Positions 1 through 64,000 of a stretch of 64,000 bases of DNA are shown here, piece after piece. Both the position numbers and the translations under genes were made by a program. This DNA comes from Mustelus asterias (Eukaryota). The notes below the pieces were generated by a model. The model did no database searches and had not been told where the DNA came from. It was given only the letters and a program-made list of their open reading frames with translations. Positions within the stretch are counted from its first letter, which is position 1. Every line of letters starts with the position of its first letter. Where the stretch lies: NCBI RefSeq assembly GCF_964213995.1, contig NC_135808.1, positions 7,316,001 through 7,380,000 on the forward strand. The letters run 5' to 3'.

Positions 1-107
1 TCACCGCTGAATGAGAAGGTGATGGGTTGAAGTCCTACTTGGCCACAAAATTCAAGGCAAATACTCTAAGGCAGGAACGTGTGTCGGGGGTAGGGGGGGG
101 GGGGGGG

Positions 108-440
108 AAGTGGCGTAGTGGTATCGTCACTCGACTCGTAACTCAGGATGATATTTGTGGGCCCGGGCTCAGATCCCACCACGTTAGATGGTGAAACTTG
201 AATTCACTAATCTGGAATTAAAACTCTAATATTGATCGAGAAACCAATATCCATTGTCGCCACAACCCATCTGGCTCACTAATGTCCTTTAGGGAAGGAA
301 ATCTGCCATCCTTACCCGGTCTGGCCTACATGTCACTCCAGACCCAGAGCAATGTTGTTGACTCTCAAATGTCCCCTGAAATTCTGGACAGTTAGGGAAG
401 GACAATGAATGCTGGCCCAGCCAGCGATGTCCACATCAAA
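108..440 (+). mobile_element. Second tRNA-derived SINE family (core AGGGAAGGAAATCTGCC..GGCCTACATGT), nested in a DeuSINE-like remnant (about 1-550)
   Basis: Further copies at about 14200-14600-, 19195-19590-, 24105-24540-, 33895-34215+, 48880-49220+, 49635-49970-, 56835-56970-. Confidence 0.7.
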
Positions 441-1430
441 AAAGGTGCCCTTTTTTTTAAATGTGCGGCTAATTCGCACTTTCAGGTGAATGTGAGGAAT
501 GCTAAAAAGTTATCGGAAGAATAACAAGGGGAACAATTTCTGCTGTCCTGACGCTAGATCTGGATGTTGAAAACACCGCTCTATATGAAATGTTCGTCCA
601 GTTAACTAAGCATAAGAACACGGTTAGCACAGTGGCACAGTGGTTTGCACTGCTGCCTCACAGCGCTAGGAATCCAGGTTCAATTCTGGCCTTGGGTGAC
701 TGAGTGGAGCGTGCGTGCTTCTGAGTAGGTTTCCGTTCGGTGCTCCGGGTTCCTCCCACAGTCCAAAGATGTGCAGGTTAGGTGGATTCGCCATGGTAAA
801 TGTGTGGAGTTACGGTGATAGGCGGGGGAGAGTTCCTTGGTAGGATACCCTGTGAGAGAAGCAGTGTATGCTGAATGGGCCTCCTTCTGCTCTGTAGGCA
901 TTCTATGATAAGATCCAAGAGCAGAAATACACTATTCAGTCATTCGAAACTGCTCCACCATTCAATAAATCGTGTCTAATCTTGATAGGGATCTCAACTC
1001 CACAGAGAACATAGAACAGTACAGCACAGTACAGACCCTTCTGCCCACGATGTTGTGCCGAACCTTTTCCGAAGCCAAGATCAATCTATCCCACTCCCTA
1101 TCATTGCCGACCTTCCCTCATAGCTCTTGACTCCCTTATCTATCTAAAACCCCTCTAACTGTGTCTTGATTGGATTCAACGACCCAGCCTCCACTGTGCT
1201 TTGGCAAGCGAATTTCATATACTTTGGGGGGGGGGCTGCGATGCTCAGTATCTCCGTCTCAAACATCACTTTATCCTTAAACTGCGTCCTTTAGTACTAG
1301 TTTCTCCCAGAAGTGAAAACATCTTCCCGTTTTGTGGCCTATTATGGTGCCTCAGGATCGTATATGTTTCAAGAAGATCAACTCTCATTCTCCACTACGT
1401 GTAGGCTCAAACTGTCCATCCTTATAGATA

Positions 1431-1760
1431 CGGCACGGTAGCACAGTGGTTAGTACTGCTGCTTCACAGTTCCAGGGACCTGGGTTCGATTCCCGGCTTG
1501 GCTCACTGTCTGTGTGGAGTTTGCACATTCTCCTCGTGTCTGCATGGGTTTCCTCCGGGTGCTCCGGTTTCCTCCCACAGTCCAAAAATGTGCGGGTTAG
1601 GTTGATTGGCCATGCTAAAATTGCCCCTTCCTGTACTGAGATGCGTAGGTTAGAGGGATTAGCGGGTAAATGTGTGGGGGTAGGGCCTGGGTGGGATTGT
1701 GGTCGGTGCAGACACGGTGGGCCAAATGGCCTCTTTCTGTGCTGTAGGGATTCTATGATT
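1431..1760 (+). mobile_element. HE1-type tRNA-derived SINE with CR1 tail (representative)
   Basis: A-box (TAGCACAGTGG), B-box (GGTTCGATTCC), conserved core TGTGTGGAGTTTGCACATTCTCC and GATTCTATG tail. Further copies at about 618-910+, 8605-8910+, 14941-15268-, 18153-18500+, 25375-25673-, 36820-37170+, 37407-37548+, 37771-38108-, 45805-46160+, 49977-50309-, 53321-53650+, 56500-56833-, 62215-62547+. Confidence 0.9.
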
Positions 1761-2231
1761 ATACTACTGAGCATTCAGGTCGAGAATCTGATAATACAAT
1801 ATCATGAAAAACATATGGGTATAAAGTTAAGTTTGCGTGCTCTTTTCATCATCCTAACTGTGATGGAAATCCTAGGAATGGCAGCTTCTTGTCTAAATAT
1901 GTACATATTATGATTAGGAAACGAACCATTGGGCCGATCCAGCTCGTGTTTGATTGTGCCCCTCCTGGCGTGTTTCCATTTCCTCCCTGGGTTTGTGCAG
2001 CTTTTGCTCTAATCTAAAGCGGACGAGTACGGGAACGTCGCAAAATGTCTCCTCCATAAATGCAAAACTAAATTTGTAAACAAATGAACGACCAAATTGG
2101 AGATAAAGCGTTGAGCAAAGGCATGCATTGTCACGTGTAAAGAACGTTTAATTATGGCAGCAAAACTGAATGCAAATAAAAATTGTTGCAACTCTTGTCT
2201 TCTTTATTGCATTCACAGGCAAAATTGAAAC

Positions 2232-2265
2232 ATGTATCCAGTTATGGGTGTACTGCTAATTTCTG
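2232..2265 (+). CDS. Gene A exon 1: signal peptide (MYPVMGVLLIS, phase 1)
   Basis: ATG at 2232, hydrophobic codons, donor G|GTAAGT at 2266. Phase 1 joins the V exon in frame (...LLIS-A-VAVADVKVTQSP). An acceptor (ttcacAG, 2217-2218) lies just upstream, so a 5'UTR exon may exist. Confidence 0.75.
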
Positions 2266-3799
2266 GTAAGTCTTGAACTTAGTTGCATTTCTTGTTACAT
2301 TTGTTAATGGGAAGTGGGCTTCACCAAAAAGGCCAACATTTATTGCATACCAATTGTCCTTGAGACGTTGTTGGCGAACCGTTAAGTTGAACTGCTACAG
2401 TTCTTTGTAGTTTAGTAACACCCACTGTGTTGTTAGGAAGGTGTTCCAGGCTTTCAAAGCAGCACAATGGGTATATACGTCCAAGCCAGGGTGGGGATAT
2501 AAAGGTACTGGAATTACCAGGCGCCTGATGCCCTTTTCTTTTAAGGATGAATTAGCCAAGGGAAATGTGGGGGGTTACGGAGATGGGGCAGGAGGGAGGG
2601 CTAGGGTAAGATGCTCTGCAGGAGAGTCGGTGTAGACTCGATGGGCCGAATGGCCTCCTCTGCATTGTAGGGATTCTACGATTCTACGATAAGAGTAAGG
2701 GGAACATCATTTTCTCTCAGTGGGCCTCTAATCTGTGAAATTCTACCCTCCAGAGTATGTGTCATTGATTATGTTCTAGGCTCACGTTGACACATTGTTG
2801 ATCACTAAGTGAGTCAAGTGCTACGATGGACAGACAATAACGTGCTGTTCAGTCCACACTTAGATTAGCCATGATATTATTGAATGATGGAGAAGGTTCA
2901 AGAGACCGAGTGGCGTACTCCTGCTCACGATTCCTGTGTTCTTGTAGTATGATCAGTTCTGGAACACAATTCAACAGAACTGCGGTCTGAATGTGATCAG
3001 GTCCCACATCTTGTGCCATATTCAGGGCTTTCGGCAATTTCTTGTTATGTGAAGTGAATCGAGTAATTTGAAGCAAAATCTCCGATTTCGTGAACGTCAG
3101 GAACAAGCCGGGATGGATCATCCACTCTGAACAGCTCATTAAACTTTATTTATTTGTTAGTCACAAGTAAGGCTTACATTAACACTGCAATGAAGTTACT
3201 GTGAAATTCAGCTAGTCGCCACAGTCCGGCACCTGCTCAGGTCAATGCATCTAACCAGCACGCCTTTCAGACTATGGGATAAAACCGGAGTACACGGTGC
3301 AAACCCACGCAGACGCGGGGAGAATGTGCAGACTCCACACAGACAGTGACCCACGCCGGGAATCCAACCCGGGTCCCTAGCGCTGTGAAGCAGCAGTGCT
3401 AACCCTGTGCTACCGTGCCGCCTGATTAAAGATGGTTACAAATGCTTCCACCATTTCCTTTGTACTCACTCGCTCGCCGGATTCCCTGTTATTGAGGATG
3501 GGGGACGTTTAGAGAACCTCCTTCCCCTGTTAATTATTTAATCACTCACAGCCATTCACGAGTGGTTGGGGCAACTCTGCAGAGGTTGGATGTGATCCGT
3601 TAGTTTTGGATAGATCAGTATTCATAACATGCTGCTTCTATCGTTTAGCTTGCCTGTGTTGTTTCGACACCAGGTTGGCACCTGACATTTAGAGTTGTCT
3701 GGTGCTGTTCGTAACATGTTCACCACCACTTCTCATGAAATGAGTAGAGAAGTGCCGGGAGGTCTCTGCGAACAGGACTTTTAACATTGACCTGTAACA

Positions 3800-4018
3800 C
3801 AAATAAAAACAGAAAACTCTGGATAAACTGAGCAGGTCTGGTCGCATCTGTGGTTATGGACACATTAAGCGTTTCTAGTCCATTGTAGGGGGCGTCGTTG
3901 GACTCGCAACGATGCCTCCTGTTTCCCTCCCCGGAGATGCTGCCAGATCTGCCGAGTTTATTCAGCATTTGTGCTTTTATGTCAGATTTCCAGAAATCGC
4001 AGTATTGTACTTGTATTA
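3800..4018. mobile_element. Older copy of the hairpin family seen at 55843
   Basis: Degenerate arms (GGATAAACTGAGCAGGTCTGG / CCAGATCTGCCGAGTTTATTC) and the same 3' tail. Confidence 0.55.
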
Positions 4019-4352
4019 GCCTTTAACAGTCTCAGACTGGCTCAATGGGCATCAAGGAGATGACAACATCTAGAATGCGCATGCTCAGACGCGAACTTGG
4101 ATGTGATTTTGATCCCACGAAATTGCTCAGGGTTAAAGGCTGCAGAGGAATAATGAATTGTTCCCACCAAAATGGTTCATGATAGAAAATTCAATGGTCA
4201 TCTTCCTGCTGAAAGTCAAGGGATGTGAGTAAGGATTCTTTGTTTGATTTTGCCATTAGCCGCAGATGAATTATTGGCAAGGTGGCAGGACAGTAGTTTG
4301 AGGAGAGGAGTAGGTTTGTCTAACAAGTAAAACTGGAGTCTCTGCATTACAG

Positions 4353-4694
4353 CTGTTGCTGTTGCCGACGTCAAAGTAACTCAAAGCCCAGGTATTATCG
4401 ACGTAATAGAAGGAGGGCAATTTCAAATGTCCTGCACATTTACTGCGTCAAACGTGTCACCAGTCTTTGGATTCAGCTGGTACAAGCAAGCATCAGGTCA
4501 TGAAAAGAGTTGCGTTACGAACACATCTGAAGAATTTGTAGGCCGAGTTTTGAAGAAACACGGACAATTTTTAAACATCAGCCAAATTACAGTCATGGAG
4601 GCAAATCGGAATGATTCCGGGATATATTATTGTGAAGTGGATTCGCCGGAATTTGGCAAAGGAGCCGGAATGGGCACACAGGTAACTGTTAAAG
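4353..4694 (+). CDS. Gene A exon 2: single VJ-type Ig V domain, NKp30/NCR3-like
   Basis: Acceptor cattacAG 4351-4352, donor G|GTACGT 4695. Translation VTQSP..MSCTF..FSWYKQ..VTNTSEEFVGRV..DSGIYYC..GKGAGMGTQVTVK has B-strand Cys, C-strand Trp, DxGxYxC and a J-like GxGT in one exon. Confidence 0.93.
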
Positions 4695-4982
4695 GTACGT
4701 TCCTATGTGCTCCCATCCGCCTTTCTTTACATTTATTCTTTTCAATAACAGATAAAACTAATTATTCCTACAATATCCACTCTGTAATTCTGAGATAATA
4801 GTCATGAGGAATGTGTTCATTTTGAATACATGGAGATTAATGCTCATTTATCCAATTCCATATTAATTATTTGTTTGACTTGTACTCCATTAAAGCATAT
4901 ATTTCAAAGTTATTTCCACATTAACCTGGGGCATAGAGTTAAATGTGCAAATTGTATGTGAGAGTGTCTGATTTTTCTTTCT

Positions 4983-7434
4983 GTCATGGGGGACTTTAAC
5001 TTTCCAAATATTGATTGGAACCTTTGTAGGTCAAATAGTTTGGATGGGGCACTTTTTGTGCAGTGTGTGCAGGAGGGTTTCCTGACACAATATGTGGATA
5101 GTCCGACAAGGGGTGAGGCCACATTGGATTTGGTACTGGGAAATGAACCGGGCCAAGTGTTAGATTTGGTTGTGGGAGAGAACTTTGGAGATGGTGACCA
5201 CAATTCGGTGTCTTTTGTTATTGCAATGGAGAGGGATAGGGCCGGACGGCAGGGCAAGGCTTACAATTGGGGGAGAGGTAATTATGATGCGATTAGGCAA
5301 GAATTAGGGGGCATAAGATGGGAACAGAAACTGTCAGGGAAAGGCACTGATGAAAAGTGGAACTTTTTCAAGGAACAAATACTGGGTGTCCTTGATAGGT
5401 ATGTCCCTGTCAGGCAGGGAGGAAATGGCCGAGTGAGGGAACCGTGGTTCACAAAAGAGGTGGAATGTCTTGTGAAAAGGAAGAGGGAAGCTTATGTAGG
5501 GATGAGGAAACAAGGTTCAGATGGCTCGACTGAGGGTTACAAGTTAGCAAGGAACGAGCTGAAAAAGGGGCTGAGGAGAGCTAGGAGGGGACATGAGAAG
5601 TCCTTGGCGGGTCGGATCAAGGAAAACCCCAAGGCTTTTTACTCTTATGTGAGGAATAAAAGAATGACCAGGGTGAGGTTAGGGCCGGTCAAGGACAGTG
5701 GTGGGAACTTGTGTATGGAATCAGTAGAGATAGGCGAGGTGATGAATGAATACTTTTCTTCAGTGTTCACCAAGGAGAGGGGCCATGTTTTTCAGGAAGA
5801 GAAGGTGTTACAGGCTAATAGGCTGGAGGAAATAGATGTTCGGAGGGAGGATGTATTGGCAGTTTTGAATAAACTGAAGGTCGAAAAGTCCCCTGGGCCT
5901 GATGAAATGTATCCTAGGATTCTTTGGGAGGCGAGGGATGAGATTGCAGAGCCTTTGGCTTTGATCTTTGGGTCCTCGCTGTCCACGGGGATGGTGCCAG
6001 AGGACTGGAGAGTGGCAAATGTTGTTCCTCTGTTTAAGAAAGGGAATAGAAATGACCCTGGTAATTATAGACCGGTTAGTCTGACTTCGGTGGTTGGTAA
6101 ATTGATGGAAAAGGTCCTTAGGGATGGGATTTACGACCATTTAGAAAGATGCGGATTAATCCGGGATAGTCAGCACGGATTTGTGAAGGGCAAATCGTGC
6201 CTCACAAATTTGATAGAATTTTTTGAGGAGGTAACTAGGTGTGTTGATGAAGGTAGGGCGGTTGATGTCATATACATGGATTTTAGTAAGGCGTTTGATA
6301 AGGTCCCCCATGGTCGGCTTATGATGAAAGTAAGGAGGTGTGGGATAGAGGGAAAGTTGGCCGATTGGATAGGTAACTGGCTGTCTGATCGAAGACAGAG
6401 GGTGGTGGTGGATGGAAAATTTTCGGACTGGAGGCAGGTTGCTAGCGGAGTGCCGCAGGGATCGGTGCTTGGTCCTCTGCTCTTTGTGATTTTTATTAAT
6501 GACTTAGAGGAGGGGGCTGAAGGGTGGATCAGTAAATTTGCTGATGACACCAAGATTGGTGGAGTAGTGGATGAGGTGGAGGGGTGTTGTAGGCTGCAAA
6601 GAGACATAGATAGGATGCAAAGCTGGGCTGAAAAATGGCAAATGGAGTTTAACCCTGATAAATGTGAGGTGATTCATTTTGGTAGGACTAATTTAAATGT
6701 GGATTACAGGGTCAAAGGTAGGGTTCTGAAGACTGTGGAGGAACAGAGAGATCATGGGGTCCATATCCACAGATCTCTAAAGGTTGCCACTCAAGTGGAT
6801 AGAGCTGTGAAGAAGGCATATAGTGTGTTAGCTTTTATTAACAGGGGGTTGGAGTTTAAGAGCCGTGGGGTTATGCTGCAACTGTACAGGACCTTGGTGA
6901 GACCGCATTTGGAATATTGCGTGCAGTTCTGGTCACCTCACTATAAGAAGGATGTGGAAGCGCTGGAAAGAGTGCAGAGGAGATTTACCAGGATGCTGCC
7001 TGGTTTGGAGTGTCGGTCTTATGAGGAAAGGTTGAGGGAGCTGGGGCTGTTCTCTCTGGAGCGGAGGAGGCTGAGGGGAGACTTAATAGAGGTTTATAAA
7101 ATGATGAAGGGGATAGATCGAGTGAACGTTCAAAGACTATTTCCTCGGGTGGATGGAGCTATTACAAGGGGGCATAACTATAGGGTTCATGGTGGGAGAT
7201 ATAGGAAGGATATCAGAGGTAGGTTCTTCACGCAGAGAGTGGTTGGGGTGTGGAATGGACTGCCTGCAGTGATAGTGGAGTCAGACACTTTAGGAACATT
7301 TAAGCGGTTATTGGATAGGCACATGGAGCACACCAGGATGATAGGGAGTGGGATAGCTTGATCTTGGTTTCAGATGAAGGTCGGCACAACATCGTGGGCC
7401 GAAGGGCCTGTCCTGTGCTGTACTGTTCTATGTA
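4983..7434 (+). mobile_element. Young CR1-clade LINE (HER1-like), 5'-truncated, uninterrupted ORF2 (C-terminal APE endonuclease plus RT)
   Basis: 791-aa ORF 4986-7361 with GDFNFP, LDLVL, DH, YMDFSKAFD, GVPQGSVLGP and FADD motifs. CR1 3' hairpin (GGGCCGAAGGGCCT) and TTCTATG tail. Confidence 0.95.
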
Positions 7435-8911
7435 ATAATGCGTTTGGCGTGGGCAGAAGGGCGGGAACTGAAAGTCCGGTTTTTACCCTGAAATGGACTA
7501 AAGGCCAATACAGGGGCGGCCTCCTAGATTGAACATTGCGCCCATCTTCCTCCTACCCGCTCCCTCTCTGAAATCCACCCTCCCCCCCGCCCCCACCCCC
7601 CTACCGCACAGTGACCCCTGCCCCGAACACTACCAAACCCTTTTGAACCAAGACCCTGGAATTACTTTCTCCGAAGGCACTGGGGTTTGTGTGCGTATCT
7701 GCAGTCCAGGTAGCTGCGATTCACGCCTTCCTGGCTTTGTCGAGACTGATAGAGCTCAGGGCCAATGTAATTGGATGTATTGGGTACAATGATGAACGGG
7801 TGGCCCACTCAGCCCTGGGTAAAGAGCCCAGCAGTGCATTATGGCTGTTGGGATGGTCGGCGTGGAGCCAGTCGTCTTTCCATCCAGGTGGTGTGCGGGG
7901 TGGGAGCAACATGTCATCGCTTCTTCTACTATTCAAGCGAGTTGTTTCTTATCACTGAAATTGGATGACCAGACATTTTCGGCAACGGACCATTGGGAAG
8001 GTTGATGCCATCGTTTTCTCTCCCCGCCACAATCTCATCTTCATATCCACTGTCTCAATTGGGGGTAATTCTCTCAAACTGAGTCAGACATTTCCCAACT
8101 TGGGTGCCGTGTTGGACCTCATATTTGGTTTCTGACCATCCTTTCGTACCATCACGAAGATTGCACATATCTATCTGCCTTATATCCCACGCCCTAACTC
8201 TACCTTAGCCTCCGTGCTGCGGAAATCCTCGTCCATGCATCGTTACCTATAGATTTCGTTTCCTAACTTAACTTGCTCACAACCCCATTCACCATTCATT
8301 CCTATCCTTGCTAAATTTGATTGACGGCCCTTCATGAGCATTTTGAAATCTTCATTCCTGTATTCAAATTCCTCCATGGTTTACTGCCTCCCTATCGATG
8401 TTGACCATTGCGGCCCTGCAGCATCTGAGATAGAGCGCCATATTACCATAAGGTATAGGAGCAGAATTAGGCCATTCGACCCATCGAGTCTGCACCGCCA
8501 TTTGATCATGGCTGATAGGTTTCTGGACCCCATTCCCTAAGTCCATGAGATGAAGGTACAGAAAATGTGTAGAAATGTTAAAAAGACAAGTCTAAAGACA
8601 CGAGACGGTGGCACAGTGGTTAGCGCTGCTGCCTCACAGCGCCAGGGACCCGGGTTCGATTCCCAGCTTGGGTCATTGTCTGTGTGGAGTTTGCACATTC
8701 GGCCCGTGTCTGCACGGGTTTCCTCCGGGTGCTCCGGTTTCCAGCCATAGTCCTCCCTTGCAGGTTAGATGGATTGGCCACGGTAAATTTCCCTTTCGCG
8801 TCAGGGAGACTAGCTAGAGTAGATTTATGTGGAGAGGGCCTGTGTGGGATTATGGTCAGTGCAGACTCGCTGGGCCGAATGACCTCCTTCTCCAGGATTC
8901 TATGATTCTAG

Positions 8912-11770
8912 ATGGTTCCGCAGACCACACTGTTGAAGGGCAATGTGAGAAGGGCAATGAGATGGAAGCCTACACCACATGGACGAATGTTAATAATCTA
9001 CACTTTGATTGGGCAAAGCAAATCAGCTACAATACTGTGGCATATGAATTCCTGGAGTGTGTACGAGTTTTGTTGACCAGTATGTTCAACTAGGAAGCAC
9101 CAAGGAAACATGTCATCATAGATTTGTAATTATACAGTGACAATCGGTTAATTAATCATTTTCTTGTGAGTGGTCATTTAGCGAACAGTATCGGTACCAT
9201 GACAGAATTCTTCATTAAGGTGGAAAGATGTGCGAGTTAGGTTGATTGGCCAAGCTAAATTGACTCTCAGTTTCAGGGGGACTAGCAGGCTAAATGAGTG
9301 AAGCTGTGCAGATAGGGGCTATGTGCAATTGTGGCTGGTGCAAATTCGATGGGCCGAATGGCTTCCTTCTGCACTGTAGGGATTCTATGGTTTCTATCGT
9401 TCCTATGAGTTGGCTCGGTAGATTGTGGAACTTCATTAAAAGACATGATCGTGGCTAGGCAATGGCTAATACTTAAGGAAATAAGGTATGCATTGCAGCC
9501 GTTATATATCTCTTTCTGGTGCAAAAACAAAACAAGAAAAGTGGCCAAAATATGCCACTGCCAAGGATAATATTAGATCCAAACAGGAGTCCTATTACTT
9601 TGCTAGAAAAAGTAGCAAGCTGGAGGATTAGGAAAAATTCAATATTCCGCAAAGACGTCTAAGAGTTTGACTAAGGGGGAATGGAGTATGAAAGTAAACC
9701 TGCAGACAACATAAAAGTGGACACTCAAAGCTTCTGCAAGCATATAAAAAGAAAGAGAATAATGAAGACAAATGTAGGTCCCTTACAGTCAGAAAGAGTA
9801 GAACTTATAACAGAGAAGAAGGAAACAGTAGAGCAATCAAACAAGTACATTTTTCTTGTCTCCTTGGGGGAAGACACAAATAAACTTCCAGAAATGCTAA
9901 GGAATCTAGATTGTAGTGAGAAGGAAGACATTGAGGGAATTAGCAATACTAGAACATTTAGTGTCAGAGCAATTAATGGGAAGAAAACCAAAAAATCCCT
10001 AGGACCTGATAATCTACATGCTAGGGTAACAAAGGTGCTGGCTATGGGAATGATGCATGTGTTGGTTGTCATCACCAAAATTCTGCAGATTCTGGACAAT
10101 CCTGGCAGATTGAAGGGTCCCACATGTAACCTTGTTATTTACAAAATGAGCGAGGGAGAAAATACACAAGTTAGTTTCAGGTACGAAACTGGGAAGATGC
10201 TGGAGTCTATTATGAAGGACGCAATAACAGAACGGCTGGAGAATATAAAAGGGATTAGACAATGTCAATATTTTCCTCTGATGGAGAAATCCAGCACGAG
10301 GGGGCATGGCTTTAAATTGAGGGGGGGTAGTTATAGAACCGATGTCAGGGGTAGGTTCTTTACCCAGAGGGTGGTGAGGGATTGGAATGCCCTGCCAGCA
10401 TCAGTAGTAAATGCGCCTAGTTTGGGGGCGTTTAAGAGATCCGTAGATAGGTTCATGGACGAAAAGAAATTGGTTTAGGTTGGAGGGTCACAGTTTTTTT
10501 TTTTAACTGGTCGGTGCAACATCGTGGGCCGAAGGGCCTGTTCTGCGCTGTAATGTTCTATGTTCTATGTTCTATGTTCTATATGGATTTATGAAAAGGA
10601 AATTTCAGAAAGCTTCTGGTAAAGTCCCACAAAGGGGATTAGTGTACAAAATTGAAACATATGGGATTGGGGGAAACGGGATTGTTGAGAATTCGTTCGC
10701 AGAAAGGAAACAGAAAATAGGAATAAATGGGTCTTTTTCGATGTAGCGGGCAGTAACTAGTGAAGACTCACCGAGATCAATTCATAGGCCCTAACTATTC
10801 TCTAGGTACACCAATGATTTGGATGAAGGAACCAATGGTATGAATGCGGAAACTTAAAGTAATCTTTCCATAATTTGTTGATAAAGAGAGGTGTAGTGGG
10901 AAGTTGAGTAGTGACGAGGATGTTAGGAGGCTTAGTGGTAACTTAATCAAGTTGTGTGAATTGGAAAATACATGGCAAATGCAGTATTACGTGCGTAAAT
11001 ATGAAGTTGTTCACTTCGAAAGAAGAAACAGAATGGCAGAATATTATTCAAATGGTGACTGATTGGCAAACGTTGATGACAGAGACCTGGGCGACCTAGT
11101 TCACCACCCATTGAAAGCTAGCTTGCAGGTACAGCAACGGGTTATGAAGGCAAATGGCATGTTGGCCTTCATTGCAAAAGGTTTTGAGTACAGGAGCAAG
11201 GATGTCGTATTGCTGCTTTACAAGACCTCAATGAGTCCACACTTGCAGTATTGTGTGCAGTTTATGAGTACTTATTTAAGAAATGATACAATTGCCTTAG
11301 AGGGAGTGCAGTGAAAGGTCATCAGACTGATTCTTCAGATGACAGGATTGGCGCATGAGGAAAGATTTGGTCAATTGCGCCCGTATTCACTGAAATTGAA
11401 AAGAATGAGAGGGGCTCTCATTGAAATGTACAACATTTTGACAGGGCTGGACAGATTGGCTGCAGGTTTGATAATTCTTATGGCTGCAGGGATCTCAGTC
11501 TCAGGATTTGAGATAGGTCATTTAGGACTGAGGTGAATAGAAGTGTCTTCGCTCAGAGGGTGATGAACCTGTGGAGCTCTTTACAACAGAAGGTCAGTGG
11601 AGACCGAGAAACGTTAGAAAGGAAATAGATTTCAAGACTCTAAGGATGTCAGGGGTATGGGGAGAGCACTGGAGTAAGGCGTTGAGATAGAAAGTCAGCC
11701 ATTATCTTACTTCATAGCAGGGCAGGCTCACCGAACTGAATGGCCTACTCCTGGTCCTATTTTCTATGTT
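8912..11770 (+). mobile_element. Old CR1 LINE with nested partial SINE (about 9225-9400) and younger CR1 3' end (about 10269-10582)
   Basis: Degenerate CR1 ORF2 fragments (ORFs 9681, 11063, 11339) and a (TTCTATG)n tail of the inner insert. Confidence 0.8.
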
Positions 11771-12127
11771 TCCTGCATTGGCACGAATCAAAATGAGAGA
11801 AATGTTTTTTGTTAGCATTGTTCTTGTTCAGACTGGTCAAAGTTTATGTGAATTCCCTGTTCCATTTCAAACCGATTACGACAAATAGTACAACCTTGAC
11901 TTGGTGTTGAAACGCAAACATGCATGCACAGGTACCTCTTCATCCATAGTTATATCGGACAGTCATTGCATGTGCATGAATTTGTATTCTATATCACAGC
12001 TTCTTCGCCAAGGGGCATACTCAGTTATCCAAAGTTAATTGGATTCGGGCTAGCTTCGTGTTGGTACAACATTGTAGATCCTACATCTCACACACACTCA
12101 CAGGTAGATTTATTCATATAATCTTGG

Positions 12128-12533
12128 GCTTGTTAGGGTTGTTCTCCCTGGAAAGACGGAGGATGAGGGGAGACATAATAGAGGTGTATAAAATTATGAA
12201 AGGCATAGATAAGGTGAACGGTGGGAAGCTTTCCCCCAGGTCGGTGGTGACGTTCACGAGGGGTCATAGGTTCAAGGTGAAGGGGGGGAGGCTTAACACA
12301 GATATCAGAAGGACATATTTTACACAGAGGGTGGTGGGGGCCTGGAATGCGCTGCCAGGCATGGTGGTGGAGGCGGACACACTGGGAACGTTTAAGACTT
12401 ATCTAGACAGCCATATGAACGGAGTGGGAATGGAGGGATACAAAATAATGGTCTAGTTTGGACCAGGGAGCGGCACGGGCTTGGAGGGCCGAAGGGCCTG
12501 ATCCTGTGCTGTTTTGTTCTTTGTTCTTTGTTC
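12128..12533 (+). mobile_element. CR1 3' fragment
   Basis: LGLFSLERRRMRGD...FTQRVV and (TTCTTTG)n tail. Confidence 0.88.
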
Positions 12534-12884
12534 TTATATAACTCGGCAGAACGCAAAGGGGCACCTGATCTTTCTCTACACCCTAGCTATGACTGTAATA
12601 CTACATTCTGCACTCTCTCCTTTCCTTCTCCCCTATGCACCCTATGAACGTATGTTTTGTCCATAGCGTGCAAGAATCAACAGTTTTCACTGTGCCCCAA
12701 AACATGTGACAATGATAAATCAAATCAAATCAAACAAATACATTGTCATTGAAAAGGGAACTAAACAGTTAAAACATATGATTTACTTTTTAAAAACTGA
12801 CTTTACAGTGAGCCAAACATGTTGCTCAGTACATTGAAAAGCTAACTAGGATGTTATTGTTAGTAATCCTTTCATATTCCCCAG

Positions 12885-13013
12885 GTCAGGCCGAGAGCAA
12901 GGAAGAAGCTTCAAAGCAAAAGTTGATCGCTTTGTCTTCAGCGTTGGTGGTCACTACATTGGTGCTTCTCCTAATCGCCATCCTTATCTTCTTGAGCCGC
13001 AACAAGTGTCAAG
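12885..13013 (+). CDS. Gene A exon 3: stalk plus uncharged transmembrane helix
   Basis: Acceptor ttccccAG 12883-12884, donor G|GTAATT 13014, phase 1-1. GQAESKEEASKQK-LIALSSALVVTTLVLLLIAILIFL-SRNKCQ. Confidence 0.88.
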
Positions 13014-14816
13014 GTAATTCATATATGTCTTATCGTGGCGAATAGTGATTGGGCATATTTAGGGATTGAAAGCAGCCTTGGCTGGAGATGCGAGGGTGCT
13101 ACTACACATCGATTGCACAATTTCACAAAGAAAAAGAGAGCTTGCATCGTTTTGGGCCGAATGGCCTGTGACCATGCCAGCGACATCTTCACGTGCAAAG
13201 CATTTCTGGAACTGATGAGCACCTTACAACTAATGAAATAGTTTCATAATAATGAAATAGAAGCTGAAGTAGGCCATTCGGCCCTCAGAACCCGCTCCGC
13301 CATTCATTTTGATCACGGCTGATCATCAAAATTAATATCCTCACCCCGCCCTCCCCCCCATATCCCTTGGTCCCTTTAGCCCCAAGAACTATATCTTGCA
13401 CAATGTACTGTGGGGAAGTCGACAAGGCAGGCTGTTAACTACAAGAATGTGATCATGATCAGATACTTTGGCCATGGGCTTTTGCTTCAGTAATCAATAT
13501 TGGCTGCGGGACTGAATGGGAGTGGGAGGTGAGTTTGATGGTGGGGGAGCGGTGGTGGTAACTCCTCTGCCCGTCGGCAATGATCGTTTACATTCATATT
13601 AAAAGATCCTGGAGCAAGAGGGTCATCCTAGACTTCAATTCACCTCACATCCCCAAATACGGCACCTCCGACACTGGAGCGCTCCTTCTGCAGTGTCAGA
13701 TTTTGTGTTGAAAGTTGTGGAGTGGGGCGTGAGCTCACAACCTTCTAATGCGGTTGGCATTGAGAAATTGTCGAGAGAGGGCAGTTGCTCATTGCTGAAT
13801 ATTACAGCAGCTGACGGCAGTGCTAACCTTGAGGACAACCTCCAAAATCAGCAACAATTAATGAGTTTACAACTATGCTCTATGCTTGGGCATAGGCTTA
13901 TGAGAGCACTATCGGTGCTACGGTTCACATGCATGAAGCTGAAGATGAAGAGGTGTAGGGAAGAAACAGGAATATTGAGATAGAAGGTCAGCCATGATCA
14001 TATTGAATTGTGGAATAGGCTCGAAGGGCCGAATGGCCTATTCCTGCTACTAGTTTATTTGTTTCCAGTTTGTAGCATGGCATGCACAGTAAAGCGCCAC
14101 AATGCCTTTCGAGCTAAGAAGTAGATTGTAACTGATTACTTTATGTTTAACATCAAGATGCACTTGCAATTATGTTTTATTTCCTTTATATATTTATATA
14201 CTTTCACGGGATGTGGCTGTCGCTGGTAAGGCCAGCATGTGGCCATCCTAATTGTCCTTGCGAAGGCGGTGGTGAACCACTGCAGTCCATTAACTTTCTG
14301 GCAGCGGTTTGGTACATCTGAATAGTGCAGCGAGCCATTTCAGGTGGCAGTTCAGAGTCAAACACATTGCTGTGGGTCTGGTGTCATCAAGACAACATGA
14401 ACTAAGAACGATTGCTAAGAGACATGATCAAACCAGATGAGTTTTTTTTACCACAATCGATGGTTTCACGGTTATCATTATTGAGACAAGCTTTCAATTT
14501 AATAGCCATTTATTAACTGAATTTAAATTTCACATTGACATGTGGACTCATATTCCCAGGCTAATAAACTCTGCCTGTGTATTACTTGACCAGTAAAATT
14601 TTCAGGACTCCAGTTCAAGTTAGCCGATAGCTCACGTTATGGTACACGCGCTTGCGCAGTGAAAGGTTAAGGATTCAAGTCCGACTGTAGAACTTTATTT
14701 TGGCTTCGTATCCTTATTGAGCGATTATTTGATTCACCGGAAAAAAACTGATCTATTCATTCTACTTGCCTTCTTCGCCGCATAAATGTAATATGTTTAT
14801 TTCAAACGTTTTGCAG

Positions 14817-14848
14817 AGCGAACACCAAGAACTCGAAATAAAGCACAG
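14817..14848 (+). CDS. Gene A exon 4: short cytoplasmic exon (ERTPRTRNKAQ)
   Basis: Acceptor ttttgcAG, donor CAG|GTAAGA, 32 nt. Phase 1 to 0 exactly bridges the TM exon and the last exon. Confidence 0.75.
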
Positions 14849-17800
14849 GTAAGAAAGATGTACCACATTAGAATTATAGAAGCATTTAGATTTTTAATAG
14901 ACTTTTGCTTTCGATTGAGGTCAGGGATGAAATCTCAGCATAGAATCATAGAATCCGTCAGTACAGAAGGAGGCTATTCGTCCCATCGAGTCTGCACCGA
15001 CCACAATCCCACCCACGCCGTATCCCCATAACCCCATGCATTTACCCTAGCTACTCCCCCTGACACTAAGGGGCAATTTAGCCTGGCAAATCCACCTAAC
15101 CCGCATATCTTTGGACTGTGGGAGGAAACCAGAGCACCCACAGGAAACCCGTGCAGACACGGGGAGAATTTGCAAACTCCACACAGGCAGTGACCCACGC
15201 CAGGAATCGAACCTTGGTCCCTGGCACTGTGAGGTAGCAGTGCTAACCATTGTGCCACTGTGCCGCCCATAGACGAAAGTATTGCATCAAAACCGTAGAT
15301 TATCAGCTCCATCACACAGTCATCTGACTTATAAGTCTACTTAACTTTAAGACAACATTGATTCTGAAAAATGCAGGATCCGCTCCATAATGCCCAGAAT
15401 GACGTCTCTTTCTTGCGTTAAGACCCAGGCAAGAATCTGCGAAGTATTTTATGAAGTTAGCCCCGAAAATAAATTTTACGTTTGATTTTGGCGTGGGGTG
15501 AGCATAAGATGTTTCAACCCAGGCATGATTCAAGTGACGCACTAGGAAGCTTTTGTCAAATAAAGTTTATTTAAGTACACAGTTAAAATATAACAAAAAT
15601 ATTTGGCATAAATTTTACCAATTATAATAGTTAAACACAGCACAATATGAACGTTTACAACTAGCTATCTATATTGATCCAAGTCAAACATCACCCCACA
15701 GACATACACATTTCTCTAGACTTGGCACAAAAACAGTGGACTTTAAGCTTTTTACACCGACTGTGAATTTGTCCTTCAAATGTGGGATTAAATCTCTGAG
15801 GCTTCCCAGTCCTGGAACTTTCAGCAAGCATCTGGGGAGAGACAGAGACAGAGACATTGCCTTCTTTCGAGCAGCAACTAAAACGAAACTGAAACTGCAC
15901 TTTTTTCTGAAACATATCTTTCCCTAATCACATTATATATATTGTCGATCAATCTCAAATCAAGCTCAGCAGTCCCCAAATGACCCACTAAACCACAGAA
16001 CTCTGCATTGGTCCAGATTAAAATTAGCATGATGTCTATTATTCTGCCTCAGCAGAAATAAAGGACACTGGTTGCAGACAACACGGTGCCAGTAAAATGC
16101 TACTAGGAACATGATTAAAATACATTTCTTAAAGGCACAGCATCATCACACTTGTGAGTATTATATTTAGCAAAATTAGCAAATGTATTCAATCGGTACT
16201 CACATATCCTTCTGATTGCTATTTGATACCATTATTTTAAACAAATTGATGACGATGGTAAAATTGCAGAACAAGAGGTGACATGAGCAGGAAAGAGATT
16301 GTTCTCAGATTTCAAGGGGACATAAACAGACTGGTGGACTGGGTGGACACAGGCAGATAGAATTCAATCCAGTGGAAGAGTGAGTTGGTGCTCTACGGTT
16401 AGAAATTTGAGCAGAGGCCTACAGCTAAATCGTTCAGTTTCAGAGGGTACGCGGTAAGGAGCAGGGCATGTCGAACTAAAATGAGGTGGAATTTCTTTCC
16501 TCAGACTGCGTTGCACTTTGCAATTCTCTACCCCAGAAGAATGTGGAGGCTCAGTCATTCAGTATGTGCACAGCAGAGGTGGTTAGAGTCTGTATATTGG
16601 AGAAAACGAAGGGCTGTGGGGATCGTGCGGGAAAATAGCACTGAGGTAGATCAGCCATGACCTAATTGAATGTCGCATCAGGCTCGAGGGGACGAATGGC
16701 CTATTCCTGCTCCTATTTCACAAGAACATATATTAAAGGTGTTTGACTGGAGTGTAAAATGTTGAAAGGGCAGTTGTTACGGCATACACAATATTGAGTA
16801 TTGTCAATAGATACGTTGAATACAGGGAGTTAAATTGAAGTGGTGTAACACACAGCATACAGAGTAGGACGAAGCAAAAAAGAAGGCTAATTTCAGATGT
16901 CAATAAACCAGTACTGCACAAATCAAACAGGAGCATGGAAAGTGCAAGGGTGAGATTAAGTATAAATAATGAGAATTGCAGGTTTATGTGTATAAGCAGT
17001 TAAAGTTGAGAGGAAACTGACAAGGCAATCGGACTTTGGCCTTCTTGTATCGCTGCGTTGAATACGAGAGCAGGGAAGTCAAGCTTTATAGCACTCTGAT
17101 TATGCTAGAGTATGGTGGCACAGTGGCTACCACTGCTGCCTCACAGCACCAGGTTCGATTTCCGGCTTGGGTCACTATCTGTGCAGAGTTTGCATATTCT
17201 CCCCATGTCTGCATGGGTTTCTTTCCACAGTCCGAAAGACGTGCTGGTTAGGTGCATTGGTCATGCATAATTCTCCCTCAGTGTACCCGAACAGGCGCAG
17301 GAGTGTGGCGACTAGAGGATTCTCACAGTAACTTCATTTCAGTGTTATTGTAAGCCTACTTGTGACACTAATAAATAATAATTGTGTCCAATTTTGGTCA
17401 CCATAGTTCACAAGAACGGAAATGATATTTGGAAATGCAGAAAGGAGATTTACCGGAATGGTTCCAGGGTTGAAAGGTTTTAGTTACAAGGTTAGATTGG
17501 AGAATTTGGGGTTGTTCTCCTTGGAGCCATGGTGATTGAAGAGGGCTATTTGATGGAGGTGCACACGAGTTGCCAGATTTAGATAAGGAGGAAAATAAAG
17601 GCTGTTCCTGTCAACTGAAGTTGCAGGGAATATGTAAGTTCTTGAGCAGGAAAGGGGGAGGGGATATGAGGCAGAACTTCCTAATGCAGCGAGTGACGAT
17701 GACCTGGAACTCACAGCCTCTAAGGGAGATGGAGGGAAGTGAAAGCAAAGCTGATAAAGGATTTCAAAAGGAAATGGGATAGGAATATGAAGGGAATAAA

Positions 17801-17993
17801 CCTACAAGGCTTAAGTGGGCGAATGGGAATGGTTGGATGCCACTACAGAGAGTAGGCATGGACTCATAGAAATCATAGAAATCATAGAAACCCTATGGTT
17901 GGATGCCACTACAGAGAGTAGGCATGGACTCGATGGGCCTAATGGCTGTCTCCTTACGGTATTGACTCCGTAGTTCTATGATTATGCTTAAGA

Positions 17994-18152
17994 ATACTTA
18001 CCTGACGGGGTGAAACTATGATCAAGCAGGTGGTTCGCCCAGGACGAGTTAGCCCATTGCACTTCGGGTGTGCTGACGCCTGTGATGTCCCCAAATGCGG
18101 GATACCCGACTGCAAAATTTCTGGTAGTAGGGGACTGCGTTTGCACACTCTT
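17994..18152 (+). pseudogene. RNU1: U1 snRNA copy (probable retro-pseudogene), intronic in gene A
   Basis: Begins ATACTTACCTG. Retains a GATCA..G loop I, ATTGCAC loop II, CCCCAAATGCGGG stem III, an Sm-like AATTTCTGG and GGGGACTGCGTT, with scattered substitutions. Upstream is a LINE tail rather than an obvious snRNA promoter. Confidence 0.9.
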
Positions 18153-19799
18153 GGGGTGGCACGGTGGCACAGTGGTTAGCACTGCTGCCTCACAGCTTCA
18201 GGGGCCTGGGTTCAATTCCTGGCTTGGGTCACTGAAGGTGTGCAATCTGCACATTCCCCCTGTGTCTGCGTGAGTTTCCTCTGTGTGCTCTGGTTTCCTC
18301 CCACACTCCAAAGATGTGCAGGCCAGGTTGATTGGCCATGCTAAATTGACTCTTAGTGTCACGGGATGCCAAGGTTAGAGAGATTAGTGGGATAACTGTG
18401 TGGGGTGATGGGGATAGGACCTGGGTGGGATTGTTGTCGATACAGACTCGATGGGCCGAGTGGCCTCCTTCTGCACTGTCGGGATTCTATGATTTCTATG
18501 AACCTTAGGTAAACAACGATCCGGCAAAACATTGGCAAGTAGAATCTGGGAAAATCCCAATATGTTTTATCTATTCATAAAGAACAAATGGACAACGAAG
18601 TAAAGAGCAAGGCCAATTAGAGATCAAAAAGTTAAAATGCATCTGGAAGGACGTGACACGGACAAGCCTCTAAATGGATACTTTCCATTTGTTTTCCTCA
18701 GAGGAACAGAGCAGAAAAAGTAATTAGGGAGACAGAGCTAAAATATTTGATAAGATAAACGTAGTAAGGGAGAAAATAGTAAGCTGTTTACAGTCCTTGT
18801 AAGTGGATAAGTCTCCAGACCCAGGTGAGATGTATACCTGGGTTCTAACGGGTGCCAGGAACAAATATCAGCTCTAACATTCATTTTCCAACCTTCAATC
18901 GCTGCAGAAGCGATGCTGCAGGACAGGAGCACTGGTAGCATGTCCTTCTGTTTCGAAAGAGCAAACCCTATTTCAAGAAAACTAACCCTAAGTTCGCTGG
19001 CTAACAGATTACTCGAAAAAATTCTGAGAGGTTATATATGGCCTCATTTAAGAGAGGTTGGGATCAATAAAGAACTGTCAAAAGTTTCTATGCACTTTTA
19101 ACAATACTTGTAACCAATAGAAATCCGTTCACGGCCAACTAACTGATGGACTAAAAAATCCAAAATATTCTCGATCTCTCTCACTGCCATTTTTTTAATT
19201 CACTCGTGAGACATGAGCATCGCTTGCCAGCCAACATTTATTGCCCATCCCTTGCTCCCCTTGAGAAGGTGGTGGTGAGCTGCCTTCTTGAACAACTGGG
19301 TGGCTTGCTGAGGGCAGCTGAGAGTGAACCACACTACTGTGGCTCTGCAGTCACATGTAGACCAGACCGGGTAAGGATGGCAGATTTCCTTCCATAAAAG
19401 ACATGAGTGAACCAGATAGCTTTTTCGGACAATTGACAATGCTTTCATGGTCATCTGTAGATTCTTAATTCCATAATTATTTTTATTGAATTCAAATTCC
19501 ACCATCTGCGATGACAAAGTTTGTACCATAGTCTACAGAACATTAGCTGTATTTTTGGATTAATAGTCCGAGGATAATACCACTGTCTGCCTCGTTAGAA
19601 TAGCAATAAAACTAACCGTTTTAACTGCAAGTTGCAAACTTGAAGGAACTTCCCTTCAATATTCATTACTGAGATTTCAAGCTATTTCTGAATTCCTGTT
19701 CTGCCATACACAGGAGAACAGTGGATGCAAAAGACATCTGTTATAAAGCAGAAGTTTAGCCCCCATCTGAGAATTTAACACCTAACCACTCGAAGTCGG

Positions 19800-21200
19800 T
19801 GTGAAGTGGTGTGACCTGCTCTTCAGCAACCTTTAGTGGTTAAGTCAAAATAACTCCCTGACACTCTCTCTAAAGTCAACAGGTAACAATTTATTATCCA
19901 AATAACAGTGAACAAATTAGCTAAATAATTAACAAACCGAATAAAACACGACGCTAATGGAATATTGTTCCATCAAATACAATTCCCAATCATTAACAAA
20001 AAATAGAATTTTAGTCACTCTCTAAATTACAACCAGCTTTTGTGTCTTTTGGAAAATTCTGGGCCTTCTCTGTCTATTCTTCTTTCTTCTTTGGTACTTT
20101 TACTATCGAGATGAGGCGTTGAGCTAAGAGCTATGAGCTGTAGCAGGCGGCAGTTGATCTCTGCCTTTTGTCCCGCTGCTCTCTTCTTTTATACCTGTGA
20201 TGACATATCAATATCCCTCACAATGGAATTGGTCCTAAGTTGCCAAAATCATCAGATTTAAATTTAATAGGTTGCTGGCATCTAATTGCCTAATTCAAAT
20301 TGATTGGCTGGGTTCAAAAAGATTCAAACGCCTGAAAGTCTGTTGCCTTGGTAACCCTGTTGTTTGGCCTTTCGATACAGTAAATGGCAGAACCCTTAAG
20401 AGTATTGATAGGCAAAGGGATCTGGGTGTACTGGTACACAGGTCACTGAAAGTGGCAATGCAGGTGGAGAAGGTAGTCAAGAAGGCATACGGCATGCTTG
20501 CCTTCATCAGCTGGGGTATTGAATTTAAAAATTGGTAAGTCATGTTGCAGCTTTATAGAAACTTAGTTAGGCCGCACTTGGAATATAGTGTTCAATTCTG
20601 GTCGCCACTCTACCAGAAGGATGTGGAGGCTTTGGAGAGGGTGCAGAAAAGATTTATCAGGATGTTACCTGTTATGGAGGGCATTAGCTATGAAGAGAGG
20701 TTGGAGAAACTTGGTTTGTTCTCACTGGAGTGGTGGAGGTTGAGGGGAGACCTGATAGAAGTCTACAAGATTATGAGAGGCATGGACAGAGTGGATAATC
20801 AGAAGTTTTTTCCCAGGGTGGAAGAGTCAATTACTAGGGCGCATAGGTTTAAGGTGCGAGGGGCCAGGTTTAAAGGAGATGTACGAGGCAGATTGTTTAC
20901 ACAGAGAGTAGTGGGTGCCTGGAACTCGTTGCCGGGGGAGGTAGTGGAAGCGGATACGGTAGTCACTTTTAAGGGGCGTCTTGACATGTACATGAATAGG
21001 ATGGGAATAGAGGGATATGGTCCCCAGAAGGGTAGGGGGTTTTAATTAAGTCAAGCAGCATGGTCGGTGCAGGCTTGGAGGGTCGAAGGGCCTGTTCCTG
21101 CGCTGTAATTTTCTTTGTTCTTTTTCTTTGATACAAATGTTTCATTTTTTGCCACTCTATCTGCTTGCACTTCTAACCTCTGAGCACAACTTCTCAACAC
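19800..21200 (-). mobile_element. Possible solo-LTR-like element split by the CR1 at 20377-21130
   Basis: TG..CA ends, and TATAAAA and AATAAA on the minus strand. No TSD confirmed. Confidence 0.3.
20377..21130 (+). mobile_element. CR1 3' fragment (same subfamily as 59665-60412)
   Basis: RT C-terminal ORF 20542-21045 (RPHLEY..FWSP), CR1 tail, GATACA duplicated at both flanks. Confidence 0.9.
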
Positions 21201-21304
21201 ATCTTCCTGCGGTTTTACATTAGGTCAGGAATGGCACTATTATGCTGAGCAACTGCAGCGTTAACATCTCCGTTTCTTTCTTTTTAAATTTTGTTTCATT
21301 TGAG

Positions 21305-21553
21305 GGAGACACGTCAAACAATGTTGTTTATGCTGACCTGCGCATCGCCAAACCCAAAACACAGAGACCGGGGAACCGCACGAACAATCATGTCGCGGGA
21401 TCCCCGCCTCACCGAGGCGAAGACAATGTTGTGTACGCGGCAGTGGGGCCAGGTCTTGATAAAAAGAACAAGAATCGGGCGCCAGTGAGATCTCGAAACC
21501 AGATGGAAGAACCGGTAGTGTACGGAATGGTTCGGCCTCCAGTAGGCCAATGA
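21305..21553 (+). CDS. Gene A exon 5: cytoplasmic tail with three ITIMs (VVYADL, VVYAAV, VVYGMV)
   Basis: Long polypyrimidine tract then tttgAG (21303-21304), phase 0, stop TGA 21551-21553. Three V-x-Y-x-x-L/V motifs with Tyr codons at 21329, 21434 and 21521. Confidence 0.85.
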   Translation, partial: GDTSNNVVYADLRIAKPKTQRPGNRTNNHVAGSPPHRGEDNVVYAAVGPGLDKKNKNRAPVRSRNQMEEPVVYGMVRPPVGQ

Positions 21554-23100
21554 TGTCTCAGGCATGGGATCGACAGAGAAAGGGCTGAAAATTAGTACAT
21601 CAATAGTGAGTTCAGGGTTGAGATTTCAATGAACATGATCTTTGGTACAAAATGTAGGGTGCAGTAGACCGTTCCTGTAAATTAAAGAGAGCCGCATTTT
21701 TGCAATATATTGCGGTTATTTTTATCCTCAAAAGTTCATGAACACGCGATTTATTTTTATTCTTTTACTTTTTATTTTGATTTTGATCATTGTAACCTGC
21801 TACGAATTATGATAGCTTGCCTTTTTTTGTACGGTCTTCACTATTTGACACCTGTCATCGTAATCATTTTCCAATGAAGGAATCCTTTAACTATCGTAAG
21901 TTTTCCTGGAGATATTGAGGAATAGATTTTCTCCAGATACGTTGCTCTCGCGGGTAAGAAGGTGGTTGAGTATGTCCGTGATTCGTTTAGGGTTCGTGAT
22001 GTTGGCTTAGCTATTTTCCTTTAAACGAAGTCTTTTCTCTAAATAATATTCGCGGATTTGTATGGTTGGCTGATAAGGCTGATAATGTTATTCTCTCATC
22101 TATTGCTGTGAAGAATTAAAATGTTGCAAAAGGAGCCGGGAGGCCAATAATTTTCATGTTTATTCATACGCAAACGCACAGCCAAGTTCGATAGACAACC
22201 ACTCGGTGTGGGAGGCATGGTGGTCTAGTGGCTGCACGGCTGTCTCACAGCGCCAGAGACGCAGGTTCGATACCAGCCTCGGGTGTGCGGAGTTTGCAGG
22301 TTCTCTTCGTGTCTGCGTGCGTTTCCCCCGGGTGCCCCGGTTTCCTCCCACAGTTCAAAAGATGTGCTGGTTCGGTGCATTGGATGTGCTAAATTCTCCC
22401 TCAGTATACCCGAGTGTAGCGACTGGGGAATTTTCACAATAACTTCATTGCAGTATTAATGTAAGTCTGCTTGTGACACTACTAAGTAAACATTAATAAA
22501 TTATTGCAGACAGCTATACGTTGCTGTCCCTGTTGCCTCGACATTCCACCCACCCCACTACTACAGAAATCCTCCAAAAACAATCTCCACCCGCCTGGCT
22601 TACCACACAAACATATTGTGAGGTTGAACAGTTTGAAGGCTCTGTACTTACCTCACAGGTATATCTTGACAACAAAACTGAATGACTCATAAATTGTCAT
22701 TTTGATGTGCCGGGCTGGAGCTTTAGGTACACAATCGAATCCTTCTGCTCTCTGTATGGAGCTGAGCTTGGGGATTGGCGGGTAGGTAGAGACCTCCACC
22801 TCCTCCACCCCCTACCATCCCCATCCCCGTGAATGGAGTTTCCTTCTTTCACTGAAACAGCCTCATGACTGCGACGTGGATCTGGCAAAGTGTGTAGAGA
22901 CAACCCTGCTATGGTTTGTTTGAAGGAAAATTTAATATTTATTGAATGCAAGTTCATTCCCTGCTAGACGTTTCTCTGCTGGTGAAGCATTTTCTCAAAA
23001 TTGATTCAAACTGCTTCAAGGCCAGGTAGATCACCTCAGCCTGCGATCTCTGGGCGAGCAGGTTTTGGTGGAGATTCCTTCGTTGTCTTTGCTTCGCATG

Positions 23101-23390
23101 GGGCGGCGCGGTGGCACAGTTAGCACTGCTGCCTGCCAGCGGCAGGGATCCAGGTTCGATTCCCGGCTTGGGTTACTCTCTGTGCGGACTCTGCACGTTC
23201 TCCCCATGTCTGTGTGGGTTTCCCCCGGGTGCACTGGCTTCCTCCCACAGTCCGAAAGACGTGCTGGTTGGGTGCATTAGCCATGCTAAATTCTCCCTCA
23301 GTATACCTGAACAGCCGTCGGGGTGTGGTGCCTAGGGGACTTTCACAGCAACTTCATTGCAGTGTTAATGTAAACCAAATAATAAATTAA
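23101..23390 (+). mobile_element. SINE with the HE1-type head but a different tail (..AACTTCATTGCAGTGTTAATGTAA..AATAAA) (representative)
   Basis: Further copies at about 3141-3422-, 17113-17380+, 22210-22500+, 27880-28167-, 41135-41400+, 52805-52960+. Confidence 0.8.
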
Positions 23391-24228
23391 CTTTTACTTC
23401 GATCAGATAGTTCTTTCGATATTCTTTCTTCCCTCTCTTTATACATTAAGTCCAAGATCTATTCTCGTTTCGTTGCCTTCTCCAATCACCTCCTCTTTTC
23501 ATCTGCCTAAGCTTCGAGTGAGCGTCAATCAGGAGTTGTTTAGGTTTGACATCTTCCTATCTCGGTTAACAATAACAACATGGAAGGTGCCCTGAGGGGT
23601 TGGAGCACCATCAGCCGCTGTCGGATTTCCCAGACAACCGATGGGACTCGAGCGGCGGCTGCAGGGATAGTGAACTATAGAACTTTTTAGCTTAGACCAC
23701 AGGATTGACCTAGAAGCCGGCGAACACCGTGTAGGCAGATCAGGGATCGGCCTCTGAGGGGATCGCTCCTCCTGAGCCATTGCCGTGGCCCCAAGGAGAT
23801 GAAATTTCGAGTGGATTAGATGCCCAAATTTTGATTGAATTATTGCCCAGGACTTGCAACAAGGATCATATTGCGCACCTGAAGCAAAACTATCTGTACA
23901 TGTCTGGTTGTATAACTCATTTTTATGCCGAAGAAAAATACATGTGTTACAATACAAGCGTTTTTGATTTCTTTAACAAGGGAAAGAAACTTCAAAAGCA
24001 AAAGCGTATAAACGCTCTCCTTAAGTTGCACTCACATCACCAAGGGAGCTTTATATTTGAAAATAGTTGAGAACTCTCCCCTCTATTTCCTGCATTTTTT
24101 AATATTCGTTCGTTTATAGGACATGGGCGTCGCCGGCTGGGCCAGCATTTATTGCCCATCACTGAGGGCATTTAAGTGTCAACTACATTGTTGTGGGCTG
24201 GAGTCATATGTAGGCCAGACCAGGTAAG

Positions 24229-24312
24229 CCACTCACCTGATGAAGGAGCAGCGCTCTGTAAGCTCATGGTACCAAATAAACCTGTTGGACTTTGTTGTGA
24301 AACTTTTTACTG
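24229..24312 (+). mobile_element. 84-bp Penelope pLTR fragment inserted in a SINE
   Basis: TSD AGACCAGGTAAG at 24217-24228 and 24313-24324. Contains CTGATGAAGGAGCAGCGCTC and CCAAATAAACCTGTTGGACTTT. Confidence 0.75.
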
Positions 24313-26441
24313 AGACCAGGTAAGGACGGCAGATTTCCTTCCCCAAAAGACATTAGTGTACCAGATGGGTTTTTCCAACAATAAACAATGATCTCATGGT
24401 CATCATTGGACTTTGAATTCCAGAGTTTTATTCAATTCAAATTTCACCATCTGTCGTGGTGGGATTCGAACCCGGGTCCTCAGAGAATTGCCCTGGGTCT
24501 CTAGATTACTAATCCAGCGGCAATGCCACAGTGCCATTGTAATCGCAAAGGGGAGCAAGTATCCAAAGGCAAAAACAAATGTCAATGAGTTAGACACCTG
24601 CAAGGCAAATCAGACACGGAAGAATGAAATTTCTTTTGTTGTTAAAACATCACCACGGGCAACTAAAATCGGGTAGTTAAAACTAACAGTTTATCACCAC
24701 AACACACTGACAGGTTAAGTAAAACAACGTTAACTTATTAAGCTGCGAAGTATCCTTTAGGGTAATGAGCCCATGTTGTTGCAGGAAGCAGTTATTGGAT
24801 AAGCAAGTAGGCATAGCTGGGCTAAATAAATTTCTAGTGGAATGTGGAAAGCAGTCGGCAAGTGATGACCCAGATATAGGGAAGGAAATGGTCTGATTTC
24901 TACTCAGACATCAACAATACTGATCATTCTTACTTTAGATAGATGACTATCAAGTAAAACTCCATCAATGAATCTGCACGCACTTTCTTGACTAAAACCT
25001 ACAAAGAGTGAAATAATCATAAATTGTCACTTACCGCTCCATGTCTGCTATGCTTAGAAACATACTATAAAACATCCCCCAATAGTTAATTTAGAGGGAG
25101 TTCCGTAGCCAGGGAAAACGTGCGAACAATAACGCTCAACCAAGTCAAACCGAATGCATTAGCAAGCGAATCTTGCAGTCTTAATGAGGAATAATCATCA
25201 ATTCGCTCTATTCAGAAAAGTAGTTTGATGTGGGAAATAAAGAGCTGGGAAGACTAGTGTAAAAGGAGCTAGAGGTTCGCATTGGACAATAAGCATGGAA
25301 ATCGTTCAGTGGTTGAAGCAATATGGTGATTTTTGACCCCACCGTCCTCCATGCCATACATAATGCATTTGGGTCATAGAGCCCGAAAGTGCAGAAGGGG
25401 GCCATTCGGTCCATCGAATCTGCACCAGCCAGAATACCACCCAGGCCCTATCCGCTCAACCCCATGCATTTAGCCTAGCTAGTCCCCCTGACGTATGGCC
25501 AATCCATGTAGTACGCACATCTTTGGAATATGGGAGGAAACCGGAGCACCCGGAGGAAACCCACGCAAACACGGGGAGGATGTGCAAACTCCACACAGTA
25601 ACCCGAGGCCGGGAAACGAACCCGGGTCCCTGGCGTTGTGAGGCAGCAGTGCTAACCATTGTGCCACTCTGCCATCAAGCGTTGCAATTAATCTGAAACT
25701 CCAATAGTGTATGGCAATATGGAGAAACAAACAGAAAGTAAGATTAATGCTATCTCTTTTTGGGAAATTGCCAAGGTGAGATTAAATGTGACTTTTGAGG
25801 TAAGTGGTTTATTATTTTGCAGCAAATCAAATAACCAAATAAACGAAACCAAATAAACTGAGGGACAAATTAAAGTGAATGTCCCTTAAAGGGATACTAC
25901 ATTAAACAAACATTAAATCATAAATGAAAGCTAAAGTAACATGATTAAGAGGGTTGGCAATGCAGCCCAGACCTCTCGGTTCCCATGGAGCATGTCAGGC
26001 CATGATGGTGCCAATTGCTCCGCTTGCTCCCTCTCCAGTGACACCCATGTAATTGGCAATGAGCATGTAATCCTCCTTAGTGAAAGGACAAGATGCTTTG
26101 ATGAGGCAGATGAAATTGTCAGACTTAACTGCTTCGGGATAGGGGTTAAGCATTACAGAACTGAAAATGGAAATTCTACTATAATCAACCTAAAAGGTTT
26201 CTGCTCGTGTAATGTCCGTTGTTGATATTGGGGAGCTGAAATTTTAACGCTTCCGTTCCCTAGAAATTAACTTTGACCTTGAAAACAGGATGTAATACAG
26301 TCAGCAAAGGCAGCTAAAAGACCATTAGCGAAGAACAGCAAGGCCCACTTTATTTAAACAGTGTCCTACCTGCCAGAACTGAAACTTCTTCCTCTGTAAA
26401 TCCACCTCCATATTGGAGTGCAGCCTAAACCTAACAAATAC

Positions 26442-26706
26442 ATGGATGGACGGATGGATAGATGGATGTATGGACAGATGGATGAATGAAAGGACAATCA
26501 GATGAATAGATGGATAAATTGATGGACTGATGGACCGATGGACGGATGGATGGACGGATTGATAGATGGGCGGATGGATGATTGGATGGAGGGACGGATG
26601 GTCGGCTGGACAGACGGATGGACGGACGGAAAGACAGAAGGATGGACGAATAGAGGGATGGACAGCTGGATGGACGAATGGATAAAAGGATGAACGGTCG
26701 GATGAA
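26442..26706 (+). repeat. (GGAT/GGAC)n tetranucleotide microsatellite
   Basis: Direct reading of the sequence. Confidence 0.95.
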
Positions 26707-28182
26707 TCATAATAAACAACATACTTTTTCAGAAGAAAGAGTCTGGATATTTGAACTCTAATCCTGCCCAAGTCGCTCATTCAGATGCTCCAACACGGCG
26801 TGTCTCAGTAAACCCAGAAAATATTGCCTGCTGCAAACCTTCCAGGCCGGTGCGTAGGGGTACTTTGGTATGTCCTTGCTGATTGCTGTGTAATTCTGAA
26901 CCAGGTTTAACTGCTCGCATCTTAGGGTGGAGATCTCACGCAGTCTCACACATAGCGACAACTCAATGCTTACTGCTGGAAAGCTGTATTCTTGTCCAGA
27001 AAGATGACAGGATATCGTATTTGGTCTGCCCCTTTAATGCCTCGTTGCTGTCGTGACCTATGTTTCTGGTGACCGGCCTGGTTGCTTTAATTTTGGGAGC
27101 TTCCAGATCTCGCAATACCTCAGTAGGCACCTAAAAGCCAAAATTCGTCGAGTCTCCACCTTGTCAGCCAAAGCCTCAAGAAATTCCATCTCGGTCTGAC
27201 CTGAGTCTCATGTACCGGTTGCATGTGCAAATGATTTTGGCACCTATTGCAGTGCTTCGAGCAGCTCTAAACTTCCCCACGCGATGGCGCTATTGTACAT
27301 AACTGCAGACTATGTGGCCACATTGATGAGATACTCCTGGCTACTGCTGATTAATCCCACAGAAAACGTGTTCTTCTGATATTCCAGTGGCAGGCGCTAT
27401 TTCATGATTCTTCATGTTGAGTCACACTCGAGTGACACTTCAGCCCGGCCCTCCCTAGAACCGCCGTAGGGGCCTCTACTCGTTACTGCGCCCGTGGCGA
27501 AATTGATAACACGTATGATGCTGTTCTTGGCTAAGGTAACTTAGCGTATGTAAATTCGAATTGTGTTCACTTGAGACTTAACCATACAATCATCATGAGA
27601 CAGGTTCGTGAAGTAACGCAGTAAATTTAAATAAGTTGTAATCTAATAGTTATGAAAATAGGGCAGCGACTTCACAGGTGCACTACAGTTCTTGCTTCCC
27701 GATTCAGCTTTAGGCGCAGGTCGATACTTGGTCTGTGCTCTCGCCAGTACTTCTGCTTCCCTGTGGACAGCAGGCACTGAAAACTCCTGTTTCAAACTTG
27801 GAACCCTCCTTGAAGAGTGAAAACTGTTCCTTACTAACTCTTTTCAAGACACAACGCACAGCGCGAGTAATTACATTATAAAGTTAAAGTTTATTTATTC
27901 GCCACAGGTAAGGCTTGCATTAACATTGCAATGAAGTTACTGTAAAATTCCCCGAGTCGCCACATTCTGGCACCTGTTCGGGTCAATGCACCCTAACCAG
28001 CACGTCTTTCAGACTGTGGGAGGAAACCAGAGCACCCGGAGGAAACCCACGCAGAGACGGGGACAACTTGCAAGCTCCACACAGACAGTGACCCAAGCCA
28101 GGAATCGAACTCGGGTTCCCGGCACTCTGAGGCAGCAGTGCCAACCACTGTGCCACCGTGCCGCCCCGATCATTGCATTCTG

Positions 28183-28249
28183 ATTGGCTTAGACGAGACA
28201 TGGGTCGCTTCTAATTGGCTTGAGCGGCCCGTGATCCATCTGTGATTGG
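28183..28249 (-). promoter_or_regulatory. Three CCAAT boxes at 31-bp spacing (NF-Y-type promoter)
   Basis: ATTGG at 28183, 28214 and 28245 (CCAAT on minus) in a CpG-containing patch just upstream of the decayed gene. Confidence 0.5.
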
Positions 28250-28920
28250 TATGCACGGCGCACGATCAGTTTCTGAATAGTGTCTCGAGTTTGATGTTCA
28301 TCTGTTGGTGTATTTTTTCTTGTCCCCTGACTGGCCCTCTAAGGTCGTGGGACCATTCCTCTCATCAAAGTTTTTGTCACTTTTAGAACTTCTTGCTAAG
28401 ATTAAAGAATGTTTTATGGTATCTTCCCTGCCCACTACTTCAGTATACGCGAAATGTGCTGTTATCCGCTCATGAATGATATAGTGAACCCATTGTTTCA
28501 AACGTTTCTTACTTGGTGTAACTGCATCATTAAATTAAACTCCATCTGACAGTATTTTACAGTCGATTTGCAGCAAAAATGTATTCCTGTCTATGCTTCT
28601 GGAATGCGCACAGAGTTGTTTTACTTCCAAAACAAAGGATAGAGTGATAAAGTTGTTTATAACCTTAAAAGGGGAGTACAAAATGAGAAGTACTTAAAGG
28701 TTATACAGTGTGTGTATAGAATTTAAAGGTATGGACATAATCAGTGTTTAAAATCGTCTAGAATGATTTCAATGTCTGCTCTATGTCTGCAGTGACGGGG
28801 AACATGGATTCATCTGTCCAAAGGACTATTTGATCGATATGTACCAGCACGTCCTGTGGAACTTCGCTGAACAGACACGTAGCAATGTATTTTGTTGAGA
28901 CAACTGCTTTGCCAGAGTAT

Positions 28921-29565
28921 AGTAAGACGTCCCACGACACCAGGTTAAAGTCCAACAGTTTATTTGGAATCACCTTATTTGGAATAGGTTGACTTCAAAT
29001 AAACCTGTTGGACTTTAACCTCAGTAAGAAGTCTCACAACACCAGGTTAAAGTCCAACAGGTTTATTTGGTAGCAAATGCCATAAGCTTTCAGAGCACAG
29101 CTCCTTCGTCAGATGGAGTGGATATCTGTTCTCAAACAGTGCAAACAGACACAGAAATCAAATTACAGAATACTGATTAGAATGCAAATCTCTACAGCCA
29201 GCCAGGTCTTAAATGTACAGACAATGTGGGTGGAGGGAGCATGCTCCCTCCACCCACATTGTCTGTACATTTAAGACCTGGCTGGCTGTAGAGATTTGCA
29301 TTCTAATCAGTATTCTGTAATTTGATTTCTGTGTCTGTTTGCACTGTTTGAGAACAGATATCCACTCCATCTGACGAAGGAGCTGTGCTCCGAAAGCTTA
29401 TGGAATTTGCTACCAAATAAACCTGTTGGACTTTAACCTGGTGTTGTGAGACTTCTTACTGTGCTTACGCCAGTCCAACGCCGGCATCTCCACATCAGGA
29501 CTTTAACCTGCCATTGTGAGAATACTTATTGTGCCCACCCCAGTCCAACGCCGACATCTATACAT
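28921..29565. mobile_element. Nested Penelope-like hairpin insertions (inner 29022-29497, outer 28921-29565)
   Basis: Outer TSD TTTGCCAGAGTAT (28908-28920, 29566-29578). Inner TSD GGACTTTAACCT (29010-29021, 29498-29509). Same terminal sequence as the GIY-YIG-bearing element at 34476-35067. Confidence 0.85.
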
Positions 29566-31029
29566 TTTGCCAGAGTATGGTTTTGTTTATAGAGTCATAG
29601 AGAACAGAATCAGGCCATTTGACCCACCATGTCTATACCGACCATCTAATTCCAATCCAAACTATCCCATTTATCAGCACTTGGTCTATAGCCTACTATG
29701 CCTTAGAGATTTAAGTGCTCGTCCAGATGCTTCTTAAATGTTGCAAGGGTACCTGCCTCCCCCACCCTCTCGGACAGCGCGTTCCATATTTCCACCACCG
29801 TCAGGGTGAAATGCTTTTCCTCAAATCCCCTCTAAAGCATTTACTTCTCACTTTAAATCTATGCCCTCTGTTCTCAGACACCTCTGCAATGGGGAAAAGA
29901 ACGACGCTACCTATGCCTCTCATAGTTTTGTAGACCTCTATCATATCCCCCCGTCAACCTCCTCTGCTCCAGGAAAAACAAACCCAATTTATCCAGTCGC
30001 TCGTGAAGTTGAAATCCCCTACTACAATAACCCTATTCTTCTCACACCTCCCTGTGATTTACCTGCATATCTGCTCCTCTAACCTCCTTCTGACGGTCGG
30101 GAGGCCTGTAGTATAATCCCAGCAAATTAATCGCCCTTTTTTATTTCTAAACTCATCTGCCCTCATTAGAAGAGTCTTCTAAGACAGCCTCCCTCATGTA
30201 GTCAGGGTCTCTCTCAGTAATAATGCAATGCCCCCTCCTCTCTTCCATCCCCATAGTGTACAGCCATTACGATTGGCGGAAGGGTCAAGAACCAGAGAAC
30301 ACGAAGTTAATGTGAATGGAAACGTGCAAAGGGCAAGTTGGGAGTGTGACGGAGGCAGGTACAACCTTGTCTTTGCAATGGCACTTCAACAAACAGTTGA
30401 AGAGAAAATATACAGGATTACAGGGAAATTACGGAATATTAGATTTGTGGAATTGCTCTTGCAGAGATGCAGCACGGACTTAACGGGTTGAATGGCCTCC
30501 TCTGTGCTGCAACTATTAAATGGTTCTATGATGGGACCTACATTAATACACAAGGAATAGAACCTATCTATAAAGATTAGATTTGACTAACTTGGTTGAG
30601 TCTTTGATGTAATGACAGAAAGACTAGATAAGGGTGCAGTTGTTGTTGTTGCATGAAATGCCTCTCTAAATGCAGCTGATAAAGAACCACAGCAAAGACC
30701 AGCCACGAATGTGTCGAAATAGTCGAATCGAATGGAAAGTAAGGCATGGGTGTGGGTGGCAACAGCAGATGAGCTGAGACAGGGGCGAATTCGAGCGACG
30801 TTTTCACACAGAATGTGGTGAGTGTTTGGAACGAGCTGCCAGAGATGGTAGTAGAGGCGAGTACAACTTTGTCTTTTAAAAAGCATTCAGACAGTTACAT
30901 GGGTAAGATATGGGCCAAACGCGGGCAATTGGGACTAGCTTAATGGTAAAAACTGGGTGGCATGGGCAAGTTGGGCCGAAGGGCCTGTTTCCACGCTGTA
31001 AATCTCTTTGATGCTATGACTCTTAGTTA

Positions 31030-33190
31030 TGAGGATGGAATTAGATGGTTTTGCTGCACATAAAAGATTAAAAGCTCACCGATTATGTGATCATCTCAGG
31101 ACTAACTGTGACAGCAAGGCTTTTATGAGACTACCATAATGCTAGATTGTTCCTAGGAAGAGAGAGGATGCCGATAAAGATGGGGCAGGGGTAAGAAACA
31201 ATGACTTCAGCTTTTCCAATATTTAATTGGAGGACATTTATGCTCATCCAGTCCTGGATGTCTGAATAGCCGCGTGAAAATTTAGCAACTGTAGAGGAGA
31301 TGGCGGTGAAGTGGCGTCTATATGAAAATGAATACTGTGCTTCCAGGTAACGTTGCCATGGAGGAAATATGGATGAATAAAATAATGATGGGGCGAAGGA
31401 ATAATTCTTGGGAAACGGTGGGGAAGCTTGAAAAGACACGATTCTGACCATTGCAAGTGATTCACTGGTTGTAAGATTGGAACAACGTGGAACCAGTCCC
31501 ATCCAGTTGGACGGCAGTGGAAAGGCATTGGCGAAGGATTGTACGGGTAAACCGTATTAGAATTTGCAACCAAGTTCAGAAGGTCGGGGAGGGACACATT
31601 ACTTTTGTCACATCGGATATCATTTATGACTTTAATCCAAACTGAAACGTAATTGGAGGGATTCGAGCTTGGAATTCTGGGAAAGATGGGAATGGATTAA
31701 GGACTTTCGAGAGGTAAGGGTGGTTGGAGAAGGGACAGTAGGTCACCATTAATACATATATGCTGCAAAATTTGGCTTTGCTTTGCTGAACTTGCAGACG
31801 TAACTTAGACAAAATTAACTTAAGACAAACAGCATAATTAAGATATGATGGAAAGAAAAGATTTCCAACCATGACGTAAGGGGACTGTTTGCTAAGTCTC
31901 TGGGTGCGGCATTATTTTTACATTTGTATTTCTTTTAAACAATTTGCTATTTGCTGTTGGGAACGCGTCAATAAAGAGGAAGCAGGATGTTGGCAGGGGC
32001 GGAATACGTGCACTTTTGATATGAGGAACGAGATTAATAGAGGAACCAGGGAATGGTAGAGGAACTATCAATTTTGCATAGACATAAATAAACAAGATCG
32101 AAACTATAAATAAGGGCGTGTGGTATATTCTGTTACCACGATTAACACTGTAACGTCGACAAAAATACTATATAAATGTACTGAAGAAATGTTGAATCAT
32201 AGAGATTGGGGTCTCCCGTATATGTACATTCATTAACCAGTAGACTGACTTGATCCATCCACAACTCTCACAATTCGCTTGTTTTGACTGACTCTTAGAT
32301 ATTCAACAACAACTGGAAGGTCGGGGTCAGGTTCAGTGTTTTTAATCCAGGACAAATGCGAAACAGAACACACAAATCGATGGGCTGAACGGCCTCCTTC
32401 TGCACTGTAGGGATTCTATTCTATTCTATACCATATAGCAAAGCCAGGCAACACCTGAAAAGAGGCAGCCATTTACAATATCAGCTAACAAAGGGAGCTG
32501 AGTGGCAGCGGGTTGGGGGGAATTGGATAATCAGTAGGTTAGTGGGAATAGGGTCACAGGAACAGCAAGTGGTTCTCATTGCCATGATGAACCTAGAGCA
32601 TATGGGTAGATAGGAGAGAAACTAAATAAAGGTGTGAGTTCACGTCGAAAGCCGGGAACAGCACTGCAAGAAGTTCAACCAAATGGACTGACGGAAGCAA
32701 ATGATAAACAGAGGCAGCGGATCCGATTGTCTCAATTTCTGTAACAAAGGAGTCCGTGAACTCTTCACACATGTTGTTGGAATTGAGAGTGGGAAACACG
32801 GGAGGGGATTTGAAGAAGATGGTTGGCCGTTGGGAAAGGAGGTGGGGGCTCTCTTTGCAATTCAGAATGATTCTGAAATAGTGAGCAGTGTTAGAAGACG
32901 ACAGTAGGATCCGATAATGTTTCAAGTGGCCTAGTCACACCTGGCAGTGGATGTCTAGGCTAGGTGCCCACCATATTCCATCAAGTTGAGTTCTTTGGAA
33001 TTTAGGGAGTGGAGATGGGGGTAGTGCCAAGGTGAAAGGTCAGAGAGCGAGGGTGGAATGGTCTGCTTGGGCACTAGCACATCAAAGGGTACGAAGGATT
33101 AAATCAGTACTTGCAGAACGGTTACTGGCGAATGGAGGACCAAAGGCTAGATAGTTGGGATCTTCAAAATGAAGCTATAAGTGAATTGGC
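31030..33190 (-). mobile_element. Highly decayed L2-like LINE fragments
   Basis: ORF remnants such as DIQDWMSINVLQLNIGKAEVI and HYFRIILNCKESPHLL..CEEFTDSFVTEIETI. Confidence 0.5.
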
Positions 33191-34475
33191 AATAGCCTAT
33201 TTATCTACATACCACTAGTAAATGGCCCCTCGACGTCCTCTGTTCTAGTGACAGAGGAGTTCTTCCACTTTAAATGTATCTTCTGTAGACTAGTAGATAC
33301 AGTTACATTATAAGTTCTTAGGATCTTTGTGGTTTTTGGTTTTACAGTGAATCAAACCATTCAGCATTTGTAAAAGCTGCAATTTTATTGTTGACGCCCG
33401 GATGTGACCACTGAAAGTTCAATCATCATATAACCCATGGTTACGTGCACGTTTGATCGCAGATGAAGGTCAATTGTTCCCACGCATTGCAATAAATTAT
33501 TAAGCAAGATGTCTCAACAATAAGCCTGTCTAAATTTTAGCTTGGAGATATCAGATGCACAAAAGCTTATGTGGGTGGCATTTACACGGAACAAACTTAA
33601 ACCACAATATAATAACTGAGCCCGATGTCGAGGTAATGTTTCCATTGCTAATTGAGCAGAGCAGAAATTTGCAAGACAGATTGAAAATTTTCCTTTTGAA
33701 GTATCGAATCAAAGTGTTGTAACACAAAGTTCTTTTTCTGAGGCAAAATAAGTGCTAAGTGATAGACAAGTAAACCATTTATATTTTGATCGCGCACTTT
33801 TCAAGCTTGGAATCACTTTAGAAAGATAAAATGTTTTCGATTCGAAGATGGATTCTTGTGAGGTTCCAATGATATGTTGAAGATTGGGAGGTGGGGGCAG
33901 AGTGGTAATATCGCTAACTGATAATTCAGAAGTCCAGGCTCTTGCTTTGGCGACCAGCTGGTGGAACCTCAGTCCCATTGATAAATCTGGGATATAAAAC
34001 TAATAGCGACAGTGAAAAATATAATTGATTGTTGCTAAGAACCCATGAGAGAAAAGAGGCCATCCATACAAGGCCTGGCCGGCATCTGACTGCAAATCCA
34101 CGACTTAACTGCGTTCGCAAATTGTCTAACAAGCCACAGAGTTCGGAAGCAATTATGGGGGGGTAAAAAATGGATGGATGAATTTCCAGCGTCACTGCCA
34201 TCCCATGGAAAAAAGGAAATGCGGATTTAACTGAAACCTGATGCATTTAAAGTAAAAGAACACACCATGGCGCTTTTCAGGAGAGTCATGAAACTCAATA
34301 TTTGACTCAATTGGAGAAAAATATTGAGCTCGTGCAAAACGAATGTTGTACGCAAGTTCACTCAGTTTCCAAAGGGGAGGTTAAGTTAAAATTTCCCTGA
34401 TACCACAGCTTTTCTTGCTTTAACTTTCACTATATTTTACAATTCTCACCAGCTTATCTGTATTGCAAGATGTCA

Positions 34476-35067
34476 TGATGTGGAGATGCCGGCGTTGGAC
34501 TGGGGTAAACACAGTAACAGTTTTAACAACACCAAGTTAAAGTCCAACAGGTTTATTTGGTAGCAAATACCATTAGCTTTCGGAGCGCTGCTCCTTCATC
34601 AGATGGAGTGGAAATCTGCTCTCAAACAGGGCACAGAGACACAAAATCAAGTTTCAGAATACTGATTAGAATGCGAATCCCTACAGCCAACCAGTTCTGA
34701 AAGATACAGAAATGTGAGTGGAGGGAGCATTAAACACAGGTTAAAGAGATGTGTATTGTCTCCAGACAGGAAAGCCAGCAAGCCCAGGAGGCAAGCTGTG
34801 GGGGTTACTGATAGTGTGACATAAACCCAGCATCCCGGTTTAGGCCGTCCTCATGTGTGCGGAACTTGGCTATCAGTTTCTGCTCAGCGACTCTGCGCTG
34901 TCGTGTGTCGTGAAGGCCGCCTTGGAGAACGCTTACCCGAAGATCAGAGGCTGAATGGCCGTGACCGCTGAAGTGCTCCCCCACAGGAAGAGAGCAGTCT
35001 TGCCTGGTGATTGTCGAGCGGTGTTCATTCATCCATTGTTGTAGCATCTGCGTGGTTCCCCCAATGT
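34476..35067 (-). mobile_element. Penelope-like element 3' end: GIY-YIG endonuclease C-terminus plus pLTR
   Basis: ORF 34805-35047 (..MNEHRSTI..LPVGEHF..HS..DL..RRVAEQKLIAKF.T..GLNRD.GF) is typical of Penelope GIY-YIG ends. pLTR carries CTGATGA-stem-GAAA. Confidence 0.85.
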
Positions 35068-35899
35068 GGCAAGAGTAATGGGTAAAAAGTAGGTTTACTG
35101 ATTGATGCTCAGAACAATGATCTTATGCTAAAGAAAGCAATTGCTCTCGCTACACAATGTTACCCAATTTTACTCGCGTCAAGCTGAATCAATTCTACCT
35201 TTTTCAAACTGCATTTGCTAGATTTTCTTCGTGCTTTGTCATTAAGAGTTTTGGTGAAACAGTATTTCATCTGTATGTGGTCAAGTTCCACTCAGCAATA
35301 TTTCTTCATTGAATATACTGTGATAGTGATGTTTAGAAATTAATTGAATGATTTCCGTCATTCAACAGTCAAAGATAAAGTAATGAATTTCTCTCTCCTC
35401 TTGTACAAAATAATAAACTAAAGTATCACAAAAAGGCAGCAAAACAAATATAAATATTTTGCACATACCACATTTCCAATAACCCATGTTTGGCAGAAAT
35501 CATGATCCAAATTACTCCTAAATTCCCAAATCGAAAAATGGCTCGCTTGTTAAAAGAAATCTTAGAAAAAGCAGCAAAATGGAGAGGCACAATTGGTAGG
35601 CCTACATCTTAGCATCGAGCAGATTGCAAAACTTCTGGGGCATCTCACTCCTCCGCATCACTGGGAAGGCCTTCATTGTAATTAGGCTCCAGCAGCTAAC
35701 CAACAGAGGCACAATGTGGCTTCACAGCGATAGATTCAGGGTAGATATGATCTTCCCTCACACCCACCCCACCGTCAGCTTCAAGAGAAGTGCACAGAAT
35801 AGCATAAGCCACTATAACCTGCTTTTGCGGATCACACTAAACCATTGTACACGGTGAACAGGCCGGGTATCTACTGATACCAGAGGAAATTGGCTGCCC

Positions 35900-37385
35900 T
35901 CCAACAAATATTTCACTGTCAAATATGGTCATTGCATGATAACATGCGTGGCACCATTCAGTTCGATGGCTTCCACTCTAACAGTTATCAGATCAAGAAT
36001 GGGGTCAAGCACGGCTGCTTCTGTTTGGTAGCTTTTTAAGTGTCCTACTGTCCTGTGCTTTCCCTGCCATCATGAGAGGAATGTATCTCCACACACGATC
36101 AGACAGGAAATTCCTTAAATAATCAAAACTGGAAACCACGACAAAGCTGTGGTGCATCCTAATCAGAGAACCTTTGTACACCGTAATGTCGTACTCGTTG
36201 TTCAGACGTAAGAATAATTCCAAAGTTTAATGGATCGTCTGCTTCATCCCTGCGTCACCAAAAGTGCCAGGTAAAATGTAGGAACGGAATAGATTGTTAC
36301 AGCTCCCCCTGTGATCAGTGTAAATATCTCACCACTGGAAACAGTGAGTAAATTATACTATCTCGTTTAACGATTACAGACAACTTGCATCATGATGAAG
36401 CAGAACAATGAAAAGGCAGCCATCAACAGAAATCCATTAACAAAGTGGCATGATTAAACAACAATCTGACCCACAGAACCAAGATACTTATCTACAAGCC
36501 CTGAATCCTCAACACATTTCTGCAAGGTAGCGACAACTGGACAGCTTACAAGAACAAAGGCAGAAATACGTCCATATCTAGTGTTTACGATGCATCCTTG
36601 GAAAGATAAGGTAACCAATGAAGCAGTCCCTTCGAGGATAAGCATGCTACTGCAAATCAAGTGACGAAGCCTTCACTGCCTTGGGTATTTGCATTGGATG
36701 AAACACGGCCACATCCCCATGTTTTATGGAGAGAAAGCCAGTGCTGAGTAATCAGAGGAGCGCCCAAAGCTCGATTCAACAATTCAATTAAAAAGACACA
36801 TGAAAGCCCTAAACATCGGCTTCACGGTGGCACAATGGTTAGCAAAGTGCCTCGTGGCTCCAGGGAACCGGGTTCAATTCCCGCCTTGGATGACTGTCTA
36901 TGTTGAGTTTGCACCTTCTACCTTGTCTGTGTGGATTTCCTTCGGGCGCTCCGGTTTCCTCCCACACCCCAAAGGTGTGCAGGTTAGCTGGATTTGCCAT
37001 GCTAAATTGCCCATTGGTGTTCCAAAATGTCTAGGTTAGATTGACGAGCCATCGTTATTGTGTGGGGTTGCAGGGTTAGGGCGGCGAAGACGCCTGGGTG
37101 TCAGAAAACCGGTGCAGACTCGATGGGCTGAATTGCCTTTTCTGCACTGTAGGGATTCAATAATTCTATGATCAATCATGTCAAACTGACGATCAACGCA
37201 TATCGCAACAGCAGCTGTGGGCAGGAATACGCCACCCTAACAGTATGTGGTTTCAGAAGCCCCAAGGCAGCAAAGATCATCCTGCAACGGCAAGGGATAA
37301 CTTCACATGTAACACTTGTGGTAGGTTTTGTCTCCCTAGAATTGGCTTGTTCGTCTCTAATCTCCAAATGAGGCTGCATTCCCGT
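35900..37385 (+). mobile_element. Decayed RTE-clade LINE interrupted by a SINE (about 36820-37170)
   Basis: Remnants resembling GVKQGC, DGKLFN and the C-terminal C..CG..C..RIGL motif. Confidence 0.5.
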
Positions 37386-39439
37386 CATCTCGGTAGCACA
37401 GTGGTAGGGCGGCACGGTAGCACAGTGGTTAGCACTGCTGCTTCACAGCTCCAGGGACCTGGGTTCGATTCCCGGCTTGGGTCACTGTCTGTGTGGAGTT
37501 TGCACGTTCTCCTTGTGTCTGTTTTCTATAATTCCATGATTCTATGATCTCTCACAGATGTAAAGATGCCAAGCACGCAGCATCTTCAGCTTCGCCATAA
37601 TGATGGATCATGGCCATTTATTCAGTGACTACGACCTCGCTCGGGTGAGGCTCGTGAAATCACGCCTGAGGTCAACGGAGAATTCGATTCTGCGAGTCTC
37701 GTCAGTCCCGAAATTTGGCGGGCGTGTTTCCGAGGTGGGCGTGGCGGTAAAATTCCGGCCCGTCCCGATTCATAGAAACACTACAGCACAGAAAGAGGCC
37801 ATTTGGCCCATCGAGTCTGCACCGACCACAATCCCACCCAGGCCCTACTCCCATATCCCTACATATTTACCCACTAATCCCTCTAACCTACGCATCTCAG
37901 GACACTAAGGGCAATTTTAGCATGGCCAATCAACCTAACCCGCACATCTTTGGACTGTGGGAGGAAACCGGAGCACCCGGAGGAAACCCGCACAGACACG
38001 CGGAGAATGTGCAAACTCCACACAGACAGTGACCCAAGCCGGGAATCGAACCCAGGTCCCTGGAGCTGTGAAGCAGCAGTGCTAACCACTGTGCTACTGT
38101 GCCGCCCCATTGTAAGAGACTTGCTCCACCTTGCTGCATCCTTCCTTTGAAAGGCTATTTCAAAACCTTCAACTTCTAAATAATTTTCAAAGATAATTTT
38201 AGATACGAAGAGCATGCCACCAAACCACAACACTCGTTTATATTACCTTCATAAGCCCCGTTCGGAGTATTTGAATTGTAATTTAACTCTTTGGAATTAC
38301 ACCATAGTTTTTTTTGCCTCCATTATTGCATTTAGACGATCATTACCTACCACTCATCTCCATTCTAAACAGTGGAATTTACTGGCCTAAGTCAACAAAT
38401 AAACTTTTGATCCATTCTGCCCTTCCCTCCATCCTTCTCCCTAATTCTAGGCGTTTGCTTTATTCCCCACTCACCCTTGCAAAATTCTCTAAGACATTGT
38501 TCGGTAGATGAGTCGCTCTGCAAATATATATACTATTCTGACACTTACTTTTTTAAATTATTTAACTGTACAGCATCAATTCCAATCAAAATAAGCAGAA
38601 ATCCCAAAACTGAAATGCATTTTTATTTAAAAGCGCTAAAATATTACATAATGCGAAGTTGTTTCATGCAATTAAGCTTGCATTTAAGTCGCATTTCTAT
38701 GTTCGTGAATTGTTCAGTTGCAAAGTAATAGGTTTACTTCTAAATAGTTCAGATTATTAAGTAAAATCTATAACATGTTAAACCCCCTCCACCCTCCTCT
38801 CAAGCCATAGATATGCAGTGTTTGCAGGGTGTACCATCTTCATGATGAACTGCAGGAACTCACCAAGGTTCCTTAGACAGCACTTTCCAAACGCCGATTA
38901 CTACCTATAAGGACAAGAGCAGCAGATACATGGGAACACCATAACCTGGAGGTCCCCTCCAAGTCATTCACCATCCTGACTTGGAAATTTATCGCTCTTC
39001 CTTTACTGTCGTTGAGTGAAACTCATGGAACTCCCTCCCTCACATCACTCTGGGTGTCCCTACAGCTCAGGGACTGTAAGAGTTCAAGAAGGCAGCTCAT
39101 CATCACTTTCCTAAGGCAAATAGGGATGGGCAATAAATTTTACACTAGTCAGATACGGCAACATACCATAATTTATTTTTTAAAGTATCATATTAATAAT
39201 AATGAATAATAATAGTATATAGGTTGCCACGGGAACAGCAACTTCAAAGAAATTCTATTTGAAAAATAAACAAAGTCATATATTTAAAATTTAATGCAGC
39301 GTATATTGTACACCAACAATCAAGAACTAATTACCACAAAAAACTGAAAAGTTGAAAGTAATTATTTTTATCTTACAGTTATTTTGATAAGACCGGACGG
39401 TGAAATAGAGACACGATAATAATCAAACAATGCGGAGAT

Positions 39440-39526
39440 CTACTGCATGTTCCTCCTTGGCAGCGCTGGGCGGTTTTTCATTGCTTTGGCTTCATTACCG
39501 TGACAGTGAAGGTAACTATCATCCTG
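39440..39526 (-). CDS. Gene B terminal exon ((Q)DDSYLHCHGNEAKAMKNRPALPRRNMQ*)
   Basis: Pyrimidine tract then NAGNAG acceptor (aaAG/CAG), phase 0, TAG at 39440-39442. AT-rich downstream region with AATAAA on the minus strand at 39172-39177. Confidence 0.55.
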   Translation of the reverse strand, partial: QDDSYLHCHGNEAKAMKNRPALPRRNMQ

Positions 39527-40189
39527 CTTTTGGAGAAAGGACACAAACATTACCTTGGTCAGCCTCGCGGTAAAAAGAAACGCATTTTTTCACCCGTTTA
39601 ATTTTATGCAGCATTTGTTGACAACCAGTGTACACCTGCCAACAAATAAGCACTCTCTTCTAATGAAGTCTAAATTACTGTTCCCTTTACTATTGGTTTA
39701 TCTTGTGTAGCTTTACTGATAAGTACAAAATGAAAAATTTCGATGACACGTTCCTTTCTGTAAAACTTCCAAGTCCTTGTTGTTCAAATAACAGGAATGC
39801 AGACCGCAGGTGTAGGACATGGTATGGAGCTACAGATAAAGAAGGCGCCAAAATCAGAGCAACAGTCCCCGTCTGAGTAAAGTAAGAAAAAAGCTTTCAA
39901 ATTGAAGGAGCAACAGTCAGATAAAAATCATATTTACGTAATGCTAGATTATATTACAGAGCTAATATTACACTTAATTCGCATGTCTCAGCCACATCTG
40001 CATAAAGAAAAGTAGAAAGAAAAGTACAGCACAGGAACAGGCCCTCCAACACAGAGTATCGTTATTTACAAAGCTCTCGAAGAACAACAATTGTGTTGGA
40101 AACATTTTAAATCTAGCCTGTTAGGGACAAAACACTCAAGAGCTCTAAATTGTGTTTTGCGATCTAAAATGTCTTCTACCGGGATTAAC

Positions 40190-40742
40190 TGGACAGTTTT
40201 CGCCCTTTTATCTAAGAAAAGATCTCGTGGTATTGGAGGCAGTTCAGAAGAGGTTCATTAGGTTGATCCCCGCAATGGAGGTATTTTCTTATGAGAATAA
40301 GCTAACTAGGTAGGGCCTGTACTCACTGGAATTTAGAAGAATGAGAGGCAATCTTATTGAGACATACAGGATTCTCAGGGTGTTTAACAGAGTAGATGTT
40401 GAGAGGTGTTTCCTCTTGTGGGAGATTCTATGACCAGAGGGCATAATCTCAGAGTAAGGGGTCGTCATTTAAGACAGAGATGAGGAGGAATTTCTTCTCT
40501 CAGAGGTTAGTGAATTTGTGAAAAGCTTTACCGCAGAGGGTTGTGGTGGATAGGTCAGTAAGTATGTTCAAGGCTGAGATAGACCATTTTTTAATCAGTA
40601 AGGGAAACAAGGGTTATGCAGATAAGGCAGGAAAGCGGAGTTGAGAATTATCATATCATCTCAGTCATGATCTCAGTGAATGGCCGAGCTGACTCGATTA
40701 GCCGACTGGCCTACTCCGGCTCCTATTCCTTCTGGCCTTATG
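40190..40742 (+). mobile_element. Decayed CR1 3' fragment
   Basis: AGAAGAATGAGAGG, TTCTTCTCTCAGAGG and CR1-type 3'UTR. Confidence 0.75.
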
Positions 40743-41426
40743 GAATTTACCCTTTACAGGGTGCCAACTAGATATTTTGGGAAGAAAGGGTTTCAATTTT
40801 AATTTGCCCCTGAATGTATAAACTAGCCACCCATGGATATGATGAGCAAGTCCCACTTCAGAATGCTGTGGGCTAATCGAATTGACTAGTAACCCAGTAA
40901 CCGGTAGCCCCAGCAGCGCCACAGAGAAGGTGTCCATGTTTAGGACTGCAGGCAGTTCAGGCACCCAAGAGCCCAGGTAAATGGCATGTTGCTCAGGTAG
41001 ACCTGTGCCGTTACTCCAATGGCTTTACCTGGTTTATTTTTTGATAAATGTTTTTTATATAATCAATACCATTGCACAAAAATGTGCCTGTGAAGATGTA
41101 TCATTTCACGTGTGGTGGGACCTCGACATGTTTTGGGGCGGCACAGTGGCACAGTGGTGAGCACTGTTGCCTCAGAGCGCCAGGGACCTGGGTTCAATTC
41201 CCGGCTTGGGTCACTCGCTGTGTGGAGTTTGCACGTACTCCCCGTGTCTGTGTGGGCTTCTGCTAGGTGCTCCGGTTTCTTGCTACAATCTGAAAGACGT
41301 GTTGGTTAGGTACATTGACCCGAACAGGGGCCGGAGTGCGGTGACTAGGGGAATTTCACAGTAACTTCACAGCCTTACTTGTGACTAATAAATAAACTTT
41401 AAAAAAATAGTCAGACACACATTTAC

Positions 41427-41479
41427 CTGATGTTGGACGTGATCTCGCACTTCCCGCACTTTCTTTCTCTGAGGTACTT
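41427..41479 (-). CDS. Gene B candidate exon 6b (EVPQRKKVREVRDHVQHQ)
   Basis: gaaacAG ... CAG|GTAAAT, 53 nt, phase 1 to 0, open. Confidence 0.5.
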
Positions 41480-41537
41480 CTGTTTCGTGCAAAGGGAGAT
41501 AATGGTTAATCCATATTTTAAAGGAAGCTCATCTCAT

Positions 41538-41940
41538 CGTGAATGTAGCCTAGTCCATGACACAAACCAGCTTCCCATCCATTGACTCTGTCTACACTTC
41601 CCGCTGCCTCGGCAAAGCAGCCAGCATAATCAAGGTTAGTATGCACCCCAGACATTCTCTTCTCCACCTTCTTCCACCGGAAAAAGATACAAAAGTCTGA
41701 GGTCACGTACCAACCGACACAAGAACAGCTTCTTCCCTGCTACGGTCAGACTTTTGAATGGACCTACCTTGCATTAAGTTGATCTATCTCTACACCCTAG
41801 CTATCACTGTAACACTACATTCTGCACTCTCTTGTTTCCTTTTCTATGAACGGTATGCTTTGTCTATATAGCGAGCAAGAAACAATACTTTTCACTGTAT
41901 CCTAATACATGTGACAATAATAAATCGAATTAAAATCAAA
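41538..41940 (+). mobile_element. LINE 3' end, Rex/Babar-like (second copy about 12565-12735)
   Basis: Two similar copies (CTCTACACCCTAGCTAT..CTACATTCTGCACTCTC) ending in an (ATCAA)n-type tail. Confidence 0.55.
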
Positions 41941-42107
41941 CCTGAATTTCACCTGATCTCTTGGACAAGTAAATATTTTCATTGCCGCGACGCACACTCG
42001 AGTGTGTTCCAGCAAGTAGCTTTTCAGCAATGTTGCACTTGCGAATGGAACTATCTTGCCTGTTGAAGGTCTATGTGCACTCATGCTTAGAGATATTCCC
42101 AACTCAC

Positions 42108-42118
42108 CTGCTCAGCGT
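42108..42118 (-). CDS. Gene B candidate 11-nt micro-exon (DAEQ), alternative exon 6a
   Basis: Long pyrimidine tract, tattttAG, ACGCTGAGCAG, then |GTGAGT. Phase 1 to 0. Confidence 0.4.
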
Positions 42119-43575
42119 CTAAAATAAACTTTAAAGAAGAAAGGAAAGTTTTGCAAACCTCTGGATCTCCAAAGAGATTTTACAATCAATTAAGTACTTT
42201 TGAAGTTGTAAGGTACTCTAGCCGTGGATATGTAGCTAAGGTGAGACTCAGATTTCGTATGTGTATGATTGTGTTGGCTTTTTGATTCATAGTTCCTTCT
42301 GTTTGTGAGCTGTAGCTAGTTAAAATCTAGGGTGCTTCACTGTTCAATGTGTTGGAATGCAATTTGGCTGACTTTGCCCTTCAGCTGCCGGTGAGACTCT
42401 AGATCTTTGTGTGATTTGTATCTGTTAGCTTGTTTAGACATCACATCTGTGGAACCTGATAGCAGAGACAGCCTAACGGCTGATAGGAAATGCAATAGGA
42501 CAGGATAGAGAATTTGCTATTATGTAACCTTCTGCAGGAGTGTTTCATTTCTCGGGATCTTCTTCATAATTCCACTCTCATACAGTGGGCAAAATTTTGT
42601 ACTCAGCCTGAGGGTGGCGGGGAGGCGCGGCAGAGTTTAATGGAGCGGGACCGTATAAGGTACAAAGCCGTAACCCACCTGGAAGCCAATTGAGGGACTT
42701 AAATTGCCACTCAAAGGCGATGAAAGGGCCGTCGCCGCTGGTTCTTAGCCTTTTGAATAAGCAAGCCCAAGATAAGGTGCAATTCCTTTTCTTGTCCGCT
42801 TGGATCTTGTACATCTCTCATGTGGGGAGCTGTGTATTGGGTTCAGTTTGAATTTGGCTTTTTTTGGAGCCAATAATGAGATGGATTAAAAGTTTGCACG
42901 GCCCGCGCTGAGCTCTACTTTAAGAAAACTTCAAGAAGGCTTTGTAACTTTAAGAATGGCATTCAACTACGCCATCTGGGAAAACTACCTGGCGAACACT
43001 GCGATCATGCCATGGAGAGGCACTCCTTCTGGTACTCCCTGTGCCAAATGGAGGGACCGGCCAGTTGTAAGGGAGGGATCCGCCGAAGGGCACCACCCTC
43101 CCCTACACAATAATCTCCCTCCCCCGGTCCACACTGATTGGCCGCAGAGATCCTCCCCCACTCAACTTCCTTTGGCGAACTCATCGTTCACCATGGTCGG
43201 GCCTTCTTCAGGAACAGCGTGGCTGATGTTCCCGCTGCTGCTTCCAGGACTGGAGAGCGGCCGGCGTCTGAATAGGCGAGCATCAGAAAGTGCAGTAGGA
43301 TGTTGCTCTGGGTGGAGTTTGGAGCCCAGAGAGCAACCAGCACACCACCGAATTCATACATAATCCGAATGGGTGAATCCAAAAAATGGTGATGGTAGGA
43401 TGGTGTTCACTGCTGGGACCATTCCGTTCCGCCCAGTAAGTGTGACCAGAGACCTGTAGAGATCTTGAACTTCCCTTAGTAAATCTTGGAGAAAGTCAAG
43501 CTCAAAAGGATTACCTATGTTTAAGCTTCAAAAGAGGCTCAACGATGTCATACTGTTTATTTCTCTGCATGTCTT

Positions 43576-44986
43576 CTGCTTAAAGCCATTGCATCATGTC
43601 TGCACTTGGCTTCTCACTATAAATGATTCGTGTTGCAATCGTATTTGGTCTGTCAAATTTGAATTGTCTTGGTTTGACGAACGGGGCAAGGTGTGAGTAG
43701 TATTTCCCTAATTTTGCGAAAGACCATAATTTTACCGCCACGCCTGCCCCGGAATCTGGGCGGGCGCGAATCGCAGAATGGAATTCTCCATTGGCCTCGG
43801 GTGGGATTTTACGAGCCTTGCCGGAGCGACATTTCATTTCGCTAAAGAGCCATTGTGGCGGGTCCATTAGATATTCTGTCCAATATGTTCAAGTAACCAT
43901 GGTGACTGTCGGTGGACGTCTTAAAAAAAAGATTAATGACCTAGTAGTTCGTGAACTGCTGGCCATCACGATGAACACAAGAGCAAGTTACAGGTCACGA
44001 CGGTGTTACATGTAGTTGGTGAAGGAGAAAATTATAGATTTACGCTCTGCAAGGCATTTATTATAATCAATGGCTCAACTGTGCAAGCAGCTAAGTTAGG
44101 GTAGAGCAAATAATGTGTTAAATGATAACCTGCATGATCTGATGAGGCTTTAGAATTCAAATCTGGAAAGGTCATCTAAACAATACCTGTAATTAACATC
44201 AAAAGTCAAGGCATTTTACAGTCATTTCCACTCAGGCTCGCTTACAAATTTCCTCAGTATGTAGGTAACAAGTGTTAGTCATGCACCTCAATGGTAGTTT
44301 CAGATGTGCTGTTATAGCAAACAGTACAGGCAAAAATCAGCATACTTGAGAAGTGGTAAAACGAAATAATTGAAGTACATTCCTTGCACAGAAACGTATA
44401 AAATCAAACACATTATTAAAACACATTAGCTTCCTTAAACCATTTTTCGTTAGATAATATTAAGTTAAAACGGACAAACGCTAAGCTTGACAACACCATT
44501 CACCCTCTCAAAACGTCTCCAGCAATTCAACACATTCAATGATTCAAGTCCGATTTGCTCTCAGCCATTTTAAAATATGAGTCCCTTGTTATGGTCTGGT
44601 CAATTCTAAATTGCCATATACAAGTATGGTATGCAGAAGGATAGCAACATAGTTTAAATACGAGCACAAGAACATCACCAATATGAGCAGGAGTAGACCA
44701 TCTGGTTCCTCCTGCTTAAAGCCATTGCATCATGTCTGCACTTGGCTTCTCGCTATAAATGATTTGTGTTGCAATCGTATTTGGTCTGTCAAATTTGAAT
44801 TGTCTTGGTTTGACGAACGGGGCAAGGTGTGAGTAGTATTTCCCTAGTTTTGTGAAAGACCGGAATTTTACCGCCACGCCCGCCCCGGAATCTGGGCGGG
44901 CGCAACTCGCAGAACGGAATTCTCCATTGGCCTCGGGTGGGATTTTACGAGCCTCGCCCGAGCAACATTTCATTTCTCTAAAGAGC
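43576..44986 (+). repeat. 275-bp direct duplication (43576-43850 and 44712-44986)
   Basis: Colinear at constant offset 1136 with scattered substitutions. The 3' half is a MITE-like GC-rich segment (AATTTTACCGCC..GGATTTTACG) related to 37630-37761 and 45265-45362. Confidence 0.9.
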
Positions 44987-47900
44987 GATTCAACGGCATC
45001 CTGGCTGATCCGCTGTAGTGGCCAACCACAGTGTTCAAATTTTTTTGAGTTGATCAGAAACTCGTTCGGTTAATTTCAACATCAAACACAAAGTCAGAAT
45101 GTATCTATATCATCAAAAGCAACCTATTTATATCAGTATACAGAGGAACCAATTCATAAAGTGAGCATGTGGTTATAGAAAATACACTGGTCAAACGCTT
45201 GGATTGCTGTTTGTACAACGAGGCTCCGAAGGGATGAACCCTTTTCATTCTACGAAACAGCCGGGCCTCTACCACCTCGCCCACCACGGAATCCGCGTGG
45301 GCGAGGGCCCGACAACTGAAATGTCCGTCTCGCCCGAGCGAGGCCGTAAAATCCCTCCCGGACCGATCGATTATCAACACAAAACGACCATAAACAGACG
45401 GAAAGAAATAACGCGCTTAAAATGCGCTCAATCCAGAGAACACCAGCCGGTTTGTCACTTCAGTCGATTTTTCTCAAAACAAGTTTAATCGCTGCTCTTT
45501 GCGGTAGGTTTACAATTCCACGGAATGAAATGCACTTTAGTTCAGTAAAAAATTGATGCATCGTTCATTCTGGTTCCATTTACCTGAACTACCAAAACTT
45601 CTTGTCATGAGTTAGTGGCGAACATGAAGCAATAATTAGAAAGGGCTGGAGGCTCATTATGCGACCTTGTGCCTCAGCAGATCAGATGGGTGCATCAGCT
45701 GCACATTTGTGGAGTGTGGGAGGAAACCGGAGCACCCGGAGTAAGCACACGCAGTCAAAGGCAGAATGAGCAAACTCCACACAGGCAGTCACCCAAGTCC
45801 AGACTGGTAAGCACTGCTGTCTCACAGCGCCACGGACCCGGCTTCGATTCCAGCCTTAGGTTACCGTCTGTGTGGAATTTGTACGTTCTCCCCGTGTCTT
45901 CGTGGGTTTCCTCTGAATCTGCCGGTTTCCTCCAGTCTAAAGATGCGCTGGTTAGGTGGTTTGTCCATGCTAAATTGCCCCTTAGTGTCCAAAGATGTGT
46001 ATGTTAGGTAGATTAACCATGGTAAGTGTGTGGGATTACGAGGATTCGTAGGGGTGGGGCGAGCTGGGTAAAATGCTCTTTCGGAGAATCCTGTGGAGAC
46101 ACGTTGGGCCACATGACCTCGTTCTGCACTGTCGGGATTATATGGTTCTCGCGATTCTACGGCTCGGCCGAGGAAAAGCCATTGAAGAACTCTTGCTGAA
46201 CACATCACACAAAATGCTAATTAAAATTATAAAATTAAGGGAAATCATCTCTTGCCTCTGATACGGGAAGGAGAACCGTTTGAAAGAATAACTGACGATG
46301 TGGATATTCTGGCAGCGAATAAATGTGAACGGCAAGATCTGTTGCTCACGCCTGTGCAAAGAAGCGGAAAGGATGTGACCAAGTTATTGTGACCGATACG
46401 GGAATATCCTCACCGGGAAGTAATGTAGTCTGAAACAGGTCGATGCTTTATTTGTACAAGCGGGGTCACATACTGTCGTTGGCTGTAATCACATCCGAGA
46501 AGTTTAGAAAGGAAGAGAATAAGCAGAAATTGTTAAAAATAGAAGCACAAGGGAACGGATTATAGCAACAGAAAGGAAAATAGCTGGCCGGCAATGGCTT
46601 ATTCGGGAGTACAAAAGCTGTAAAGAGTGATCGTGCCTAGAGGAAGAATGGATGGTTAACCCTTTCGAGCAAACAAAGGCAGCAAAATAGTTCTGCATGA
46701 ATTCGTTTTCTTAAGTACGGGAAGAGTAAAAAAGATCTGAAGATTTTTTTGAAATGTGATCCTACAGTACATATTGGAGTTTGTACTTGTTTTGGGAAGA
46801 CTAACAGACGGACAGATGTTCTTCTTATTGAGTGTACTTTACGCGTATTGTTATATTTAAACCTACATCTGTTCACTGTCGTTTTGTGTTGTAGTGATTT
46901 ACAGAAATGGAATGGCTTAACCCTTTGCAGCCTCAGTTGTTGCCACTAAAGCTGAAATTGACCGAAAAAGTTTCTAGTCAATTCAGCAAATTCTGAATAC
47001 TGGGGCTGGCCACTACAGTGGCACATATGGTTCAGCCAGCAGATCAGCCAGATCACATTGAATGATGGAAGAGGCTCGAGGAGTCAAATGGTCTACTCCT
47101 GCTCACATTTATCATGTTCTTATGCTCTTATTTAAACTATGCTGATATTGCTTCACATACCGCAGGAGTGCATGGCAATAAAAGTTGACCAGACCATGAG
47201 AAGGAATTCCTACTTCAAAATGGTTGAGAGAAAATAAGGCTTGAAGTCTTGAATTTGTTAAATAGATAGCGACGTTATGAGAGCGTAGATGTTGTTGCGA
47301 AAACTGGTGTTTCTGCGTTTTCATTTAAGAGTATTTCTCTAAAGAAAAAAAGACTTAAGGAAGCTTTGTGCTTTCATTAAAAAGTATTTGCTTGTATCCG
47401 TTTTGTGATAAAGGCTTGCCGTATAACTACCGTGAATGTAACTTACACTTCACCACTTCACCACCTTCTGCCTGTACAAGGCGAGAACAGTTTGTCTTAA
47501 CAGCGCCTCTGAAACTGATATTGAGCGTCATGGCTCCAGCTTGTCACCACAATGTTGAGGAAATGTGTAAGTGAGCATGAATGGAAATTACATTTCAAAA
47601 CGTATTTTATTCTGATGTTAAATATAAGGGTTATGTTAAGCAAAACTTTCCAAATTTCAATTCTGATTCCTTTACACGTCATGAAAAGAAATCTCAGAAT
47701 CACCCTGAGCTCACTCAGTGACTGCTATGTTGAAATAAAGCAACTTTTGCTGAATCATCTCACTGCTGAAAGGCCACCTCTTCTAAGTTTCAAAATTTAG
47801 TTGTCATGTGATCAAATTCCAATCTGTTTATTTCCCAATAGAAAGGAATAAATATTCCTTGCTGCTCTGAACAAGGACAAATCCTTATTTTGCTCACTAA

Positions 47901-48024
47901 TGACAATCGGTGGATCAATATAGGTTGATCTATTTCAGGCACAATGATGCATGATAAACCTTTATTTGCGTACTCTGTCTATCTTTGTGCGTTCAAACCC
48001 AGTGGTTTGTTTGAGTTGAAGCAG

Positions 48025-48295
48025 CATACGCATAGACACACACAAACGCACACAACACACATGTACTCACACACGCAAACACATACGCACACACACTCAC
48101 AAAAACAGAAACACATATACACACCCACACACAAACAGAAACACACACAACACACACAGACACATACACAAACATACAGATATAAACACACTCACGTACA
48201 CATACACGCATTCACACACTAACACACACTCACATTTGCTTACATGCATACACACATTCACACACACATACATACATGCACATACATCCACACAG
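48025..48295 (+). repeat. Degenerate (CA)n microsatellite
   Basis: Direct reading of the sequence. Confidence 0.95.
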
Positions 48296-48365
48296 CCTGC
48301 AGATTTTTTATATTAATACAAGCAACTGACAACATCTTGATCAAATAAAGATGGTGATCACTTAC

Positions 48366-48400
48366 CTGGTTCTTTTGCGCAATCAAAAGAAGAACATTCT
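48366..48400 (-). CDS. Gene B exon 5: 35-nt cytoplasmic exon (ECSSFDCAKEP)
   Basis: ttttgttctgcAG ... CAG|GTAAGT, phase 2 to 1. Confidence 0.7.
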
Positions 48401-48513
48401 CTGCAGAACAAAAAGATATTTAGCAGATGTGCTGTAATTTTCCATCGTGGGCAAACATTCGGAATAAGTCATTATGTCATTACAAATTGGCAAGGAAGTA
48501 TTGATTGTCTTAC

Positions 48514-48532
48514 CTGACAAGTAAAGCGTAAG
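48514..48532 (-). CDS. Gene B exon 4: 19-nt cytoplasmic micro-exon (AYALLVR)
   Basis: tttttacAG ... AG|GTAAGA, phase 1 to 2, continues in frame into the next exon. Confidence 0.7.
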
Positions 48533-50479
48533 CTGTAAAAAATAAAATAATTAAATATAATCGTGGTTAATACTGTTATTAATATTGACAATTGATATCC
48601 AAAACAATGATTGACCACAATGCGATCTCAAAATTATTAAAATCGTGTATCTCTGCTAAAATGGACTTACTGTAAATGTGCATGAATGGGGAATTAACAT
48701 TATGATCTTACTCACAATCAATATCTACTGTTCCTAACCTATTTTCGTCTACTTGTTAATGTCACTTCCTTTAATGTTCCCTGGTACCAGGTTCCCGGCA
48801 ACACGTTACAGTATTAAGACGTATTAAACTATTACCCTGCAATTCATGTTTTCTGAAAAATAAAAGGTGATTCAGCACATGGTAGCAATACACTGGACGA
48901 GCAATCGACAGACCCAGGCTAATGCTCGGAGGACAATGAAGTCCCACCATGGTATCTCAGCGGCTGGTGTCGTATAAAATGAATTAATAAGTCTGGAGTT
49001 AAAAGCTAGCCTCAGTATTGGGGACCATGAAAACAATCATCGACTGGTGTAAAAGGAATCCCCTACTGGTTTATTAATACATTCTCCTGGAGAAAATCTG
49101 TCATCCTAAACCGACCTGTCTTACATATGACTCCAGACCCAATATGGTTGGCTCTTAACTGGCCTCTGAAGTGGGTTATTATGGATGGGTAATAAATGCC
49201 GTTCATGCTATCCCATGAAATAATACTTTGCAAAAGCACCCTAGTTTGAAAATTAGAAGCTAGTTACAGCACAGGGACAGACCATTCGACTCCACTGCTT
49301 CATGCTGTTCTTTTTGATCGACAAAAAACTCTTCAAACCCTTCTTCATCTAACCCCATCAACGGGTTCTTGTACTTGTTTTTGTCTCTCATGTGGTTCTC
49401 TAGTTTCCCATTAAATGTCTCTGTACCAGTAGTCTTAACTATATTTTGTGGGAACAGGTTTCGTATTCTAACCGCTCTCTGGGTAAAGCGGGTTACCGCG
49501 AATTCACGATTTAATTTATTAATGGTCAGGTTATATTAATGGCCCCCAGTTCTGGTCTGCCTCTTAAATAGCCTATGCTAAGTCTCTAAATTTTCACTTG
49601 TCAAACGCTTGCACACTGTTTGTTTCTTAATCCTTTCATGCAATGTGGACGTCGCTGGCGTTTGTTACCCATCCCCAAATTGGCCTTGAAATGAGTGGCT
49701 TGCTCGCCCATTTTCGATGGGAGTTGAGAATCAACCATGTTGCTCTGGGTCTGGAGTCACGTACCGAGGCAAACTTACATCTCCAGAAGACATGAGTGAA
49801 CCAAAGGGCTTTTATGAAAATCGGTGTTGGTTTAGTGGTCATCAATACTGAGAGCAGCTTTATATTCCAGATTTATTGATAGAATTTAAATTCTACCAAT
49901 AGCCACGTTGTGAGTTGGAACCAGAGCTTTAATCTGGGCCTCCAGATTAATAGTCTAGTGACGATACTATTAGATAGATACCCTACAGTACAGAAAGAGG
50001 CCATTTGGCCCATCGAGTCTGCACCGAACACAATCCCACCCAGGCCCTACCCCCATATCCTTACATATTTACCCACTAATCCCTCTAACCTACACATTTC
50101 AGGACACTAAGGGGCAATTTTAGCATGGTCAATCAACCTAACCCGCACATCTTTGGACTGTGGGAGGAAACCGGAGCACCCGGAGGAAACCCACGCAGAC
50201 ACGAGGAGAATGTGCAAACTCCACACAGACAGTGACCCAAGCCAGAAATCGAACCCAGATCCCTGGAGCTGTGAAGCAGCAGTGCTAACCACTGTGCTAC
50301 CGTGCTGCCTATTATGCGACAGTCTCTCATAATTTTGAAAATTGGGGTGGGTCCGAATCTTCCCTTTCCGTCGAAAACACATCCTTGCCTCCTTAATCTT
50401 TCCTAACTGGTATAAGTTCTAAGGAGGACTCGTTAGCTTAGGTAGCTAAATAGTGTGCCTCAGGATAAGCCTTGTGCAC

Positions 50480-51166
50480 CAGTCGCTGAACGTAAGCATG
50501 CAGGTGCAGCAGGCGGTAAAGAAGGCAAATGGTATGTTGCGAGAGGTTTCGAGTACAGGAGAAGGGATGTGTTGTTGCAATTATACAAGGACTTGGTGAG
50601 GCCACACCTAGAATATTGTGTGCAGTTTTGGTCTCCTTTTCTGAGGAAGGATGTTCTTGGTCTCGGGGGAGTACAGCGAAAGTTTACCAGACTGATTCCG
50701 GGGATGGGCAGACTGATGTATGAGGAGATATTGACTAGGTTAGGATCGCATTCGCTGGAGTTCAGACGAATGAGGGAGGAATCTCATAGAGACTGATAAA
50801 ATTCTAACAGGACTAGACAGGGTCGATGCAGGGAAGATGTTCCCGATGTTGGTTGTGTCCAGAACCAGTGGTCGCAGTCTGAGGATATAGGGTAGACCAT
50901 TTAGGACGGAGATAAGGAGACATGTCTTCACCCAAAGAGTGGTGAGCCTGTGGAATTCAATACCACAGGAAGTAGTTGATGACAAAATATTGAATGTATT
51001 CAAGAGGCAACTAGATAAAGCATTTGGAGTGAACGGGATCAAAGGTTATGGGGAGAAAGCAGGATTGGGCTATTGACTTGGACGATCAGCCATGGTAGTG
51101 ATGAATGGCGGAGCAGGCTCGAAGAGCCAATTTGCCTCCTCCTGTTCCTATTTTCTATGTTTCTAT
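50480..51166 (+). mobile_element. Decayed CR1 3' fragment
   Basis: RPHLEYCVQFWSP in ORF 50455 and TTTCTATG tail. Confidence 0.8.
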
Positions 51167-51645
51167 AACACCAACAACGTGGATTCTGTTGCACTCCCAA
51201 CTGAGGTAGCCTTGGGACCTGCCCCTTCATCCTACCCCTGACAGTGAAAGGCAATGGCAAACGTTCACTGATAGACATTGAACTGACAAGGAAACGCTTC
51301 ATGATGAAGCATCAGCAGACAATGGGGCAAGGATCTGTCTTTGGGCACAGCGCGCAATAAATATAATGAATGTTTCTACATCCATAGATCGAGTAAAGCT
51401 TATTTCTTGTGCTTTCTGTAGTGACCAAACACCATGCTTTATTATAATACGCAGACCAGAAGGAACTGCATACTTCAAGTATGAAAAGCTTCGGTATCAT
51501 GCATGCCCTTGTTTACTGCAAAATGTATTGATTATTCACTTGACATTTGCTATAAAAATGTTGCATTGTAATGATATTCTGGTAGAATGAAGCATGATAG
51601 TAAAAAATGCCACGATATGGCTACTATTTTCAATACTTCAAATAC

Positions 51646-51780
51646 CTTTGTTTCGTCGAGCCAGAACTATTATCACCATTAGCAGTACCAGGATAATAAG
51701 CAAGGTGACCCCCCCTGCCACTGCGATCCACATCCAGTCAAACAGAAAGTTGTTTACAGGGAGTGATTTGTCGCAAACAT
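51646..51780 (-). CDS. Gene B exon 3: Cys-containing stalk plus uncharged TM
   Basis: Acceptor tttctacAG, donor G|GTATTT, phase 1-1. HVCDKSLPVNNFLFDW-MWIAVAGGVTLLIILVLLMVIIVLA-RRNK. Confidence 0.88.
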
Positions 51781-52100
51781 CTGTAGAAAGAAATAACACA
51801 TAAGTTGCTACTTCATAAATTCGTACCGAAAGAACAACAGCGAAGAGAGCAGCGACACAGAGGGACATTAAGCTAGAAATGGATAGGAAGATAGGCAGGC
51901 GGAGAGGAAGGCAAAGGCGTACAAGCAATATGGACATGGGGAGGGAGTGAAGTAGAACCACACATGGACGGAATTTTAACCATTCGGAAACCAAAAACGA
52001 GTTTCACAAAAGCAGAGTAACAACAGTATGATGGAACGAATGAGGGAAAATTTTAAAAGTGCGAACAGCTCTGCAATGCTTTCTGGTTAGATTTCCTTAC

Positions 52101-52427
52101 GCTGTACGGTCACCGAGGTTCCGTTGCCTGATTGCTTCGGTTTCCCCAAAATTTCAATCTCACAGTAATATATCCCGGACTCGCATTCTGTCATATTCTT
52201 AATACGGATGGATGCATCCTTCCTCGAATTGAAAGCATGCTGGTCCGCTTTAACAATTCTGTTCTTGTACCTCGGAGAGTCAAAATCTATGGGGTTGTCA
52301 TCCCTCCTCCAGCTGTAGGTTCCCAGCCCTTGTAACTGAAAACTGCAATTCAAAATCACGCTTTCACCTTGGAATATATGAACTGAACCGGGTCTTTGCA
52401 CTACGGGAGAAGTGGCGGCCTCCGTAC
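52101..52427 (-). CDS. Gene B exon 2: single VJ-type Ig V domain, NKp30/NCR3-like
   Basis: Acceptor cactAG, donor C|GTAAGG, phase 1-1. VVQRP..GESVILNCSF..GTYSWRRD..DASIRI..ESGIYYCEIEILGKPKQSGNGTSVTVQ, resembling the NKp30 YxCxVEVLG....GNGT G-strand. Confidence 0.93.
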
Positions 52428-54379
52428 CTAGTGATTTACAAAGAAAGACAAAGATTAATTAGCCATTGCAAAGGCAAAAAATGGTGTATCGCGCATGTTG
52501 AACCAATACCATTTTGTTTAGTTGTGGCACCTTCGCCTGTGACACAAATAATTGCAAGTTGTAGGCGCATATTATTCTAAGAAAATATTGATGCAGTAAA
52601 TAAGGGAATGTTTTTCCCCACAAAGTGCAGTAGAGAAAATTTGATGCTCAATAGAAAAAACAAAAAAACTCTTGTGAACTATTGATCTCGTCCTAATTGA
52701 AGAATCTCGGTGTGAACAAAGCATTTGGCGCGTTGGCCTATGGAGCAACAAAGATTATGGTTCAGTCGGCATTCATTGGCCATGAAGCTCCTTTCCACCA
52801 ATAGCCCAAAAGACGTGCTGGTTAGGTGCATTGGCCGTGCTAAATTCTTTCTCAGTATACCCGAACGGGCCCTGGGGTGTGGCGACTAGGTGAATTCATT
52901 GCAGTATTAATGTAAGCCTACTTGTGACACTAGTAAATAAACTAATAAATAAACTTTAAAACTTCAAGACCTTTGGGAAGTCTTGAGTTGAAAATCATGC
53001 AACCTCAGATTGCCCTCTGCATTAGTTCAACAGTATGTTATCATTAGTTTCGAAATAAATTATTATATGTATGATTAAAAAATACGAGAGAGGAAGTATT
53101 GGAAAAGGAAAGAGGGAATGACAGGTATAAATAGAAAATAATGAAGAGAAAATCAAAAACATCATTTTAATTTTATATTGTTGAATTGATATTACAAAAT
53201 AATAAATCAATTCAATACATTTATCCTTAGATAATTATATACGAATATCTGATTTCAGAAACAGGATATTATGATAAAAGATGTTTCGTTAATATATAGA
53301 GCCAGAATATAATTCGAAATGGGCGACATGGTGACACAGTCGTTAGCACTGCTGCCTCACAGCACCAGGGACCCAGGCTTGATTCCCGGCTTGGGTCACT
53401 GTTTGTGTGACGTTTGCACATACTCCCCGTGTCTGTGTGGGTTTCCTCCGGGTGGTCTGGTTTCCTCCCACAGTCCAAAGATGTGCGGGGTAGGTGGATT
53501 GACCATACTAAATTGGCCCTTAGTGTCAGGGGGACTGGCTAGGGTAAATGCATTGGGTTATGGGGATAGGGCCTGCGTGGGATTGTGGTCGCTGCAGACT
53601 CGATAGGCCGAATGGCTTCCTTCTGCACTGTAGGATTATATGATTCTATGCTGGCATTTGCTATTAATACCTTGCGTTAATGGAACAATAAACTAGAACA
53701 CTCACAGAAGAGGCCATTCGGCCCATCGAGTCGGCACCGCCGCATGAAAGGCCCGGACCTGTCCAACTAACCCCACTTGACAACACTTGGCCCATAGTCT
53801 TGAATGTTAACAGAATCATAGAATACTACAGTGCACAACAAATCATTGAAAACTGTCCACATCATAAACATAAATTCAGGGAAACGAAACATTTGCCCAA
53901 ATATATTCAGAGATCTGGCCGATCACAGTTGCCCAGTTCCTGTGTCAAGCAACCATGAAGAAATGGATCAATGCAGGAACACATATTTCTTTGTGAACCT
54001 GTTTGAATTGCTGCTCACATATTGAAGTGAGGCCCTTGTTTCTCCTGTAAACATAAACTGGATTTTTCATTGAAGATTGAATGCTTTTTTATATATGTGC
54101 TGAGTTGGGCTTCTATCAAGGATTCCTTTTCCATACCATGTCCATAAATAACTGAATTGAACTTACTTTCTAGATTTAAATATTACAATCTAGGGCGTTA
54201 ACCCTATTGGGTGTCATGCCTTTGCTTAAAAGCTGCTCTCCTCAAAGGAAAAGAACAGCTATCTATAAATATATCGGATGTGGCATATAAAAATACGATC
54301 ATTCCAATGTATTCACACAGAAGAAAGCTCCATGTTTAGTTTTCGTGTTAATTCACTGGATTATTTTTAATCAGCATCG

Positions 54380-55015
54380 TGGGGATTACCATTAACCAGA
54401 AACTGATCTGGACTAGCGACATAAATACTGTAGCTACAAGAGCAGGTCAAAGGCTAGGAACCCTGGGGCGATTAACTCACCTCCTGACTGCCCAAAACCT
54501 GTACGCCATCCACAAGACACAAGACAGGGATGTGATGGCATGCTCTCTACTTGCCTAAATGACTGTAGGTCCAACAGCGCTCAAGATGCTTGACACCATC
54601 CAAGACAAAGCAAACTGCTTGACTGCTATACATTTCACAAGCATTCGATTCTGCCACCACAAACGAACAGTGGCAGCTTGTGTACCATCTGCAAGTTGCA
54701 CTGCCGGAACTCGTCAGTGTTCCTTCGGCAGCAGGTTCCAAACCCCCGACCACTACCATCTAGAAGGACACGGACAGTAGATACATAGCAACACCATCAA
54801 CTGCCAATCATCACCCTGACTTGCCAATATATCGCCGTTCCTTCACTGTCGCTGAGTCAAAATCCTGGAACTCTCTCCCTAACAACATTATAGGTCTGCC
54901 TACAGCACATGGATTGCAGCGGTTCAAGAACACAGCTCACCGCTACCTGGCAAGGGCAACTAGTGACGGGCAATATATGTTGGCCTAGCCAGCGGCGCTC
55001 ACATCCTGTAAAGTA
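54380..55015 (+). mobile_element. L2/CR1-group LINE 3' fragment (related pieces about 38800-39150 +, 2920-3140 - and 3440-3740 -)
   Basis: Shared sequence (GCTACAAGAGCAGGTCA.., ATATCGCCGTTCCTTCACTGTCGCTG, GGTTCAAGAA..CAGCTCA). The tail is shared with the second SINE family. Confidence 0.55.
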
Positions 55016-55842
55016 ATCCTTAAAAGAAATGACTGCATGCTTGGACTGAGATGAAACTTACCGATTTTTCGGCTGCATGTAGCAATAATAAAGAAATATG
55101 ATGAACATTATTTAGACAATTAACAAGAAACGCTCATTTCTCTCTGATCCCTACCCGAAATTTGTGACAATACGATTTCTGACTTGACAGAAGGTATTCT
55201 TCCACGATAAGCAACAAAGTATTATAGTTACTATTCTAAACTGTACACTTGGTTGCATGTTTGTTTTCTGGCAAAACAATTCTATCAACGCATTGGCTGA
55301 TTTTGAAAAGAAGAAATAATATGAATTACATCACATGTTCTTCCCAATAATTCCGGGAGAATTGGAGCCCAAAGTTGATTTGAGCTGTTAACATCTGACG
55401 TTAGACATAACTCGATAATATCGCTGGCAATGCTTTGCAAATCCTTATTTAAAAGTATCTTGATATTAAACACAAACGTTAGAGCAAATGATTATTAGAA
55501 AGGGTAATTCTGTAACTTCTGATTAATTGTATCATTTGCAGCAATTATTTGTGTAAAGTATCTGTCAACTTGGTTGCACTGCAGGAAGCAAAACCAAACA
55601 TTCTAGATTGGCGATTTGAAAACCATAGCTTGCCTGGTGAGATTGTATCAGGGGAATTGCAGGTGCCATTGTTTGCAACAGCATCTCCAGTCATTAGAAG
55701 AGGTACAGAGTTGCACGGTTAAACCCTGAATGAACTTTGAGGAACTATCGACAATTGGGATTTCTTTGACAAGAATATCTAAAAGAGCATATGGTCCAAT
55801 GATCTAAAATTATAATGGGTTGCGCAAACTGGAGTCAGTCTG

Positions 55843-56022
55843 TAACCAAAGGAGAAAATGCTGGAAAATCTCAGCAGGTCTGGCAGCAAGGAGAAAAAAG
55901 AATTGACATTTCGAGTCCAGGTGACCCTTTGTCAAAGCTGATGTTGCCAGACCTGCTGAGATTTTCCAGCACTTTCTCTTTTGGTTTCAGATTCCAGCAC
56001 CCGCAATAATTTGTTTTTATTT
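55843..56022. mobile_element. Short hairpin (inverted-repeat) insertion, probably a second Penelope-like family
   Basis: 16-bp TSD AACTGGAGTCAGTCTG (55827-55842, 56023-56038). Arms TGCTGGAAAATCTCAGCAGGTCTGGCA / TGCCAGACCTGCTGAGATTTTCCAGCA. Confidence 0.75.
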
Positions 56023-57022
56023 AACTGGAGTCAGTCTGCATATCGGTTACAAGATTTTAGGATTTTCACAAATTACAAACAGCACAAAAAATCGGAAATG
56101 CTGTAGGAATTTATTCCCTATACGTCTCAAGAAGGTGGAACATTTTACTGGCAATTGGAGTGGAAGGAATAAACGTGTTAGGTGTGAGAATCAACAGTTA
56201 GGATTGAGTAATTTCAGAAACGCACCGAGGGACTATTCGTGGGCTAAATGATTCGGCAGTTACTAAGTTGGATGCATTCTTTGATTTGCAGAGACCACAG
56301 AGTCGCTAAAAAAAAACTCACTAACAATTGTGTGTTATTAGTCCCAGGTTGGTAACTGAGCAAAACATTTCTTTAGATAACAGACATCGAAAATAAAACA
56401 GAGAAATGTAAGCACGTGGTTTAATAATTTGCTGCAAAAATCATTCCAAATATATGAATATAGATATACAACGTGAGCGGGTGAAAAATATAAAAATATA
56501 ATCTCTACAGTGCAAAAAGAGGCCATTCAGCCCATCGAGTCTGCACCGACCACAATCCCACCCATATCCTATTCCCATAGCCCCACATATTTACTCTGCT
56601 AATCGTCTGACACGAGGGTCAATTTAGCATTGCCAATCAACCTAAGCTGCACATCTTTGGAGTGTGGGAGGAAACCGGAGCACCCGGAGGAAACCCAAGC
56701 GGACACGGGGGGAATGTGCAAACTCCACACAGACAGTGACCCAAGGCCAGAATTGAACCCAGGTCCATGACGCTGTGAGGCAGCACTGCTAAGCACTGTG
56801 CCGCAGTGCTAAGCACTGTGCCACCGTGCTGCCCCTCAATAGATTTTTAATTCCAGATATTTTTATTGAATTCAAATTCCACCACCTGCCGTGGCGGGAT
56901 TCGAACCCGGGTACCCAGAACATTAGCTGAGTGTCTGGATTAATAGTCTCGCGATAAAAAAATATCGCCTCCCATGGTTTTCTTGCAATATTCAAACAAT
57001 CAGAGCGCGACTATTCACTTAC

Positions 57023-57083
57023 CCGTTAGACAACTCGAAATCAGGAGAAATAGAGAGGTCGTTGCCCACCGTTCTGTCGCCAT
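57023..57083 (-). CDS. Gene B exon 1: signal peptide (MATERWATTSLFLLISSCLT, phase 1)
   Basis: ATG in good context (gcaATGG), hydrophobic core, donor G|GTAAGT. Joins the V exon in frame (CLT-G-TEAATSPVVQ). Confidence 0.8.
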
Positions 57084-57099
57084 TGCTACGGACTGCTAT

Positions 57100-57325
57100 C
57101 AAACAGGAAAAGAAACTTCGTTAGTCTGAATGGCAGGGTGCGATAAGATCAGCCTTCAGCGTGAGATAGCATGGAGCTCTACAACGAGAAATGGTACAGC
57201 CAGCACCGCGGTTTGCTGGTAACTTTGCAGATTGGGTTTGTAGTATATGGCTAAACTGACAGGCTCACATCTGACAGGAAGTCAGACGTCAACGAAATTA
57301 ACGAGCCTGGCGAAGACAGGAAGAC
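57100..57325 (-). promoter_or_regulatory. Candidate proximal regulatory region of gene B (ETS-like GGAA motifs, CRE-like site)
   Basis: ACAGGAAGT 57274-57282, a further ACAGGAAG near 57316, and GACGTCA 57285-57291, within about 250 bp of the ATG. Short motifs only. Confidence 0.25.
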
Positions 57326-58019
57326 GTAAGATGCCAGGCTACATATCAACTCCAGTCCACATCCTCAGAACTAAAGCAACAACAAAAAAAAGGCGTAACT
57401 GCTATTTTGCACCCTTTTCTATATAATTTAGCACCGACTACAAAATCCACTAAGTCCCCCAGTTCCTGATTGATAACGGGATCAAAGGTAACAGGGAAAA
57501 CGCAGGAGGATGGGGTTCAGAAACATATCAGCCATGATCGAATGGCGGAGCAGAACCGATGGGCCGAATGGCTTGATTCTGCTCCTATATCTTATGGTTT
57601 TATGGTCCACAAGGCCTTCAGTATAAAGTGACTTTTAAAAATGTACACTTTTCATCACCCAACTGCCACTTCATCCATGGCGTGAACGGGTCTCCGTTTA
57701 GAGCTGTCGATAGTCCATGCGGCTTTGAGATTTAGTTACTGACATAAGTCTCTGAAATATACAGCCTTCCACTTGGAAAGACACACGACACGATAGTCAT
57801 GCTGCTGTTTCTCTAATCCCATCTGAAAGTGTGTAAAAAATTGTCTGGGTTTTCAGTTGAAAGCAGCGCCAGACATTTCCTCGCAAATAAAATCATAGTA
57901 ACGCATTGTTTTTCGAGATAAAAGGACGATATAGATTATGAAATCCGCAGAATTTGTATTATATATTGCAGAATTCAATAAAATAGTAACACGTGATAAA
58001 GATAAGTGTAGTCCTCAAG

Positions 58020-60412
58020 TGAAGGTGTTAAATTGTGGGAGGGCTAATTACAACAATATTAGGCTGGAACTGAATGTAGATTGGGGGCAGATAGAACCAT
58101 AGAACCATAGAAAATTACAGCTCAGAAACAGGCCTTTTGGCCCTTCTTGTCTGTGCCGAACCATTTTATGCCTAGTCCCACTGACCTGCACTTGGACCAT
58201 ATCCCTCCACACCCCTCTCATCCATGAACCCGTCCAAGTTTTTCTTAAATGTTAAAAGTGACCCCGAATTTACCACTTTATCCGGCAGATGTTTGAGGAC
58301 AAATCACATCTGGCATTTGGGAGGCTTTCAAGTGTAAGTTGATAGGGATTTAGGACCGGCACATTCCTGTAAGGATGAAGGATAAGTATGGCAAGTTTTA
58401 GGAACCTTGGATAACGAGAGATATTGTGAGTCTCGTCAAAGAGAAAAAGGAAGCATTTGTCATAGCTAGGGGGCTGGGAACACACGAAGCAAGTGTGGAA
58501 TACAAGGAAAGTAGGAAGAAACTTAAGCAAGGAGTAAGGATGGCTAAAAGGGGTCATGAAATGTCACTGGCCAGCAGGATTAAGGAAAATCCCAAGACTT
58601 TTTATACATATATAAAGAGCAAGAGGGTAGCCAGGGAGAGGGTTGGCCTACTCAAGGAGAGGGGAGGGAATCTATCCGTGGAGCCAGAGAAAATGGGCGA
58701 GGTATTAAATAAGTATTTTGCATCAGCATTCACCAAAGAGAAGGACTTGGTGGATGATGAGTCTAGGAAAGGGTGTGGAGATAGTTTGAGTCATGTTGAG
58801 ATCAAAATGGAGGAGGCATTGGGGTTCTTGAGAAACATTAAGGTAGACAAGCCCTCAGAGCCTGATGGGATATACCCTAGAATACTGAAAGAAGCAAGGG
58901 AGGAAATTGCTGGGGTCTTGAGAAAAGTCTTTGTATCCTCACTGGCTACAGGGGAGGTCCCAGAGGATTGAGAATAACCAATGTTATTCCTTTGTTTAAG
59001 AAGGGTAGCAAGAATAATTCAGGTAATTACAGGCCGGTGAGCCTGACGCCAGTGGTAGGGAAATTATTGGAGAGGATTTTTTGAGACTGGATTTACTGCC
59101 ACTTGGAGATAACTGGACTCGCTAATTAGCGAGAGGCAACATGGTTTTGTGAAGAGGATGTCGTGCCTTACTTGATCGAGTTTTTTGAGGAAGTGACGAA
59201 GATGATTGATGAGGGTAGGGCAATGGATGTTGTCTACCTGAACTTCAATAAGGCCTTTGACAAGGTCCTTCATGGCAGACTGGTGCAAAAGTGAAGTCGC
59301 ATGATCAGAGGTGAGCTGGCAAGATGGATACAGAACTGGCTCGGTCATAGAAGACAGAGGGTAGCAGTGGAAGGGTGCATTTCTGAATGGAGGCTGTGAC
59401 AAGTGGCATTCCTTAGGAATCAGTGCTGGGACCTTTGCTGTTTGTAATATATATAAATGATTTTGAGGAAAATATAACTGGTTTGATTAGTAAGTTTGCG
59501 GATGACACCAAGGTTGGTGGATTTGTGGATAGCGATGAGGACCATCAGAGGGTACAGCAGGATATAGATCGGTTGGAGATATGGCCGGAGGGATGGCAGA
59601 TGGAGTTTAATCCGGACAAATGTGAGGTAATGCACTTTGGAAGATCTAATACAGATAGGAAATATACAGTAAATGGCTGAACTCTTAAGAGTATTGATAG
59701 GCAGAGGGATCTGGGTGTACAGGCACACAGTCACTCACTGAAAGTGGCAATGCAGGTGGTGAAGGTAGCCAAGAAGGCATACAGCATGGCTGCATTCATC
59801 AGCTGGGGTATTGAATTTAAAAACTGGCAAGTCATGTTGCAGCTTTATAGAACCTTAGTTAGGCCGCACTTGGAGTATAGTGTTCAATTCTGGTTGCCGC
59901 ACTACCAGAAGGATATGGAGGCTTTGGAGAGGGTACAGAAAAGATTTACCAGGATGTTGCCTGGTATGGAGAGCATCAGCTGCGAGGAGAGATTGGAGAA
60001 ACTTGGATTGTTCTCACTGGAACGACAGAAGTTGAGGGGTGAGCTGATAGAAGTCTACAAGATTATGAGGGGCATGGACAGAGTGGATACTCAGAAGCTT
60101 TTTCCCAGGGTGGAAGAGTCAATTACTTAAGGGCATAGGTTTAAGTGCGAGGGGCAAGGTTTAAAGGAGATGTACGGGGCAGGTTCTTTACACAGAGGGT
60201 GGTGGGTGCCTGGAACTCGCTGCCGGGGAAAGTAGTGGAAGCAGATACGATAAGGCGCGTCTTGACAAATACATGAATAGGATGGGAATAGAGGGATACG
60301 GTCCCCGAAAGGGTAGGAGGTTTTAGTTCGGTCGGGCAGCATGGTCAGTGCAGGCTTGGAGGGCCGAATGGCCTGTTCCTGTGCTGTAATTTTCTTTGAT
60401 CTTTGTTCTTTG
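58020..60412 (+). mobile_element. Decayed CR1 LINE with a nested antisense CR1 3' end (about 58093-58283, GGCAGAT duplication)
   Basis: Frameshifted RT fragments (ORFs 58426, 59423, 59744), TTCTTTG tail. GGCAGAT at 58086 and 58284 flanks the insert. Confidence 0.9.
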
Positions 60413-60484
60413 TATGCACCTCAAGAGATTGAGTTTGCAAATGTTTAACTGATGACTGGTCGGTTATGACATTACTGACCACTT

Positions 60485-61437
60485 AGAACATAGAACAGTA
60501 CAGCACAGAACAGGCCCTTCGGCCCACGATGTTGTGCCGAGCTTTATCTGAAACCAAGATCAAGCTATCCCACTCCCTATCATCCTGGTGTGCTCCATGT
60601 GCCTATCCAATAACCGCTTAAATGTTCCTAAAGTGTCTGACTCCACGATCACTCCAGGCAGTCCATTCCACACCCCAACCACTCTCTGCGTAAAGAACCT
60701 ACCTCTGATATCCTTCCTGTATCTCCCACCACGAACCCTATAGTTATGCCCCCTTGTAATAACTCCATCCACCCGAGGAAATAGTCTTTCAACGTTCACT
60801 CTATCTATCCCCTTCATCATTTTATAAACCTCTATTAAGTCTCCCCTCAGCCTCCTCCGCTCCAGAGAGAACAGCACTAGCTCCCTCAACCTTTCCTCAT
60901 AAGACATACCCTCCAAACCAGGCAGCATCCTGGTAAATCTCCTCTGCACTCTTTCCAGCTCTTCCACATCCTTCTTATAGTGAGGTGACCAGAACTGCAC
61001 ACAATATTCCAAATGTGGTCTCACCAAGGTCCTGTACAATTGCAGCATAACCCCACGGCTCTTAAACTCCAACCCCCTGTTAATAAAAGCTAACACACTA
61101 TAGGCCTTCTTCACAGCTCTATCCACTTGAGTAGCAACCTTTAGAGATCTGTGCATATAGACCCCAAGATCTCTCTGTTCCTCCACAGTCTTCAGAACCC
61201 TACCTTTGACCCTGTAATCCACATTTAAATTAGTCCTACCAAAATGAATCACCTCACATTTATCAGGGTTAAACTCCATTTGCCATTTTTCAGCCCAGCT
61301 TTGCATCCTATCTATGTCTCTTTGCAGCCTACAACAGCCCTCCACCTCATCCACTGCTCCACCAATCTTGGTGTCATCAGCAAATTTACTGATCCACCCT
61401 TCAGCCCCCTCCTCTAAGTCATTAATAAAAATCACAA
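60485..61437 (-). mobile_element. CR1 LINE 3' fragment, same young subfamily as 4983-7434
   Basis: Protein from VIFINDLEEG to the C-terminus (HTRMIGSGIA) nearly identical to the 4986-7361 ORF, same 3'UTR. Confidence 0.93.
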
Positions 61438-64000
61438 TTGCAAAATAAATCATTCGTGAACTTGTTCTTCCTGTCATTTTGCTACAGTGGTAAACTGGGT
61501 TGTATGAATTTCTGCGACTACATTGCAGATCACGGCACGCTTCTTCAGGCGTTCTATATGCTTTGTCCTTCATGCGGCCAGCACCTGACCTAAATAAACG
61601 TACGCACAGGCCTGCTCGATGATGGAAGCACTCGGTGACCCTATTCTTGAAAGGAAGCACTGAACTCAACAGTCCTGCTCGGGTTTAACTGCCAATGGCA
61701 GCTGAGTCACGTAGGCTGCAACCTCAAACATCAGCTTTTGACCAAAGGACAACAGAATTACATTCAAGTAGTTGATGGCGCAAAGCAACAAACTAAAGTA
61801 TCATGTCATCCTCAGTGGATCTACAAATCGTGCCTATGCCTCTTCTTGAAAAAACGTGGCTGGTCAGCTCCTCCACAGCAACCAGCTCCCCTCTCACCCC
61901 CCACCCCACACTCCCGCCCTCACCACCATCGCCGCCTGCCGCCATGTCCCCATAGCCATAGAACCATAGGATCATAGATTAGCTACAGTGCAGATGGAGG
62001 CTATTCGGCATATAGAGTTTGCACGGACTCTCCGAAAAAGCATCTTACTCAACATGCGTCACCCATCCCCCACCCTTCACCCTTACCCTAAGCATTTATC
62101 ATGGCTAATCCACAAACCAGACGCATTCTTTGGGCACTAAGAGGCAATTTTTCATGGCCAATCCACCAAACTTGGACCGTATTCCTCTTTTCTTGCAATG
62201 ATGCATTTACTTCACTGTGGCCCAGTGGTTAGCACTACTGCCTCACAGCGCCAGGGACCTGAGTTCAATCCCAGCTTTGGGTGACTGTATATGTGGAGTT
62301 TGCCCGTCCCTGCTGTGTCTGCAGATGCTCCGGTTTCCTCCCGTACTCCAAAGATGTGCACGGTAGGCCACGCTAAACTGACACTTAATGCCCCAAAATG
62401 GTAGGTTAGATGGATTAGCCATGGTAAGTGTGTGGCTTTACGGGAATAGGGCAGAGAAAGAGAGCCTGGGTAAGAATCTCTATTGTAGCCTCAGTGCATT
62501 CTCAATGGGCCGAATAACATCCTTCTGCAACTTCGGGGTGCTATGAATCCATTAGTTAAATCGGTATCCACCACCCTACCAGGCAGCACATTCCAGATCA
62601 GAATAATTGGCAGCCAGTCATTTTCTTGATTTTCCCTTTGGTTGTGCCAATCATCTATCTGTGCTATCTGATTACAAGCCTCCAGCCAGTGTCTCCATAT
62701 TAATTCTATCAAAATCTCTTCGAATTTTGAACACCGCTATTGTATTTCTTATCTTTACTCTCAGGAGGTCAGGCCCAACCCCGAATCTCCCACATAGCTA
62801 AAGTCCCTGATAAATAGTAGATCCATTGATATAATTCAAGGAAGATTCCTCTGCATCCTCTCCAAGATATGGGCATCCTTCCTGAGGTGTCGCCTTGAGA
62901 ATGTGATGGAATACTCCCATGGGCACCTACTCCCTTATTTACAAATATTTTTGCATAATTGTTGGGGTTTGTACGACAGCGATAAATCCAAGGACGACAT
63001 ATTCTGTTTCCAGCCTTATTTCCCTCAGCAGCCACGAATGAATCACATTTATTGTGACTTTTCTACTATTAACGCTGCTAACCTTTCAAATGCACCCTCA
63101 TTATTTGTTTCATTCTGTGCTATTTCTCTGCACTTCCCCCTCTCCCACCACAACTCTCTCCTCCCCCTCTCCCACCCCCCTCCCCGCCGCTCCCTGCCCT
63201 GATATAGTATCCCAGTAGTGTATAGAGAGGCCATTCGGCCCATCGACTCTGTACAGAGCGGCCCCCGCTTTGTTTTTACTATGGCACATTCGGTAGCATT
63301 GCCATCTAACAACGCCAGGGGACCCGGGCTCAATTCTATCATTCTATGACATGGGCAAAGACCTCTGTTTTGTGAAGACATGTACATTTGTCCAAGCCTC
63401 TAGCCTGCACAAGCAGATCTCCTTTATTTATCCCCAGTTGAGGCAATCTTTCCTTTCAAGGCAACTTGTCTTCTTGCGCCTTTCTGAAAGATAGGGTGGA
63501 CCCTCTTATTTTACTTCGCCATTTACCTTCATGCACACGCTTTGTCATATTTTATTAATTTCTCCTTCGCATCTTGTGTATGCTGTTCAATTATCTACTG
63601 TAATAGAAACCTAACATATATGATAAATTCCATTATTCTGTTTAATTTTGATATCAATTTCTATAGCCATCAGACAGTTGTAATCTTTGGATTCCTCACA
63701 CCCGCCCCTTCCCTAGGCATTTATTTTTCCCCGAAATATATCGTCATTGATGTCCTCATATTTGTTAATTGAATTGAAAGAGAAAATACAAGGTGGGGAA
63801 TGCCCAGTCTGGTAGCTATGTCCTTCAAAGCTCATTTAGCTGAGTTACTCTCATGACCAACTAACCACTCTGGCTTGTGGACACTGCAGCCCCACTACAG
63901 AGTGCATTATGCAATGTTGTTTCCCTCAGGGTTCTTAAAACGTGTATTCAACAGGAATGTGTGCTTAGTTTATTGGCTTCTTTGTAGGAAAGACAAACCC

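What the first reader, a model, noticed from the sequence alone, without database searches (positions are those of the whole stretch)
2232..57083. Convergent pair of germline-joined VJ (NKp30-like) receptors with contrasting tails: candidate inhibitory/co-stimulatory pair in a cartilaginous fish
Seen: two tail-to-tail genes, each leader / one V exon containing its own J-like G-strand (GxGT) / TM / split tail. Established: mammalian NKp30 is a VJ-type single-domain receptor that activates through a TM arginine pairing with CD3zeta/FcRgamma, and unrearranged VJ-type genes are studied as relatives of antigen-receptor V domains. Seen: neither gene has a charged TM core residue; A has three ITIMs, B has a CD28-like stalk and a Tyr/Pro tail. 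Inference: an adaptor-independent inhibitory plus co-signalling pair, possibly binding B7-family ligands such as B7-H6 or B7-H7. The two V domains are quite divergent, so this is not a recent duplication.
Basis: partly seen in the sequence, partly recalled or inferred. Interest (0 to 1): 0.85.

Follow-up and report, generated by a model that had tools for sequence, protein, structure and literature searches.

The report
Two neighbouring shark NKp30-family receptor genes
Two real, already annotated shark genes for single-domain immune receptors of the NKp30 (NCR3) family lie tail to tail here, one with inhibitory tail motifs and one with a highly conserved tail of unknown role; they belong to a published gene family and nothing shows that they work as a pair.

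Summary
Gene A (+, 2232-21553, 5 coding exons, 261 aa) and gene B (-, 57083-39440, 7 coding exons, 238 aa) each have a leader, one V exon with its own GxGT strand, a TM exon and a split tail. All 10 introns are GT-AG. Their products are 100% identical to Mustelus asterias RefSeq proteins XP_078075389.1 and XP_078075384.1, both named "uncharacterized".

Both belong to the shark NCR3 (NKp30) family reported for nurse shark in 2021.
- **Gene B:** it has orthologues in 13 shark species, including a deposited nurse shark NCR3 (QTT61900.1, 67% identical). Human NKp30 is its best solved-structure match by sequence and by predicted fold.
- **Gene A:** it sits in a faster-evolving clade and carries three canonical ITIMs. 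Its named relatives are NCR3 or NCR3-like.

Neither gene has the NKp30 TM arginine. Gene B lacks ITIM, ITSM, ITAM, YxxM and YxN motifs and the CD28-family loop motifs, so "co-stimulatory, CD28-like" is unsupported. Its TM and juxtamembrane segment (RNKAYALLVREC) are the most conserved parts of the protein.

The two V domains are 25% identical and lie in separate old clades, so they are neighbours in a cluster, not a ligand-sharing pair. No RNA reads could be laid. Verdict: new members of a known kind, of modest interest.

The parts
2232..2265 (+). Gene A exon 1: ATG and leader (MYPVMGVLLIS + 1 nt), donor GTAAGT
4353..4694 (+). Gene A V exon (phase 1-1), VJ-type, G strand FGKGAGMGTQVTV
12885..13013 (+). 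Gene A stalk/TM exon (LIALSSALVVTTLVLLLIAILIFL, no charged residue, no stalk Cys)
14817..14848 (+). Gene A 32-nt micro-exon (ERTPRTRNKAQ)
   Evidence: matches DRTPxxxxEEQ in homologues
21305..21553 (+). Gene A last coding exon with three ITIMs (VVYADL 21323-21340, VVYAAV 21428-21445, VVYGMV 21515-21532), stop 21551-21553
57023..57083 (-). Gene B exon 1: ATG (57083) and leader MATERWATTSLFLLISSCLT + 1 nt
52101..52427 (-). Gene B V exon (phase 1-1), NKp30-like, ...YYCEIEILGKPKQSGNGTSVTVQ
51646..51780 (-). Gene B stalk (HVCDK, conserved Cys) and TM exon (WIAVAGGVTLLIILVLLMVIIVLA), RRNK; read-through of its donor would end the protein at RRNKGI
48514..48532 (-). Gene B 19-nt micro-exon (AYALLV + 2 nt)
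   Evidence: (1 match, 0 expected)
48366..48400 (-). Gene B 35-nt tail exon ((R)ECSSFDCAKEP)
41427..41479 (-). Gene B 53-nt tail exon (EVPQRKKVREVRDHVQHQ)
39440..39526 (-). Gene B last coding exon (QDDSYLHCHGNEAKAMKNRPALPRRNMQ, stop 39442-39440); NAGNAG acceptor

Best explanation
These are two adjacent but functionally independent members of the shark NCR3 (NKp30-like) multigene family, in the genome of Mustelus asterias or an identical sequence.

Gene A (LOC144497825) encodes a monomer-type, single-VJ-domain receptor. Its tail carries three ITIMs, spaced 35 and 29 residues apart. Inferred mechanism: ligand binding leads to phosphorylation of the ITIM tyrosines by Src-family kinases, SHP-1/SHP-2-type phosphatases are recruited, and the cell is inhibited.

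Gene B (LOC144497820) is the starry smooth-hound orthologue of a slowly evolving NCR3 lineage found in 13 shark species; no copy number was counted. It has an NKp30-like V domain and a conserved membrane-proximal Cys, so it is probably a disulfide-linked dimer. It has no TM arginine and no canonical tyrosine signalling motif. Its conserved TM (AVAGGV) and invariant juxtamembrane segment (RNKAYALLVREC) suggest that it works through a conserved partner or through YxxL-based sorting. They do not suggest CD3zeta/FcRgamma pairing or CD28-type signalling.

Shown here: gene structures, identity to RefSeq models, family placement and motif content. Inferred: all signalling steps, dimerisation, ligands and expression.
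For: - **Gene models.** Exon-by-exon 100% matches to P0177 and P0159. 10/10 GT-AG introns and lengths summing to whole codons.
- **B is NKp30-like.** Human NKp30 is the best single-domain solved match by sequence (E 1e-8; profile E 1.8e-9). It fills ranks 1-4 of the fold search (TM 0.79-0.81, model pLDDT 93.7).
- **B orthologues.** 9 of 29 significant hits have 65-100% identity in the V exon. Their 90% clusters add more species and nurse shark NCR3 QTT61900.1, which is 67% identical over 176 aa.
- **B conservation in 10 full-length models.** Juxtamembrane 89% mean identity with 15/22 columns invariant; TM 77% with 15/26; V 72%.
- **A family placement.** 9 of 15 significant hits are 52-100% identical. 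The tail exon is 60% identical to P0011 over 84 aa. Of 30 hits to the A V exon whose names I looked up, 17 are NCR3 or NCR3-like, 10 uncharacterized, 3 carry other names and none is Ig or TCR. The A-clade profile scores human NKp30 at 47 bits, the best receptor that is not an antigen receptor.
- **A ITIMs.** The first is present in 7 of 8 and the second in 8 of 8 aligned models, two of which are isoforms of one Carcharodon gene.
- **Tree.** A clade 99/94, B clade 100/98, B sister to the TM-Arg shark NCR3-like genes at 85/89.
Against: - No run holding the stretch is on record as RNA; two small runs of unknown kind hold 0.40 of its words.
- The predicted fold of the A V domain is nearest antibody, VHH, VNAR and TCR V domains. 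NKp30 is not among the listed (top-50-ranked) matches.
- The tree has no V domain from outside the NCR3 family, so it cannot test family membership. The branching among the major clades and mammalian NCR3 is unresolved.
- RefSeq models are predictions; I could not see what supports them.
- MHC linkage was not tested.
- The 2021 nurse shark paper was not readable, so I cannot say which published subtype B matches, or whether an A-type gene is described there.
Confidence: 0.8

Rival explanations
1. One reading: A and B form a functional inhibitory/co-stimulatory pair, with B a CD28-like co-signalling receptor, both binding B7-family ligands.
For: The genes are convergent neighbours with 3' coding ends about 18 kb apart. 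B has a conserved stalk Cys, as the CD28 family does, and two PxxP stretches in its tail. NKp30 is known to bind B7-H6 (PDB titles).
Against: The V domains are 25% identical and lie in different old clades, unlike paired receptors. B lacks the CD28-family loop motifs quoted in PMC11599192. It lacks YxxM and YxN (read). No CD28, CTLA-4 or PD-1 chain is among the best 60 sequence or listed (top-50-ranked) fold matches. Of the six full-length models, the C-terminal PxxP is kept in 4 and the first PxxP in 3.
Confidence: 0.08
2. Gene A is not an NCR3-family gene. It belongs to another non-rearranging VJ lineage closer to antigen-receptor V domains (for example SIRP-, NITR- or UrIg-like) and is merely embedded in the cluster.
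For: The best solved matches by sequence and fold are antibody, VHH, VNAR and TCR V domains. It is only 34% identical to the nurse shark NCR3 QTT61904. The model has the extra strands of a full V domain.
Against: Of 30 named database relatives, 17 are NCR3 or NCR3-like from chimaera to guinea pig and none is Ig or TCR. NKp30 scores 47 bits with the clade profile, level with single-domain VNAR at 49 bits. It has one V domain and no C domain, so it has neither SIRP nor UrIg architecture.
Confidence: 0.1
3. One or both genes are unexpressed relics whose RefSeq models are homology artefacts.
For: No RNA evidence was obtained here. Gene A has an 8.2-kb intron holding a LINE.
Against: Both reading frames are intact through 5 and 7 exons with consensus splice sites. 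The 19-nt and 32-nt micro-exons encode peptides conserved across species (AYALLV invariant in 10 models; RT..Q in 8 of 8). A nurse shark cDNA-derived orthologue of B exists in GenBank.
Confidence: 0.04

Closest known systems
Nurse shark NCR3 family genes (Kinlein et al., Immunogenetics 2021; accessions MT914154-914161 as listed in PMC12227049; proteins QTT61900.1 and QTT61904.1 seen here)
   Same: Non-rearranging single VJ-domain receptors in sharks. B is 67% identical to QTT61900.1 over leader, V, stalk and TM, and that protein sits in the 90% cluster of the whale shark B orthologue.
   Different: QTT61900.1 ends at RRNKGT (175 aa), so it lacks the long conserved tail in the RefSeq models. 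A is only 34% identical to QTT61904.1. I could not read the paper, so its abstract content (eight divergent subtypes, MHC linkage, thymic expression of one subtype) is recalled, not seen.
Mammalian NKp30 (NCR3)
   Same: A single VJ-type Ig domain encoded by one exon, plus a stalk, a TM and a short alternatively spliced tail. It is the best solved match of B by sequence and fold. The G-strand region is closely similar (alignment).
   Different: NKp30 signals through a TM arginine that pairs with TCR-zeta/FcRgamma (PMC5371597, passage in section 4). Neither A nor B has a charged TM residue. A has three ITIMs; B has a 68-aa tail without known motifs and a stalk Cys.
ITIM-bearing inhibitory IgSF receptors (SIRPalpha, KIR-L, LILRB, PZR/MPZL1; Xenopus XMIV, recalled)
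   Same: A has tandem (V/I)xYxx(L/V) motifs, at a spacing I recall to be typical of receptors that recruit SHP-1/2. SIRPalpha V domains are the second-best solved group for B.
   Different: SIRPalpha has two further C1 domains. MPZL1 V domains lack a J-like strand, and no MPZ chain is among the best 60 matches. The NCBI name 'myelin protein zero-like protein 1' given to three B orthologues is not supported by B's motif content, since B has no ITIM.
CD28/CTLA-4 family
   Same: A single V domain, a GxG in the G strand, and a membrane-proximal Cys in B.
   Different: B has no PPP or E-I-P loop motif and no YxNx or YxxM tail motif (motifs as quoted from PMC11599192; MYPPPY is recalled). The family is not among the best solved matches. 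That paper's shark sequences are in supplements I could not open.

Membership tests
NKp30 / NCR3 (vertebrate family, by sequence) | One non-rearranging VJ-type Ig domain encoded by a single exon with its own GxGT G strand | tested here: met
   A 4353-4694 and B 52427-52101, both phase 1-1, V-set 51.2 and 43.8 bits.
NKp30 / NCR3 (vertebrate family, by sequence) | Nearest characterised relative is NKp30 | tested here: met
   B: NKp30 is the top single-domain match by sequence and takes ranks 1-4 by fold. A: 17 of 30 named relatives are NCR3 or NCR3-like and none is Ig or TCR, and NKp30 scores 47 bits with the clade profile. However, A's nearest folds are antibody V domains, so A is met by sequence only.
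NKp30 as an activating receptor | Arginine in the TM segment pairing with CD3zeta/FcRgamma (PMC5371597) | tested here: not met
   The TM of A (LIALSSALVVTTLVLLLIAILIFL) and of B (WIAVAGGVTLLIILVLLMVIIVLA) have no charged residue. A shark relative, P0118, does have it (IMLRIFLGL).
NKp30 / NCR3 | Linkage to the MHC; binding to B7-H6 | not tested
Scan notes gave no MHC gene near the window. Binding is not testable with these tools.
Shark NCR3 family of Kinlein et al. 2021 | Orthology to a deposited nurse shark NCR3 sequence | tested here: met
   B: 67% identity to QTT61900.1, which clusters at 90% with the whale shark B orthologue. A: inconclusive, since only QTT61904.1 was available and it is 34% identical.
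ITIM-type inhibitory receptors | (S/I/V/L)xYxx(I/V/L) in the cytoplasmic tail, conserved in relatives | tested here: met
   A: VVYADL, VVYAAV, VVYGMV. In 8 aligned models, two of them isoforms of one Carcharodon gene, motif 1 is present in 7, motif 2 in 8, and motif 3 is canonical in 2 plus one variant. B: none. Phosphatase binding is not testable here.
CD28/CTLA-4 family | CDR3-region motif (PPP, E-I-P or YxCx6PPP, as quoted in PMC11599192; MYPPPY is recalled) and a YxxM or YxNx tail motif | tested here: not met
   The B loop reads YYCEIEILGKPKQSGNGT. The tail tyrosines sit in AYALL and SYLHC. Motifs are as quoted in PMC11599192. No family member is among the best solved matches.
CD28/CTLA-4 family | Membrane-proximal Cys for a disulfide-linked dimer | tested here: met
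   B has H-x-C-D-K, invariant in all 8 aligned orthologues. Dimerisation itself was not tested.
SIRP family | N-terminal V domain followed by two C1-set domains | tested here: not met
   Each gene goes from its V exon directly to the TM exon, and the RefSeq products have one Ig domain.

The most novel reading that the evidence does not exclude
The B lineage may be a distinct, ancient NCR3 receptor type whose signalling module is undescribed. That module would be a glycine-rich conserved TM plus the invariant juxtamembrane RNKAYALLVREC, followed by YLHCH and a basic PxxPxR end. Alternative use of the TM-exon donor would switch between this long tail and an almost tail-less form. The tail-less form ends RRNKGI in this window and RRNKGT in the nurse shark cDNA protein. 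This would echo the tail isoforms of human NKp30. If so, the deposited nurse shark sequence shows only the short form, and the conserved long tail would be a new handle on how the oldest NKp30-type receptors signal without a TM arginine.
Probability: 0.25. Interest if true: 0.55.

Novelty: new member of a known kind. Interest (0 to 1): 0.3.

Why it matters
NKp30 is said to be the one NK receptor traceable across jawed vertebrates, and its VJ domain bears on the origin of antigen receptors (abstract recalled; passages of PMC12227049 and PMC10751288).

This window adds two clean gene models to that family in another shark. It also shows that one lineage (B) is far more constrained in its TM and juxtamembrane parts than in its ligand-binding domain. 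That is a concrete lead for biochemical work. It does not reveal a new kind of receptor or a new pairing principle.

Tried and rejected
- **Short search with the B V exon.** The search for homologous proteins with the B V exon alone found nothing; its length window excluded full-length kin.
- **Tails by eye.** Scanning open frames did not locate the B tail. The exons came from the RefSeq protein.
- **Names given by NCBI.** MPZL1, pIgR-like, IGSF11-like and turtle-homologue names of relatives were considered and rejected as automatic labels. The proteins have VJ domains, and B has no ITIM.
- **Tail domains.** Pfam and NCBIfam found no domain in either tail.
- **Internal duplication of the A tail.** The only support is three 19-nt copies at 74% identity. 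I treat this as weak.
- **Literature.** Kinlein 2021, Flajnik 2012 and Ohta & Flajnik 2015 are not held. Reviews gave only citations. A search for the B juxtamembrane motif in papers found 0, and this covers only the held library.
- **MHC linkage.** Scan notes gave nothing near the window.
- **Supplements.** I did not ask for any. The shark CD28-family sequences of PMC11599192 are in supplements and could refine the CD28 test.

Full report
**Observation.**
The window holds exactly two V-type Ig exons, at 4353-4694 (+) and 52427-52101 (-). Both pass Pfam V-set. The G strands read GMGT and GNGT.

**Gene models.**
I first built gene A from splice sites and from the tails of homologues. The last exon is 60% identical over 84 aa to P0011. 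A pattern derived from homologues picked out a 32-nt micro-exon at 14817-14848.

A profile search then returned two proteins 100% identical to the V exons:
- P0177, XP_078075389.1, "uncharacterized protein LOC144497825 [Mustelus asterias]", 261 aa.
- P0159, XP_078075384.1, LOC144497820, 238 aa.

Both are recorded on a 140,552,254-base record. tblastn placed every exon of both proteins in the window at 100% over the exon-encoded residues. The one missing piece of B, six residues, is a 19-nt micro-exon at 48532-48514. It is the only match of its pattern, with none expected by chance. All 10 introns are GT-AG, and the exon lengths sum to 786 and 717 nt.

**What they are.**
The B V exon finds human NKp30 as its best single-domain solved relative (E 1e-8; with the orthologue profile E 1.8e-9). 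Its AlphaFold model (pLDDT 93.7) has four NKp30 chains as its top four Foldseek matches (TM 0.79-0.81), followed by SIRPalpha.

The A V exon behaves differently. Antibody, VHH and VNAR domains lead both by sequence and by fold (model pLDDT 90.9). NKp30 scores 47 bits with the A-clade profile, level with a single-domain VNAR at 49 bits.

In the exhaustive representative search with the A V exon, 233 proteins reached E 0.001 and 150 were listed. I looked up names for 30 of the 150. Twenty were chosen mostly for likeness to A or B. Ten were chosen as further single-domain hits, without regard to likeness to A or B. Seventeen are named NCR3 or NCR3-like, from elephant shark, rays, reedfish, newt, turtles, marsupials and guinea pig. 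Ten are "uncharacterized", three carry other automatic names, and none is an Ig or TCR chain. I therefore file both genes in the NCR3 family, B firmly and A by sequence only.

**Two lineages.**
A and B are 25% identical. I built a maximum-likelihood tree of 36 V domains. Two of the 38 chosen rows were dropped, and no V domain from outside the NCR3 family was included.
- B falls in a clade of 9 shark rows (100/98) with short branches.
- That clade is sister, at 85/89, to the shark NCR3-like genes P0118 and P0113. P0118 has an NKp30-type TM arginine and a stalk Cys.
- A falls in a separate clade of 9 rows (99/94) with long branches (its own is 0.49). That clade sits next to another shark and ray clade at 86/82; P0119, one of its three members, has ITIM-like tail motifs (IYAKL, VVYSA, IVYATV).
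- The order of the major clades and of mammalian NCR3 is unresolved.

Identity to relatives in other species is 50-55% in the V domain for A (7 models) against 65-79% for B (10 models).

**Gene A.**
The tail has VVYADL, VVYAAV and VVYGMV, with tyrosines at residues 188, 223 and 252. In 8 aligned models, two of them isoforms of one Carcharodon gene, the first motif is present in 7 and the second in 8. The third is canonical in 2, variant in 1, and lost to earlier ends in the rest. There is no charged TM residue and no stalk Cys. The likely mechanism is ITIM phosphorylation and SHP-1/2 recruitment, inferred from what is established for other ITIM receptors. A newt NCR3-like protein also ends in ITIM-like motifs (P0123), so inhibitory NCR3 relatives are not new in kind.

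**Gene B.**
Orthologues come from 13 species:
- Mustelus asterias, Scyliorhinus torazame, S. canicula and Carcharodon carcharias
- Cetorhinus maximus, Rhincodon typus and Ginglymostoma cirratum
- Chiloscyllium punctatum, C. plagiosum and Hemiscyllium ocellatum
- Heterodontus francisci, Heptranchias perlo and Pristiophorus japonicus

They include both Galeomorphii and Squalomorphii. No ray or chimaera orthologue appeared, but the search is word-limited.

The nurse shark member is QTT61900.1, deposited as NCR3. It is 67% identical to B and ends at RRNKGT. In the window, reading through the TM-exon donor gives RRNKGI and then a stop. This hints at a conserved short-tail isoform beside the long one. 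RefSeq also lists products of different length for the B orthologue in four species: 200 and 234 aa in Rhincodon; 213 and 234 in C. punctatum; 235, 239 and 240 in S. torazame; 234 and 246 in Heterodontus. I aligned only the 200-aa form, which diverges in the tail.

Across 10 full-length models, conservation by region is as follows:

| Region | Mean identity | Invariant columns |
|---|---|---|
| Juxtamembrane segment | 89% | 15 of 22 |
| TM | 77% | 15 of 26 |
| V domain | 72% | not given here |
| Stalk | 48% | not given here |

In the stalk, the H-x-C-D-K motif is invariant. The tail has no ITIM, ITSM, ITAM, YxxM or YxN. Its tyrosines sit in AYALL (invariant) and SYLHC. A C-terminal PxxP followed by basic residues is kept in 4 of 6 full-length models.

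I infer three things about B:
- It is a disulfide-linked dimer.
- It depends on a conserved membrane or juxtamembrane partner, or on YxxL-based sorting.
- It does not signal like NKp30 through a TM arginine (PMC5371597), nor like CD28.

**The pair claim.**
The two genes converge, with about 18 kb between their stop codons. Nothing else links them. Scan notes, which are unchecked, describe NKp30-like genes for more than 130 kb on both sides and again 13 Mb away. In Chiloscyllium punctatum the B orthologue and the P0113-type gene lie two locus tags apart on one scaffold. This fits the tree and suggests that, if B has a counterpart, it is that lineage and not A.

**Novelty.**
The family, its divergence into subtypes and its presence in sharks are published. 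Kinlein et al. 2021 is cited in PMC10450919 and PMC12272517 (reference lists seen), and the accession series is given in PMC12227049 (passage seen). The paper itself is not held, so its content is recalled from the abstract. Both genes are annotated in RefSeq. What may be new is the strong constraint on the B TM and juxtamembrane segment and the long tail that is missing from the deposited nurse shark protein. A search of the held papers for that motif found none.

**Limits.**
No reads were laid, and I left that place out of all later queries.
- No run holding the B stretch is on record as RNA. Two small runs of the genome's own study hold 0.40 of its words, which may or may not be transcripts.
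- Supplements were not opened. Those of PMC11599192 hold the shark CD28-family sequences.

Noticed in passing
window 4986-7361 (+) and 60560-61669 (-): A stop-free 791-aa LINE reverse-transcriptase ORF (RVT_1, E 9e-33) sits in intron 2 of gene A. A second copy covers its last 292 residues at 96% identity on the other strand, which suggests a recently active LINE family.
   Followed up: partly
window 51646-51638 (-): If the donor after the gene B TM exon is not used, the frame stops after two codons (RRNKGI). The deposited nurse shark orthologue QTT61900.1 ends the same way (RRNKGT). This may be a conserved short-tail isoform.
   Followed up: partly
window 39521-39530 (-): The acceptor of gene B's last exon is a tandem AAAG-CAG (NAGNAG) site. 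It could add or drop one Gln. S. torazame models of 239 and 240 aa exist.
   Followed up: no
window, many places, e.g. 1446-1913, 37245-37547, 37883-38233, 45669-46007, 53319-53606, 56599-56796: There are many copies, on both strands, of one SINE-like repeat whose translation reads ...STVVSTAASQLQGPGFDSRLGSLSVWSLH...
   Followed up: no
window 47944-48222: A long imperfect CA/TG-rich low-complexity tract lies in gene B's intron between 48366 and 41479.
   Followed up: no
P0118/P0183 (Heterodontus francisci) and P0113 (Chiloscyllium punctatum): The sister lineage of gene B shares B's WRR and RIVK V-domain features. P0118 also has a stalk Cys and an NKp30-type TM arginine (IMLRIFLGL). In C. punctatum the P0113 gene lies two locus tags from the B orthologue on one scaffold. 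It is a more plausible activating counterpart of B than gene A is.
   Followed up: partly
window 21314-21524 (+): The three ITIM codon blocks of gene A are 19-nt direct repeats at 74% identity, spaced 105 and 87 nt apart. This is weak support for the scan note that the tail grew by internal duplication.
   Followed up: partly

What the first reader, a model, noticed from the sequence alone, without database searches (positions are those of the whole stretch)
21305..21553. Triple-ITIM tail on an NKp30-like V domain, apparently built by internal duplication
Seen: VVYADL, VVYAAV and VVYGMV with tyrosines 35 and 29 residues apart, each preceded by acidic or Asn residues (DTSNN, GEDN, EEP). The first two share nucleotide sequence (ACAATGTTGT.TA.GC). 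Established: V/I/L/S-x-Y-x-x-L/V motifs recruit SHP-1/2. Inference: an inhibitory NKp30 relative whose motifs arose by tandem duplication within one exon.
Basis: partly seen in the sequence, partly recalled or inferred. Interest (0 to 1): 0.7.

Follow-up and report, generated by a model that had tools for sequence, protein, structure and literature searches.

The report
Ancient inhibitory shark NKp30-family receptor
This is the spliced last exon of a shark immune-receptor gene related to the killer-cell receptor NKp30; its three tyrosine motifs likely send an 'off' signal, the same three-motif layout occurs in other sharks, rays and a chimaera rather than being a recent copy, and a neighbouring gene with a similar binding domain is a likely 'on' partner.

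Summary
In detail: 21305-21553 encodes VVYADL, VVYAAV and VVYGMV, with tyrosines 35 and 29 residues apart. It is exon 5 of a five-exon gene (leader, germline-joined VJ domain, uncharged transmembrane segment, 32-nt exon, tail) identical to NCBI XP_078075389.1. Contigs of three runs from two studies splice exon 4 onto it. The gene lies in a tandem NCR3-like cluster on the contig that holds all 140 MHC class I matches. 'Likely inhibitory NKp30 relative' is supported; phosphatase binding is untested. 'Built by internal duplication' is not supported by the cited evidence: the shared bases follow from shared amino acids (P = 0.31), the spacers are unrelated, and 8 of 14 aligned shark, ray and chimaera tails keep all three tyrosine slots, so the layout is old. 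Found in addition: the gene 20 kb upstream has a sister V domain (70%) and an arginine-bearing transmembrane exon of another origin, a candidate activating partner whose expression is not shown. This scan has noted inhibitory tails and candidate pairs in shark NKp30-like clusters before, on other DNA. The key paper on shark NCR3 (Kinlein 2021) could not be read, so novelty in print is open.

The parts
2232..2265 (+). Exon 1, coding part: leader peptide, phase-1 GT donor
   Evidence: the five exons together translate exactly to P0001
4353..4694 (+). Exon 2: end of leader and germline-joined VJ-type Ig V domain (G-x-G-T in the G strand in the same exon)
   Evidence: Pfam V-set E 4e-13; predicted V fold, block pLDDT mostly 81-97; AG/GT limits
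12885..13013 (+). Exon 3: short stalk and transmembrane segment without a charged residue (LIALSSALVVTTLVLLLIAILIFLS)
   Evidence: helix 131-166 in the model
14817..14848 (+). Exon 4: 32-nt cytoplasmic exon (phase 1 to phase 0) that puts the tail in frame
   Evidence: loose ends of contigs in X4, X5, X1 map only here
21305..21553 (+). Exon 5, coding part: 82-residue tail with three ITIM-consensus motifs and stop codon (the finding)
   Evidence: predicted disordered, pLDDT under 50
21323..21340 (+). Motif 1, VVYADL
   Evidence: Tyr kept in 11 of 14 aligned tails
21428..21445 (+). Motif 2, VVYAAV
   Evidence: Tyr kept in 13 of 14 aligned tails
21515..21532 (+). Motif 3, VVYGMV
   Evidence: Tyr kept in 10 of 14 aligned tails; white shark and basking shark models end at or just before this Tyr
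21554..22127 (+). 3' untranslated region; ATTAAA at 22115-22120
   Evidence: X4 and X5 contigs run to 22127 (contigs cannot prove an RNA end); hexamer position

Best explanation
The exon is the spliced cytoplasmic tail of a five-exon shark receptor of the NCR3 (NKp30-like) cluster that likely acts as an inhibitory receptor. Shown: leader, one germline-joined VJ domain, a transmembrane segment with no charged residue, and a tail with three V-V-Y-x-x-L/V motifs; exon 4 is spliced to exon 5; the three-slot layout is shared with other sharks, rays and a chimaera. Inferred from known ITIM receptors (recalled mechanism): on ligand binding a Src-family kinase would phosphorylate the tyrosines, helped by the acidic residues before them; two phosphomotifs about 30 residues apart would engage the tandem SH2 domains of SHP-1 or SHP-2, which would dampen signals from activating receptors on the same lymphocyte. 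The motifs resemble each other mainly because they are held to one consensus; they were present before the shark/ray split, and lineages have since lost one or two of them. Less certain: the gene 20 kb upstream, with a sister V domain on an arginine-bearing transmembrane exon, is its activating counterpart.
For: Spliced exon 4-5 joint in 3 of the 4 runs laid, from two studies; the fourth run holds the unspliced DNA. The five exons translate exactly to NCBI XP_078075389.1. Motif clustering beyond chance. Same V-TM-tail order in database models from Heterodontus, Pristiophorus, Carcharodon, two Scyliorhinus species, Chiloscyllium, Hemitrygon, Hypanus, Narcine, Rhinoraja and Callorhinchus; 8 of 14 aligned tails keep Tyr in all three slots while spacers diverge. 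A paralogue 75 kb upstream (V 34% identical) also has three Tyr motifs in its tail exon. No charged TM residue, whereas NCRs carry one to pair with ITAM adaptors (PMC3972465, passages read). Best genomic match of the nurse-shark protein named NCR3 lies 36 kb upstream (65%). All 140 MHC class I matches are on this contig.
Against: No phosphorylation, phosphatase binding, ligand or cell type is shown. Only 30 letters of the loose ends were printed, so RNA shows the exon 4-5 joint; the V-TM-exon 4 joints rest on splice sites, frame and database models. X4 and X5 have no recorded library type and may come from the project that made this assembly; X1 is only guessed to be RNA. The V domain is 25-31% identical to tetrapod NCR3 and does not group with it in the tree; in the fold search NKp30 ranks 15th, among nanobodies and TCRs. 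6 of 14 relatives lack one or two slots, so three motifs are not required. In X1, 11 of 13 listed coding differences change a residue: the tail outside the anchors is weakly constrained, and sparing of the anchors in so few changes is not significant alone. Gly at +1 of motif 3 departs from the usual SHP-binding preference (recalled).
Confidence: 0.8

Rival explanations
1. The three motifs arose by tandem duplication inside this exon recently enough to leave a DNA trace.
For: 14 of 16 identical bases around motifs 1 and 2; a weaker third copy at 87-nt spacing. The Callorhinchus relative has four motifs, so motif number can rise. Flanks of motifs 2 and 3 score +0.19 across species, against -0.40 (sd 0.36) and -0.04 (sd 0.54) for controls.
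Against: The match is expected from the shared amino acids (P = 0.31); overall identity on the 105-nt diagonal is 44 of 144 (31%); spacers are unrelated. The layout is shared with rays and a chimaera. In 58 control motifs from 37 other search hits, Ala at +1 (33 of 58) and Glu or Asp at -3 (32 of 58) are common and VVYA occurs 3 times (taxa of most controls were not looked up, some may be distant members of this family).
Confidence: 0.07
2. The tyrosine motifs serve mainly as Y-x-x-hydrophobic sorting signals (AP-2 endocytosis), or dock adaptors other than phosphatases, making this an endocytic or modulatory receptor.
For: Each motif also fits Y-x-x-L/V (sequence; sorting consensus recalled). 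Motif 3 has a conserved Gly at +1 in several sharks.
Against: A hydrophobic residue at -2 is kept in most relatives and acidic residues precede the motifs; sorting signals do not need these (recalled). The spacing of 35 and 29 residues excludes an ITAM, and none of the three motifs has Thr at -2, so no ITSM in this protein.
Confidence: 0.1
3. The exon is not part of the V-domain gene, or the gene is a decaying copy.
For: The exons are spread over 19 kb of repeat-rich DNA; the first AG after the pyrimidine tract is out of phase with the TM exon unless exon 4 is used; fast residue change in the tail.
Against: Exon 4 supplies the phase and is spliced in three runs; the open frame is intact over 261 codons; orthologues have the same order of parts.
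Confidence: 0.03

Closest known systems
Shark NCR3 gene family (Kinlein et al. 2021, PMC8273117; title seen in reference lists only, text not held); nurse-shark protein named NCR3 in UniRef (P0061)
   Same: Germline-joined VJ domain, leader-V-TM exon plan, same cluster (best match of P0061 is 36 kb upstream), MHC chromosome; orthologues in catshark and white shark are named 'NCR3-like' by NCBI; NCR3 clusters on shark MHC chromosomes are listed in the supplement of PMC10751288.
   Different: V only 34% identical to P0061; P0061 has a transmembrane Lys and no tail, this gene has an uncharged TM and three Tyr motifs. Whether Kinlein et al. describe such a subtype could not be checked.
Human and tetrapod NKp30 (NCR3, CD337)
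   Same: One Ig V-type domain, short stalk, type I membrane protein, MHC linkage; NKp30 structure 3noi matches the model (E 4e-10, TM-score 0.74 on the target).
   Different: 25-31% V identity to possum, lizard and turtle NCR3; NKp30 signals through a charged TM residue and ITAM adaptors (PMC3972465, passages); here no charge and an ITIM-type tail. The G-S/F pair before the Trp of strand C seen in those NCR3 rows and in neighbouring paralogues is replaced and three residues are missing near C''-D (alignment), so B7-H6 binding should not be assumed.
Paired receptors such as Xenopus and mammalian CEACAMs (PMC5112662, passages read); KIR, LILR, SIRP and hagfish APAR (recalled)
   Same: Adjacent genes with related ligand-binding exons and opposite signalling parts; similarity concentrated on the V exon (606-nt ungapped block at 84%).
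   Different: V identity is 70%, below the 80-93% reported for Xenopus CEACAM pairs; dS is 0.165, so the exchange is not very recent; both genes face the same way; no shared ligand or co-expression shown.

Membership tests
Shark NCR3 (NKp30-like) family | Single exon encoding a non-rearranging VJ-type V domain | tested here: met
   Exon 4353-4694 holds both cysteines and G-x-G-T-x-V-T-V
Shark NCR3 (NKp30-like) family | Linkage to the MHC chromosome, in a cluster with recognised NCR3 genes | tested here: met
   140 of 140 MHC class I matches on contig C8, most at 21-43 Mb, one at 3.7 Mb; this gene at 7.3 Mb; best match of nurse-shark NCR3 36 kb away
Shark NCR3 (NKp30-like) family | V domain groups with named NCR3 proteins | tested here: inconclusive
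   Groups (99/94) with shark proteins of which some are named NCR3-like; deep branches to nurse-shark P0061 and tetrapod NCR3 are unresolved; no non-NCR3 outgroup was in the tree
NKp30 in the strict sense (activating NCR) | Charged transmembrane residue for zeta/gamma association | tested here: not met
   No Arg or Lys in the hydrophobic segment
NKp30 in the strict sense (activating NCR) | Binds B7-H6; expressed on NK or T cells | not testable with these tools
   No binding or tissue data obtained
ITIM-bearing inhibitory receptors | V/I/L/S-x-Y-x-x-L/V motifs (consensus recalled) in a cytoplasmic tail | tested here: met
   3 of 3 tyrosines in the tail fit; tail follows the TM helix and is predicted disordered
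ITIM-bearing inhibitory receptors | Motifs conserved while surrounding sequence diverges | tested here: met
   Tyr kept in 11, 13 and 10 of 14 aligned tails at slots 1, 2 and 3
ITIM-bearing inhibitory receptors | Tyr phosphorylation, SHP-1/SHP-2/SHIP recruitment and inhibition | not testable with these tools
   Needs biochemistry
Paired activating/inhibitory receptors | Linked gene with opposite signalling module | tested here: met
   Leader, V and Arg-bearing TM exons in frame at G000:C8:7.298-7.306 Mb; no ITIM-type exon found between it and this gene other than simple-repeat and scattered single-motif frames
Paired activating/inhibitory receptors | Highly similar, homogenised ligand-binding domains | tested here: inconclusive
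   70% protein, 86% DNA; sisters at 99/97 and 94/98; a clade of the two charged-TM V domains (Mustelus, S. torazame) is rejected, p-AU 0.005, a group named after the tree was seen
Paired activating/inhibitory receptors | Both expressed, same ligand | not tested
   No reads were laid on the neighbour, and no database protein for it appeared among the 13 hits
Internal tandem duplication | Similarity between repeat units beyond the selected motif | tested here: not met

The most novel reading that the evidence does not exclude
The NKp30 family of cartilaginous fishes is a paired-receptor system: a three-ITIM inhibitory arm as old as the chimaera/elasmobranch split, from which activating decoys are built again and again by copying the inhibitory gene's V exon onto an adaptor-coupling transmembrane exon. 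This gene and its upstream neighbour are such a pair, and purely activating mammalian NKp30 is the remnant of that system.
Probability: 0.4. Interest if true: 0.65.

Novelty: new variant of a known kind. Interest (0 to 1): 0.4.

Why it matters
NKp30 is one of few NK-cell receptors traceable from mammals to sharks and is known as an activator. [quoted passage not shown] Receptors with several ITIMs are ordinary in vertebrates, the protein is already an NCBI model, and the duplication story that gave the finding its appeal does not hold, so the interest is moderate.

Tried and rejected
Recent duplication: tested by synonymous redraw, diagonal identity, spacer alignment and cross-species flank scores; not supported. 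Alternative acceptors at 21223 and 21309 were considered from the sequence; the runs use 21305. The 109-codon open frame starting at 21224 is intron plus exon, not a longer exon. The run search listed no holder on record as RNA; the spliced joints come from runs of unrecorded or guessed type. PDB sequence search and fold search show a V domain but cannot separate NKp30 from antibodies and TCRs. A second candidate pair (V at 7.225 and 7.250 Mb, 73%) was weakened: the Arg lies at the edge of a TM exon that runs into a repeat element, so it may be a truncated copy. Papers not held: Kinlein 2021, Flajnik 2012, Ohta and Flajnik 2015, and two further PMC ids recalled for Ohta 2019 and Flajnik 2018. 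Full-text searches: NCR3 + cartilaginous fish + ITIM + MHC gave 0 papers; XMIV + Xenopus MHC gave 0; searches listed no title on inhibitory shark NCR3; in PMC12227049, PMC10751288 (text and supplement), PMC11372145 and PMC12619710 the term ITIM does not occur. These blanks do not cover the papers that are not held. Look-ups of earlier findings by place and by sequence gave nothing. No complex was predicted: the claimed binding needs phosphotyrosine.

Full report
Observation. The + strand frame at 21305-21553 encodes 82 residues and a stop, with VVYADL, VVYAAV and VVYGMV; the Tyr codons are at 21329, 21434 and 21521, 35 and 29 residues apart. These are the only tyrosines in the cytoplasmic tail. 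None of 20,000 residue shuffles gave three such motifs, and only 2 of 2,455 long stop-free frames in the window plus 370 kb of flanking DNA held three canonical motifs: this one and a repeat-like frame. The 14-of-16 base match between motifs 1 and 2 is present.

Gene structure. The exon belongs to a five-exon gene: leader 2232-2265, V 4353-4694, TM 12885-13013, a 32-nt exon 14817-14848, and the tail. All introns are GT-AG and the exons translate exactly to P0001, NCBI XP_078075389.1, 'uncharacterized protein LOC144497825', Mustelus asterias, 261 aa. The TM exon ends in phase 1 and the tail starts in phase 0; the 32-nt exon reconciles them. Of four runs laid on 21130-22190, three (X4 and X5 from one study; X1 from another organism and study, 95-99% alike) have contigs that fit from 21303 and carry a loose 5' end matching exon 4, which occurs once in the window; the fourth (X2) holds the unspliced DNA and may be this assembly's source. 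Only 30 loose letters were printed, so RNA shows the exon 4-5 joint alone. A genome search with the tail found this exon and one paralogue, no intronless copy. The predicted structure is a V-type Ig domain, one long helix and a disordered tail. The TM segment has no charged residue.

Family. The V exon is of the germline-joined VJ type (Pfam V-set). It lies in a tandem cluster of at least 13 related V exons between 7.14 and 7.55 Mb of contig C8, with a second group at 20.4-21.2 Mb. All 140 MHC class I matches of the genome search are on C8. The nurse-shark protein named NCR3 in UniRef (P0061) has its best match 36 kb upstream at 65% and matches this gene at 34%. Catshark and white-shark orthologues are named 'NCR3-like' by NCBI, and the supplement of PMC10751288 lists NCR3 clusters on white shark, catshark and sawfish MHC chromosomes. 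Against a strict assignment: identity to possum, lizard and turtle NCR3 is 25-31%, the tree does not resolve the deep branches (30 rows, two further rows failed domain extraction and were left out), and NKp30 is only rank 15 in the fold search, among nanobodies and TCRs. It is best filed as a member of the shark NCR3-like cluster, not as NKp30 itself, whose defining charged TM residue (PMC3972465, passages) it lacks.

Age of the three motifs. A search of 1.84 billion cluster representatives gave 245 hits, 150 listed; 20 were looked up for names. I aligned 14 tails: this one, a Mustelus paralogue and 12 database proteins from ten other chondrichthyan genera. Eight keep Tyr in all three slots: this gene, the paralogue 75 kb upstream (LVYAKL, VVYASL, TVYGIV; V 34% identical), Heterodontus, Pristiophorus, Chiloscyllium, the skate Rhinoraja, the ray Hemitrygon, and the chimaera Callorhinchus, which has a fourth. 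Not every kept slot is a canonical ITIM (for example VVYSAP, VYYTEM). Six have one or two. White shark and basking shark models end at or just before the third Tyr. The chimaera lineage split from elasmobranchs about 420 million years ago (abstract opening of PMC6238376, search listing), so the layout is likely that old and has been reduced in some lineages.

Duplication test. With the protein fixed and synonymous codons redrawn, the 14-of-16 match arises in 31% of draws; identity on the 105-nt diagonal is 44 of 144; the two spacers align no better than shuffles as DNA (P = 0.68) or protein (P = 0.82). Across the seven tails with exactly three motifs, flanks of motifs 1 and 2 score -0.40, while the same motif in other species scores +1.2, +0.4 and +1.2; motifs 2 and 3 score +0.19, within two standard deviations of the controls. 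Acidic residues before the motif and Ala after Tyr are common in 58 control motifs from 37 other hits. The Asn that lengthens the match at motif 2 is Ala or Thr in close orthologues and Lys in X1. The evidence cited for duplication is therefore explained by a shared consensus; an ancient duplication cannot be excluded.

Mechanism. Shown: a type I receptor plan with an uncharged TM and three conserved ITIM-consensus motifs. Inferred from known ITIM receptors (recalled): ligand binding, Src-family phosphorylation, binding of the tandem SH2 domains of SHP-1 or SHP-2 to two motifs about 30 residues apart, and damping of nearby activating signals. The spacing rules out an ITAM. Ligand and cell type are unknown; the V domain differs from NCR3 rows and neighbouring paralogues before strand C and near C''-D, so B7-H6 binding is not assumed. 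In X1, 11 of 13 listed coding differences change a residue and none touches a Tyr or its -2 and +3 anchors; the numbers are too small to carry weight.

Candidate partner. The next gene upstream has a leader, a V exon 70% identical in protein and a TM exon with an Arg (LIAMGVRLAVFAVLIMITISLVY), all in frame. The two V exons share an ungapped 606-nt block at 84%: 130 of 169 bases in the 5' intron, 294 of 342 in the exon, 86 of 95 in the 3' intron; the leader region is 72% with gaps; dN/dS in V is 0.96 at dS 0.165. The neighbour's TM exon is not related to this gene's (score 34) but to that of the Lys-TM gene next to it (135), to Heterodontus P0002 (107) and to nurse-shark NCR3 (76). Scyliorhinus torazame has a model with the same mix, a V of this clade on a Lys TM (P0019). 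The two Mustelus V domains are sisters (99/97, 94/98), and a clade of the two charged-TM V domains is rejected (p-AU 0.005, tested after seeing the tree). In the skate, two genes with consecutive LOC numbers have a Lys TM and a three-motif tail and near-identical V ends. This fits repeated copying of V exons between inhibitory and activating genes, as described for Xenopus CEACAM pairs (PMC5112662, passages), but those pairs are 80-93% identical, a one-time duplication and fusion fits as well, and expression of the neighbour is not shown. I put the functional pair at about 0.45.

What is known. Shark NCR3 is a described multigene family; I saw only the title of the main paper and could not read it or four related papers, so I cannot say whether ITIM-bearing subtypes are in print. 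The searches that found nothing are listed under Tried and rejected. Earlier notes of this scan describe inhibitory tails and candidate pairs in shark NKp30-like clusters on other DNA, one of them further along this contig; they are unchecked AI notes, seen after I had recorded my reading, and are not counted as support.

Verdict. A real, spliced, likely inhibitory tail on a shark NCR3-cluster receptor; an old layout, not a visible internal duplication; a plausible activating partner next door. New variant of a known kind, interest 0.4.

Noticed in passing
G000:C8:7297890-7305995 (L033), + strand: Upstream neighbour with leader, sister V exon (70%) and Arg-bearing TM exon of different origin; candidate activating partner.
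   Followed up: partly
G000:C8:7250397-7262571 (L028, L029, L036), + strand: Paralogue with V, TM and a three-Tyr tail exon; the last codons of its tail run into what looks like a repeat insertion.
   Followed up: partly
G000:C8:7225530-7232600 (L025, L026), + strand: V 73% identical to the 7250397 gene; its TM exon has an Arg near its start and runs into a repeat element, no tail found.
   Followed up: partly
window 52102-52425 and 51656-51780, - strand: Second VJ-type gene with an uncharged TM exon, facing this gene; no tail assigned. A frame at about 22880-22700 on the - strand ends in IVYLKL after an AG, unverified and possibly chance.
   Followed up: partly
   Followed up: partly
G000:C8:20.39-21.17 Mb: A second group of at least 11 related V exons, next to the MHC class I cluster that starts at 21.6 Mb.
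   Followed up: no
window 4962-7358, + strand: A 799-codon open frame that looks like a LINE reverse transcriptase (label from recall) in intron 2; many shorter pieces of the same kind and short interspersed repeats fill the introns.
   Followed up: no
P0008, P0163, P0164 (white shark, basking shark): Both lamniform models stop at or just before the position of the third Tyr, suggesting one shared loss of motif 3.
   Followed up: no
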